From Malacoraja senta (taxonomy: Eukaryota), in NCBI GenBank assembly GCA_038087875.1, contig CM075994.1, positions 3,350,001 through 3,414,000 on the forward strand: 64,000 nt of DNA. Reading direction: 5' to 3'. How positions within the stretch are numbered: the first letter of the stretch is position 1; the number at the start of each line of letters is the position of its first letter. The notes beneath the pieces were generated by a model. The model was not told the DNA's origin and did no database searches. It was given only the letters and a program-made list of their open reading frames with translations. Position numbers and translations under genes: made by a program. Shown one piece after another: positions 1 to 64,000 of this stretch.

Positions 1-2345
1 CCATGGCTGTGGTCGGGCTGCTGAGCAGGTCGATTTTAAACCATCCTGAGTAGGAACCAACTAAAACCACGTATTGTTGGTCGCGCCACTCGAAGATGTC
101 GATTGCCACTGCGGACCAGGGTAAGTCCGGCGTGGGGTGCTGGATAAATTGTTGTTTCTGTTGGTGCGTGGTCAAGCTATTGCAGATCAGGCAGGCAGCA
201 ACCTTCTCTAGAATGTAATTAGCCGGGTCTGGCCAGAGCAGCATTCCTTTCGCATGTTGAAGGGTCATTCCTGCAGCCAGATGGACCCCATGGACAATGT
301 CGAAGTACTTCCTGCGAAGAGACGTTGGGATCACCGCCTTGTGTCATTTCATTATCACGCCGTCCTGAATGACTAGTTCGTCACGGACAGGTTAAAATTG
401 GCGGACAGCTTGTGGCGGGTGGTGCTGTTTGTCTGGACAGCCACGTGTGTAGGTCAGTCTGATGTCATATCTCTGTAGTTCCATCATCATGCGTTGTAAA
501 CGCGCTGATGCCGTGTGGATCGGTTTACTGATGTATACTGACCCAGGGGCTGGTGATCGGTTTCAACCGTGCTCGGGTTGCCAAAGATAATGTCCTTGAA
601 TTTCTTGCAGGCAAAGTTTGCTGCGAGTCGCTCCTTTTTGATTTGAGCGTTGCAGTGTTCAGTCTTGCTACGGGAGGCATCGGCAACTGGTCTGGAGCCA
701 TTTCCGTCGTCTTGTAGGCAAGCAGCGCCCAATCCATACTGAGAGGTATCACGGGTAAGGGTGACGGGTAATTTGGCATCAAAGTATGCGAGGGGTGGAG
801 CGCAAGATATTAGTTGTTTGAGAGTTTCAAATGCCCTCTGCTGGTGTTGGTTCCAGGACCAGAGCGTATCCTAGTGGGTCAGTTATCGCAGCGAGGCTGA
901 TTGCTCGCTGAGGTTTGGGATGAAGTTTCCAAGGCAGTTTACCATGCCTAAGAATCGTTGTAGAGCAGTCATATCCGTAAGTGCTGGCATTTCGTTGATG
1001 GCGATGGTTTTAGACGGGTCTGGCGTAAGTCCGTTGTTGGAGAACACGTGGCCGAGATAAGTCACTTCGTCGACCCGAAACCTGCACTTGAGAGGGCTCA
1101 GTTTCAGATTTGCTTCCCTGGCACGATCTAGGACCAGTTTCAGGTATGAGTCATGTTCTTGTGCATTGCGTCCTGTGACCAGGTTGTCGTCCACAATTAT
1201 GCAACATGGGTAGCTAGCAAAGAGTTGTTCCATAGTGCACTGGTAAACTTTACTGGCTGAATTGATGCCAAGTGGCATTCGTAAACATCGGTAGCGTCCG
1301 AAGGGCGTCGCGAATGTGGTTAACATTGAAGATGCATGGTCTAGTGGCATTTGCCAAAATGTGTTATTTGCATCCAGGACAGAAAAATACTGTGGCTTTA
1401 CCCAGGTTGGCAGTGACTTCTCCCACCGTCCGATTGGGTGGTGTGGCCGTTTCATAACGGTATTTATATGCTTAGACTTGATGCAGATCCTTATTTTGTC
1501 TTTGTTCTTCTTGACTGCTGCAACCATGGTGGAGACCCAGGAGGAATGGTCGCTCACATGGGCTATTAAACACAGTGATTCAATTCTGTCTAATTCAGCT
1601 TTGACGCGGTCCTTCCTTGCGTGCGGGAATTTGTGAGGAGGTATAACATCATTGTCTGTTACAATGCTGTATTATGTGGGAAGCTTGCCCAGCTGATTGT
1701 GAAAAGGCCTTTGTGTTATTCGAGTATTTGTTGGGCAGGACTTTGAGAGGTCGACAGGTGATACACATTTTACAGAAGAAAACTAGGTTCATATTACGGC
1801 ATGCATCATTGCCCAGAAGGAGGGGCACTTCCCGTTTTACGATTTAAAAAATCCTAGTTGTAAACTTGAGACGTTATATGGCATTGTAGTGTAACCGTAC
1901 CAACTGGTTGCTATTCCCTGCCCCCCCACCAAATGGATGTAACTTCGAGTTAGTTTTCAGAACAGTTCGTTGTTGTGAATTCTTTGGAAATCTGCCAGCG
2001 AAATCACGTTACATCTCGCCCCCGTATCAATCATAGCAGCAACCTTGGTGTTGTTGAGACTGAGCGTTGTCATGGATCACTGTCTTTAGCCACAGAATCG
2101 GGAATACAAGAATGTATGTTTTGGCTGACTTCTTGCAGGTGATGCGGTTGCGGTTCTGCTGTTTCAGTCAGTGCCTCGTGGGAGAGTGTGGGTTCAAGTG
2201 CATAGAGAGATTGTTTTGACTGGGCCCTGTTGGCACGGGCGCGGCAGCACCGGATAATGTGGCCATTATTTTTACAATAGTGACAAGATTTGCATAAGCG
2301 AGGCATTGCTCACGAAATTTCGGGTGTGAGCCATCGCAATTACCG
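1..2345 (-). mobile_element. Decayed Ty3/Gypsy LTR retrotransposon internal region (gag zinc knuckle, protease, RT, RNase H, start of integrase); continues past window start
   Basis: ORF 883-1557 has RT motifs (FSVLDANNTFWQMPLD..TTFATPFGRYRCLRMPLG..IIVDDNLV). RNase H-type ADASR/TVETDHQPL at 487-782. Protease AMIDTGARCNVI near 2000-2045. CHYCKNNGHIIRCC knuckle near 2250-2290. Many stops and frameshifts. Confidence 0.92.
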
Positions 2346-2420
2346 CAGTGAGAAGTGGTGAAGGATATAAATGGCGTGAATTAATAAGGGTTAATGGACA
2401 CACACCATACACACAGATAG

Positions 2421-2879
<459 letters not shown>

Positions 2880-2989
2880 TCTTTGTGTAGTGCTGTACTA
2901 CCATGTAAAGGTGGCATGCACTTATGTGTGGTGAAGGATATCTATGGCGTGAATTAATAAGGGTTAATCGACACACACCATACACAGAA

Positions 2990-3543
2990 CATATACTGTA
3001 GTAGGAGCTGCTGCAGACCAGAGCTAGTTGGACTAAAGAGCACAAGATCATCTGCATACATAATGTGGTTCACTAAAATATTACCAATCTTGCGCCCAGT
3101 ATTACATGCTTTCAATTGCTTGGACAGATCATCAAGATGAAGATTAAAAAGGACTGGGGACAATATTCCCCCTTGTCTAACACCATTGCTAACCCCAAAT
3201 GGGACTGAGAGCCTAATGCCCCGTTTTATTTGCATAGTCTGGTGGGCATTTCGGTAAGACAGAATTCTCTCAATGCATCCCTCTTTGACTCATTTTAACA
3301 AACAGCTTTCTATGATTAACAAGATCAAAGCCGTTGGAAGCATCAATAAAGCACATAAGAATTCAAGAGTGTTTGCCTCTATATTCGCTTACAATCTCCC
3401 TTAGGGTGTATATGCACAAGTCAGTGCCATGTTTAGCTTTAAAACCAGACGAGTTATCTGTGGTTAACAAACACATTTACTCTATCCAACAGAATTCTTT
3501 CAAAGACTTTTGACAATATGCTGGATAAAGCTATGGACCTGTA
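2990..3543 (-). mobile_element. Non-LTR retrotransposon RT fragment (RTE-X-like LINE)
   Basis: ORF 2954-3235: GVSNGVRQGGILSPVLFNLHLDDL...NHIMYADDLVLFSP. Upstream FIDASNGFDL motif near 3325-3350. Clade assignment is inference. Confidence 0.8.
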
Positions 3544-3544
3544 A

Positions 3545-3803
3545 TTTTACTTCGGAGTCACGTGAGTGACTACGTGAAGAAGAGCCCGTCCAGCCGCTCA
3601 CTCGTCAATCTTCAAAGCAGCGTAGTGAAATCACAGACGACAATTACTGAAGTATGATAGTAAGATACATAAAGACTAGAATTACCAGCTCGATCTTTTA
3701 TGAGAGTGGGAGCGGATGGCACGTAATCCCTCAACGTAACTCCTCATAAAATAAAGATCAAACTTCAAACTGGTAAATTCTCGTTTAATCTTACTATTAT
3801 TTA
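3545..3803. mobile_element. DIRS-like tyrosine-recombinase retroelement terminus (inverted terminal repeat / internal complementary region remnant)
   Basis: GGAGTCACGTGAGTGACTACGTG (~3554) is imperfectly complementary to CACGTAATCCCTCAACGTAACTCC (~3720). TAGTAAGAT..TACCAG (3658-3688) is complementary to CTGGTA..ATCTTACTA (3770-3796). Confidence 0.5.
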
Positions 3804-4170
3804 GGCTACCTACTTTACCTTAATGACCGGCACTATCAGAACAGATAAGATTGTGTCTGGTATCAAGCCATATGATTCATGGCCAGTAACGCAAATATTT
3901 GGCTAGAAATTACTTTCCTTTCTATTGTACTGGGAAATAAATTCCATCTCGTGGACCAAATAGCGAAATCTTTTAGACAATATTCCACCATACCATATGA
4001 ACGATTGTAGTTCCCAAGTTTTTCCTTGGATCTAGTGCATTGCCATTCACATTGCACATTTGACCAAAACAATAATTTTCCAACCGCACAAAGTCCATCC
4101 ATTGGATATTATGTTGTCCTTTCTAACTGCAGTTATAGAATTGAGACTTTAACTTATTTTAACCTTACAG

Positions 4171-4197
4171 AAAATGAAACTCTGCAGATAAAAATCG
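4171..4197 (+). CDS. Candidate 27-nt micro-exon, phase 1-1: (E)NETLQIKI
   Basis: ttattttaaccttacag|AAAATGAAACTCTGCAGATAAAAATCG|gtaatg; open only in phase 1. Confidence 0.6.
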
Positions 4198-4484
4198 GTA
4201 ATGTACAATATCATTCGGAATGTTTAAGTAACGTAATCATTTTCCTGTTACTTGTGATGCAATTTCTCTCCTTGCAATAATGAAGAAAATTACCGGCAGC
4301 TGCAATCCGAGTTAAAGATCCGCATTTCATTTCACCCAAAAGAAATCGAGAGGATGTAATTTTGAATTATATTAACTAAACTAACGTCTCGTTGTGATGA
4401 GATAAAATACACCAATAATATATAAGTGGCTAGATTCCTTCCATTTACTGTAAAGATACATGAATCGACAGCTGGAAAATACAT

Positions 4485-4790
4485 CATAGAACATTAAACA
4501 GTACAGCACAGGAACTGCCTCTTATCTTCGGCCAAATAAACCCATGCCAACATGATGCCAAATTAAGCTAATATCCGCCCACACGAGATTAATTTCCACC
4601 ATTTCTTTCATATCCACGTGCCCTGATAAAATCCTCTAAAATCTCACTCCTCTCTGCCTCTTCCACCGCTCCGGCATTGTGTTCCCAAGAGCCACCCCAC
4701 TCAGAGGAAAATTAAAACTTGCCCCGCACATTAGCTTTAACTTTGTCCTCGCAGCTTAAATCTGCGGCTACAATCCTTGATATATATTCT
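4485..4790 (-). mobile_element. Old CR1 LINE 3' end
   Basis: catagaacat..acagcacaggaa tail region followed by a degenerate ORF2 C-terminus resembling the younger CR1 copies in the window. Confidence 0.55.
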
Positions 4791-6036
4791 GACTGTTCAG
4801 ACAACGTACAATAATTAACCAGTTTACATGATCTGTGTCCATAGGCAACAAGAGTAAATCTCAATATATGGTCATTCTCATCACAAGTGGTATAGATCAA
4901 ATTCAGTTGCGCCAATGTAGTTTTTCGTGATGGAACTAAAAACTAACTTCTAGCATCCAATGAAAATGTAAATGCGCAATGGGATATTGACACAAATTCC
5001 TTTAATTGAATTGTAGACGACACGGATTCTAAAACTGTATTCAAGCTTTGGAAAATAATCGATGTGCCACCAACGATAAGAGAATGGACATGAGATCGAC
5101 GGAATGTTCCCTGGATCTTTACTCAGAGGATTCTCAGTTTAATATTTCCTTTATGATTCGAACATTTCGAATTGTGATTCTTAGCGTCTGGATGCGATTA
5201 AGTCTGCATCGGTGGAACCGCTACTTCCTACCGTATAATCTAGATTTCGTAGAATGATATTAAAATCGCTGGTTCACTGCCGATATTTCCGGAAGTGTAG
5301 GTAACTGAAAGGTCCTGCTCTTATAACTAAATCTACGGTCTACATTTATGCCAGATACACACTTTCAGTTTGGCTTCGCCCCTCGTAATTTAAAAGAATT
5401 ACACGTTATTAATCATTCCGCAGACGACATATAGCTTGGTCATAAACTAACATTATAGGAGCTAATTATAGGAGTTAAATTTCGTTAATATAACTAAGTA
5501 TTAGTTATAGGTACATTATAGTGAGTATATTTTTACTAGTAGGCACTGTCGTAAAAGTGTATGCATAAAACTAACACGGAATATAACATGTTCAACTAAC
5601 AGCAGACAGGATGAACATATCATTTATCGCTTGAGAGTTAGCTAGTTATCCACTAATTCTACTAATGGCATGCTCCAGGTTTATTTCTTATTATTGATAT
5701 GTAAAAAAAATGTTACCATTGTGATAGATTAACATTTGACAATGCGACATATCAACATGGGCCATATTTGCCCCATATAAATATTATATTATTTTAAATG
5801 ACATAGGTGTCAACCACTGTGCTAAAACAAAATACAATTAATGCATGAGATTATGCTGTGAAATTACAACCAGCAACTCGTAGGCCATAGTGTATGGTCT
5901 GAAAAATGTATAAGTACTAGTCTCCGAAGAAACTACTAATTTATTAGGAAATTAGCATACTAAACTCTCGTGGACGCTGTTATAATATAGAATAGTTGCC
6001 CAAGTAATTGTTTGTCAAACTTGTCTATTCCTTCAG

Positions 6037-6060
6037 TTGAAAAATCGATGGAAATTAAAG
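6037..6060 (+). CDS. Candidate 24-nt micro-exon, phase 1-1: (V)EKSMEIK
   Basis: tgtctattccttcag|TTGAAAAATCGATGGAAATTAAAG|gtaatt. Confidence 0.6.
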
Positions 6061-6488
6061 GTAATTTTGAAATTTGTTGTTGTGCAAGCACTGCGAATAT
6101 CACTTGTTTTTAAATGTCTTCATTATAAAACTGTTTATAGGTCAGATTATTGACGGGGAAGCCGAGAGCTGAGGGAAAACCCGGTAGCATATTAATCACC
6201 GGGAATCTTACGAAATTGAAATGTACGTCGTTGCTGTAGAATAGGTTGCACGGTGCAATGATGTCCACCACAATCCTTTGTTAAGGATTCCACCGAATGG
6301 CTACAGGTATCTTGCAGAGTGGAAAATTAGCAAAAATGATCATGTTTCATATCACTACCAACACAAAGCATGGAGGATTGGACGAAACCAGCAGGCAGAC
6401 ATAGTTAGGAGAAAGAAGCAGGGTTTAAATGGTAGGAATTTGCTGCATTGCACCGTGTGTTACGCGCTATTTCGTACAGATTTCAGAT

Positions 6489-6818
6489 CGGCACGGTGGC
6501 GCAAAGGTGTAGTTGCTGCCTTCGTGCGCTTGCGGCGCCGGAGACCCGGGTTCGATCCTGACTACTGGTGCTATCTGTACGGAGTTTGTATCTTCTCCTC
6601 TTGTCCGGCGTGGGTTTTCTCCAAGTTATTTGGTTTTCTCCCACACTTCAAAGACGTACAGGTATGTATGTTAATTTGTATATCTGTAAATTGTCCCCAG
6701 CATATGTAGGATGGTGTTATTGGGTGGGGAACCCTGGTCGGTGCGGAATCGGAGGGCCGAAATGCCTGTTCCGCGTTGTATCTCTAAACTAAACTAAACT
6801 AAACTAACTAAACTAAAC
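6489..6818 (+). mobile_element. tRNA-derived V-SINE (HE1-like) with (TAAAC)n tail
   Basis: Box A GGTGGCGCA, box B GGGTTCGATCC, V-domain-like core (GGAGTTTGTA..TTCTCC..GCGTGGGTTTTCTCC..CTCCCACA..AAAGACGTACAGGT), LINE-like 3' end and TAAAC repeats. Confidence 0.88.
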
Positions 6819-7745
6819 TGTGAAAACCATATAGAGGATGAAGAGTTTCGCGTGCTGTACAAACATTTAATATTAAAAATCAGACTTTAATATTAGTACA
6901 ATAGCGATGGCTGCCAAGTGAAGTCTCTCTGTCCTCTGGTGCACCCCGTCACCTGCCCACACATATCCGCGTTGAATGGTCGGCCCAGATCACGCCAGTT
7001 CACGCGAGATCTCGAGCTCGACAAACGAAGATTCGAGACCAAAGAGGTCGAGTGAGGTGACCTGGTCTCGTGTAATTGACTCATCTGTTCGGGGTTGCGG
7101 CTGATTGAGTTGAGAGCGGGTTTAGTCGTGATGGCGTACGCCCTCTGTGGTCGGGTTGTGCCAACTGCACTGGTTGGACAATGTCCAAGTGTGCCGGATT
7201 AAGACGGTTCACGGAGACATTTTATTGTCTGCCACCCACGTCAATGATGAAAGCCGTGGCGTCGATCTGCAGTGATGTACGGTGGGAATGTCAGCGAAGG
7301 TAGACGTACTGGCAGGTCCGGAGGACGGGTGGGTGGTACATCGTTGTGAGACCATGTCGGGTCGTTGCGACTGCAGAGGCGGTTCTTGATGACCACGCGC
7401 CGCCAGGAGGAAGTCCCCTGGGACCGTAAGCGGGCTCCGTGCACCAGCTCGGCCGAGGCATTTGCCAAGTCCTCCTTTGGGATTGTGCGTATACGTAGCA
7501 TGACCCACGGCAATTCGTCAATCCATTCTGGGCCCGTGAGCCGTGCCTTGAGGGATGCCTTCATGTCCCGTTGAAAACGTTCGACGAGGCCGTTTGCTTG
7601 CGCGTGGTAGTCCGTTGTGTGGTGCAGATGATTTCCAAGCAGCCGGGCAATTGCTGACCACAGCGCAGAGGTGATCTGCGCACCTCTGTCGGTGGAGATG
7701 TCTGCCGGCACGCCAAAGTGGGCGATCCATTGGCGGTGAGGGCAC
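6819..7745 (-). mobile_element. Gypsy (CsRN1-type) integrase fragment plus 3' LTR remnant
   Basis: WIAHFGVPADISTDRGAQITSALW..HHTTDYHAQANGLVERF..LPWVML..AELVHG; VSVNRLNPAHLD near 7185-7220; minus-strand ..ACA terminus at 6819. Confidence 0.88.
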
Positions 7746-7865
7746 GTCCACAGGTCGCAGTGGAGGTATCCGAGAGCGGAACGGATCCTCGGGAAAAAAA
7801 CTGAGATCACGCTGCTTAACCGTGCCGCGCTCGTAGTTTGCGAAAGATCTGTAAAGTCTCCCGTT

Positions 7866-8260
7866 ACCATCCTCTATTTCAGGAAAACAATCCCAGCCAC
7901 TCCAGTAACTCTTTATAAAATATACAAAATTGTCAGACCGGCAACATCCTTGTTAATCTTTTCCGCATCTTCAGGAGAATAATCATATCATTCCTGCAGT
8001 GTGGCGATTAGGAGTGCATAAAACACAGCAAGTTCGTTCCCACTCATTCCTTATACCTCTGTACAATCATATGAGAACACTTGCACCTAGTGCTCAGTCC
8101 GATTAAGAGAAGCATAGTTCTTTTGTTGCCACTCCCAATTAACTATAGAGTTACAACTCATTTATTTCCCAAGGAGCTTCCATTTACTCTTGAAATCCTG
8201 CCTCCGTTTACCTCTCCAAGTGCAGCACTTCACACTTGTCTGGGTTAAAATTTAGAGACA
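7866..8260 (-). mobile_element. Old CR1 LINE fragment
   Basis: Degenerate similarity to the ORF2 3' part of the other CR1 copies (ggcaacatccttgttaatct..cagtgtggcga). Confidence 0.5.
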
Positions 8261-9246
8261 CTGGTCATAATCTTCCAAAGCTGTATTGAATCTGTTATGT
8301 TTCCCGTGATTAGCAACATGTACATATTAACATCTTAGACCAAAAATAGCGTCGGTGAACCCAGTAATTACACTCCAGTCTGTAATTCTTCGGCGATGCC
8401 AAAAGTTCCAGAATTAATAATGAGACACATAAAGAGTATTTTCTTCGTGGAGTACCAAAAGTAGATTGGTTATTTATATCACCTTGCATCTCATAAAAAT
8501 AAATCATATCAAATTGTACTTATGAAGTGACGTGGAATCTGGAGAGAAGAAATCCAGTCAGCGTGGTACATGCATACGTTTTATAAAATAGAGTAGTCAA
8601 CTTACCCATCAGAAATATGTATTTTGGGTTGTTAGGTGAAACACATGCGCTGCTCGGGTGAAGAATGCGACCCAACTCACACGGGACCAGCTCTATCAAA
8701 TTGCATAAACAGTCGATTCTCATATTAGAGAACGGCATGTTCAATTTTGTTGATCACGCAAATTTGGATCCCCGGTGACGCATGAGGCGGATAGCAAAAG
8801 ACCAAGGAACAAGAGCAAATAAAGCACGATGGCATTTCATACGGCATCTCCATACGTGAACATCAGTGGATTATTATCCAGTTGTGGGAATGTCCATTTT
8901 GGTCATTTGTGGAGCAGGTGCACAAGATATTTGTCTTCGACATTTGTATTAAGTTTTCCTTCGTATGCGAGAAGAGATTGTAGAAGATCTTGATTGTAAT
9001 AGCTACAAATGTGTAGAAGAGAAAGAAAAAAAACAGTTCGCATTTGTGGAGAGGGAGGGGAGCATTTGATCAAAGTAAAAATGATCAGCAAAACAATCAC
9101 AGACGACTTTAGAAAGAAATTAACAAATGAATGGAATCAGAAAAGCAGTTTGCTGTTTGGGATAGGGTATGGAAATTTACGTATCAGAAGGGAATCAGAA
9201 ACATCTTCAGATAATGAACATATCGAGCTGTGGAGTGAGAGCAGTA

Positions 9247-9537
9247 AGTTTAGTTTAGTTGAGTTCAGAGATAAAGGCCGGAAACTGGCCCTTCGGCCCA
9301 CCGAGTCATCACCGACCAACGATCCCCGCAAATTAACATTCTCCTCCACACACTATGGACAATTTACACACATCAATTAAACCTCCATACCTGTACGTGG
9401 GAGGAAAACCCCACGCGGTCAAGGGGAGAAAGTTCAAACTCCGTACAGACAGCACCCGTAGTCGGGATCGAACCAGGGTCTCCGGCGCTGAAAGCTCTTT
9501 AAGGCAGCAACACTACCGCTGCGCCACCGTGGCCGCC
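9247..9537 (-). mobile_element. V-SINE (HE1-like)
   Basis: Reverse complement of the 6489 SINE: GTTTA repeats, GGGATCGAACC, CTGCGCCACCGTG. Confidence 0.88.
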
Positions 9538-9822
9538 CATAGGTAGTTTTCACTTTCGAGAGATGGTTCAGAACTTGAAGGACCAATTAGTACAACCATT
9601 AAGTGCTACTGACACCAATATCACAATCTCTCATTATGAGACACAGGTCAACGCCGTACGAACCTGACTATTTAAAACAATGGATAGATGACATAGATTA
9701 TTTTCCATTCTCCCTCGTCCATAAGTTGTGACGCTCCATACGTTTCAACATTGATTTAAATAATGTTGTATATTTAAACGGAGGCGGACGGTATGTGCAA
9801 TAATCCCTGTATTCATCTTCAG

Positions 9823-9846
9823 AGTTGAAATCAAAACTGAAGGCCG
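9823..9846 (+). CDS. Candidate 24-nt micro-exon, phase 1-1: (E)LKSKLKA
   Basis: ctgtattcatcttcag|AGTTGAAATCAAAACTGAAGGCCG|gtaagc. Confidence 0.65.
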
Positions 9847-11099
9847 GTAAGCATGAATAAAAGTAATATGAGTAGAATTAAGTTTGTTTTTCCATTATGC
9901 ATCTTTTTTATGCCTGTATTTGGCACAAGGGACCCTGGCATTGAAATGGCAAAACAATGTAATACCTTAAATTATTCCAGAACAGTTCCTGCAACTGAAG
10001 AGCTTCTTCACCACCAGACAGATTTTTTAAATCATTGTTTTTCGTAATGGTTTATGTTTAGAATATCAAAGCCATTTCTATTAGAGTGAATGAGGAATGA
10101 GAAAAACAATTAGGAAAGACAGATGTGGGAAATTAAGCTATGGCATAACAAATAATTAGTGGTCAATTTCAGGTTTAGGAAAATACATGAGAAATGGTTA
10201 TTACTGTTGTTTTCATTGCCAATCGAGAAGGAAGAAGTGGACATGATAGCATTCGTTTGGCTAAACGTTGCCTCAACGTTGTATATAAACCGCCCCTTTA
10301 TCTGCTTGGTCTCTTAATCTATCTTTGGACATTGCACCGTTGGTTTATCAGTCTCATCAAATATGGTTTTGTGCATGCAATCGACGAGCCGACCTAATCC
10401 AGGTTATAATAAGTCCTGAGTATGGGGAATGCCATCCAGGATAATATGTTGTTGGTGGCGTGCTGCTCCTGCCATGGGTTTGGAGAATTGCATGTGCCTG
10501 TAGTAGGACTTCATGTTTCAGTTATAATCTGGGGATTGAGGTTGGTGTAAGATTTCGAGATTTCCACCGCATTTCGGACCTCAGCTTGTAGTACCTTAGT
10601 CGTCAGATTGTTCACGGAGTTCGGGCAGAAGAGTGCTTTGTGCTGAGAAAGCGATACACATAGTATCTGTGACCACGGCTTAAAGTTATGTGGTGATGAC
10701 ATTTGATTGGGATCGCTGTCCTCAGTTAAAAGATTAACATTGCGGAAAGTACGTGCTTTACTCTCACGTTAACTACTCGTTTGATGGAATCGTTATTAAC
10801 TACACGTAATTGAATTTAAATTTTACTTTATTCATGCGCTGAAATCTTGGTTACTTTAATGAAGCAAATTGTCTTAAATATTCAATAGTCCTTAATTACA
10901 GCAAACACTGGTAGGTTCATTGGACGTTCTCGGCCTTCAGAATCCACCACTTCCAAATGAATAATACGAAGAGTAAATGTAATGAACGTGCTGGATCGAA
11001 CAGGATGCGGTCTGATTTCACATTGTTAAAAAGTATAGGCCAAATTGATGTCAAACCATATACGTATCAGGGATGTACATATTTATTTTGTTTTTACAG

Positions 11100-11108
11100 G
11101 AGAAGAAG
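11100..11108 (+). CDS. Candidate 9-nt micro-exon (G)EE; an alternative donor at 11136 gives 36 nt (G)EEGKDLTANCT
   Basis: atttattttgtttttacag|GAGAAGAAG|gtaagg; both versions are in-frame phase 1-1. Confidence 0.55.
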
Positions 11109-11279
11109 GTAAGGACCTGACTGCTAACTGTACAGGTAGAGCTGAGTTTTTAACTATTAAGATCGACATTTTATATTATGAATGCGCGTTTGATTGATGG
11201 TTCTACAAAGAGATTAAAAAAAACTTACATTTGTTTTTGTAAATAAATTTAGTATTTTATGATATCCGCATTTTTACAG

Positions 11280-11305
11280 GTTGAAATGTCTACATGGACA
11301 GATCA
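11280..11305 (+). CDS. Candidate 26-nt micro-exon; reads LKCLHGQI if one base is restored, otherwise an immediate TGA in phase 1
   Basis: ccgcatttttacag|GTTGAAATGTCTACATGGACAGATCA|gtaagt; the start resembles exons 9823 (AGTTGAAATC) and 48163 (AATTGAAATC). Confidence 0.5.
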
Positions 11306-11619
11306 GTAAGTGTAAAAGACTCGGCCATATTTTGCCAACACTCTATATTCGTGATCTATCTTTCTGTAAATAAAACGGATGAATACAATTAACTAAAGCA
11401 AAGATGCAAACAATACAGGTTAAGATTACACGTATAAAAACAGTTGAGGTACTACACTTGCTGACCGCTACCCCCGGCGGCCATAATCTTTTCCCCTCTT
11501 CTTATCCTGCGCATCTCTCAGCCACAGATCCCTCTCCCAATAGATCTTGTATTTTAACTATTAAATTCCAAGGACATTATACATTTCAGTTAGAGTTGCA
11601 AATCTGTAGGAAGTAACTG

Positions 11620-11820
11620 CAGATGCCAGTTTACACCTAAGAAAGACACAAAGTGCAGAAGTAACACAGCGGGACCTGCAGCATCTCTGGAGAACCGAAC
11701 GAATCACTTTTTTCCGGTCAGCCTGAAGAAGGGTCTCGAACCGAAATGTCACCCATTTCATCTCCCCAGAGATACTGCCTGTCCCGCTGAGTTACTCCAG
11801 AATTCTGCGTTTATCTTCAA
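11620..11820. mobile_element. Penelope-like element terminal repeat pair in inverted orientation
   Basis: gtaacacagcgggacctgcagcatctctgg (~11661) pairs with ccagagatactgcctgtcccgctgagttac (~11766); contains CTGAAGAAGGGTCTCGAACCGAAATGTC. Confidence 0.7.
11723..11751 (+). ncRNA. Minimal hammerhead ribozyme core (Penelope type), probably degenerate
   Basis: CUGAAGA - short helix II (GGGUCUCGAACC) - GAAA - UGUC. Confidence 0.5.
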
Positions 11821-12659
11821 ATGTAAATCTCCTCAGTTCACCTGTAATTTATCTTTACTTGCCAGGCGCCTTCATTCTGTTTTTTTTACCAAGTAGTCAC
11901 ATATTATGCAGTTCCCAAATTTCGCTGACTATAGTTCTCAATCAGTGAGCACGTTTATGTTGCTGCACTAAGGTAAACAAGGATCTTAGCCGTGACGACA
12001 TATATCAGGGGATCCATTGCAAAGCTGCACCTGGGAAAATACTTGAATGAACGGCATTAAAAGTATCTGAGAAGGAATGGTGTCTTCGTCACGTTCTCGG
12101 GAAGGCAGAATATGGACCAGCAACATAGGATTGGTGAACTGCCATCAAGACAATCTATATGAAATTTAAAACACTTCGGGTGATGACCTGCGCAAATTTC
12201 AGTTGACTAGCCCTCATATTTTATTTAGACCCGAATTTGGTGCCCAGAGATATTGTTAAATTACTTTGGATTCGAGCTTGATCCACTAAAGTGACATATT
12301 GTCGGATATGAGTGCAATTTGCAAAATTGCAAGTAATATGAATATGCTTGCAAATTTCAGAGTGACTCATACTTCTTTTGTCGGGGTGGGTGGGGATGGG
12401 GGGTGGTAAAAACATCAATGGTATTCTGATTCATTTTCTCATTCAGAAATAACGATGACCTAATCATTAATTTGCCGATTTAAACGGCAAACTATTTGTA
12501 ATCCGACTGATAGTGTTCCTCTCTGCCGCCGAGCTGCAATGATGTTAAGTAAAAAAAGTGCAAGCTTACTCACCTGCATTTGCTAAATTTACCTCTGCCC
12601 GAAATGAATTGAAGCTGCAGTATCTATATTTGGGGAACCTGGAATACCATGACGAATTA

Positions 12660-12944
12660 CAGTGGCTTGCAAAAGTATTCATACCCCTTGAACTTTTATT
12701 CATTTTGTCACGTTACAACCACAAACGTAAATGTATTTTATTGGGATTTTATGTGATAGACCAACACAAAGTGGTGGATAATTGTGAAGTGGAAGGAAAA
12801 TAATACATGGTTTTCAAATTTTTTTACAAATAAATAACTGAAAAGTGTCGCGTGCAAAAGTATTCAGCCCCCCTGAGTCAATACTTTGTAGAACCACCTT
12901 CCGCTGCAATTACAGCTGCAAGTCTTTTGGGGTATGTCTCTACC
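12660..12944 (-). mobile_element. Tc1 transposon end (IR/DR-type TIR plus transposase C-terminus)
   Basis: TA|CAGTGGCTTGCAAAAGTATTCATACCCC with the direct repeat GCAAAAGTATTCAGCCCC at ~12854; minus ORF ends ETYPKRLAAVIAAEGGSTKY*. Confidence 0.9.
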
Positions 12945-15231
12945 CCTCCACCCACACACAAAAAACTGCCCCCCCCCCTGTTTAATGCTGAATTCTGTGG
13001 ATGATTTCCTAACGAAATATGTGCAAATTTGTCTCTTAATACATTCCAGATTTCATTGTCTGACTGCTCATGTGTGGTATCATAATTTTCCACTCCGCTC
13101 TCCCATTTTTACTTGGCTTTCAAAGCGGAGACCCTTCAAATACTGAATAATTATCAATGCCTTGAAGAAACTACCAAAGTAACTCTGGTTCCTTAGCTGC
13201 CTACATTATCAAGATGAGTGAAAGGTTATCATTTCCATGACAACATGAACAACTATTAAACGTTGACTACAACAATTAACACGATTAATATATTAATGGT
13301 TTAGAAACAAATGCCTTAATTTACGACCTGTTTGATCATAAATACTGAGACAAATACAGATAATTGACACATATTCTTTAATTTGTAAATATTATGTTTT
13401 TATTTCTGCCTACTCAATTTCAACGAAGCGATATTTTCGACATGACGATAGAAGTTAAACAGGAATATTTCCCATTGTGTCGTCAGTGGAATTACTCTTG
13501 TTCATCATTCGCCATTGTACAAAATACGTCATCCATAGCTGAAGCATAGCCCAGCAGATGCAAGTAGAACCAGGGCAACAATTTCAGCATCATTGTTTTC
13601 GTGTGGGCGTCCATAAAATTTTGGGGGGGGGGGGGGTTTCACGTTAGAACTGTGGCAACCTACTTCGGAACTGCTGCCTTTTTCAATCCTTCTGCATTTA
13701 CATGCAAACCCAACAAATGTTAATTTAAGATGTGATTCTATTGTGCGAGGAGATCGCCATTTTCCAAACCAGAAATACCAACACAAAAGTGCAGAACAAA
13801 TCAAACGGAGACTTATCCCTAATAATTGAAAAAACAAAAGCAGATGAACCAAGTCAGTAAGTCCTGTTTTCCCCATTAACTTCCAGTTTTAGATGATAAA
13901 GTCTACAAGCGTTTTCTGTAGAATGGGGACTGTCGGACTTAATGGAAATGCAAACGAATTTCATTAAATTTGCACGGTTTGTTTGGTCGAATGGCCTAAT
14001 TCAGCTGCTAAGAACACGGACTTATGAAATCTGCAGTTTGCTTCTTAATTGATAATTGGTGATGGTAAATGTCCTGATCCTTTTGTAATATGTAAAGAAC
14101 GGGGTGCACAATAATTTGAGAGATCGAGAATCACCATTCATTCTCATACATAAATCATCTTTATCATGTTGGAGCCTGGATTTCTGTGCTAGCTGACTGC
14201 CAGATTTCTCGACTATGTCATGGAGCAACTGTTGTGAGTGCACCTTATTCGATCACGTGTGTGCTCAATAACAACACTTAATTTAAATATTGATTAAACA
14301 TTTGGCCCACAGCCAAGACCCGCGATGATTTTAGTGTATGTGAGAGATGGCCTAATTTTTGATACTTTTAATCTCTCTTGACATTGAGAATTAATTAAAC
14401 AATTAAGAAAATAAACGAATTATATAATTAAATAGTGAAACACCTGAATAGTCGACGGAACGAACAATCGACTGCTAAAAATATGTTCATTTCATCCCTT
14501 AACATTTGCTACAATGGAATTTTAAAAACTAATACGTCAATACGAACCATAATATTCTGTGCAAGTGTAGAGCCGAGTTAGCTTTCAAAATCGAGGAATA
14601 CGGCTCTGATGATTGACTGTGGTGTTGCACCTTTAATAGTCTTAGAATAATTATTTGCACTTTTCTAATTATTTAGAAGATACTTTGGAAGATCGGATCA
14701 CTAAAATACCACTATCCTCCACAACATCGCACACTTCTTTGCTCATATATCCTGAATACTGTTCGTTGAAGTTTAGATAAACATCAGACCAATGTACACC
14801 TCGAATTATTGCCCATTTCATTTGCAGCAACAACAAATAATATCAAGCAGCATACATAATGAGCGGGAACTTTTACGTAACATGCAAACAACGTTAGTAG
14901 TGTATTTAGATATGTTTTTGTAACTATCCATATGGAAATCTGCATATTAAGGTTAACGAATGGCATACTACTTGATTGGAAAGGGAGCTTTGGAAAGCTT
15001 AATGCGGAAATTTTCAATTCTGAAATAGATACATGCCGTGCCAACGTCGAAATTTAAGCGGCATCGATTTAATTTTGGGCACTGCATAGTGATAGCGAAT
15101 GGGTACTGAATACTATATATCGCATAATTTCCCCTTTGTAAGCATGCTGGTTATCAGGAGTGTTTCATCAATTTTAAATAATTAATCGTCTAATGTGAAA
15201 GAGAGTCATTCTGACATTTTGCTTTTATCAG

Positions 15232-15258
15232 GCGTGCCCATATGGGAACGATATCGAG
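15232..15258 (+). CDS. Candidate 27-nt micro-exon: (S)VPIWERYR in phase 1
   Basis: acattttgcttttatcag|GCGTGCCCATATGGGAACGATATCGAG|gtaaaa; open in all three phases. Confidence 0.6.
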
Positions 15259-15774
15259 GTAAAAATCATGAACAAAATTATTTTACATTCTAATGTCTGT
15301 GAGAGCTAATACGACTTTATATTGTTAACTATTTTTTTCAATTATATAAGCTACAATAACATACCATTTAATATAAAACAATCAACCGATATCTCGTAAC
15401 AAATAGAACAACAGGATTTTCAATTGTTTTATTTTTCTTTCACAAAAGGACGGTAGCTATATTGTAAATTGTTGCAACGAATCGTCGGAATCATAGATAC
15501 CTATTTACGAAAACAATTTATCTGCAATTCATAACCAGTTTTATCTTCTCGTTTCCATTTTTACGTGAAATATTGGGCCATTTTCTCTCCCTGCGACCGT
15601 CTTTTATCGGCGGAAGCTCCCGGGCTTTTCTGGGCTTGTTTTTCGGATTGAGCGCTTCCGCTGTTTAGATTAATTCTGTTCAAAGCTGCAAAGAAGATCA
15701 AATCACAGACATTTTCATTTTCAATTATTAATACTTCATTGTAACGCACATTTGCATTTCAATTTTTCTTAAAG

Positions 15775-15802
15775 AATGCAAAACAACTGCTCCAAAAGAC
15801 AA
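15775..15802 (+). CDS. Module-1 exon A, 28 nt; (E)CKQLLQKT if one A of an A-run is removed
   Basis: tttcaatttttcttaaag|AATGCAAAACAACTGCTCCAAAAGACAA|gtaagt; aligns with the 27-nt exon at 37868. Confidence 0.65.
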
Positions 15803-15944
15803 GTAAGTAGAACGTGAAATAAATGTGTTCATTTGGTTTGATTTCTGCGGACCGATGGCAGAGTTTTGCTCCCGATGCAGGGCAAAGGCAAGTTTGTTAG
15901 TTATGACAACAAAGATTTTATATCTACCTATCAATATATCTATC

Positions 15945-18900
15945 CCGTGTGCGGACGTGGCGCCGACGGACGAGAAGCCGAAGCAAAGAAGTGGAAGCTA
16001 AATAACCGAATGGAAACGAAGCCGAAACGCCAAATAACCGAATGGAAACTAAGCAGAAATGCCAACTAACGGAAAAGGTGGGACGCCTAAATGCAAACTA
16101 ACCGAAAGGACGGGACGCCTACATAGAAACATAGAAAGATTGACACATAGAAAATAGGTGCAGGAGGAGGTCATTCGGCCTTCGAGCCAGCACCGCCATT
16201 CATTGTGATCATGGCTATCGTCCCCAAGCAATAACCCGTGCATGCCTTCTCCCCATATCCCTTGATTCCACTAGACCCTAGTGCTCTATCTAACTCTCTC
16301 TTAAATGCATCCAGTGACTTGGCCTCCACTGCCCTTTATGGCAGGGAATTCCACAAATTCACAACTCTCTGAGTGAAAAACTATTTTCTCACCTCAGTCT
16401 TAAATGGATTCCCCTTTATTCTAAGGCGGTGGCCCCTGGTTCTGCATTCGCCCAACATTGGGAACATTTTTCATGCATCTAGCTTATTCAGTCCTTTTAT
16501 AATCTTATATGTTTGTGTAAGATCCGCCCCCATCCTTATAAACCTCAGTGAATATAAGAACGCCTAGCCTTTTCAATCTTTCCTCATATGACAGTCCCGC
16601 CATCCCAGGGATCAATTTCGTGAACCTACACTGCACTGCCTCAATCACAAGGAAGTCGTTCCTCAAATTAGGAGACCGAAACTGGACACAATACTCCAGA
16701 TGAGGTCTCATCAGAGCCCTATAAAACTGCAGAAGAACCTCTCTACTCCTATATTGAAATCCTCTCGTTATGAAGGTCAACAGTCCATTAGCTTTCTTCA
16801 CTGCGTGCTATACCTGCACGCCAAATTTCAGTGGCTTGTGGACAAGGACGCCCAGGTCGAGCTGCACCCCCCCCCCTTGCCTAACCTAACCCCATTGAGA
16901 TAGTAATCTTCCCCCTTGTTTTTGCCGCCAAAATGGATAACCACATATTTATCCATATTATACTGCATCTGCCACGCATCTGCCCACTCACAGAACCTGT
17001 CCAGGTCTCCCTGCAACCTCCTAACATCCTCTTTACATTTCACACTGCCACCCAGCTGTGTGTCATCCGCAAACTTGCTCGTGTTGCTCCTAATTCCCTC
17101 TTACAAATCATTAATATCTATGGTAAACAGTTGCGGCCCGAACACCGAGTCTGGCGGCACTCCACTCGCCATTGCCTGCCATTCTGAAAAGGACCCGTTC
17201 ACTCCTACAATTTGCTTCCTGTCTGCCAACCAATTTTCTATCCATGTCAACACCCTACTCCCGTTACCATGTGCACCAAAGTTAGTCACCAATCACCCGT
17301 GCGGGACATGATCAAAGGCTTTTTGAAAGTCTAGATACACTACATACACTGGCACCCCTTCATCCATTATACTTTTCACACCCTCAAAAAGTTCCAGAAG
17401 ATTAGTCAAGCATGATTTCCCTTTCACAAATCCATGTTGACTTGGACTAAATATTTTACTGCTATCAAATGCCCCATTATTACCTGTTTAGTTATTGACT
17501 CCAGCATCTTTCCCACCACCGAAGTCAGGCTAAGTGGTCTGTATATTCCTGTTTTCTCTCTCGCTATTGTTTGAAAATTGGGATAACGTTAGCTATCCTC
17601 CAACCCACAGGAACTGATCCTGAATCGATCGAACATTGGAAAATAATCAACAATGCGTCCACTATTTCTATAGCCACATCCCTGAGGACCTTGGGATGCA
17701 GACCATCAGGCCCAGGCTATTTATCATCCTTCAGTTCCATTAGCCCACCCAATGCTAAAAACCAATTAACCGAAAGGCTGCGTCGCCTAAAAGCAAACTC
17801 ACCGAATGGCCGCTCTGCCGAAACGCCACCTACCCGAAAGGCGGCGTCGCCTGCAAGCCAACGGACCGAAATGCCGCTCAACATCAAAGTCAAATAATGG
17901 ACATGACGTTTCCGGGGGTCTGGACGTCAGCGATTGGTCCATACCCCCGCGTCCATCACATCACTGTGGAGGGATGAACATTGTCCCACACCTCCGCTCC
18001 ACCCGACCAACAGACCGCGGATGGTGGCTGTGGGAGAGTGGAGGCTGTCCCGAGGGATGCGTACCTTCGGGCGCTAACAACTTGGTGCTTGGGTTCAGAT
18101 TGCCCAGTCACCTATGGCTTATGTGGGAAAATAATCCCCACGCTCCCGTCTCTCCCTTCTCTCTCCCCTCTTCTCTCACTCCCCATCTCACTCTCCATTC
18201 TCTCTCTCCCAACTTCTCGCTCTCCCCCTCCCCTCTCTCTCGCCCTCTCTCTCCCTTTACTCTCTGTCCCTTCTCTCTCTCTGCTCCTCGCTTTTCCCTC
18301 CACTCTCTCCCCCCTCTCTCCCTCTCTCTCTCTCTCTCCCCTTCTCTCTGTCTATCCCCTCTTCTCGCTCCCCTCTCTCTCTCCCTTCCCTCTGTCCATT
18401 CTCTCTCTCCTCATCTCTCACACCCTCCTCTCTCTCTCTTCTATCTCCCCTTCTCTCTTGCTCTCCCCTCTTCTCTCTCTCCTCCTATCTCCCCCCCTCC
18501 TCTCTCCCCCTCTCTGCCTTCTCTCTCTCCCCTTCTCTCTTTCTCACCCTTCTCTCTCTACCCCTCTCTCTCTCCCGCCTCTCTCTCCATTTTCTCTCTC
18601 CCCCCCTCTCTCTCTCCTCGCCTCTCTCACCCTCCGCTCTCTCCCCCGCCCCTCTCCCTTCTATATCCCCTTCTCTCTTTCTCTCCTCTATTCTCTCTCT
18701 CCCTCTCTCTCACTTGTCTCTCTCCCCTTCTCTCTCTCCTCCTCTCTCTTCCCTCTTCTCTCCCCCCCTGTCTCTCCCTTCGGCCCGCTACGGAATGTGT
18801 GTACACCCCCATGTTTTAAAAGCGATTTACTATGCCCCGCGCCGTCTATCCCCGCGGCCGGGGAGGGTGTGGGTTTCAGTATCCAGGGTTCGGAGGGGGA

Positions 18901-20182
18901 GAATCACCCTGGTGTGGGGGTTGGGGTCCGATGGCGGTGCATCGAGATCAGTGACTCTGGGTGGGCGGAGGGACAAGCCTGTCCCACAGCTCCCCTCCAC
19001 GCGACCCACAGCCCATCATAGTGCGGCCGCACGGGGGACATGAGGCGGTGGGTGGCCTTTGGAGAGTGCGGGCTGACCCGATGAATGCGCACCTTCGGCC
19101 GCTTGCAACTTGGTGCTTGGATTCAGATTACCCAGTCACCTATGGCTTGTGCGTGAAAATGACCCCCACCCTCCCGCCGTTGGAGGCGGAGGTGAGAGAG
19201 AAGGGGGGAGAGAATGAGGAGAGAAAGAGAGAAGGGGAGAGAGAGAATTGTGAGAGAAGGGAGGGAAGGGATAGAGTGAGGGAGAGAAGAGGGGTTAGAA
19301 AGAGAGAAGGGGAGAGAAAGAAGGGAGATAGAGGGGTGAGAGAGAGCGGCGGGGAGGGAGAGGAGGTGAGGGAGAATGGGGAGAGAGAGATAAGGGGAGA
19401 GAGGGGGAGAGAGTGGGGAGGGGAGAGAGATAAGGGGGAAGAGAGAGAAGGGAGAGAGAGAAGGGAAAGAGAGAGGGGGAGAGAGAGAAGAGGGGAGAGA
19501 AATAGAGAAGGTGGGAGAGAAGTGAAAGAGGGGGGAGAGAGGAGGGGAGAGAGGAGGAGAGAGAGAAGGGAGAGAGTGGGAGAGAGAAGGGGATAGAGAG
19601 AAGAGGGATGAGAAAGTGAGAAGGGGTGAGAGAGAAGGGATAGAGAGGGTGGAGAGAGTGGAGGGGGTAGAGGAGGAGAGAGAGAGGAAGAGAGAGAGAA
19701 GAGGGGAGAGAAAGAGAGAAGAGGAGATAGAAGGGAGAGAGAGGAGGAGAGAGGGGGAGAGAGGAGCGAGGAGAGAGGAGGAGAGAGATAAGGGAGAGAG
19801 AGAAGGGAGAGAGAGGGGGACAGAGAGATAGCGGAGACGGGAGCGTGGGTGTCATTTTCCCACACAAGCCATAGGTGACTGGGCAATCTGTACCCAGCAC
19901 CAAGTTGTAAGCGGCCGAAGGTGCGCATCCCTCAGTACAGCTCCCTCTCTCCCACAGCCACACTCCGCGGACTGTGGGTCGGAGGTGTGGGATAATGTTC
20001 ATAGCTCCACAGTGATGTGATGGACACGTGGGTGCGGACTAATCGCCGACAAGTCCCCTCCCCCCCCGGCAACGTCATGTCCGTTATTTGACTTTTCTGT
20101 TGAGCGGCATTCGGTCCGTTGGCTTGTAGGCGACGGCGCCTTTCGGGTAGGTGTCGTTTCGGCAGAGCATCCATTCGGCGTG
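15945..20182. mobile_element. Foldback-type element with long modular inverted arms, interrupted by a CR1
   Basis: 17800-18150 is the reverse complement of 19830-20180. CT-rich 18150-18780 mirrors GA-rich 19190-19830. Short AACCGAA/GCCGAA tandem motifs lie at 15960-16120 and 17755-17880. Confidence 0.75.
16121..17752 (-). mobile_element. 5'-truncated CR1 LINE (RT and 3' UTR)
   Basis: ORFs 17101-17292, 16828-17043 and 16505-16801 (SGVPPDSVFGPQLFTIDIND; RPHLEYCVQF; GLSYEERL); CATAGAAA tail repeats at 16121. Confidence 0.95.
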
Positions 20183-20364
20183 TACAATTGATAAACTTGC
20201 ATATAGCTCCCTTATCACTGATCAGAGACGATAGATGCATTCGCGGTATCAATCATTGAAGAGTGTATTTCTCAGGAACATTGGAAGCGGGGTGTAATGA
20301 TGGGGGTACATGTGATATACACGTAAGTTTTCCCACCTTTTAGCGGAAATCAGCGATGAGGAAA

Positions 20365-20608
<244 letters not shown>

Positions 20609-20609
20609 A

Positions 20610-21085
20610 AACCCGTTGCTCCTCTTGGCCTTTGTCCGCGACCTTTCGAGGTCTCCCCAGTTGAGCCCACTCTCAGACATTCTGTCTGGACACCTCTTGT
20701 TCAGCTGTTCCTGGGGCGACCTATTTTTCCTTTTTCCTTGGGGGTTCAATTTCAGCACTTGCCGGGTGATGGTTGTGGCTGGTTTTTTTGAGCGTGTGTC
20801 CAATCCAACATTTTCTCCTTCGAATTTGTAAGTCAATGGGACCCTGGCTTGATCTTATCCACAGGTCCACATTGCTTATTTTGTCTCCTCACCAAATGTT
20901 AAGTTTTCTCCTAATGTTTGCAGCCTGTTTTACGTGTGATTAGTTGTTTTCCACCCATACAGCATCAATGTTTTTTACATTTGAGTTCAGGATGCGTATT
21001 TTGGTATTGATTGAGATGTGTTTTGAGCTCAAGATCTTCATGAGCATATTAAACACCACCCTAGCCTATTTGAATCTACCTATGT
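20610..21085 (-). mobile_element. RTE-clade LINE 3' fragment
   Basis: Minus-strand [27 protein letters not shown], typical of RTE ORF C-termini; frameshifted. Confidence 0.75.
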
Positions 21086-21456
21086 TTGCCTATATACTTA
21101 TAAATCTGCCTTTATACTTATAAAAGTCCTATATTGTATGTGTGCGTGCGTATGTGTGTGTGTGTTTTTCGACAAAACGCTACGCATAGCGCTGACATTT
21201 TTACAAAACCTTAAACACATCTTTCGCGATAATCAGGTACGCTTCAGATTTGATGCTTAGAGTTAAAAAAAAAATAGAGAGAGACAGTCTTCCAGCGGCT
21301 TCTAGTGATTATGCCAGAATGCCATCTCACAGTTCAATAATCGCAATTGGCTCTCATCTGCACAAGCTGCCGAGCGGGATAATGACATCACAACGGTAAC
21401 GGCAGCAACAGCTTGAAGGAGCGGTTGGCAGCAGAATATTGGTGCATAATTCGAGA

Positions 21457-21805
<349 letters not shown>

Positions 21806-21828
21806 ACACAGATGTATATATATATATA

Positions 21829-22758
21829 CTATACTAATTGGGACCCGTTGGGTCCCAGCATCACACGGGAGGGCTGGTCACCCAACGTAATATTCCACCA
21901 CTCCACCAATTCCAATAGTGCTGGCCAGTGGGGGGAGGGGGGCTTTCTGTTGCGCTAGTATGGGTGTTGTGGGCCGATCGGACTGGTTTCCAGAGGGCTA
22001 GTATGGACATTGTGGGCTGAATGGATTCTTTGGCTGGCAGCTCAGTCACTGAGGCCTGGCAGCTCAGTCACTTTGACTTGGCAGGCTGGCAGCCGAGAAA
22101 CTGCCAGAAATTGTGCCCAAAACAGATGACAGACTCTGTGAGAGGGAAGGGGGAGAGGGTGGACTGAATGGATGATTGGGCTGGCAGTTCAGTGAGTCAT
22201 GGCTGGTTGGCTGGCAGTTCACTTACTCAGGGCTGGTGGGATGGCAGGCTGGCAGTGCAGTCTCTCACGGCTGATGGGCTGGCAGTTCAGTCACTTACAG
22301 CTGGTGGGCTGGCAGTTGACTTCGTCACGGCTGCTGGGCTGGCAGTGCAGTCACTCACGACTGGTGGGCTGGCAGTGCAGTCACTCGCGGCTGGTGTGGT
22401 GGTGTTCATTCAGTCACCCCTCCTCCCTCCATCACCCCACTCTACTCCTTGCCATTCCCCTCCCCCCAGGCATTCGGTCCATCTCCCGACAACCTCCCCC
22501 CATGCACTCTAAGTGGCTCTCCCACATAGCAGCCATTCCTGCCTATTAGGTTCCCATTGTGATGAAGAACACGCAGGCATGAAAAGTGGAAAAAGGATTT
22601 CTTAAAGTTTAAAATGTGAATGACTCTTGAAATATAAGAACAATTTGAATTATAAAGATGATCATTATTACGTTCTTTCTTGTTGTGTTCTGCTGCTCAC
22701 TGCCTCTTGATGTCTATTTGCTGTTGATAAAAAAAGATAATATTTTAATATAGAGAGA
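21829..22758 (-). mobile_element. Non-autonomous Helitron-like element with an internal 30-bp minisatellite
   Basis: Minus-strand 3' end TGGGACCC-AAC-GGGTCCCA hairpin then ATTAGTATAG|T, same family as the 59823 end; putative TCTCTATATTAAAA 5' end at ~22757. Confidence 0.7.
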
Positions 22759-23204
22759 TTGAGCGGTTGTAATTTGTTGTAATTCTTAATCCTCTGGACT
22801 CACTGAAGGATTTGTGCAAAACATGTTTTTGAGGCGGGGGGCTGTCGGGGAGGGATGGGGGTGGCAAACGTCCTGCAGCCGAGGGAGGGTGACGGCTTCA
22901 GGCGGGGGGCTCTCATGGGCTGATGAGGGAGGGGGATGCCCTGCAGCGGTGGATGACGGGCGGCTTCAGGTGGGGGAGCATCCTATAGCCAGACGGAGGG
23001 CAGCGTCTTGAGGAGGGGGGTGTCAGTGGGGGGGGGGTGGTGGTGACCGACTTACTCATGACCTCTGGACTCACTCACTGCCTCGGGACTAACTCATGGT
23101 ATCTGGACTGACTGACCCACTCACTCATGACCTCTGGACTGACAGACTGAATCACGGCTTGTGGACTGACTGACTTATGCCCGACCTCTGGAGTCACGTC
23201 CGAC

Positions 23205-23335
23205 TTTTGTAAACTGAAAACTGCAACATCCACTTTGAGGAACATCTTCTTCCCGACAGCCATCAGGCTATTAAACATAACGAATCAGCTCTGAACTACG
23301 AAAGACTATATTATTTGTACTGTATGTTATTTGTT
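23205..23335 (+). mobile_element. Rex1/Babar-like LINE 3' fragment
   Basis: Translates STLRNIFFPTAIRLLN, typical of the Rex1-type ORF end. Confidence 0.6.
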
Positions 23336-23339
23336 GATG

Positions 23340-23555
23340 ACACACTGTCACAGATACACAGACACACAGACACACAGACACACAGTTACACAGACACACA
23401 GACACACAGACACACCAACACTTTCACACACAGACATTCTCACACACAGACCTTCTCACACACAGACATACAGACACACACAGACTCACACACACACACA
23501 CACACAGACTCTCACACACACACACAGACTCTCTCACGCACACACACACACAGAC

Positions 23556-23590
<35 letters not shown>

Positions 23591-24169
23591 CACACAGACT
23601 CACACACACAGACAGACTCTCACACACACACACGACACTCATACACACACATATATATATTCACACAAACACACTCTCAGACACACACTCTCACAAACTC
23701 ACTCACACTCACACACACACACAAACTCACTCGCACACACACACAGACTCTCACGCACTCACACATAGAAACACACACACTCACACACAGACTCTCACAC
23801 ACACACACACAGACTCAAACACACACAGACACACTCACAGACACAGACGCACACGCACAGACACACACACACGGACAGATAATCTCTCACACACACACAG
23901 ACTCTCAGACACACACACACACACTCTCACACACACACGCACAGACACGCACACACACACACACATATACACACATATACACACAAACACACACACAAAT
24001 ACACACAGACACACTCTCAGACACACAATCTCACACACTCACTCACACACACACAGACACACAAACAGACACACACACACAGACACACACACAGACACAC
24101 ACACACAGACACACACAGACACACACATTCACAGACACGGACACACACTCACACACAGAGACACACAGA

Positions 24170-24226
<57 letters not shown>
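23340..24226. repeat. Degenerate (CA)n tract
   Basis: Direct inspection; source of the HT/CV-repeat ORFs. Confidence 0.97.
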
Positions 24227-24231
<5 letters not shown>

Positions 24232-25265
24232 GGGAGGTTGCACAGCAGTCGGGTCACGACCCGTGACCCATACTGTTGGCACGCTCCGCCAACTGGAGTA
24301 CACGCGATGAACTGCAGGTAAGCACTGACCATTGTTTCCAGTGTAGCGGGCCCGTGAAAACACGCCGAAATCTTCAATTTTTGCGCTGTAAATAATTGTG
24401 GAAATCGTGATAAGCGTGAGAGACATTTATCCTACTTCAGAATTCCAAAGGTGAGGAGAAATGACGGTTGATAGAAGCGAGAGCTGAAGGGACAACAACG
24501 CCCAAAGTGCTTGGCGAACATTGGCCGTGCAGATATCGAGATTGAAAATATTGGGAGTTATCGGGTTATCTCACCGCATTTCATCAACAGTAAGGCATTA
24601 TTTGTGTTTTTTCATGATTCCTTTAGCATTTAAAAAGTTTCAGAAGTGATAAACCTGGCTGTAAAATTTTAAAATCACCCATGTTTCTCAAGTGGTTTTT
24701 ACATAAAAAAGAAAACGCCTCTGAATCAAAAATGTATCATTAAAAAATCGCTAACCGAGGAATGGCATAATTGTTGACTGCTAATTGGACATAATCATCC
24801 TCAGCAAATTGACAATATCCTATTGAAAGGGAGTGGGTGTTTAAGCTGTCAAGACTTTATTATTTTCCAAAATATACATCTCAATGATAGAAAACTTACA
24901 TTTCCACACACCACTCGTAAGTCTGGAAATTGTCTTAATGATAAATTTAGCTTCAGAAGCGTTTACGTTTTGCATGTAAAAAACACTTCAGAACCATGGG
25001 CGATTTTAAAATTTTACAGCCAGATTTATCATTTTGAAACTTTTTAGATACCAAAGGAATCAAGAAAAAACACAAATAATGCCTTACTGTTGATGAAATA
25101 CAGTGAGCAAAGGCGATAATTCCCAATATTTTCAATCTCGGCCACGGCCAATCTGCACGGCCAATGTTCGCCAAGCGCTTTAGCTGTCGTAGTCCCTTCA
25201 GCTCTCACTTCTCTTTACCTTCATTTCTCTTCACTTTTGGAATTCTGTAGGATAGATGTCTCTCA
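24227..25265. mobile_element. Palindromic non-autonomous DNA transposon with THAP-domain remnants in both arms
   Basis: Arms 24417-24743 and 24935-25265 are inverted copies. Left arm 24373-24589 translates FNFCAVNNCGNRDKRERHLSYFRIPKVRRNDG**KRELKGQQRPKCLANIGRADIEIENIGSYRVISPHFIN; right arm gives EIENIGNYRLCSLYFIN. Confidence 0.8.
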
Positions 25266-25509
25266 TACACACTCAGACTCACACACACACACACAGTGAC
25301 ACTGACTCACACTGACTCACACTGACTCACACTCACACTCACAGACACACAGACACACACACACGCTGACTCACACACACACACCGAATCACACACACAT
25401 CGACTCACACACACACGCACACACACACACTGAATCACACACACAGACTCACACAGACTCACTCACACACACAGACTCACACACACACACAGACTCGCAC
25501 ACACAGACT

Positions 25510-25544
<35 letters not shown>

Positions 25545-25635
25545 TCACACTAACACACAGATTCACACACACACAAAGACACACACTGAGACTCACACAG
25601 ACTCACACACTCAGACTCACTCACACACACACTGA

Positions 25636-25700
<65 letters not shown>

Positions 25701-25712
25701 ACACACATTCAC
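25266..25712. repeat. Degenerate (CA)n tract
   Basis: Direct inspection. Confidence 0.97.
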
Positions 25713-26134
25713 AACCAATACTAAAATGCCAAGTAACTTCAGAACGTGGTAAACCTACAGTGTGTAAAGCGAATAATTCAAACGTTTAAAGCCCCCTGTA
25801 GAGGCACCCGCTGCTGAAGCAAAAACGTGCCTTAAATAACGTCAAATAAACACACTCACCATAGACAGACCAGGCAGCTCTTGAATTATTCAACGGCGTC
25901 TTCACTTTGTGCCTTTTGCACTCGGCGCCATCTTGACGTCACCCTCTCGTTTCTTCCCACGAACCGTAAATGACGCACACGGCGCCAGCCTGCCGCTAAC
26001 CGGAAATGACGTAATCGGCGCAATCTTGCCACTAAGCGGAAGTCACGGAATGAGCGCCAATTTTGCAACTGAACACAGTCCTGATCTAATAAAATGTTTA
26101 TTTAGTCTTTCTCCATCCCACAACTGTTGCAAGC

Positions 26135-26535
26135 ATTTTAAAAGCAAAGACAAACAACTTGGCAAACACTTTACAGCCAATACAGTTTCTGAATACTTTT
26201 TAAAAGCCAAGACAATTTGGCAAACACTTTAAAACCAATACATTTTCTGAAAACTTTTAAAAAGCCAAGACAAACAGGCAAACACTTTACAACCAATACA
26301 TTTTCTGAAAACTTTTTAAAAGCCAAGACAATTTGGCAAACACTTTACAACCAATACATTTTCTGAAAACTTTTTAAAAGCCAAGACAAACAGGCATACA
26401 CTTTACAACCAATACTTATTCTGAAAACGTTTTAAAAGCCAAGACAATTTGGCACACACTTTACAACCAATACATTTTCTGAAAACTATTTTTTCAAATC
26501 CTAGACAACCAATTTGGCAAACACTTTACAACCAC
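26135..26535. repeat. ~58-bp minisatellite, about 7 copies
   Basis: Unit AAAAGCCAAGACAA(TTT/ACA)GGCAAACACTTTACAACCAATACATTTTCTGAAAACTTTT. Confidence 0.95.
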
Positions 26536-26789
26536 ATCGAGGGGAATCACCGTCGAGTAGACATGCGTTCAGTGTTATTCGCAGCTTAGAGAGCCGTGGC
26601 CCTCTCGCTTCCTCCATATCGCAGAGACTGAGTGAGGCACGGCACTTCCGGGTTTTATAGCCCCTCTCCCTGCCGCCAGCGGGGGCAGCAGAGAGAATGG
26701 CGACATTTTTTTAAACATTAATAACTCTGATTTTTCATCGATGGGAAATGTCCTCCGGTCGAATCCCATTTTGAGAAAAATGTATTTCG

Positions 26790-28297
26790 TCTGCATTGGC
26801 GGTTACAGTTGTTATGTCACAATGGGATTGTATGCCGGTCCGCTACAATGTTGCAATCCCAGGTCGTGCAATTGTTTTTTTTAAGTTAAAAATGAGGGAG
26901 GGTGACAATGGGGGAATTAGCAGCTCCAGCGCAGTTGTGCACTATGGGTGAGTGGTGGAATATTTAGCGTTGGGGAATTTGGTTGCGTTGGGGGAGCGGG
27001 GGAGTGGTGGAATAATGCCGTGTGACAGGTGGAATTGGTCTAGTCTATATATTATTAAATCTCTCATCTTGTCTGTAATAAGTTTGCCTGTTTGTTTGTG
27101 CACGTGTGTTTCATGCCCTGAACTACGCCAAAATGGTAAACGGTAGCGCAACATTGTTTGGAGTATCTTACAATCATTTATCTTGTGGTGTGGTTTTTTT
27201 ATCATGTTTCGTTCAGATTTATGTTATATCTTTTATTATCGCATTCATGAATTACAAAACCTCAATTTGAGAAAATTGTCGCTACAATGTTGCAAACCCA
27301 GGACATTAAGTCCGGGCAGTCCAAGCAAGTGCAATTGCATTCTTTTATTTTAAAATAAGGGAAAGTGAATATGGGGAAATGTACAGCCACAGTTCGGTAC
27401 TATTGGTGAGCGGTGGAATATTTCGTTGGGGGAACGGGTGAGTGGCGGAATATTGCGTTGGGGAACGGGTTGCGTTGGAAGACTAGGCCTCCCGTGAGGG
27501 CTATGGGTGAGCGGTCCAATATTTTGTTGGTGAAACGGGTTGCTTTGGGGTACCAGACTTACCGTGTTGGGGAACGGGTTTGTGGTTGAATGTTGAGTTG
27601 GCGAACGGGTTGCGTTGGGGATCAAGACTCCCGTGGGGGCTATGGGTGAGTGGTCAAATATTGCGTTGGGGAACTGGTTGGGTTAGGGGACCAGGCCTCC
27701 TATGGGACAGGGACACAACGGGTCCCACTTGGCGTAGTATATTACTGAAACACTCATCATGTCCGTGAGTGAGTTTGCGTGTTTGTTTGTGCTCGTGCTT
27801 TTCATGACCTGAGCTACGCCAAAATGGTGGACGATAGCGCTACAACTTTGGGACCACCTTACTCACCATTGTCCTGTGGTAGGTGTATCGTTTCGTTCAG
27901 ATTGATGACATATTTTACGTTATTCACATTTTTAACTTTACAAAATCCCGATTTGATAACAATGTCTTCCCTCTGCACTGGCACTTGCATCTATGGCGGC
28001 GCAATGGGAATATAGCCCTGCTTGCTACAATGTAGCAATCCCAGGTCACTGAGCCCTGCCAGCACTACCAAGTGCAATTGCATTTTTTTAAATTTGAAAA
28101 TGAGGGAGGGTGACTAAGTGTAAATGAGCAGCCTCTGCCCAGCTGGTGGCTATGGGTGAGTTGTGGAATATTGCGTTGGCAGAAAGGGTTGCGTTCGAGA
28201 AACGGGTGAATGGTGGAATATTGCCATGGGTATCGGGTTGCGTTGGGGGACCAGGCGTCCTGTGTGAAAGGAACCCAACGGGCCCCACATGGTCTAG
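26790..28297 (+). mobile_element. Head-to-tail array of three related non-autonomous Helitron-like units (ends at 27043, 27737, 28297)
   Basis: Junction GGTCTAG|TCTATATATTATTAAA at 27043/27044. GGGACACAACGGGTCCC and GGAACCCAACGGGCCCC hairpin remnants precede the CGTAG and CTAG ends. Shared GCTACAATGTTGCAA core in all three units. Confidence 0.8.
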
Positions 28298-28744
28298 TAA
28301 GAATAAATATGTTCATTTAATTAATTGACAACATATATGAGCGAACTTTTAGAACGTTTTCCAAGACAAATTTTCCGCAATGTTTTGCGACAAATAATAT
28401 AATGCATTGTAAATTTAAATTGGATGTTCATTTAAAATGTTCGCTGTCAAGATGAACCCTATGGCCATCGGTAAAATAATGAAAGCTGCTCTTATTACAT
28501 TGAATTAACATATCGACAATTTTACCGTAATACAAACGTTGTGGATAAGTATGTTAATGCTTAAAATAACTTCTGGGTCCTTATTCAGTGTCCACTTTAG
28601 ATGCGTTCGTGACATTCCTGAAGTAGCATTAGTCTAACGTTAAATAAAGTACCTTTATTTCATTGATGCATTTTTATTGGTATCTTTCCGAGCATTTCTA
28701 TGATGTGATGTATGTAAGTTTAAATTATGTTCTTTTTCTCCCAG

Positions 28745-28771
28745 TGCGACAGATCCTGTTTAAAAACGCAG
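28745..28771 (+). CDS. Module-1 exon B, 27 nt, phase 1-1: (M)RQILFKNA
   Basis: gttctttttctcccag|TGCGACAGATCCTGTTTAAAAACGCAG|gtacat; homologous to exon 38575. Confidence 0.78.
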
Positions 28772-29374
28772 GTACATATTACAGTGTTCTGGCTCTTTTA
28801 GCTAGTAATTTTAAAAAGGAAAAGTGTATTCAGATAATGGATAAACTATTTCGGCGCAGGTGTATTATTTTATAAATATTCAACATTCAATGTATTCAAT
28901 GTATTCTAAAGGGTATTTTAATAATAAAATGCTGGGCTTACGCTGCAGCAGTTATTTCTGTCATTCTGTGTCAAATTAAAGAAAACATACATTGGATACC
29001 CATTTTAATGAAGGGAAATATTAAAATTACATCGCAACCATCACTGAAAAAAATGACTGCGTTCAATTTACAACAATAGAAGCAAGGCTTGCTTTCCAGT
29101 TTCTTCTGAAGATTCCTTTTTTTGAAAATGCTCTTCCGGAACTTAATTTGTTTAATCACTGGGGGGGGGGATTCAAGTATTTATCTTGTACTTTTGGATG
29201 TTCTATTCACAAATAGTTTACGATGCTTTAACAGTTTAAATTGGCCATAACTTGTACATCTAATTAATTACTATTGGTATTGTTTTCCTAAATATTTAAA
29301 CATAAACTGCTAAAAGATTTCAAAATTTAAAAAAACACGCTGACGTTTGCTTGTGTAAACTTTCCTCTTTCTAG

Positions 29375-29410
29375 AAATTATCCAACTGCAGGATAAAATG
29401 CGTATCACTG
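29375..29410 (+). CDS. Module-1 exon C, 36 nt, phase 1-1: (E)IIQLQDKMRIT
   Basis: ctttcctctttctag|AAATTATCCAACTGCAGGATAAAATGCGTATCACTG|gtaaat; homologous to exons 41604 and 62252. Confidence 0.8.
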
Positions 29411-29607
29411 GTAAATTTATTTTAGGAAGGAAATATATATTATTACATAAAACAAGTATTTCGGAATAATCAGCTTTTGCATAAGCTGACACTTTGCACA
29501 ACCGATTATTCAGTATCTGTTCTGCCAGTCGTTATTACTTTATTTGTTATTGTTTGATATATATATATTTTAATATCGTGAAGTTGTATTTTTTTATACC
29601 CGGAAAT

Positions 29608-30375
29608 GGAATACAATAATACAATACAATACAATACAATATACAATACAATACAATAATACTTTATTCGCCAAGTATTTTTTCAACATACGAGGAATTT
29701 CATTTGCCATGTCAGTCATACAAATCAAAAGCAACAGAGCTCAAAACATACATTTTAACATAAACATCCACTACAGTGACTCCTCCGCATTCTTCACTTT
29801 GATGGAAGGCGAAAACAAGTTTAATGGTTTCCCTTATTTGTTCTCCCGCGGTCGGGGGCCTCGAACTTTCCGCTGACGGAACGAGGCCGGCGGCGGGCCT
29901 CCGCATCGGGGCGTTCATCCCCTGCAACGGAGGGAATCTCAAATCCCCGCGCGGTGCGAATTGACCCCTGGGTCGGGGCTGGTCGAACCTACTGCGACGT
30001 TGGAGCACTCGACATCTACGGCCTCTCCCGGGACTGCGAACTCTCGAAGTCCGCAGGCCGCGGTTGGAGCGATCCCAGGCAAGAGATCGGCTCCGATAGT
30101 ATGTCCACGCCCAACGGAGGGGCTCAAAGTCTGATCCGAGGAGACCCCCAGCTCCACGATGTTAGGCCGCAGAGCGACCGGAGATTCGTCCCGGGAATTC
30201 ATCGGCTAGGTAAGAGATTGAAAAAAGTTTCCCCCTCCCCCTCCCCTACCCCACGTGAAATAAACAAGAGAACATTGTCACATATTTTTTAAAACACACT
30301 AAAAATGTTTTTAAAAAGACGAAAAAACGAACAAACTGTTGGCGACGCTGCCAATCGTGCTGCGCCCCTGGTGGT
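29608..30375 (-). mobile_element. GC-rich non-autonomous retroposon with a LINE-type 3' end and (ATTGT)n tail
   Basis: TACAA repeats at 29608-29660; minus-strand ..AATTCCTCGTATG..GCGAATAAA end; shares TTGCCTTCCATCA-AGTGA-GA..CACTGT-GTGGATGTT with the 47370 insert. Confidence 0.65.
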
Positions 30376-30596
30376 AGGGTGGACTGTTGAATCTCTTCTC
30401 TTCACGAGTCTTGAATCGTGGACGTCTTTGTGATTTGGGCAGGGATCGGAGAGTCAGCGGTTATGTTTCAGAAAAGTCACAATTAGGCTGTCATATATCC
30501 TCCATTGCACTATCCACTTTTATAAATCAATAATTGTTTGTAAATGTTGCTACATGCATGCCATCATGTGTATTACGTTGTATTTTTCTTATGCAG

Positions 30597-30622
30597 GGGA
30601 TTCTGGAAAATATAGGATTTAA
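30597..30622 (+). CDS. Candidate alternative terminal or dead exon: (G)DSGKYRI*
   Basis: Strong acceptor tatttttcttatgcag|; no donor; GDSGK resembles GEEGK of the 11100 exon. Confidence 0.35.
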
Positions 30623-30914
30623 TCCCCATCCCCACCTACATTTGAAAAAATATGAAAATTAGCCATTTCTTTCATCTTGTTGTGAGGAATGAGTAATAAT
30701 GTGAATGGTATTCCAGAAATAGGATCTGGGTATAGATGACTGCTGGCAGTATGAACCAAGTGTAAATCTTGGACTTCACCTGGTGTAGCGTCCCCATGGG
30801 CCACTGTACTTGTCCTTCTTGGATGTCGAGTTCGTTAGTGATGCAGCTGGCGAAACATCGGTGAATAACTGCAGTGCATTTACTACCGGAAGAAACTGCA
30901 ATATTATGACAGGA

Positions 30915-31045
30915 AAACCAAATGGTGGCAGAGGAACACATGGGACAGGCAGCATCTGTAATTGGATTATAAAGACGACGTTTCTGGTCGAGACCCTTCG
31001 TGGGTCTCAAGAGGAATCCCAACCCGCAACGTTTCCCGTTGTTCT
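30915..31045. mobile_element. Degenerate Penelope terminal repeat
   Basis: gggacaggcagcatctg..gacgtttctggtcgagaccctt, same family as 11620 and 52778. Confidence 0.55.
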
Positions 31046-32069
31046 CTCAACGTTTTTCCCTTTGAATTTCTCGTGCAATTTGGGTTTTGCTCATTATTTC
31101 AGAATGCAGTTTTCTATGGCATTTTGAAAATCCAAGTTGTTTCTGTGCAGCTGCTCATAAAGGCCGTCAGTCCTCGAGCGTCGCGGTGTCGGAATGGCCG
31201 AAAGAAACAGTAGTCATCCTCCATCTCTGCTCCACCGCTTTATGCTGCTCTGTCGGGTCAGTGCGTTCAATCGTCTAGAGCAGCACACGATTCAGACGAG
31301 CCACAGGCTGCTGCAGGGCCTCCAGCCGTCGCCTCGATTCGATCGTCCACCGTCCTTCGTCCTTCTCTTCGTTTGGCCACGATCCATCCTTCGTGTCCCG
31401 GGGGAGCCTTCCGCACGCGAAATTGAGGGCGCCAATGTTCACACCCCGGTTCCCCTCACCCGGTTCCCCTGGCTGTTCACTGTTCAATTCTCTGGTTCTC
31501 AGCTCTTCGGGGATGAGGAGGTGCCGGGACTGGCGGCTTTCAACTATAGGTCTGATGTCGAGGATCGCCGCAGCAGATTACGTTCTGCAACGCGCCTCCA
31601 CTGACAGTTTTGATGTGGTGCAAATGTTCTTGGACAACTTTGGTGCCGCACCTATCGAGGAGGTACTAATTAATCAGACGAGCATGTGCTTTATAGTCGG
31701 GAATGGTCTTGCGATGTCATGAGGTATTACAGGATGCAAGTCACCAATTGCGTTGCAATCACAATGCAACTTATCAACTAACTACCTGGTATATGTTAAA
31801 GTGAAAGGCTTATGGAAATCTTCGCATTGCAATGTGTCCGATGTATATCTGGTTCATGGAGCTGTTTCAGTTCCGCACTACGAAATATTAAGTAAGCATA
31901 AGGAACAATGTACTATTAATAATAATTGTAATTTGTTTCCCAGCGTAATATGGAATAATTCTGTTGTTTTCTGTTTTGTTGTTGCTAATGGATAACAAAA
32001 TGCCAGATACAGTTCTATTCCCTTCGATACAATGTGGTTTTGGAAGCACGTCATCATATAATGTTTCGA

Positions 32070-32230
32070 AAGATCGAATTGAATGTCCATATCGTTACGT
32101 TGTGCATTAAACAGGCGGAATATGAAGTGATTTTCCTGCTCTTTGTGTGCGGCCTCGCTCTGACAAAATTGGACGCCTGGCATGGAAAGGTCGACATGGG
32201 AATGGGAAGAGGATAATTCGGAGAATCCTT
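32070..32230 (-). mobile_element. Penelope-like GIY-YIG endonuclease C-terminal remnant
   Basis: ORF 31878-32321 contains SSSHSHVDLSMPGVQFCQSEAAHKEQENHFIFRLFNAQRNDMDIQF, resembling the Penelope ORF end (E.H.IFRL..L.P.GMN..F). Confidence 0.65.
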
Positions 32231-32801
32231 TGGCTCTAATCTCACACCCCACCAGCGTCCGTTTCCAACGCAAGACCTTCGGCTTTTCTTCCGCCTCGAA
32301 CATGATTGCAACACAAATCACATATTACAATTGCAATTAGTAGGCCTTGTCAGACCAAGAGAATGTTAAGATAAACCGCAGTGGGCCTTAGCAAATTGAG
32401 TGTAAGTAATCGTTGAAATGGTCAACGAGTCCAGGAGGCCTAAGTGGACCAAACCCAGTTGGTCGACGAAAGAGGTGCAGGTCACCCTCCTCCACCTGGC
32501 GGAACCTGTCCCCCACCCCACCTCATCAACTTCGCTTTTGACTGCTCTCACTTTCTATAAGGTCATGGCCGTTCACATGGATCCCGGCAATGCCTGCCTT
32601 TAGTTTGCTACGTGAAACTGTCCATGTTCCAAACATACAATGGCACAATGCCCCCGACTCATTCTCCGCTACATCGACGATTTGTTTGTTTGTTTGTTGA
32701 TATCCGCATTTTGAAAAAGTACACTTGCCTGTAAAGAAAACGTATGGTGGGATCAATGCCAATATTCTCCTATTTCCTAATTTTTTTTTGTCTGATCTCA
32801 G

Positions 32802-32848
32802 ATCTTAAAATAATGGATATACGTCCACGAAGACGACAGCGACGATAA
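32802..32848 (+). CDS. Candidate alternative terminal exon: (D)LKIMDIRPRRRQRR*, AATAAA at 32857
   Basis: Long polypyrimidine acceptor ..tttttttgtctgatctcag|; xLK start like exons 9823, 11280 and 48163. Confidence 0.35.
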
Positions 32849-33942
32849 AATGTTATAATAAAAACAAATGTAATTGTCAACGTATCTGAACCATTGACGT
32901 GCTCTATATAAGTGGATTATTGATGGCAATGAACTTTGCCCTCTGGAGAAATATGGTAGTTTGTCATCGATGCTTAGTCTTATGCGATGTGTCAGAAACA
33001 GCGAGGGAAAGGTGCAATGATATACTTTGCGTCTCAGTTAGAAAACTACGTCCTTGTATATTTTGCAGAGGTCAGTCGCATTCCAAGCCATTCGCAACGC
33101 ACAGGAAACTGAAGATTTGGAATATTTGCAAGGGCATACAATAGCAACTTACATGCTGGTGGGGGTTGTCGTCGAAAATACTGACTACACAGGCCTGGTA
33201 AAATCCTCACCACTGTCAAACGCTCCCTAGGCGGATGTGAATTGTTTGCGTGGTATTAACGGTAGGTGATTTGCAATATATCACGGTTCCTACCCACAAT
33301 TAACGCTTTCCCGCAGATACTTTATTCTCCAAAGCATAATTTCCGTGTTGCAGCACTCAAGTGCAGATATTTATTAATAGCCATATGCGCAAGTCTTAAG
33401 AATTATGTCTTTGTGGACATACCGGCAGAAAGCAAGCATTATCAGGCCAGATTTTGATTTGTCTACAGTGGAGATACCAATTAGTCAAGTTATCAATTAG
33501 GCTGCAAAGATTGAAAGACACAACTTACATAGTGTCTATTTTTCTATGTATTTTTGGAGATCAGCAAAGCTAGATTTTCCATGACAATCCTCATTTGCCT
33601 TCGTGAGATTGTTTGTGGCAAAGCGGATTTTATAACAACATATATACAGGAGATACAAATGGCAATCACTGATCAAAATTCATTTCATTGTTCAAATGCA
33701 TTCATTCAGAGACCAACTTTAAATTGATATAATGTAAATTATTCACGCATATTAACATTAGATAAACGAAAGTAGAAAGATTTAAGACATTCAATATTTT
33801 CGGAGCAGAGTTATGATACTTGCGAGCTGCAAAAAGGATCACATTGTCCATCAGCTCCTCACATTCTGTATTAATGAGCGATGACACACAATAACAAGGT
33901 GGTGGTATCAATGCAAATAACGTGATAAATAGGTAACATTAA

Positions 33943-36180
33943 TGTTATATTCCGGCCATCAGAATGAATAAAAACTTACACGCAGGTTGCCTGGATCACG
34001 AGAGAGAGATTTATTACCCAACATTCCCTGCTTATATTGAACACCAACACATTAACATACACATGAATATGTATGAATACATTACTCTGCTCTCCTTTTT
34101 TAAGTATTAAATCTAATTACCCTGTTACAATGTTGTTGTGATATTTGATTTAAAACATTACTTATGAAATCTTAAATGATAAACATAATATATTTAGTTT
34201 ACATATCTACACATGTTTGCTTTAGTTATACAGTGAGTTACTTAACTTACAAACCTAATCTGACTACTGGTGTACGGATCCTGCCTGATTGTCTAACAGT
34301 AATGGGTGTAACAGGCTTAGGTGTTGATTCAACTGTTGGTTTGTTTGGCTCTGTTTTAGTACCCTGACTCTGACGAGAGGAATATGTTTCTTTGTCTGTA
34401 CTAACTGAACTTTGTGTTTAAATCACAGTGGTCTCTTCCAACTCTCAGATAAAAACTCAGGGATTAGGACTTTATGCTCAGTTTTTGGTTCATCTTTGGC
34501 TGGAATCATTTGATGAACGAACTCTTTTGATCCTATCTCCAACTTCAACTAAGTATATTTTTGTTCCACACACATCCGCTATTTTCCTAACATCCCATTT
34601 GTCTCGACTGGACTTTTTGGGAGGACTGAGAACACGAACCTGCTCATCTGACTTGAAGTACCTATCCTTTTTGTGGGAGTCAATAATTGCGTTTTTGACT
34701 TAAATGTTTTTGCTTGGCTGGTTGTGGGCTTATCGATGTTGGTTGCATAAATGGTGTACAACCCAAGTTCATTTCATCAGGGTTCATCTCCAAGTTATGA
34801 ACTCCTCTCTGGTGTTGTCGCTTGATTCCCGCAGATTATTGGTTTCCTGTTTTAAGCTTGGCCCGACATGCTGAGACGATATGACCTTTCATCTGGCAGT
34901 TATACCACTTGGACATTTTGAACTGACAAAATTGGAATGAATTATTCCAATTGCAACGATAACAACTAGCTGAACTCGGCTCCCCGCCATACATTAGTTT
35001 TGGTTTAGCGCCTCTTAGTTTGGCCATAGGCACTGCTTTGTGACTGTAAACGGCCACTGCAGGCCGTGGTGGGACAAACTAGCAATCGGTCTTTGATGCC
35101 ATCTCCATTGTGTTAGCAATCTTGCATGCTTTCACGAATGTAAGATCTGGAGTGTTCGTGAGTTTGGACTGATTTCGTTTATCCACTAGACCACAAACAA
35201 ATCTGTCGCGCAATGCGCGTGCGAGAAACGTTCCAAAGTTACAGTGCAAAGTTAAGTTTTTCAAAGCAACAATGTACTCATTGATTGTCTCATTCTGCTT
35301 CTGGTTTCCAGTGCCAAATTTTTAGTTTTCTGCAATTTCCAGAGGCTTGGGTTGAAATGCTCCCCCAACTTCTTCATAATGTCATTGAATGGCACGTCTT
35401 TTTCCTTTATGGGCGAAAGGAGATTCACGAGTGTGCCGTACATTTCAGGACCGATCTCCATGAGCAGAATCATTTCATGCGTTCGCAAACAGCCTTATTT
35501 GTTTCAGTCACTATCTCTCCTTCACCAATAATCTCCATTATTTTGTTTGCCGTGAAAAACATGTTCGCTCTCTCCATATAGGAGCTGAACGCCTCTCTAC
35601 TCTTGTCAAAAGTGTCAAGGTTTCCGATGTAACCCGTGGACGCTGCCATCGTGTCGTTCTCTTTTTTTAAAAGTCCTTTCAAAAACCCGAATTCCTGTCT
35701 GTTTTGGTGTAACAATTCGCCTAAAACTTAGCTGTATATTCAGATTGAGGAACTCGACAAAAAAAATCGTATACAATCCCAAGGACGGCATCTTGCCATG
35801 TTGACACAACATAAGATATAGCCTGACAAACTCTCGACGATTTGTCCAGCTGCTGTTTTAAACTGCAGTGCCCTTCATAGAAGGATCTGCGGCCTATTGT
35901 GTTCAGCACGCAAACAACTGCGACACAACTCCGTAGTTACTGTTTAAAATGTTGAACAATACTACATGTTGCAAAACAGTCCTGCACTGTATTTAAAGGA
36001 TGAATCCACAAACTATCCCATCCTCGTCGCCAACTTTGTTATGTTCCGGACGGCAGAATGAATAACAACTTACACGCGGGTTGCCTGGATCACGAGAGAG
36101 AGGTTTATTACCCAACATTCCCTGCATTTATTGAACACCAACTCATTAACATATACATGAATGTGTATGAATACATTACA
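33943..36180 (-). mobile_element. Complete but internally deleted (gag-only) Mag-type Gypsy LTR element
   Basis: 144-bp LTRs at 33943-34086 and 36037-36180; flanks ATTAA/CTTAA (5-bp TSD, 1 mismatch); PBS 36015-36032; PPT ~34087-34102; decayed gag (FSSYMERANMFFTAN..LRDRFVCGL..CYRC..YNCQMKGHIVSAC). Confidence 0.92.
36015..36032 (-). promoter_or_regulatory. Primer binding site complementary to the 3' end of tRNA-Ser(GCT)
   Basis: TGGCGACGAGGATGGGAT, 4 nt inside the 5' LTR; matches the vertebrate tRNA-Ser(GCT) end ATCCCATCCTCGTCGCCA as recalled. Confidence 0.8.
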
Positions 36181-36398
36181 CTTAAGATATTGCTTTGAGA
36201 AATGTGACGATTTACACAGAGAGGTTGAAAATATTATATTAGTGTGTTCAGTGGAAGTTCTTTTTTCACTTGAATTCGAAGGGGTGTTGTTAATTCACAT
36301 ATTTTGCGATGCATTGGCATATATGAAACTGCTCATGTTTATTTCCGTGACGTCAGTTTTAGCAGTTCTGACATGATCACACCTCGTTATTAACACAG

Positions 36399-36431
36399 GC
36401 GGCGGAAGCAAAGACGATGAAGCATTCAACG
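36399..36431 (+). CDS. Candidate 33-nt micro-exon, phase 1-1: (G)GGSKDDEAFN
   Basis: cgttattaacacag|GCGGCGGAAGCAAAGACGATGAAGCATTCAACG|gtaacg; weaker acceptor. Confidence 0.4.
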
Positions 36432-37867
36432 GTAACGTCTTTCTGCGCGCTTTATATTTCTCTTCGTAAGATTTGCACACGAAGATACCTGATATACACT
36501 CAGATAGGGGTACTGAGAAATCACAAAACCAGAAAAACCGGAAAGCAATGAAATACGAAATATTTCAATCCAACGTTGAATATTCTTCCTCATCAATTAA
36601 GCGATCGCATATAGTAGAATAATCGTTATACTCAAATCCCATATTACATTCTCCCAAGGGAAGCTGCAATCGGAGTAATTGCCCAGCTCCATAAGGCATA
36701 GCTCAGGAAGGATGATACTGCAATAAAAAGCCCTAGCTGTGATTTCTTATAATGTTGCCCGATGAGCAAATGTTTGAAAAGTCCACTACAAAGCCGCTAC
36801 AACGACTGCTAATGTTGGGAGTAATTTGCGTGCCACAAAGGCGACCAAGATAAAATCTGATGTCTTGCAAAAATATAATAGAACCCAGACCGTGAGAGTA
36901 ATACACATCTCACAGAAAGGCCATGACAAAGACTCATTCTTTTTCGTGCAACGTTTAAGTATCGGAAACAATATGTGAGTATTAATTGAACTCAGGGAGC
37001 TATCGACTACAGTAAAGCTGTGTTTTGTCTATTTCCTGGCCGGGATGGTAGATTTGAGGAGAGTGTATTAGCGCGTGTAATTGGATAGGAAATGCAATTG
37101 AATAAAGAGATACCCAACTGGGGAATAGTATGCGCTGACGATTTCTGCTCCTAGAGTCGACAGGCAGTCGTCAAGTAATTTTTCATGATATTCTACTTAA
37201 AGCGATGGAAACAAAACCAGCCTATATAATGACAAAAAATAGTAAATAAGATGGAAATGAAAGTAAGGGGAAAGGAAAAGGGGGGGGGGTGGGGTGATTG
37301 ATGGAACCGAGCAGACCAGATTATCTAAGCAGCTAATATATAGACGGCGATGAGGCAGATTACAAATTAGAGAAACAATTGAGAAGAATAAAAGCAAGCC
37401 AATTACCTGCTGTTAAATAAATATGGGAACTTGTTCCACATTTGTATTTGTGAACATAATAGTGCATTTGACAAGATGTATGTGCTCAATTGTAAGAAAG
37501 TTGAATCATTCCGGTTTTCTCCAGTGATATTCACCTTCTTACGATGTTGTCAACAATTTGTCAAATCTTCGCCATTTTTACGGTGGATTTGAATTTATAG
37601 AGCATTTCAGGAGATTGTTGCCTCCAGGATGGAAAAATATAACTGTTTGGACCTGGCAGCATTTATATTTACGATTTGGAAGTAGTCCGCTTTTTTTTCC
37701 GGAACCAATAGCCTTTTTACCATATCGCAATGTTGTTGTGATATCGAATTACTTTCCTTTTTGTAAAATTTCACTTGATTCATGATCAGTTATAAGTTAT
37801 TTGTGATCAGTTATCAGTTTTAAGAGTTAATTGATCAGTTTCCTTGCATTATTTATTTTCTTATTAG

Positions 37868-37894
37868 AATGCAAGAAACTTCTTCAAGCGAGCA
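37868..37894 (+). CDS. Module-2 exon A, 27 nt, phase 1-1: (E)CKKLLQAS
   Basis: atttattttcttattag|AATGCAAGAAACTTCTTCAAGCGAGCA|gtgagt. Confidence 0.8.
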
Positions 37895-38574
37895 GTGAGT
37901 AATACATATCAAGTGGCAACAAAGGCTTGCTCTGAATTGATTTTTCTTCAATCTGACATGTGTATGTATGTGTGTTGTGTGTGATATGCGATTGATTTGT
38001 GGGTAGAGGAGTGTGGAGCAGCATAATTGTTCCCAGACCTATATTACATTCCGGGGTTATGCATACCATCATTATAATCGACAAGGTAATATATTAAGAA
38101 CAAATATCGAAGAGTGTAATAGCTCAAAATCTGCCAAGGTACTGCTGTGAGAGCTATATGATTTACAGTGAATGGTTGGTTCGATTGGGAAAACCAAATG
38201 TTTTCGTGCACAATTGATTCGACGCCTACAGGCTCGTTTCTAATTGTTCAGATATTCTACTTAAAGTTGTTAATGCCCGCGTGGATTTAGGCTTAGTTTC
38301 CTAATTAGGGAAGTAATTGGGCAACCAAAGGATAATGTGTTTAAAGACTGAAATATCCAGTGTAATATGCAAAATGAAATTGTATTTATTTATGTATTTA
38401 TTTATTTATTTAAGTTAAATTAAGCCCAACAGTTTTTTAAAGAACTGTTCTTCGTTGTACTAGATCCAACGTTTAATATGTGTTTTGAGCTTCTATGTGT
38501 GTAACATTAATGATACTGAGTACACAGCATTCTTGTTTCATTCGTGTTAAGTGTAATATATTATTCTGTTGTAG

Positions 38575-38601
38575 TGAGGCAACTACTTGTAAAAGATATC
38601 G
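38575..38601 (+). CDS. Module-2 exon B, 27 nt, phase 1-1: (M)RQLLVKDI
   Basis: attattctgttgtag|TGAGGCAACTACTTGTAAAAGATATCG|gtgaga. Confidence 0.8.
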
Positions 38602-38683
38602 GTGAGACCTAATATCTATCTACATGCTTTCAGTTCATTTTTCATTTGTTTTACTGAATAATTATTTTTCTTTGTGTTAATCA

Positions 38684-38895
38684 TATAACCATATAACAAT
38701 TACAGCACGGAAACAGGCCATCTCGACCCTTCTAGTCCGTGCCGAACACGTATTCTCCCCTAGTCCCATATACCTGCGCTCAGACCATAACCCTCCATTC
38801 CTTTCCCGTCCATATAACTATTCAATTTATTTTTAAATGATAAAAACGAACTGCCTCCACCACTCATTCCACACAGCCACCACTCTCTGAGTAAA
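38684..38895 (-). mobile_element. CR1 3' end, (TTATATGG)n-tailed subfamily
   Basis: catataaccatataacaattacagcacggaaacaggcc; reverse complement of 58500-58760. Confidence 0.9.
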
Positions 38896-39835
38896 GTTGT
38901 GCATGTATCGCAATTCTGGGCGATTAGGTGACCTGTAATTAACAACGAGTGTTCAGCAGCAAAATTATTCGAAGCGGAAAGACCAAGAAACAAGAACTGT
39001 GCACATGGCCAAATTAAAAATCAACACCATCTTCTTTCGCCTTGGCTGAACCAAATTTGGGAAAGCAACCATGATTGTCTACATAGATTGCTGAGTGAGA
39101 AAATAATGCCAGTGATGGCGGTGAGATTGGAGCGTCAGAGTAATGCTTCTGTTGGATATCCGGATTCATGACTAAATTCAGGTGTTGTTGAATTTGTACG
39201 GTATGAATGTGCCGATTTTTTCCTCACAATCTGAAAAATAAATAAATTGACCGGTGTGATCTCCCCTAGTGTCTAAGCGAGTCGTCAAATCCGATGGAGT
39301 TTTCACGGGTATCTGCACCAAACGTGATTGGTAAAAATCGGGGTTTAATGATCGCCACTAACTCGATGTGACGAAGGTTACCTCCATATTGTATTATTCT
39401 AACAGATAATTCCATGAATTTCCATGTTATACTTTCGTCATTTCCGCGCATTGGGAATTGTATTTTATTTTGATCAACGTGTGACTGATGTTTCAAAGTA
39501 GAGTTTTTTTATTATTTGGCACAGATGTGGTGGAGTCACTATGGTGGATGTTATGCTAAAATGTATTTGGGTGTTCCGTTCCTTTTTATTTGTGTGACTT
39601 ACCTGGCAAATGAAACTCTTCGTACGTTGCAACACATACTTCGTTAATAATGTATTATTGTGATTGTGAATGTGATTGTGATTGTGAATAAAAATGGTAT
39701 TGATGACATCGTTCAAATACGGGTGTCTAGTGGTCGGCGCAAAGTCGATGGGCCGTAGGGTCTGTTTTCCTGCTGAGGCTTTGGTTCGACGTCTATTTAA
39801 TTCAAAGCTGTAAATCACTCATTGCTAAGTAGATA

Positions 39836-41262
39836 CAGTGCAATCACAAAGTATTCAGACCCCTTCATGTTTCCACATTAGGCTACAGCCTTATTTTAAA
39901 AAGGATTACATTTATTGTTTTCAGTCATCAATCTACACATTGATGATAATGAAAGAAGAAGCGAAAACAGGTGTTTAGAAATATTTGGAAAGTAAATAAA
40001 GAAAAATAACTGAAATATCACATTTGCATAATTATTTAGAACCTTTGCTATGACACTCAAAATTGAATTTAGATTCATCCTGCTTCCATTGATATCCTTG
40101 AGATGTTTCTACAACTTGATTGGTGTCCAACAGTGGTAAATTAAATTGAGTTGACATGATTTGGAAAGGCAAACACCTGTTTATATAAGTTCCCACAGTT
40201 GACAGTGCATGTCAGAACAAAAACCATGCCACGAAGTCGAAGGAATTGTCCGTAGACCTCCGAGATGGGATTGTGTCGAGACATAGATCTGGGGAAGGGT
40301 GTGAAACAATTTCTGCAACAATGCAGGTCCCGAAGAGCATAGTGGCCTCCGCCATTCTTAAATGAAAAAATAATTTGGAACCATCACGAAACTTCATAGA
40401 GCTGGCCTCCCTTTGTGGAGGTGTGAGTTCCTCAGTGGAGATGGGAGAACTTTACAGAACGGCAACTATATCTGCAGCACTCCACCAACCAAGCCTCTAC
40501 GGTAGAGTGGATAGACGGAAGCCACTCCTTCGTAAAAGGCACATGACAGCCCGCTTGGTGTTCGCCAAAAGGCATGAGAACAAGATTCTCTGGTCTGATC
40601 AAACCAAGATTGAACTCTTTGCGTGAATGCCAAGCGTCACGTCTTGAGGAAACCAGGCAACGCTCACCACCTGAAGCATGGTGGTGGCAGCATCATGCTG
40701 TGGGGATGTATTTCAGCGGCAGGAACTGGTAGACAATTCAGTATCGAGGGAAATATGAAAGGAGGAATGTACAGAGAGATCCTTGATGAAAACCTGCTCC
40801 AGAGCCTTGTGGACCAGGGGCGGAGGTTCACATTCCAACAGGACAACGACCCTAAGCATACGGCCAAAACAACGCAGGAGGTACACAAAAATGCTGGAGA
40901 AACTCAGCGCGTGCAGCAGCATCTATGGAGCGAAGGAAATAGGCAATGTTTCGGGCCGAAACCTTTCTTCAGATAACGCAGGAGTAGCTATGTGAAAAGT
41001 CTGTGAATGTCCTAGACTGGCACAGCCAGAGTCCGGATATGAACCCGATCGAACATCTCTGGAGGGACCTGAAAATAGCTGTGCATCGACGCTCCCCCTC
41101 CAATCTGACAGAGCTTGAGAGGATCTGCAGAGCACAATGGGTGAAATTACCCAAATACTGGTGTGCCAATCTTGTAGCGTCATACCCATTAGACTTATGG
41201 CTATAATCGTTGCCTAAGGTGCCACAACAAAGTTCAGAGTAAAGAGTATGAATACTTCGTAA
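39836..41262 (+). mobile_element. Decayed Tc1 DD34E transposon; outer right TIR missing; Penelope insert at 40881-40973
   Basis: TA|CAGTG..AAAGTATTCAGACCCC; KSKELSVDLRD HTH start near 40234; [45 protein letters not shown]. Confidence 0.95.
40881..40973 (-). mobile_element. Penelope terminal repeat fragment with a hammerhead core, inserted in the Tc1 transposase
   Basis: Minus strand CTGAAGAAAGGTTTCGGCCCGAAACATTG..CTCCAGCATTTTTGTGTAC. Confidence 0.7.
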
Positions 41263-41603
41263 ACGGTTTATCTTTAATTGGAATTCAAAGACTAAATAAC
41301 ATACTTGGCAGATATGTCATATTCCCAGATGTTAAAAACATAAATCGCCATGAGACATTGGCTGTTGATGAAAAGAATATTGCTAATTTCGTCTGAAAAT
41401 ATAGCAATATTTCGGGGATCTATTTTAAAAGTCACCCGGAAATCATATTTATTCGAAATCTTTAGAGAATGTTCAGATTTATACCACGGAAATAATGCAT
41501 TTATAGCATATTCATCCGTTTCTCAGGGGTTGCTGATAAAATAGACGCCATATCATGCACGCTGAGAGCTGCAATCAATATTTACAGCAATTATATGTTA
41601 CAG

Positions 41604-41639
41604 AAATCGGGAAGCTGACAACTAAACTGCACGAGGCTG
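41604..41639 (+). CDS. Module-2 exon C, 36 nt, phase 1-1: (E)IGKLTTKLHEA
   Basis: attatatgttacag|AAATCGGGAAGCTGACAACTAAACTGCACGAGGCTG|gtaagc. Confidence 0.8.
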
Positions 41640-42340
41640 GTAAGCCTTCCGAGTCCTTTGATTATTCTTAACCATATTCAACAATTCTCAACACCCTTCT
41701 AATGACATTGGATGTTCTGCGGTTTTCCCTTTCACAGTGAAACATTCATTTGTGGAGATTTGTGTGATGTTTCTTGCTCACTTTGCTATTGGATGGGTCG
41801 TACATTGAACATATTCGCCTTCTAGTTTGAGAGACATTTCTGGTTATACATTAATATTAAGTTCAACTTCGATGCTGATACGTAAAATTGCTTTCCCCTC
41901 TCTGGATCAACATTTTTGAAAGCTTATCCGATATACATTCTTCCCATCAACAGTCGTATTTTATATGATGTTGTGTGAATGCAGCGTATTTTTAAATATT
42001 ACCGTATTTTGCATTCACAACTGTCCATGAAAATGTGGTGTTTAAACCCCTTCCTTAGTCGAGACCATATGTTAAAAAATAACCCAGTGAAACGTTTGAA
42101 AATGACATTCGAAAATCTAGTTTTAAGGACGATCGGGTAATATCTAACGTTATTTATCTCAACGTCAAAGTAAATGTATTTGTAAGTAAGATATCCAACT
42201 AGTAGTGATAATTGAATAATCTAAATTACAACGATTAATGTTGAATATCTGTGGCTCAATATACTGGTTTGTATTGAGCTTGATGACACAAGAAGCAACA
42301 GATAAGTGGCACAATTGTTTTTCTGCCAAATTTCCTGCAG

Positions 42341-42367
42341 ATGATGCTCTCAAATCAAAGGATACAG
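42341..42367 (+). CDS. Candidate 27-nt micro-exon, phase 1-1: (D)DALKSKDT
   Basis: tttttctgccaaatttcctgcag|ATGATGCTCTCAAATCAAAGGATACAG|gtaaaa; LxxKD like the B exons. Confidence 0.75.
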
Positions 42368-42489
42368 GTAAAACTAACTTAAATCCTATACTTTTGTTTT
42401 CCACTAACAATGCCCTCTACGACCAGTTTCTTGGGTCAGTCTTCACATTGGGAGACAACAGCATCATGACAAGTTTGTGGATTACACAA

Positions 42490-43292
42490 TTATAGGTGGG
42501 GAGTCAGGTAATGCAAAGGAAGCAGGCAGTCTGCCGAAAAACGTCGACAGATTGGGAGAGTGGGCAAAGAAATGGCAAACAGAATACAGAGTAGCTATGT
42601 GTACGTTTATGCACTTTGATAAAAGCAATAAATACGTAGATTGTTTTCTAAGTGAGGAGAGGTTTCAGATATCTGGGGTGGATTGGGACCTGGAAGTGCC
42701 GGTGATGGATTTCCAAAAGGTTAGTTGGCAGGTTGAGGAAGGCTATTGCACTGTTCGCATACATTTCCAGAGGACTGGGGTTTAAAAGCAAGCAAGTGAG
42801 GCTGCATAAAGAGCAGTTGTGTGCCCCATATCTAGGAAAGTATGCCCTGGCACCATAAGGTGTCCAGGGGAGGTTTACCGGAATGACCCCGGCATGATTG
42901 AGCTAACGTATGAGCGGTGTTTGAAGGCTAATGTCCCACACTCGCTGGAGATTAGAATAAAGGGGGTAGATGTCATTCAAACCAACCGAATAATGAAGGG
43001 ACACGGAGGATATTTCCACAAGTGGGAGAGTCTAGGGCCAGAGCGCATTGCCTTTGGATAATATGTCGTACAGTTATAATGGAGTCCAGGAGGGAATTCT
43101 TTCGGCAGCGTGTGGTGAATCTGTGGAATTCATTGCCACAGACGGCTCTGGAGGCCGTCATTGTGTGTTCTTAAGCAAATATTTGATGGGTTCTTGATTA
43201 CTCAGGGTCAAATGTTACGGGGAGGGGGCAAGAGAATGTGGATGACAGGGAAGAATAGATCAGGTATGATCGAAAGGCAGAGCATACTCGAT
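42490..43292 (+). mobile_element. Old CR1 3' fragment
   Basis: DRLGEWAKKWQTEY..; gtggtgaatctgtggaattcattgccacag. Confidence 0.85.
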
Positions 43293-44280
43293 GCGTCCCC
43301 CCCTATCACGATAACACCCCCACCCCTATCTCTGAAACATCGGTTATCGTCCTTGTAACAATTTGAAACTCTCCACAATCCTCCCTCTCACCCCGTATCC
43401 CTTATTGTAGCATTGCCAAACCAATACCGTCAATTTAAAACTCTGACACGCCCACAATATACCCCGACACACTAATGCGTGCCACGCCCCTCCTCTAACA
43501 CTTGGATGCTCCCTGGGTCTCGTTGTAACACTGTTGTGCAATCCACAACATCCCTACACGCTCTGGTGCACTACACCTCTTCAAAGTGACACTTTGATAT
43601 ACCGCTCAGCCTGCATCTCTGTACCTCTCTGAAACACGCCATACCTTCACGGGATATATTTGATACATATAACATAATTTGAATCACATAATTTCCCCAA
43701 ATGAAATCAGATCAATAGGTACGCCTCTAACATGGCGACCGTTAGGCATCCTTGTCCATTAATCCCGTCGCACAGTACTTGTACCTGCCTTCTATGGCCA
43801 AGTAATTCATGTTTCATATGCCCGCCTGCTCAGTATAACTTTTTGATGCACGGCTCTGCCGTCAGAGCGACAGTCTGATATACTCCATACCCCTCACGGT
43901 AGAACTTTAATACAGCTGGCATCCCTAACTGAATGACACTGAACAGTATGGCTTAATTCTCAGTAATACTGATATTTGATGCTTAATTGCAGTTATTCAT
44001 TTTCGATCCATTTTAATTCCACAGTTCTCGCAATCGCGCCCCACTACATTTATGGATACATTCAACAGAGTTCTGGAGGCATTTGGAGTACCTTCATTAT
44101 TATAGTAAAATGGAAAGCAAAAATAAATATTACATTCGGGAAGGAAATCTTATATTTACTTTACTTATAGGTGTATCATCATTGAGGTAGTGTCACTGTC
44201 GAAATTTTTTATCATGACATTTCTTCCACGAATCAAAATCTAAGCAAAATATTTTTTTTATTTTTATCATTTTATAATAG

Positions 44281-46348
44281 ACATAGAAACATAGAAAATA
44301 TGTGCAGGAGGAGGCTATTCGGCGCTTCGACCAACACCGCCAATCATTGTGATCATTGCTGATCGTCCTAAATGAATAACCCGTGCCTGCCCTCTCCCCA
44401 TATTCCTTGATTCCCCCAGCCCCTAGAGCTCTATCTAACTCTCTCTTAAACCCATCCAGTGATTTGGCCTCCGCTGCCCACTGTGGCAGGGAATTCCACA
44501 AATGCACAACTCTCTGGGTGAAAACGTTTTTTCTCACCTCAGTCTTAAATGGCTTCTCCTTTATTCTAAGACTGGGGCCCCTGGTTCTCGACTCGCCCAA
44601 CATTGGGAACATTTTTCCTGCATCTAGCTTGTCCAGCCCCTTCATAATTGTATATGTTTCTATAAGATATCCCCTCATCCTTCTAAACTCCAGTGAATAC
44701 AAGCCTAGTCTTTTCAATCTTTCCTCATATGACAGTCCGGCCATCCCAGGGATAAATCTCGTGAACCTACACTGCACTGCCTCAATAACAAGGATGTCTG
44801 TCCTCAAATTAGGAGACCAGAACTGTACACAATACTCCAGATGTGGTCTTACCAGAGTATTATACAACAGCAGAAGAACCTCTCTACTGCTATACTGAGA
44901 TCTTCTTGTTATGAAGGCCAACATTCCATTAGCTTTCTTCACTGCCTGCTGTACCTGCACGCCAACTTTCAGTGACCGGTATACAAGGACACGCAGTTCT
45001 CGCTGTACCTCCCCCTTACCTAACCTACGCCCCATGAGATAATAATCTGCCCCATTGTTTTGCCACCAAAAAGGATAACCCCACATTTATCTATATTATA
45101 CTGCATCTGGCACGCATCTGCCCACACGCTCAACCTGTCCAGGTCACCGTGCAACCTCCTAACTTCATCTTCACAGTTCACACTGACACCCAGCTTTGCG
45201 CCATCCGCAAGCTTGCTAGTGCTGCTCCTAATTCCCTCTTCCAAATCATTAATATATATGGTAAACAGTTGCGGCCCCAACACTGAACCTTGCTGCACAC
45301 CACTCGCCACTGCCTGCCATTCTGAAAAAGACCTGTTCACTCCTGCTCTTTGCTTCCTGTCTGCAACCAATTTTCTATCCACGTCAACACCCTACCCCAA
45401 TACCATGTGCTCTAATTTTAGTTACCAGTCTCCCATGCGAGACGTTATCAAAGGCTTTCGGAAAATCTATATACACTACATCCACTGGCCCCCCTTCATC
45501 CATTTTGCTTGTCAAATCCTCAAAAAATTCCAGAAGATTAGTCAAGCGTGATTTTCCTTTCATAAATCCATGCTGACTTGGACTAAACCTTTTACTGCTA
45601 TCCAAATGTCCCATTATTACCTCTTTCATGATTGACTCCAGCATCTTGCCCACTAACGAAGTCAGACTAACTGGCCTGTAATTCCCAGTTTTCTCTCTCG
45701 CGCCTTTCTTGAAAAGTGGGATAACATTAGCTATCCTCCAAACCACAGGAACTAATCTTGAATCTATTGAACATAGGAAAATGATCACCAGTGCGTCCAC
45801 TATTTCTAGAGACACCTCCCTGAGGACCCTGGGATGCAGACCATCAGGCCCAGGGGATTTATCATCCTTCAGTCCCATTAGCCTACCCAATACTATTTCT
45901 CGCCTAATGATAATTTCTTTCAGTTCCTCCCTGCCCTATGATCCTCTGTCCTCCAGTACTTCTGGGAGATTGTTTGTGTCTTCCTTAGTGAAAGCAGATC
46001 CAAAGTACCTGTTCAACTCCTCGGCCATTTCCTTATTCCCCATAATAATTTCACCCGTGTCTGCCTTCAAGGGACCAACATCTGGTTTTGCTGCTCTTTT
46101 TCCCTTAACATATCTAAAGTCCTTCTTTATATTCCTGGCCAGCTTCTCCTCGTACTTCATCTTTTCAGCCCGTATTGCCCGTTTTGTTTCCTTCTGTTGT
46201 CCAATGAAAGTTTGCCAATCCTCTGGCTTCCGACTACTCTTTGCTGTGTTATACATCTTTTCTTTTAATTTTATTCTATCCCTAACTTCTCTTGTCAGCC
46301 ACGATTGCCTCCTACTCCGCTTAGAATCTTTCTTCCTTTTTGGAATGA
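44281..46348 (-). mobile_element. 5'-truncated CR1 LINE
   Basis: ORFs 45936-46256, 45384-45890, 45020-45382 and 44193-45086 (KSPGPDGLHP, NYRPVSLTS, SGVQQGSVLGP, RPHLEYCVQFW); CATAGAAA tail. Confidence 0.97.
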
Positions 46349-46571
46349 ATGTTCCAAATGTGATTATTTTTCTAACCGATGTATCAAATTCAACCTAATA
46401 TTGTACCCTTCCTGAAATAATCCCATTAATGTACGTGCACCTCCAAATGGAGAGGCGAGAATTAATATCTCACTAACACGTAAGTCAAGGTTCTGTGACT
46501 TCCTCTACTTCATTTGACGTAAGTTGGCTGGTGGCTAGGCTGTTGGGGGTTTCCATAAAATATCCCATTAC

Positions 46572-47822
46572 CATATAACCATATAACCATATAACAATTA
46601 CAGCACGGAAACATGCCATCTCGGCCCTTCTACTCCGTGCCGAACACTTACTCTCACCTAGTCCCATCTACCTGCACTCCGACCATAACCCTACATTCCT
46701 TTCCTGTCCATATACCTATCCAATTTATTTTTAAATGATAAAATCGAACCTGCCTCCACCACTTCCACTGGAAGCTCATTCCACACAGCTACCACTCCCT
46801 GGGTAAATACGTTCCCACTCATGTTACCCCTAAACTTCTGTTCCTTGATTCTCAAATCATGACCTCTTGTTTAATTCTTCGTTACTCTCAATGGAAAAAG
46901 CTTACCCACGTCAACTCTGTCTATCCGTCTCATACTTTTAAAGACCTCTATCAAGTCCCCCCTTAACCTTATGCGCTCCAAAGAATAAAGACTTGTTCAA
47001 CCTTTCTCTGTAACTGAGGTGCTGAATCCCAGGCAACATTCTAGTAAATCTCCTCTGTACTCTCTCTATTTTGTTGACATCTTTCCTATAATTTGGCGAC
47101 CAAAATTGTACACCATACTCCAGAATTTGTCCTCACCAATGCCTTCTACAATTTTAACATTACATCCCAACTTCTATACTTAATTTTCTGATTTATAAAG
47201 GCCAGCACATCAAAATATTTATTTACCACCCTATCTACATGAGATTCCACCTTCAGGGAACTATGCACAGTTATTCCTAGATCGCTCTGTTCAACTGCAT
47301 TCCTCAATTAACTACCATTTACCATGTACGTCCTATTTTGATTTGTCCTGCCAAGATGTAGCACCTTACCATCACCTAGCGGGGTCACAACATCGGGGGC
47401 CTGGATCGCCTCAGCGCAGAGGGAGAACAAGGAGGGAAGAGACAAAAACTTTAAGACGTTTGCCTTCCATCACAGTGAGGATGAGCCTGGTGAACTCACT
47501 GTGGTGGATGTTAAATTTGTGTTTATTGTGTGTTTTTGTTATTTTTATTATCTGTATGACTGCAGGCACGAAATTTCGTTCAGACCGAAAGGTCTGAATG
47601 ACAATAAAGGATACTTTACTCTTTTTTTTTAACCTCACACTTATCAGCATTAAACTCCATCTGCCATCTTTCAGCGCACTCTTCCAAATGGCCTAAATCT
47701 CTCTGTAGACTTAGAAAATCTACTTGTTTATCCACAACACCACCTCTTAGTATCATCTGCATACTTACTAATCCAATTTACCACACCATCAGCCAGATCA
47801 TTGATGTATATGACAAACAACA
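46572..47822 (-). mobile_element. CR1 3' part ((TTATATGG)n subfamily) interrupted by a short retroposon
   Basis: CCATATAA repeats at 46571-46595; reverse complement of ~57740-58760; ACCT duplicated around the insert. Confidence 0.92.
47370..47632 (+). mobile_element. 5'-truncated non-autonomous retroposon with a LINE-type hairpin 3' end
   Basis: Ends ATTTCGTTCAGACC-GAAA-GGTCTGAATGACAATAAA; related to 29608-30375. Confidence 0.7.
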
Positions 47823-48162
47823 ACATCATAATCAAAGAAAAGTCAGAAAACTATCCTCAATTATTTTAAAAAAACGAACATCTGTTTACATTACCTATCC
47901 AAAGTCGGTTCACGACCCGAAACGTAATCCATTTCTTCTTTCTAAAGATAATACCTGTATCTCTTTGGTACTCCAGCATTTTGTGTGTATCTGTTTACAT
48001 TATTTCTACCTGCTTGTGGGATACATATTCACTAGGGTGGTACTTGAATATAGCCATAAATAAATATAATTAAAAAACATTGAGAATCTTCTCATTTTAA
48101 TTAGCAGAACAAATGCATCTTGGTTGTTCCGAATGCTGTCCATATTTTCTTTCATTTCTCAG

Positions 48163-48188
48163 AATTGAAATCATTAACAAATACTAAG
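48163..48188 (+). CDS. Candidate 26-nt micro-exon: (E)LKSLTNTK; one base short of phase 1-1
   Basis: attttctttcatttctcag|AATTGAAATCATTAACAAATACTAAG|gtaatt. Confidence 0.6.
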
Positions 48189-48410
48189 GTAATTGGAATC
48201 TACTTGTAGTCGAACTACCATAGAGAAGTCATGGTTTCCGCTGTGGAAAAGTAAAATTTAACTTACAACACAATCTACAGTTAATTGTTAACATGTTAAT
48301 TGACTTATATTTGGTAGAATCTGAACCCTGTCCAAACACATGTTAGAATATATAGGCTGCTGGGGAAAATCCATGATTCAAAATGAGAGGGGAATGATGT
48401 AAAACATACG

Positions 48411-51220
48411 TGAGGGATCACGGAGACATGGCTCCAGGGAGACCATGGCTGGGAGTTGAACATCCAGGGATATTCAATATTCAGGAGGGATAGAGAGAAA
48501 GGAAAAGGAGGTGGGGTAGCGTTGCTGGTTAGAGAGGAGATTAACGCAGTGGAAAGGAAGGACATTAGCTTGGAGGATGTGGAATCGGTATGGGTAGAGC
48601 TGCGAAACACTAAGGGGCAGAAAACGCTGGTGGGTGTTGTGTACAGGCCACCTAGCAGTAGTAGTGAAGTTGGGGATGGCATCAAACTGGAAATTAGAAA
48701 TGCGTGCAACAAAGGCAAAACAGTTATAATGGGTGACTTCAATCTACATATAGATTGGGTGAATCAAATTGGCAGGGGTGCTGAGGAAGAGGATTTCTTG
48801 GAATGTATGCGGGATAGTTATCTAAACCAACATGTAGAGGAACCAACGAGAGAGCAGGCTATTCTAGACTGGGTATTGAGTAATGAGGAAGGGTTAGTTA
48901 GCAGTCTTGTTGTGCGTGCCCCCTTGGGCAAAAGTGACCATAATATGGTTGAGTTCTTCATTAGGATGGAGAGTGACATTGTTAATTCAGCAACAACGGT
49001 TCTGAACTTAAAGAAAGGTAACTTTGAGGGTATGAGACGTGAATTGGCCAAGATTGACTGGCAATTAGTTCTAAAAGGGTTGACGGTGGATATGCAATGG
49101 AAGGCATTTAAAGACTGCATGGATGAACTGCAAAAATTGTTCATCCCTCTTTGGCAAAAGAATAAATCAGGGAAGGTAGTGCATCCGTGGATAACCAGGG
49201 AAATCAGGGATAGTATCAAAGCAAAAGATGATGCGTACAAATTAGCCAGAAAACGCAGCATACCAGAGGACTGGGAGAAATTCAGAGACCAGCAGAGGAG
49301 GACAAAGGGCTTAATTAGGAAAGGGAAAATAGATTATGAAAGAAAACTGGCAGGGAACATAAAAACTGACTGCAAAAGTTTTTATAGATATGTGAAGAGA
49401 AAGAGATTAGTTAAAACAAATGTAGGTCATTTGCAGTCAGAAACAGGTGAATTGATCATGGGGAACAAGGATATGGCGGACCAATTGAATAACTACTTTG
49501 TTTCCGTCTTCAATAAGGAAGACATAAATAATCTGCCGGAAATAGCAGGGGACCGCGGGTCAAAGGAGATGGTGTGAAATCCAGGTTAGTCGGGAAGTGG
49601 TGTTGGGTAAATTGAATGGATTAAAGGCCGATATATCACCAGGGCCAGATGGGCTGCATCCCAGATTACTTAAGGAAGTTGCTCCAGAAATTGTGGATGC
49701 ATTAGTGATAATTTTTCAAAACTCTTTAGATTCTGGAGTAGTTCCTGAAGATTGGAGGGTAGCAAACGTAACCCCACTTTTTAAGAAGGGAGGGAATGAG
49801 AAAACGGGGAATTACAGGCCAGTTAGTCTAACATCGGTAATGGGGAAACCTCTAGAGTCAGTTATTGAAGATGGGATAGCAGCATATTTGGAAAGTGGTG
49901 AAACCATTGAACAAAGTCAGCATGGATTTACGAAAGGAAGATCATGTCTGACGAATCTTATAGAATATTTCGAGGATGTAACTAGTAGAGTGGGTAGGGG
50001 AGAACCAGAGGATGTGTTGTATCTGGACTTTCTGAAGCCTTTCGACAAGGTCCCACATAAGAGATTAGTATATAAACTTAAAGCACACGGTATTGGGGGT
50101 TCAGTATTGATGTGGATAGAGAACTGGCTAGCAAACAGGAATCAAAGAGTAGGAGTAAACGGGTCCTTTTCACAATGGCAGGCAGTGACTAGTGGGGTAC
50201 CGCAAGGCTCAGTGCTGGGACCCCAGCTATTTACAATTTATATTAATGAACTGGATGAGGGAATTGAAGGCAACATCTCCAAGTTTGCGGATGACACTAA
50301 GCTGGGGGGCAATGTTAGCTGTGAGGAGGATGCTAGGAGACTGCAAGGTGACTTGGATAGGCTGGGTGAGTGGGCAAATGTTTGGCAGATGCAGTATAAT
50401 GTGGATAAATGTGAGGTTATCCACTTTGGAGGCAAAAACAGGAAAGCAGACTATTATCTAAATGGTGGACGATTAGGAAAACGGGAGATGCAGCGAGACC
50501 TGGGTGTCATGGTACACCAGTCATTGAAAGTAGGCATGCAGGTGCAGCAGGCAGTGAAGAAAGCGAATGGTATGTTAGCTTTCATAGCAAAAGGATTTGA
50601 GTATAGGAGCAGGGAGTTTCTACTGCAGTTGTACAGGGTCTTGGTGAGACCACACCTGGAGTATTGCGTACAGTTTTGGTCTCCAAATCTGAGGAAGGAC
50701 ATTATAGCCATAGAGGGAGTGCAGAGAAGGTTCTCCAGACTGATTCCTGGGATGTCAGGACTTTCATATGAAGAAAGACTGGATAGACTTGGCTTATACT
50801 CGCTAGAATTTAGGAGATTGAGAGGGGATCTTATAGAAACGTACAAAATTCTTATGGTATTGGACAGGCTAGATACAGGAAGATTGTTCCCGATGTTGGG
50901 GAAGTCCAGGACAAGGGGTCACAGCTTAAGGATAAGGGGGAAATCCTTTAAGACCGAGATGAGAGAAAACTTTTTCACACAGAGAGTGGTGAATCTCTGG
51001 AACTCTCTGCCACAGAGGGTAGTTGAGGCCAGTTAATTCGCTATATTTAAGAGGGAGTTAGATGTGGCTCTTGTGGCTAAAGGGATCAGGGGGTATGGAG
51101 AGAAGGCAGGTACGGGATACTGAGTTGGATGATCAGCCATGATCATATTGAATGGCGGTGCAGGCTCGAAGGGCCGAATGGCCTACTCCTGCACCTATTT
51201 TCTATGTATCTATGTATCTA
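48411..51220 (+). mobile_element. CR1 LINE with near-complete ORF2 (APE endonuclease and RT), disrupted near 49575 and 51035
   Basis: ORF 48456-49577 (GGGVALL, VYRPP, MGDFN, SDHN) and ORF 49597-51036 (GVPQGSVLGP, FADD); CTATGT tail. Confidence 0.98.
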
Positions 51221-51221
51221 T

Positions 51222-51650
51222 CTACACGCTAGAATTTAGAAGATTGAGGCGGGGATCTTATAGTAACTTACAAAATTCTTAAGGGATTGGACAGGCTAGA
51301 TGCAGGAAGATTATTCCCGATGTTGGGGTAGTCCAGAACTAGGGGGTCACAGTTTAAGGATAAGAGGGAAGTCTTTTAGGACCGAGATGAGAAAATCATT
51401 GTTTACACAGAGAGTGGTGAATCTGTGGAATACTCTGCCACAGAAGGTAGTTGAGGCCAGTTCATCGGCTATATTTAAGAGCGATATAGATGTGGCCCTT
51501 GTAGCTAAAGGGGCAGGGGGTATGGAGAGAAGGCAGGGATGGGATACTGAGTTGGATGATCAGCCATGATCATATCGAATGGCGGTGCAGGCTCGAAAGG
51601 CCGAATGGCCTACTCCTGCACCTATTTTCTATGTTTCTATGTTTCTATGT
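51222..51650 (+). mobile_element. Second CR1 3' end in tandem directly after the first tail
   Basis: Diverged repeat of ~50800-51215 ending in (CTATGTTT)3. Confidence 0.93.
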
Positions 51651-51921
51651 CAATATTTTCACACAGAGGTTAGTGGGTTTATGGAACAAGCTGTCCTAAG
51701 AAGCCTTAGAGGCGGTTAAAATTAAAATGTATCAAATATATTGAAACAGCTTTAAAGAGACCAAACGTAGGTGAATGGGACGACGTCAGGTAGATTTCTT
51801 AATTGGCTATGACGTGGTAGGTCAAACGATCTTTATGGCAAAATGACTCTAATGGCATTCAAATATTACAGTATGCTTGAATAATGTTCTGGTATTACAT
51901 GCATTTTGTGCTTATGTGTAG

Positions 51922-51948
51922 AGTGGAATTCTCTTCTTTGATGTATAG
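51922..51948 (+). pseudogene. Module-3 exon A, 27 nt: (E)WNSLL*CI with an in-frame TGA at 51939
   Basis: attttgtgcttatgtgtag|AGTGGAATTCTCTTCTTTGATGTATAG|gtaagc; CTTCTT (LL) aligns with exon 37868. Confidence 0.65.
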
Positions 51949-52296
51949 GTAAGCATAAAACATACCATGCGGTTTCGCCCAACAACTGCTGCTCGTCTGT
52001 AATTAATTAGAAACATTATACGGCGGTTATTTACGAAATAATATTAATGTCATGACTTCGTTTGTTTTAAATACATTTTAGAAAAGTATTCGGATAACTT
52101 ATGCTTCAACTGAAAGTGTAATTACATGATTACATGAATCCGCCATTGCAATTTCGTAATTAATTTGTTAAATTGACCCCTGAATGCGTTTCTCCTCCTT
52201 CACTAGCCATACATGTCGACAGTTTTCATAATTGTGGATACAACTGGGGAGAAAGTTTTGTACAAAACTACTGAATTAATTAATACATTTAAAGTT

Positions 52297-52622
52297 CAAT
52301 TTAGTTTAGTTTACTTTAGATTAGATTAGGTTAAAGATACAGCCCAGAGGCAGGACGTTCGGCCCACCGAGTACGCGCCGACCAACGATCCCTTTACATT
52401 AGCACTATCCTGCACATTTGGGACAATTATCAACGTTTACCGAAGCCAAATAACCTGCAAACCCACAAACGACTTTGGAGTGTGTGAATAAGCCAGAGCA
52501 CCAGGGGAAATCCCACGCTGTCACGGGGAGATCGGAAAAGCATCGTACATGCAACATCCATAGTCTGGATCGAATCCAGGTATCTGGCGCTGGAAGGCAG
52601 TAACTCTACCGCTGTGCCATCG
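52297..52622 (-). mobile_element. V-SINE (HE1-like), older copy
   Basis: GTTTA tail, ttcggcccaccgagt..ccgaccaacgatcc, GGATCGAATCC, ctaccgctgtgcca. Confidence 0.85.
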
Positions 52623-52777
52623 GTGATCTTCATTTTCATTGTCGGTGCACCACACTTTACGGAAATGATGATTCCATCCTCAATCATAACATGTGTTGAA
52701 GATTGTAAATATGATTTCAGCAGGGATCGTAGATCGAGTTTACTGTTATGTAACAAATATTTTTTTCTAACATCATA

Positions 52778-52866
52778 CACACAAAAATCTGGTGTAACTC
52801 AACGGGTCAGACAGCATCTCCGGAAAGAGGAATGGGTGACGTTTCGGGTCGAGACACTTCTTCAGA
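52778..52866 (-). mobile_element. Penelope terminal repeat fragment with a hammerhead core
   Basis: Minus strand TCTGAAGAAGTGTCTCGACCCGAAACGTCACCC. Confidence 0.7.
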
Positions 52867-54547
52867 TAACTTCTAACTCCAGCGAGTACAGGCGCAGGGC
52901 CGATAAACGCTCGTTACACCTCCCCCCAATTATTCCCGAGATCATTCTCGTCAACCTCTGATGGACCCTCTCCAACGCTCGCATTTCCAACATTATTTTC
53001 GAGACACAAAACTGCTCACAATACTCCAAATTTGGTCTGACTAGTGTTCTATAAACCCGTATTTTTTCTATTCTAGTCCTCTCGAAATTAATGCGAAATT
53101 TGCATTCCCTTAATTACTACCGATTCAACTTGCAAATTAACCTTTTGGAAATATTGCACATGCATCCCCTAGTCTCTTTGCGCCTGTGATTTCAAATTCC
53201 TCTCCCTATTTAGAAAATAGTATGCATTTATTCGTACTAGAAAGTGCACGACCACACATTTCGCTACGGTGTATTACATTTGCCACTTCAGAGCCCACCC
53301 TCCCAAGTCCTGCACAAGTCTTTCTGCAGGCTTCCGGTTTCCTCTTCAGTACCTGTCCGGCCGCTTGCCCCCAAAGCTAATAATTCCATAACTCAACGAG
53401 GAGAGTAGCGGCCCCATCATCGACCCCTGAGAAGCACCACGTGTAACCGGCAGCCAACCAGAAAAACACACTCTTAATTCAACTCTTGGCATTTTGTCAT
53501 TCAGCCAATCCACTATTCATGCCAATATCTTCGCGTTAATGGGCTCTTTCGTCTTGTTTAGCAGCTTCACGTGCGGCATCTTATCAAAGGCATTATGAAA
53601 ATCCAGGTAAACAAAATCCATTAGTCCTGCTATTTACTTTCTCAAATAATTTCAACATATGTGTCAGGGAAGATGTCCCCCTTCATTAAACCACCCTGAC
53701 CGGCCTATTTTATCATGTCCTTCTCAGTATTCATAGATTTCATCCGTAATAATGTACTCTAAAAACTTACCAGACACTGAATTCAGACTAACCGGCTTGT
53801 AGTGTCACCTCTATTTCCTCGCTCTCTTTCTGAAACAGTGGAATAACATTTGCGCTTTTCCAGTCAACTGTCACCACTACCGACTACAGTGATTCTTGAA
53901 TCATCACTACTAATTCCTCCATCTATCTATACTATTACTAAAACTGTCATCTCGACCACTTCCAGTTTGCTCTTTTTTTTAATTTGCGCAAAAACTGTAC
54001 CCTATATCGCTAGGATTTTTTTGTCACCTTACTCACCGTTCTCCTCTGCTCCAAACGTGCCACGTTTTGTTCCGAACGGTGGAAACCACTGTGTAGAGCC
54101 GGGAGGTGCTGTGTGGTGCCGCGGGCGGTGGCCGCTGAATGGAGTTCCTCCCCACACACACACACCCCTTCCCCCACGCCCCCACACCCCCATTCCGCCT
54201 CCACTCTCCCCCTTCCCCCTCCCGCTCCTCCCAACACACCCCATCTCTCCACAGACCCACACCCCCCCTTTACCACTCCCCGACCATCCCCATCCCCCAT
54301 CCCCCAACATCATCCGACCCCCCCCACACCACCACATCCCCCACACCACCACGCCCTCTGACACCACCCTGCCCCCTAAACCACCCCACCCCCACACACA
54401 CCACCGCACGCCCCCACACCGCCGCACCACCGCCACCACCCCACCGCTCCACATCACTCCCTCACCACCCCTCCCCCCCCCCCCCACAACGTCCCCTCCC
54501 CGCCACTACCCCGTCCTGCACACACACACTCCTCCACACCCCCCCTT

Positions 54548-57500
54548 AAATGAGATGGAGGAACTGAGCGAAATCCAGGTTAGTCGGGAAGTGGTGTTAG
54601 GTAAATTGAATGGATTAAAGGCCGACAAATCCCCAGGGCAGATAGGCTGCATCCCAGAGTACTTACGGAAGTAGCCCCAGAAATAGTGGATGCATTAGTG
54701 ATAAATTTTCAAAACTCTTTATATTCTGGAGTAGTTCCTGAGGAGTGGAGGGTAGGTAATGTAACCCCACTTTTTAAAAAGGGAGGGAGAGAGAAAACGG
54801 GGAATTACAGACCAGTTAGTCTAACATCGATAGTGGGGAAACTGCTAGTCAGTTATTAAAGATGGGATAGCAGCACATTTGGAAAGTGGTGAAATCATTG
54901 GACAAAGTCAGCATGGATTTATGAAAGGTAAATCATGTCTGACGTATCTTAAAGAATGTTTCGAGTATGTAACTAGTAGAGTGGATAAGGGAGAACCTGT
55001 GGATGAGTTATATCTGGACTTTCAGAAGGCTTTCGACAAGGTCCCACATAAGAGATTAGTATACAAACTTAAAGCACACAGTATTGGGGGATCAGTATTG
55101 ATGTGGATAGAGAACTGGCTGGCAGACAGGAAGCAAAGAGTAGGAGTAAACGGGTCCTTTTCAGAATGGCATGCAGTGACTAGTGGGGTACCGCAAGGCT
55201 CAGTGCTGGGACTCCAGCTAGTTACAATATATGTTAATGAATTGGACGAGGGAATTGAATGCAACATCTCCAAGATTGCGGATGACACGAAGCTGGGGGG
55301 CAGTGTTAGCAGTGAGGAGGATTCTAGGAGGCTGCAAGGTGACTTGGATAGGCTGGGTGAGTGGGTAAATGCATGGCAGATGCAGTATAATATGGATACA
55401 TGTGAGGTTATCCACTTTGGTGGCAAAAACAGGAAAGTAGACTGTTATCTGAATGGTGGCCGGTTAGGAAAAGGGGAGATGCAACAAGACCTGTGTGTCA
55501 CGGTACACCAGTCATTGAAAGTAGGCATGCAGGTGCAGAAAGGCAGGCAGTAGGCAGGCAGTGAAGAAAGCGAATGGTATGTTAGCATTCATAGCAAAAG
55601 GATTTGAGTATATGACGGGGAGATTTGCAAAGGCTACTGGGGAGACTTTAAACTAGAACGGTTGGGGTGAGAGAATCAAATAGAGAAAGCTATTAGAAAA
55701 TGTGGGAGGCAGGAGGCAGAGAAGGGAAGCTCTCGGACCCAAAATGTAGGGGAGAAAGAAGAAAATGTAGGGGAGAAATAAGAAAAAGAAAATAAACAGA
55801 GAATAAGTGGTGGTGGGTTTCTTAAATGTGTATATTTTAATGCTAGGAGCATTGTAAGAAAGGTGGATGAGCTTAGAGCCTGGATTGACATCTGGAAGTA
55901 CGCTGTTGTGGCGATCAGTGAAACATGGTTGCAGGAGGGCTGTGATTGGAAACTAAATATTCCAGGATTTCGTTGCTTCAGGGGTGATAGAATTGGAGGG
56001 GCAAGAGGTGGGTGTGTTGCATTACTTGTCAAGGAAGATATTACAGCAGTGCTTTGGCAGGATAGATTAGAGGGATCGTCTAGGGAGGATATTTAGGTGG
56101 AACTGAGAAATGGGAAAGGTGTAGCAACACTTATAGGGGTGTATTATAGACCGCCAAATGGGGAGCGAGAATTGGAAGAGCAAATATGTAAGGAGATAGC
56201 AGATATTAGTAGTAAGCACAAGGTAGTGATTGTGGGAGATTTCAATTTTCCACACATAGAGTGGGAAACACATACTGTAAAGGGGCTGGATGGTTTGAAG
56301 TTTGTAAAATGTTTGCAGGATAGTTTTTTGCAGCAATACGTCGAGGTACCTACTAGAGAAGGGGCAGTGCTGGACCTCCTGTTAGGAAATGAGACAGGGC
56401 AGGTGGCGGAGGTATGCGTTGTGGAGCACTTCGCGTCCAGTGATCACAATACCATTAGTTTCAATATAATTATGGAGAGGGTCAGAACTGGACCTAGGGT
56501 TGAGATTTTTGATTGGGGAAAGGCTAACTTTGAGGAGATGCGAAATGATTTAAAAGGTGTGAATTGGGACATGTTGTTTTATGGGAAGGATTTAGAAGAA
56601 AAACGGAGGACATTTAAAGGTGAAATTTTAAGAGTACAGAATCTTTATGTCCCTGTTCGGTTGAAAGGAAATAGTAAAAATTGGAAAGAGACATGGTTTT
56701 CACTGGAAATTGGACAATTGATTCGGAAAAAGAGAGAGATCTACAATAATTATAGGAAGCATGGAGTAAATGAGGTGCTTGAGAAGTATAAGGAATGTAA
56801 AAAGAATATTAAGAAAGAAATTAGAAAAGCGAAAAGAAGGTATGAGGTTGCTTTGGCAAGTAAGGTGAAAGTAAATCCAAAGGTTTTCTACAGCTATATT
56901 ATTAGCAAAAGGATAACAAGGAATAAAATTGGTCCATTAGAGAGTCAGCGTGGACAGCTATCTGCAGAGCCAAAAGAGATGGGGGCGATATTGAACAATT
57001 TCTTTTCTTCGGTATTCACCAAGGAGAAGGATATGGAATTATGTGAGGTAAGGGAAAGCGGAGTAGCAGTGGAAACTATGAGATTCAAAGAAGAGGAAGT
57101 GCGGACACTTTTGAAAAATATAAAAACGGATAAGTCTCCAGGTCCTGACAGGATATTCCCCAGAACATTGAGGGAAGTTAGTGTAGAAACAGCAGGGGCT
57201 ATGACAGAAATATTTCAAATGTCATTAGAAACGGGAATAGTGCCGGAGGATTGGCGTACTGCGCATGTTGTTCCGTTGTTTAAAAAGGGTTCTAAGAGTA
57301 AACCTAGCAATTATAGACCTGTTAGTTTGACGTCAGCGGTGGGCAAATTAATGGAAAGGATACTTAGAGAAAATATATATAAGCATCTGGATAAGCAGGG
57401 TCTGATTAGGAACAGTCAACATGGATTTGTGCCTGGAAGGTCATGATTGACTAATCGTCTTGAATTTTTCGAAGAGGTTACTAGGGAAATTGATGAGGGT

Positions 57501-59381
57501 AAAGCAGTGGATGTTGTCTATATGGACTTCAGTAAGGCCTTTGACAAGGTTCCTCATGGAAGGTTGGTTAAGAAGATTCAATCGTTGGCTATTAATGGTG
57601 GAGTAGCAAGATGGTTTCAACCGTGGCTGAATGGGAGATGCCAGAGAGTAATGGTGGATTGCTGTTTGTCAGGTTGGAGGCTTGTGACTAGTGGGGTGCC
57701 TCAGGGTCTGTGTTGGGTCCTCTGTTGTTTGTCATGTACATCAATGATCTGGATGATGGTGTGGAAAATTGGATTAGTAAGTATGCAGATGATACTAAGA
57801 TAGGTGGTGTTGTGGATAATGAAGTCGATTTTCAAAGTCTACAGAGAGATTTAGGCCATTTGGAAGAGTGGGCTGAAAGATGGCAGATGGAGTTTAATGC
57901 TGATAAATGTGAGGTGCTACATCTCAGCAGGACAAATCAAAATAGGACGTACATGGTAAATGGTAGCGAATTGAGGAATGCAGTTGAACAGAGGGATCTA
58001 GGAATAACTGTGCATAGTTCCCTGAAGGTGGAATCTCATGTAGATAGTGTGGTAAAGAAAGCTTTTGATGTGCTGGCCTTTATAAATCAGAGCATTGAAT
58101 ATAGAAGTTGGGATGTAATGTTAAAATTGTACAAGGCATTGGTGAGGCCAATTCTGGAGTATGGAGTACAATTTTGGTCGCCTAATTATAGGAAGGATGT
58201 CAACAAAATAGAGAGAGTACAGAGGAGATTTACTAGAATGTTGCCTGGGTTTCAGCAACAAAGTTACAGAGAAAGGTTGAACAAGTTAGGTCTTTATTCT
58301 TTGGAGCGCAGAAGGTTAAGAGGGTACTTGATAGAGGTCTTTAAAATTATGAGCGGGTTAGACAGAGTTGACGTGGATAAGCTTTTCCCATTGAGAGTAG
58401 GGAAGATTCAAACAAGGGGACATGACTTGAGAATTAAGGAACAGAAGTTTAGGGGTAACATTAGGGGGAACTTCTTTACTCAGAGAGTGGTAGATGTGTG
58501 GAATGAGCTTCCAGTGGAAGTGGTGGAGGGAGGTACGATTTTATCATTTAAAAAGAGATTGGATGGGTATATGGACGGGAAAGGAATGGAGGGTTATGGT
58601 CTGAGTGCAGCTAGAAGGGACTAGGGGGGAGTAATAAAAATAAAAATAAAAATAAATACAAATAAAATTTAAAAAATTATAAAATTAAAAAAGTGTTCGG
58701 CACGGACTTGAAGGGCCGAGATGGCCTGTTTCCGTGCTGTAATGGTTATATGGTTATATGGTTATATGAGCAGGGAGGTTCTACTGCAGTTGTACGGGGT
58801 CTTGGTGAGACAACACCTGAAGTATTGCGTACAGTTTTGGTCTCCTAATCTGAGGAACGACATTCTTGCCTTAGAGGGAGTACAGAGAAGGTTCACCAGA
58901 CTGATTCTTGGGATGTCAGGACTTTCATATGAAGAAAGACTGGATAGACTTGGCTTGTACTCGCTAGAATTTAGAAGATTGAGGGGGGATCTTATAGAAA
59001 CTTACAAAATTCTTAAGGGGTTGGATAGGCTAGATGTAGGAAGATTGTTCCCGATGTTGGGGAAGTCCAGAACAAGGGGTCACAGTTTAAGGATAAGGGG
59101 GAAATCTTTTAGGACCGAGATGAGAAAAACATTTTTCACACGGAGAGTGGTAAATCTCTGGAATTCTCTGCCACAGAAGGTAGTTGAAGCCAGTTCATTG
59201 GCTATATTTAAGAGGGAGTTAGATGTGGCCCTTGTGGCTAAAGGTATCAGTGGGTATGGAGAGAAGGCAGGTACAGGATACTGAGTTGGATGATCAGCCA
59301 TGATCATATTGAATGGCGGGGCAGGCTCGAAGGGCCCAATGGCCTACTCCTGCACCTATTTTCTATGTTTGCATGTTTCTA
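54548..59381 (+). mobile_element. 5'-truncated CR1 (54548-55615 and 58770-59381) split by another CR1
   Basis: ORFs 54879-55553 and 58721-59284; GATTTGAGTATATGA|GCAGGGAGG reconstitutes the sequence seen at ~50594 (GATTTGAGTATAGGAGCAGGGAG). Confidence 0.95.
55616..58762 (+). mobile_element. CR1 LINE, (TTATATGG)n subfamily, full-length ORF2 with several stops and frameshifts
   Basis: LKCVYFNARSI start near 55820; ORFs 55863-56096, 56097-57446, 57447-57803 and 57710-58624 (YADD); TATATGA duplicated at 55609-55615 and 58763-58769. Confidence 0.97.
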
Positions 59382-61169
59382 ACTCCCCTCTCCAACACCC
59401 ACCTCCCCCACACTCCCTATCTACACACCCTCTCCACCACACCCAACTCTCCCACACCCCCCTCTCCCCCACACCACACTCCCCCACCCCCCTCCCCCAC
59501 AACCCCCCCCTCCCTCACACGCCATTCCTCCCCCACATAATCCCCCATCCCCCAACGCCACCCCGCAACCTCCCCTCCCCCACACCCACCCTCCCCCAAA
59601 ACCCCACACCACCCACTACCCCACACAAACCCCCTCCCCACACCCATCCCTCCGCCACACCATCCCCCCTCCCCCACACCAAACCCTCCCCCACACCACC
59701 GACTCCCTCCCCCACACCACCCCCTCACCCACACCATGGTGGAATATTGCATTGGGGAATGGGTTGCGTTGGGGGATCAGGCCTACCGTGTGACTGGGAC
59801 CCAACGGGTCCCACTTAGTCTAGTACTCTCTAAAGCTGAATCTTTCAGAGCCCTGGGATATAATCAATCTGGTCCATGTGACTTATACAACTTCAAATAC
59901 TTCAACTGGCCAAGCATCTTCTCCTTAATTAAAGCGCCTCCACTAACTTCTTCCCCCTGACATTCTTGAATTTCATGTTTGTTACTTGTGTCTTCCGCTG
60001 TGAAGATTTAGTAGTAGTGGTCCCAACACTGACCCCTGTGAAAAACATATTATTCATCTGCCATTTCTTTAGTCATCATTGTTGCTTCTCCAACGTCATT
60101 TTCCAGCGATTCAATGTCCACTCCAACGGCTCTTATAATCTTTAAATATCCGAAGAAACATGTGCCTTTTACATTAGTGTCTACTTGGACTTGATATTTC
60201 CATTATTGGCTTCATATTTCATCTTTCCTCCCCTTATTTGCATCTTAGTTACCTTCTGTTGATTTTACAAGGCTTCCCAATCCTTTAACTTCACACTAAT
60301 ATTGACAATATCGTATGCATTGACTCTTAGTGTTATGCTGCCTTTGACTTTTTTGTCAGCCACTATCGTCTCAGTCTCCCCTTATCATCTTTCTTTCTCT
60401 TTGGGATGAAAAGATCCGGCTTCTTTCGAATTACACCCAGAAACTCCTAGCATTGCTGCTCCACCGTCATTCCTGATGGGTGCCCTTTACAATTAACTTT
60501 GTCCAACCATTCGCACATGCTTGTATATTTAGTTTTACTCAACATTATTACCGATACATCTGATTTCATCTTCTATCTCTAAAACTGCAAGCTGCATTCT
60601 ATCATGTTATGTTCACTGCCACCTAGGGGTTCATTTACCTTCAGCTCCGTAATCAAATCCGGTTCGTTATACAACACTAAATCTAGAATTGCCTATCCTC
60701 GAGTAGGCTCGACTACAAGCTGCTGTGTGAAGAAATCTCGTAGGCACTTTAGAAATTCTTCTCTTGGGATCCAGTACCATCCAACATTTCGAAGTCTACC
60801 TGAATATTCAAAGCCCCATGATCACTATGACATTATCTTACTGACAGGAGAATATATCTGCTGATGTAATCTCTACCGTGCATTCTGGCCACTATTAGGA
60901 GGCTTGTATACTACTCTCATCAGGTTCTTTTTCCCCTGAGGTCTGACACAAACCACCGGTTTCGTGCAAATTCCTTAAATATTGCTCGAAATTCCTTTAA
61001 AATCGGCTCATAAGTGCCCATGTTTTTCCAGGGGCTGAACAATAAAAAGCTACGCACAATGCACATATAACATACATCCATTAGACTTAAACCCGTGTCG
61101 TGATTATTCAACATTTTCTAACATTTCATTTGAATGCACCAGTTGCTAGTGTTTTGGCTCGCTCCGGAA

Positions 61170-61822
61170 GCATATTGGCGTTTAGTACAAGAGGAGTCGA
61201 GTATAGGAGCAAAGAGCTCCTTCTGCAGTTGTACAGGGCCCAAGTGAGACCACATCTGGAGTATTGTGTGTAGTTTTCTTCCCCCAATTTGAGGAAGGAC
61301 TTTCTTGCTATTGTGGGAGTGCAGCGTAGGTTTACAAGGTTACTTCCCGGGATGGCGGGACTGTCATATGCTGAGAGAATATAGCGGCTGGGCTTGTACA
61401 CTCTGGAGTTTAGAAGGATGAGAGGGAATCCTATTGAAACATATAAGATTGTTAAGGGTTTGGACACGCTAGAGGCAGGAAACATGTTCCCGGTGTTGGG
61501 GGAGTCCAGAACCAGGGGCCACAGTTTAATAATAAGGGGTAAGCCATTTGGAACGGAGACGAGGAAACACTTTTTCTCACAGAGAGTTGTGAGTCTGTGG
61601 AATTATCTGCCACAGAGGGCGGTGGAGGCCGGTTCTCTGAATACTTTCAAGAGAGGGCTAGATAGGGCTCTTAAAGATAGCGGAGTCAGGGGATATGGGG
61701 AGAAGGCAGGAACGGGGTACTGATTGGGGATGATCAGCCATCATCACATTGAATTGCGGTGCTGGCTCGAAGGGCCGAACGTCGTACGCCTGCACCTATT
61801 GTCGATTCTCTATTGTCTGTTG
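61170..61822 (+). mobile_element. CR1 3' fragment
   Basis: ORF 61394-61723 (LEFRRMRGNPIETYKI..RVVSLWNYLP); CTATTGT tail remnant. Confidence 0.93.
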
Positions 61823-61954
61823 TAGCAGCGTCAATTCTGCATTTTGTTTCAATCCGTGAGGTTTATGTTTTCATTTGTTATCTAGAATTATGAATGTTAA
61901 ACGTCTAAGTACATGTCAACTCAAGATTTAGCTAAGTACAATACTCTATTACAG

Positions 61955-61978
61955 AAGGCTTGCAACAAAAAGGTCAAG
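61955..61978 (+). CDS. Module-3 exon B, 24 nt, phase 1-1: (E)GLQQKGQ
   Basis: tactctattacag|AAGGCTTGCAACAAAAAGGTCAAG|gtgaat; LxxKxx before an EI exon as in modules 1 and 2. Confidence 0.55.
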
Positions 61979-62251
61979 GTGAATGTGACGACATTTCTAT
62001 ATTCTATTCTGAGAGCAATATGCCCTCAAATGTCTGATTGTGGAATGGCAGGTCCGGAAATGGTCCAATGTTTGCCTATTTATTATTATCTTTGCAAGCA
62101 CGATTTCCTTCCTGTTAATTTATTTTACATTTCACGACAAATATTTTCATCAGACAAACTCCCGGAACCGCAGCGAATTTACATTACTAAATTTTGGCAT
62201 GATATTTATTTTGGAAATATAATACTGCTTGTTGCAATTGTTTGATTTCAG

Positions 62252-62287
62252 AAATAGAAAAACTTCGAAAAAGTTTACAGGATGCTG
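62252..62287 (+). CDS. Module-3 exon C, 36 nt, phase 1-1: (E)IEKLRKSLQDA
   Basis: attgtttgatttcag|AAATAGAAAAACTTCGAAAAAGTTTACAGGATGCTG|gtgagc. Confidence 0.82.
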
Positions 62288-62369
62288 GTGAGCTATCATG
62301 TCATGAATACTTTTCATCTTAAGTACTGCCCAATTTTATAACTCTTTCTGCATATATTTATGCAGGTAC

Positions 62370-64000
62370 TGTGACGCCTTCTTGTGGCCAAGCCACTTGT
62401 TCTCGCACCTTCCATTGCCGAGCTGAAACTGGCGCGTGAGCTGGGTGGTGGAGAGATTAGACAAGAATGTGTCGAACGTTAACTTGTGTGCTATCCAACG
62501 ACGGCAAGGACTTTGCTTAAATATTTACTGAATGTTCGTGAGTTCCTGGGCTGTAGTTAATAATAAAGATAAAGCTGTGTGCACAAAACTTCGACGTCCA
62601 CAATGGTGACCCTGACGATCCAAAACGGTTTATTTTGGATGTTTGCCAAGTATGCAGCCGACAACACAAACCCAGCAAATTGCAGTGTACATAAAACTGC
62701 CCGTGTTCTGGACATCACAGCCCCACGTGTGGTTCGAACAGGCTGAAGCCCAGTTCCACATTCGACAAATTAGGGACGACGCGACTAAATATTACTACGT
62801 TGTCAAAGCGCTGGAGCAGGACACCGCCGGTCGCCTAATTTATTAGCTTCGCCAGCCACCAGCTGCAGGCATGTACGAGGTCCTCAAAATGCACCTGTTG
62901 CGCACTTTTGGTCTCTGCTGCCACAACAGAGCCGCCATACTCCTTCACATGGTTGACACCGGCGCCGCAAGTCAAATGCCCGCCTTGCTGAACGGCCACG
63001 ATCCCTGCCTCCTGTTCGAACAGATTTTCCTCGAACTGATGCGTGATGACATTTGCCTGCTCCTCGCTGACGAGCATTTCACCGACCCCGGCCTGGTGGC
63101 TGCCCGTGCGGACGTGCTGTGGCAGAAACAGCAGGGTGGCGCCACCAACAGTCGAGCGTCGGCGGTGCCACCGCGGGTAAAGCGGCCGGTCGCAGCCTCC
63201 ACCGAAGGCAAAGGCAGTGAGGCGGGACACGAGCGCCGCCGGCAAAGGTACGTGGTGCTACTACCACCAAAGGTGGGGTTCCGAAGGTCACCGATGCCAA
63301 CCACCCTGCGCGCATCCCGGAAACGCCTCATCCGGCCGCCATTAGTGGCTATTGCGGCCTGCCAGAAGCATCGCCTCCTCTGCACATGGAACCGTCATTG
63401 AGGATGGCGTTTTCTCGTAGACACGGGAGCAGAGGTCAGCGTTTTGCCCCATTGGGAGCTAACAATCGTTCCGGTACGAGGGGACCTTCTCTGACCGCCG
63501 TCAACGGCAGCAACATCAGGACGAGTCCGCACGAACCCATTCACTTTCGACTCCAGTCACTTCACCTGGCCTTTCACTATTGCAGACGTCTCCCAACCGC
63601 TGCTGGTCGGCGTGAAGGGCATACGTCTCGTCCATTCTGAGACGTTCGTGTCGATCGCTTTGCGCCAGTCTGACTTGACTGCTCCGCATCTCGGCTCGGT
63701 GACTTCCTCCGATTACGAGTACGCCCGCATCTTGCCTATTTCCCCGACATCCTATCCCCCAGTTCACAACGGCCAGCCCCAAGCATGGGGTAAAGCCATA
63801 TCCCCAACACCAGACCGACACACCATGCACGTGCATGCAGGCTGCCCCCGGCCATGCTCCAACCGGCCAAGGACGAGTTCCGCAGGATGGAGGAAATGTG
63901 CATTGTGCGCCGCACAGACAGGCCTTGGGCATCTCCGTTCCACATGGTCCCCAAAGCATCTGTGGTCTAGAGACGTCACAGCGGCCGACCGGTACCCTGT
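62370..64000 (+). mobile_element. CsRN1-type Gypsy LTR retrotransposon: 5' LTR 62370-62602, tRNA-Trp-like PBS, decayed gag, protease and RT start; runs off the window
   Basis: TGT..AATAAA..ACA LTR; PBS TGGTGACCCTGACG at 62604; gag KLPVFWTSQPHVWFEQAEAQFHIRQI..TKYYYVV; FLVDTGAEVSVLP near 63410; PWASPFHMVPK near 63925. Confidence 0.93.

Follow-up and report, generated by a model that had tools for sequence, protein, structure and literature searches.

The question raised by this locus is whether short AG...GT segments scattered over the window (the whole stretch of DNA analysed, 64,000 nt on contig C18 of genome G000) are exons of a hidden gene and, if so, what kind of gene it could be. A first-pass annotation had proposed such a gene, built from tiny phase-1 exons that encode a coiled coil, on the basis of 18 segments. 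The window scan found AG...GT segments at all 18 starts on the + strand. They are listed below in genomic order together with the local duplication that contains the last two; "paralog" denotes a paralogous gene ~690 kb off, and "flank-trained" splice matrices were trained solely on flank exons outside the window.

4171..4197, + strand: 27-nt phase 1-1 exon, NETLQIKI; passes flank-trained matrices
6037..6060, + strand: 24-nt phase 1-1 exon, EKSMEIK; passes flank-trained matrices; 71% identity to two 24-nt exons upstream
9823..9846, + strand: 24-nt phase 1-1 exon, LKSKLKA; paralog 23/24 identical, splice sites retained
11100..11108, + strand: 9-nt phase 1-1 exon, EE; paralog 9/9 identical; strongest splice sites in the window, with an alternative GT at +36 that is retained in the paralog too
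11280..11305, + strand: 26-nt off-frame segment, relic or truncating cassette; paralog 26 nt, 23/26 identical
15232..15258, + strand: 27-nt exon, VPIWERYR if phase 1; paralog 24/27
15775..15802, + strand: exon of 28 nt; paralog 27 nt; extra base within a run of A, specific to the window
28745..28771, + strand: 27-nt phase 1-1 exon encoding RQILFKNA, copy 1 of the family marker exon; paralog 24/27
29375..29410, + strand: 36-nt phase 1-1 exon, IIQLQDKMRIT; passes flank-trained matrices
36399..36431, + strand: 33-nt phase 1-1 linker exon, GGSKDDEAFN; paralog 33 nt, splice sites retained
37868..37894, + strand: 27-nt phase 1-1 exon, CKKLLQAS; paralog 26/27, one synonymous change
38575..38601, + strand: 27-nt phase 1-1 exon, RQLLVKDI, marker exon, copy 2; paralog 26/27, synonymous change
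41604..41639, + strand: 36-nt phase 1-1 exon, IGKLTTKLHEA; paralog 36 nt, 27/36
42341..42367, + strand: 27-nt phase 1-1 exon, DALKSKDT; paralog 27 nt, both splice sites
48163..48188, + strand: 26-nt phase 1-to-0 segment, LKSLTNTK, relic or truncating cassette; paralog 26 nt, 21/26
51922..51948, + strand: 27-nt segment, phase-1 TGA in both genes; paralog 21/27 identical
59872..63238, + strand: local duplication, first copy, with a 27+36-nt exon pair; 80-82% identity to the second copy
61955..61978, + strand: 24-nt phase 1-1 exon, GLQQKGQ; paralog and local duplicate both 27 nt
62252..62287, + strand: 36-nt phase 1-1 exon, IEKLRKSLQDA; paralog 6.5 syn/2.5 nonsyn
window-equivalent 72575-76310: local duplication, second copy; its duplicate of the 61955 exon lies 11 kb beyond the window end

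Fourteen of the 18 segments are symmetric phase 1-1 and stop-free, and when joined they encode 127 aa without a stop. The other four, 11280, 15775, 48163 and 51922, are irregular. Sixteen segments are clear of self-BLAST repeats; overlap was detected only for 61955 and 62252, both within the local duplication. Young LINE insertions are heavy in introns of the window copy.

Over 264 kb, 63 of 274 + strand candidates obtained with generic matrices were 27, 36 or 24 nt long (37, 16 and 10, respectively), compared with 2 of 208 on the - strand (one of 27, one of 36 and none of 24 nt). Within the window, flank-trained matrices yielded 13/43 segments of these lengths on the + strand and 1/24 on the - strand, while 20 block resamples gave a mean of 1.55 and a maximum of 4; these segments are thus more numerous than by chance. 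The corresponding numbers with generic matrices were 14/54 and 3/38. Phase-1 stops are present in none of 50 flank exons, as opposed to 33 and 30 in the other two frames, and 47 of the 50 end in G. Across the 264 kb, 71 of 74 core exons are stop-free, a count that is partly circular since the matrices were trained on the same flanks. The 71 exons comprise 2,040 coding nt across 261 kb with a median intron of 1,983 nt, and the coding region consists mostly of small symmetrical exons. The array continues beyond both ends of the window, in agreement with the earlier view that the gene ends lie outside it, and is also present in probes at 3.15 and 3.70 Mb. A search with the marker exon pattern retrieved 13 matches, 10 of them on C18 (control, 1), with matches at paralogous loci; this one exon type tags about seven loci on the contig. 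Both the extent of at least 264 kb and membership of a multi-locus cluster had been missed in the first-pass annotation.

The best explanation, to which we assign a probability of about 0.72, is that the window covers the middle part of a very long micro-exon coding gene on C18, spanning at least 264 kb and probably more. Nearly all of its coding sequence would be carried by 24-, 27- and 36-nt phase 1-1 exons, with introns of ~2 kb between them, and copies would be located at about seven loci on the contig. Since neither gene end was reached in the 264 kb, there may be a single giant gene or several tandem genes.

Counterparts in the paralog were found for 15 of 15 comparable segments, the comparison covering all but 4171, 6037 and 29375. 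Exon identity to the paralog is 85% (346 columns) versus 75% for deep intron (9,103 columns; p=1e-6), and dN/dS for nine exon pairs is 0.32 in the phase-1 frame versus 1.16 and 1.28 in the other frames. A blind list of AG..GT segments common to both genes contained 14 rows, corresponding to 12 listed exons, 1 sub-variant and 1 unrelated segment. Together, the sequence statistics and the paralog comparison show that these are coding exons on which purifying selection acts in phase 1. Three acceptors without donors (14828, 61032 and 77190) are also common to both genes and may be due to chance. Orthologous intron DNA of organism B is ~92-94% identical. Joints from runs X1, X23, X24 and X2 on 3900-15990 are repeat-derived only and have no bearing on expression, and Rfam returned 0 matches.

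The irregular segments had been brought into one reading through all 18 by three 1-nt corrections. Uncorrected, that reading meets its first stop at codon 28, and most of the corrections were wrong, since, of the four irregular segments, three have an equally irregular counterpart in the paralog and only 15775 carries a window-specific +1. Homopolymer error as the source of all three non-3n lengths is ruled out for 11280 and 48163, which are 26 nt long in both genes. The extra base at 15775 is an assembly indel, an allele or a recent lesion; compared with the window, the run X1 contig lacks one base somewhere across 13639-15814. Exon 61955 is best described as a 27-nt exon after a 3-nt in-frame deletion. 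For exon 15232, comparison with the paralog gives 0 syn/2 nonsyn changes in phase 1 and 2 syn/1 nonsyn in phase 2; an M-G start in phase 2 is possible, but a 2-to-1 exon to go with it is missing.

When 11280 is entered in phase 1, its second codon is a stop. Tested against the intron rate, its identity to the paralog gives p=0.07, the run X1 contig 9509-11748 shows 0 differences, and the segment has only 2 matches in the genome. Inclusion of 48163, whose acceptor is strong in both genes, ends the frame; the segment shows 1 syn/4 nonsyn changes relative to the paralog and also has only 2 genome matches. In phase 0, 51922 reads SGILFFDV followed by TAG, and the paralog reads SGIIFFEVS with a TGA opening its next exon. 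The peptides proposed earlier for 11280 and 51922 are unsupported, the 26-nt length of the former and the phase-1 TGA of the latter being common to the paralog. Because these irregularities are common to both genes, 11280, 48163 and 51922 are off-path relics or truncating cassettes. Conservation of 48163 and 51922 is no higher than that of introns (p=0.32 and 0.45), a result compatible with dead exons and with cassettes alike. A role of 48163 as a terminal exon, suggested by a read-through stop at the same codon in both genes, has weak support, since 37868 and 38575 do likewise (3/11, one of the 11 being mis-placed). It is conceivable, at somewhat less than even odds, that 11280, and 48163 with 51922, act as cassettes that would shorten the product when included, so that its length would vary as it does in chicken BG tails; if not, they would be skipped relics.

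When the 71 exons are joined in genomic order, the resulting 679-aa peptide is heptad-periodic, with a period-3.5 power of 0.435 that was reached by 0/500 residue shuffles and 1/500 exon-order shuffles. In the 36-nt exons, positions 2, 5 and 9 are occupied by L/I/V/M/F in 71%, 94% and 71%, respectively. The peptide contains 14% K, 14% E, 13% L and 0.6% P. Four of 16 spacings between 36-nt exons equal 21 aa and only 5/16 are multiples of 7, implying either breaks in the coil or gaps in the exon list. The exon lengths, the periodicity, the phase-1 frame and the paralog support the proposal of a hidden coiled-coil gene, and strongly suggest that exons spliced in genomic order would encode an alpha-helical coiled-coil rod of at least 680 residues. 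The basic unit would be a 27+36-nt pair coding for 9+12 = 21 residues, or three heptads. Growth of the rod would have proceeded as blocks of exons were duplicated in tandem, and one such duplication can still be recognised. Single exons are too short for protein-database searches (a 36-nt exon profile scores -10 bits on its true target, and single-exon ORFs give E >=400), and the titles and abstract openings of the literature contained nothing on this gene. The chances are about even that the product serves inside the cell as a dimeric rod or tether, and that it belongs to a family which has expanded in this lineage and whose array encloses no large known domain. As the contig carries many TRIM/B30.2 immune genes, the most likely role seems to be that of a scaffold in immunity or in the germ line.

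Those neighbours also make it conceivable, although unlikely, that the array belongs to a TRIM/B30.2-linked gene whose coiled coil is hugely expanded and which is closed by an N-terminal RING/B-box or a C-terminal PRY/SPRY. TRIM and BTN genes typically have short phase-1 exons ahead of B30.2, C18 carries 25 of the 150 best SPRY matches, and a TRIM gene is located at 4.55 Mb. However, apart from this separate gene, no RING, B-box or PRY/SPRY was found in 250 long ORFs (264 kb plus probes), and there was no SPRY at 2.9-4.5 Mb among 150 of 696 candidates scored. Pfam searches of 150/234 + and 100/256 - strand long ORFs returned, within the array, transposon domains only.

We consider improbable a membrane-anchored BG/TSBP1-like gene, in which an upstream TM or signal exon would precede a cytoplasmic (or secreted) coiled-coil tail, Ig being absent or too diverged. 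The exon logic is that of BG tails (codons split in phase 1, heptad coding, stop codons close to the final exons; PMC5938342). In addition, one borderline hydrophobic stretch, readable as an ATG-to-donor segment or as a 78-nt phase 1-1 exon, lies in unique DNA at C18:3,294,069, 56 kb upstream of the window. Yet 0-4 such segments occur per resampled 264 kb (8 resamples), and both flanks of this one hold the same exon classes. A BTN/MOG/B7-like IgV probe gave no BTN/MOG-type match on C18 at 2.9-5.7 Mb (105 matches of 130 scored); its matches on the contig are at 6.98, 7.09 and 7.56 Mb, with E 2.3-6.3. A further IgV scan, in which 150 of 1517 candidates were scored, placed no match on C18, and IgC (PF22705) had no match on C18, C4996 or C4876 (149 matches; 150 of 181 scored). 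The 21-nt class is not enriched (2/274 + strand candidates over 264 kb). The butyrophilin/BG link drawn by the first-pass annotation thus survives only as an analogy, and inspection of the flanks yielded the one hydrophobic segment, which occurs at chance rate.

It is improbable that the window copy has recently died, wholly or in part, and that the signal of selection stems from its sister gene and from the past. The +1 at 15775, the 3-nt deletion at 61955, the TAG ending 51922 and the LINE load are what such a copy could display. Against this, the core exons are almost all stop-free and symmetric exons are skippable; the shorter X1 contig over 15775 is as expected of an assembly or allelic indel; and exon 62252 differs from its recent local duplicate by a synonymous change only (35/36 identical). 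A type II C-type lectin receptor neck (CD23/DC-SIGN-like), with which the 21-residue pair agrees, is largely refuted: Lectin_C had no match on C18 (96 matches; 112/112 candidates scored), even though split lectin exons turned up on other contigs in the same search, and N-glycosylation sequons are scarce (1 observed, 2.2 expected). Finally, chance AG..GT segments in AT-rich intron DNA are rejected by the strand, length, frame, paralog and periodicity tests, although some window splice sites are weak by generic matrices and 10902 and 53565 are exon-like without a counterpart in the paralog.

The preferred reading, a very long micro-exon gene, can be compared with several known systems. The CD23 (FCER2) stalk is made of a 21-residue, three-heptad repeat encoded by one 63-nt exon per repeat and is followed by a lectin domain; here the 21-residue repeat is split into 27+36 nt, with no lectin on C18. 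In butyrophilins, ERMAP, MOG and TSBP1/C6orf10, the heptads of the cytoplasmic tail are encoded by phase-1 exons of only 21, 27 or 33 nt; BTN and ERMAP contain few of them along with Ig domains and B30.2, TSBP1 has mostly 21-nt exons, and no Ig was found here in the searches above. To our knowledge, the array would rank among the most finely split vertebrate coding regions. Ab initio gene finders and six-frame searches can hardly see arrays of 24-36-nt exons, and a gene cluster of well over a megabase may be absent or fragmented in annotations of this lineage.

Schistosome MEGs, which form multigene families, have coding regions of mostly very small symmetrical exons with long introns, as is the case here; they are described as flatworm-restricted, with signal peptides, and varying by exon skipping (PMC4350168; bioRxiv 10.1101/2023.06.21.545858). 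The present locus, in contrast, is vertebrate, its predicted product is heptad-periodic, and exon order matters. One may tentatively regard it as a novel vertebrate micro-exon family of ~seven clustered genes, with up to 100+ exons of 8-12 codons each and without a globular domain, rod length being set by exon-block duplication and conserved stop cassettes; such a family would be a counterpart of MEGs with an origin separate from butyrophilins.

The array also resembles chicken BG antigens of the butyrophilin family in its phase-1 micro-exons and coiled coil. BG genes use 21-nt exons (few of 18 or 24), about 27-38 per gene, behind IgV and a transmembrane exon, whereas here at least ~70 exons of 24/27/36 nt, singly not whole heptads, extend over 264 kb, with no BTN-type IgV found in the cluster. 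The BG coiled-coil region is spread over numerous tiny exons, each with its first codon split; block duplication has made the genes of the tandem cluster differ in exon number, and splicing shortens tails (PMC5938342, PMC5043582). The best reading of our analysis is that the locus encodes lineage-expanded coiled-coil rods, chicken BG-tail-like but probably built from 9+12-residue exon pairs, a second arithmetic by which heptads can be made from exons. Whether splicing adjusts the length of a coiled coil, as has been suggested for BG tails, can be tested directly on this array.

All 18 + strand segments that the first-pass annotation had proposed as phase-1 micro-exons are flanked by AG and GT at the claimed positions, and 14 of them are stop-free multiples of three nucleotides when read in phase 1. 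Both strands of the window were scanned with generic splice matrices, which consist of approximate splice-site frequencies; segments of 24, 27 or 36 nt made up 14 out of 54 on the + strand versus 3 out of 38 on the - strand. With matrices trained exclusively on exons outside the window, the numbers were 13 out of 43 and 1 out of 24, respectively, and 20 block resamples scored with the same matrices yielded on average 1.55, and at most 4, segments of these lengths. The remaining window DNA is LINE, LTR and simple repeat. We estimate the probability that the array of coding micro-exons is real at about 95%.

The array does not end with the window, which occupies C18:3,350,001-3,414,000. When the window was extended by 100 kb on each side (264 kb), the 274 segments that generic matrices retrieved on the + strand included 37 of 27 nt, 16 of 36 nt and 10 of 24 nt; for the 208 retrieved on the - strand, the corresponding numbers were 1, 1 and 0. 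Fifty flank exons picked irrespective of stops contained no stop in the phase-1 frame, versus 33 and 30 exons with stops in the other two frames, and 47 of the 50 had a terminal G. The array extends to both limits of the 264 kb, in agreement with the earlier expectation that both gene ends lie beyond the window. In 10-kb probes at 3.15 and 3.70 Mb of the same contig (C18), it was present (five segments each on the + strand, none on the - strand); it was weak at 3.05 Mb (one segment), not clear at 3.60 Mb (one segment) and gave no segments at 4.55 Mb, where a separate TRIM gene is located. The TRIM sequence, like the repeats, suggests a cartilaginous fish. A degenerate pattern describing the RQLLVKDI-type exon (window 38575, with another copy at 28745) was used to search the whole 1.94-Gb genome and retrieved 13 matches versus 1 for a control pattern. 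The matches and neighboring genes are as follows.

C18 3.009, 3.016, 3.379, 3.389, 3.706, 4.057, 4.062 and 5.645 Mb, + strand: marker-exon matches (those at 3.379 and 3.389 Mb are in the window)
C18 5.022 and 5.598 Mb, - strand: marker-exon matches
Small contigs: three marker-exon matches, near-duplicates of C18 matches
C18 ~3.604 Mb (L031:3931-4461), - strand: RBM4-like RRM exon (RBM4B is the best PDB match), located between the arrays of the window and of 3.70 Mb
C18:4.55-4.56 Mb (L030): TRIM gene whose exons include B-box and PRY/SPRY

The marker exon occurs at about seven loci. The matches at 5.598 Mb (-) and 5.645 Mb (+) stand head to head, and the 47 kb separating them would be expected to contain two 5′ ends. 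The three small-contig matches may be haplotype copies; those on C4996 and C4876 are identical to, or one base off, the matches at 5.02 and 5.60 Mb, and are likely haplotype duplicates within the assembly.

At 4.05-4.07 Mb lies a paralogous gene that aligns collinearly with the window. The compared DNA of this paralog covered 15 of the 18 segments (4171, 6037 and 29375 fell outside), each of which is matched there by a segment likewise flanked by AG and GT. Identity was 85% in exon columns and 75% in deep intron columns (p=1e-6). For nine regular exon pairs, pN was 0.112 and pS 0.300 in phase 1 (dN/dS 0.32), while the other frames gave dN/dS of 1.16 and 1.28. Another organism carries orthologous unique DNA (~92-94% identity) near 6037, 9823 and 11100-11280. 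The window copy is probably functional. Transposon copies in the window are as follows.

Window 16129-17757, 44273-47369, 48414-51650, 54557-59384, 61172-61824; 883-1671, 7241-7873, 62847-64000: CR1-like LINE copies and LTR-element fragments

Several of these are missing from the paralog, and their insertion therefore postdates the gene duplication. One CR1-like copy ends 3′ in a 427-bp tandem repeat (window 50797-51648).

Several further sites were noticed. Exon-like sequences at window 10902-10910 and 53565-53606 have no paralog counterpart and are probably due to chance. Acceptors at 14828 and 61032 are present in both paralogs with no donor in common, and are possibly terminal exons or chance. 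The 9-nt exon at 11100 has a second GT at +36 that is conserved in the paralog (32/36 identity over window 11100-11135), so that splicing may alternate between forms of 9 and 36 nt. Three well-scoring segments of non-standard length (11, 18 and 37 nt; 66 nt in total), at window 718-754 and at two sites 2,920 and 2,105 nt before the window start (L019), could form a frame-restoring trio ahead of 4171.

The single reading first proposed, which joined all 18 segments with three 1-nt corrections, is not supported: three of the four irregularities recur in the paralog. Segment 11280 is 26 nt in the window gene, the paralog and sequencing run X1 (perhaps the source of the assembly), and meets an immediate stop when entered in phase 1; 48163 likewise measures 26 nt in the window gene and in the paralog; 51922 has a phase-1 TGA common to both and, when read in phase 0 after 48163, terminates the frame at roughly equal positions. 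These three segments cannot be on the main splice path. Either they are cassettes that shorten the rod, which we consider tentatively at somewhat below even odds, or they are relics predating the gene duplication; their identities between the genes (23/26, 21/26 and 21/27, respectively) are not significantly above the intron rate. By eye, 11280-11305 resembles 51922-51948 (~16/26), and the two may share one ancestral exon. The sole lesion specific to the window copy is an extra A in 15775; an X1 contig spanning it has, somewhere along its length, one base fewer than the window.

Concatenation of 71 stop-free core exons by script produced a predicted peptide of 679 residues (K 14%, E 14%, L 13%, P 0.6%), whose hydrophobic power is highest at a period of 3.4-3.5. 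This power was matched by 0 of 500 residue shuffles and by 1 of 500 exon-order shuffles, the latter indicating that heptad phase is maintained between neighboring exons, which favors in-order splicing. Very probably, the exons are spliced in order into one or more long coiled coils. Hydrophobic positions are 2, 5 and 9 in the 36-nt class and 4 in the 27-nt class. A 27-nt exon follows a 36-nt exon in 17 out of 17 cases, and a 27+36 pair makes three heptads. The distance between 36-nt exons is 21 amino acids in 4 and 30 in 4 of 16 cases, and a multiple of 7 in only 5, implying breaks in the rod or gaps in the exon list. A local duplication (59872-63238/72575-76310) carried exactly one 27+36 pair and so reveals a mode of array growth.

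The first-pass annotation had recognized no Ig, transmembrane or B30.2 exon and pointed to the flanks. A BTN/MOG-type IgV taken from this genome had no match at C18 2.9-5.7 Mb; V-set (in the part scored), PF22705 (among matches scored) and Lectin_C had none on C18. Pfam analysis of long ORFs (150 of 234 on the + strand, 100 of 256 on the -) identified no domains inside the array other than those of transposons. SPRY is common on C18 (25 among the best 150 of 696 candidates), with none at 2.9-4.5 Mb among those 150. A hydrophobic segment at C18:3,294,046-3,294,123 (L014), in unique DNA ~56 kb upstream of the window, reads as a 55-nt ATG-to-donor or a 78-nt phase 1-1 exon; it may represent a signal or transmembrane exon, but such segments occur at this frequency by chance. 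Among matches scored, B30.2 exons are many on C18, chiefly at 9.8-11.6 Mb; exons for BTN-type IgV and IgC domains are grouped on small contigs (C4250, C4298, C2668, C5771 and others), not on C18.

No report of such a micro-exon family in skates, sharks or rays was found in the main text of mostly non-subscription papers; public annotations may already list array genes under the label of uncharacterised coiled-coil proteins. The architecture is common to the array and schistosome micro-exon genes, as described in PMC4350168; those belong to another taxon and carry signal peptides, for which the array has one chance-level candidate segment, upstream of the window. The parallel with butyrophilins and chicken BG antigens that had been proposed holds in part. 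The array departs from that family in IgV and IgC, for which the searches above gave no match in the regions and matches covered, and in the 21-nt unit. According to PMC5938342 and PMC5043582, chicken BG tails combine split-codon micro-exons, a coiled coil, block duplication and splicing-based truncation; the array appears to work in a similar manner, truncation by cassettes being tentative here.
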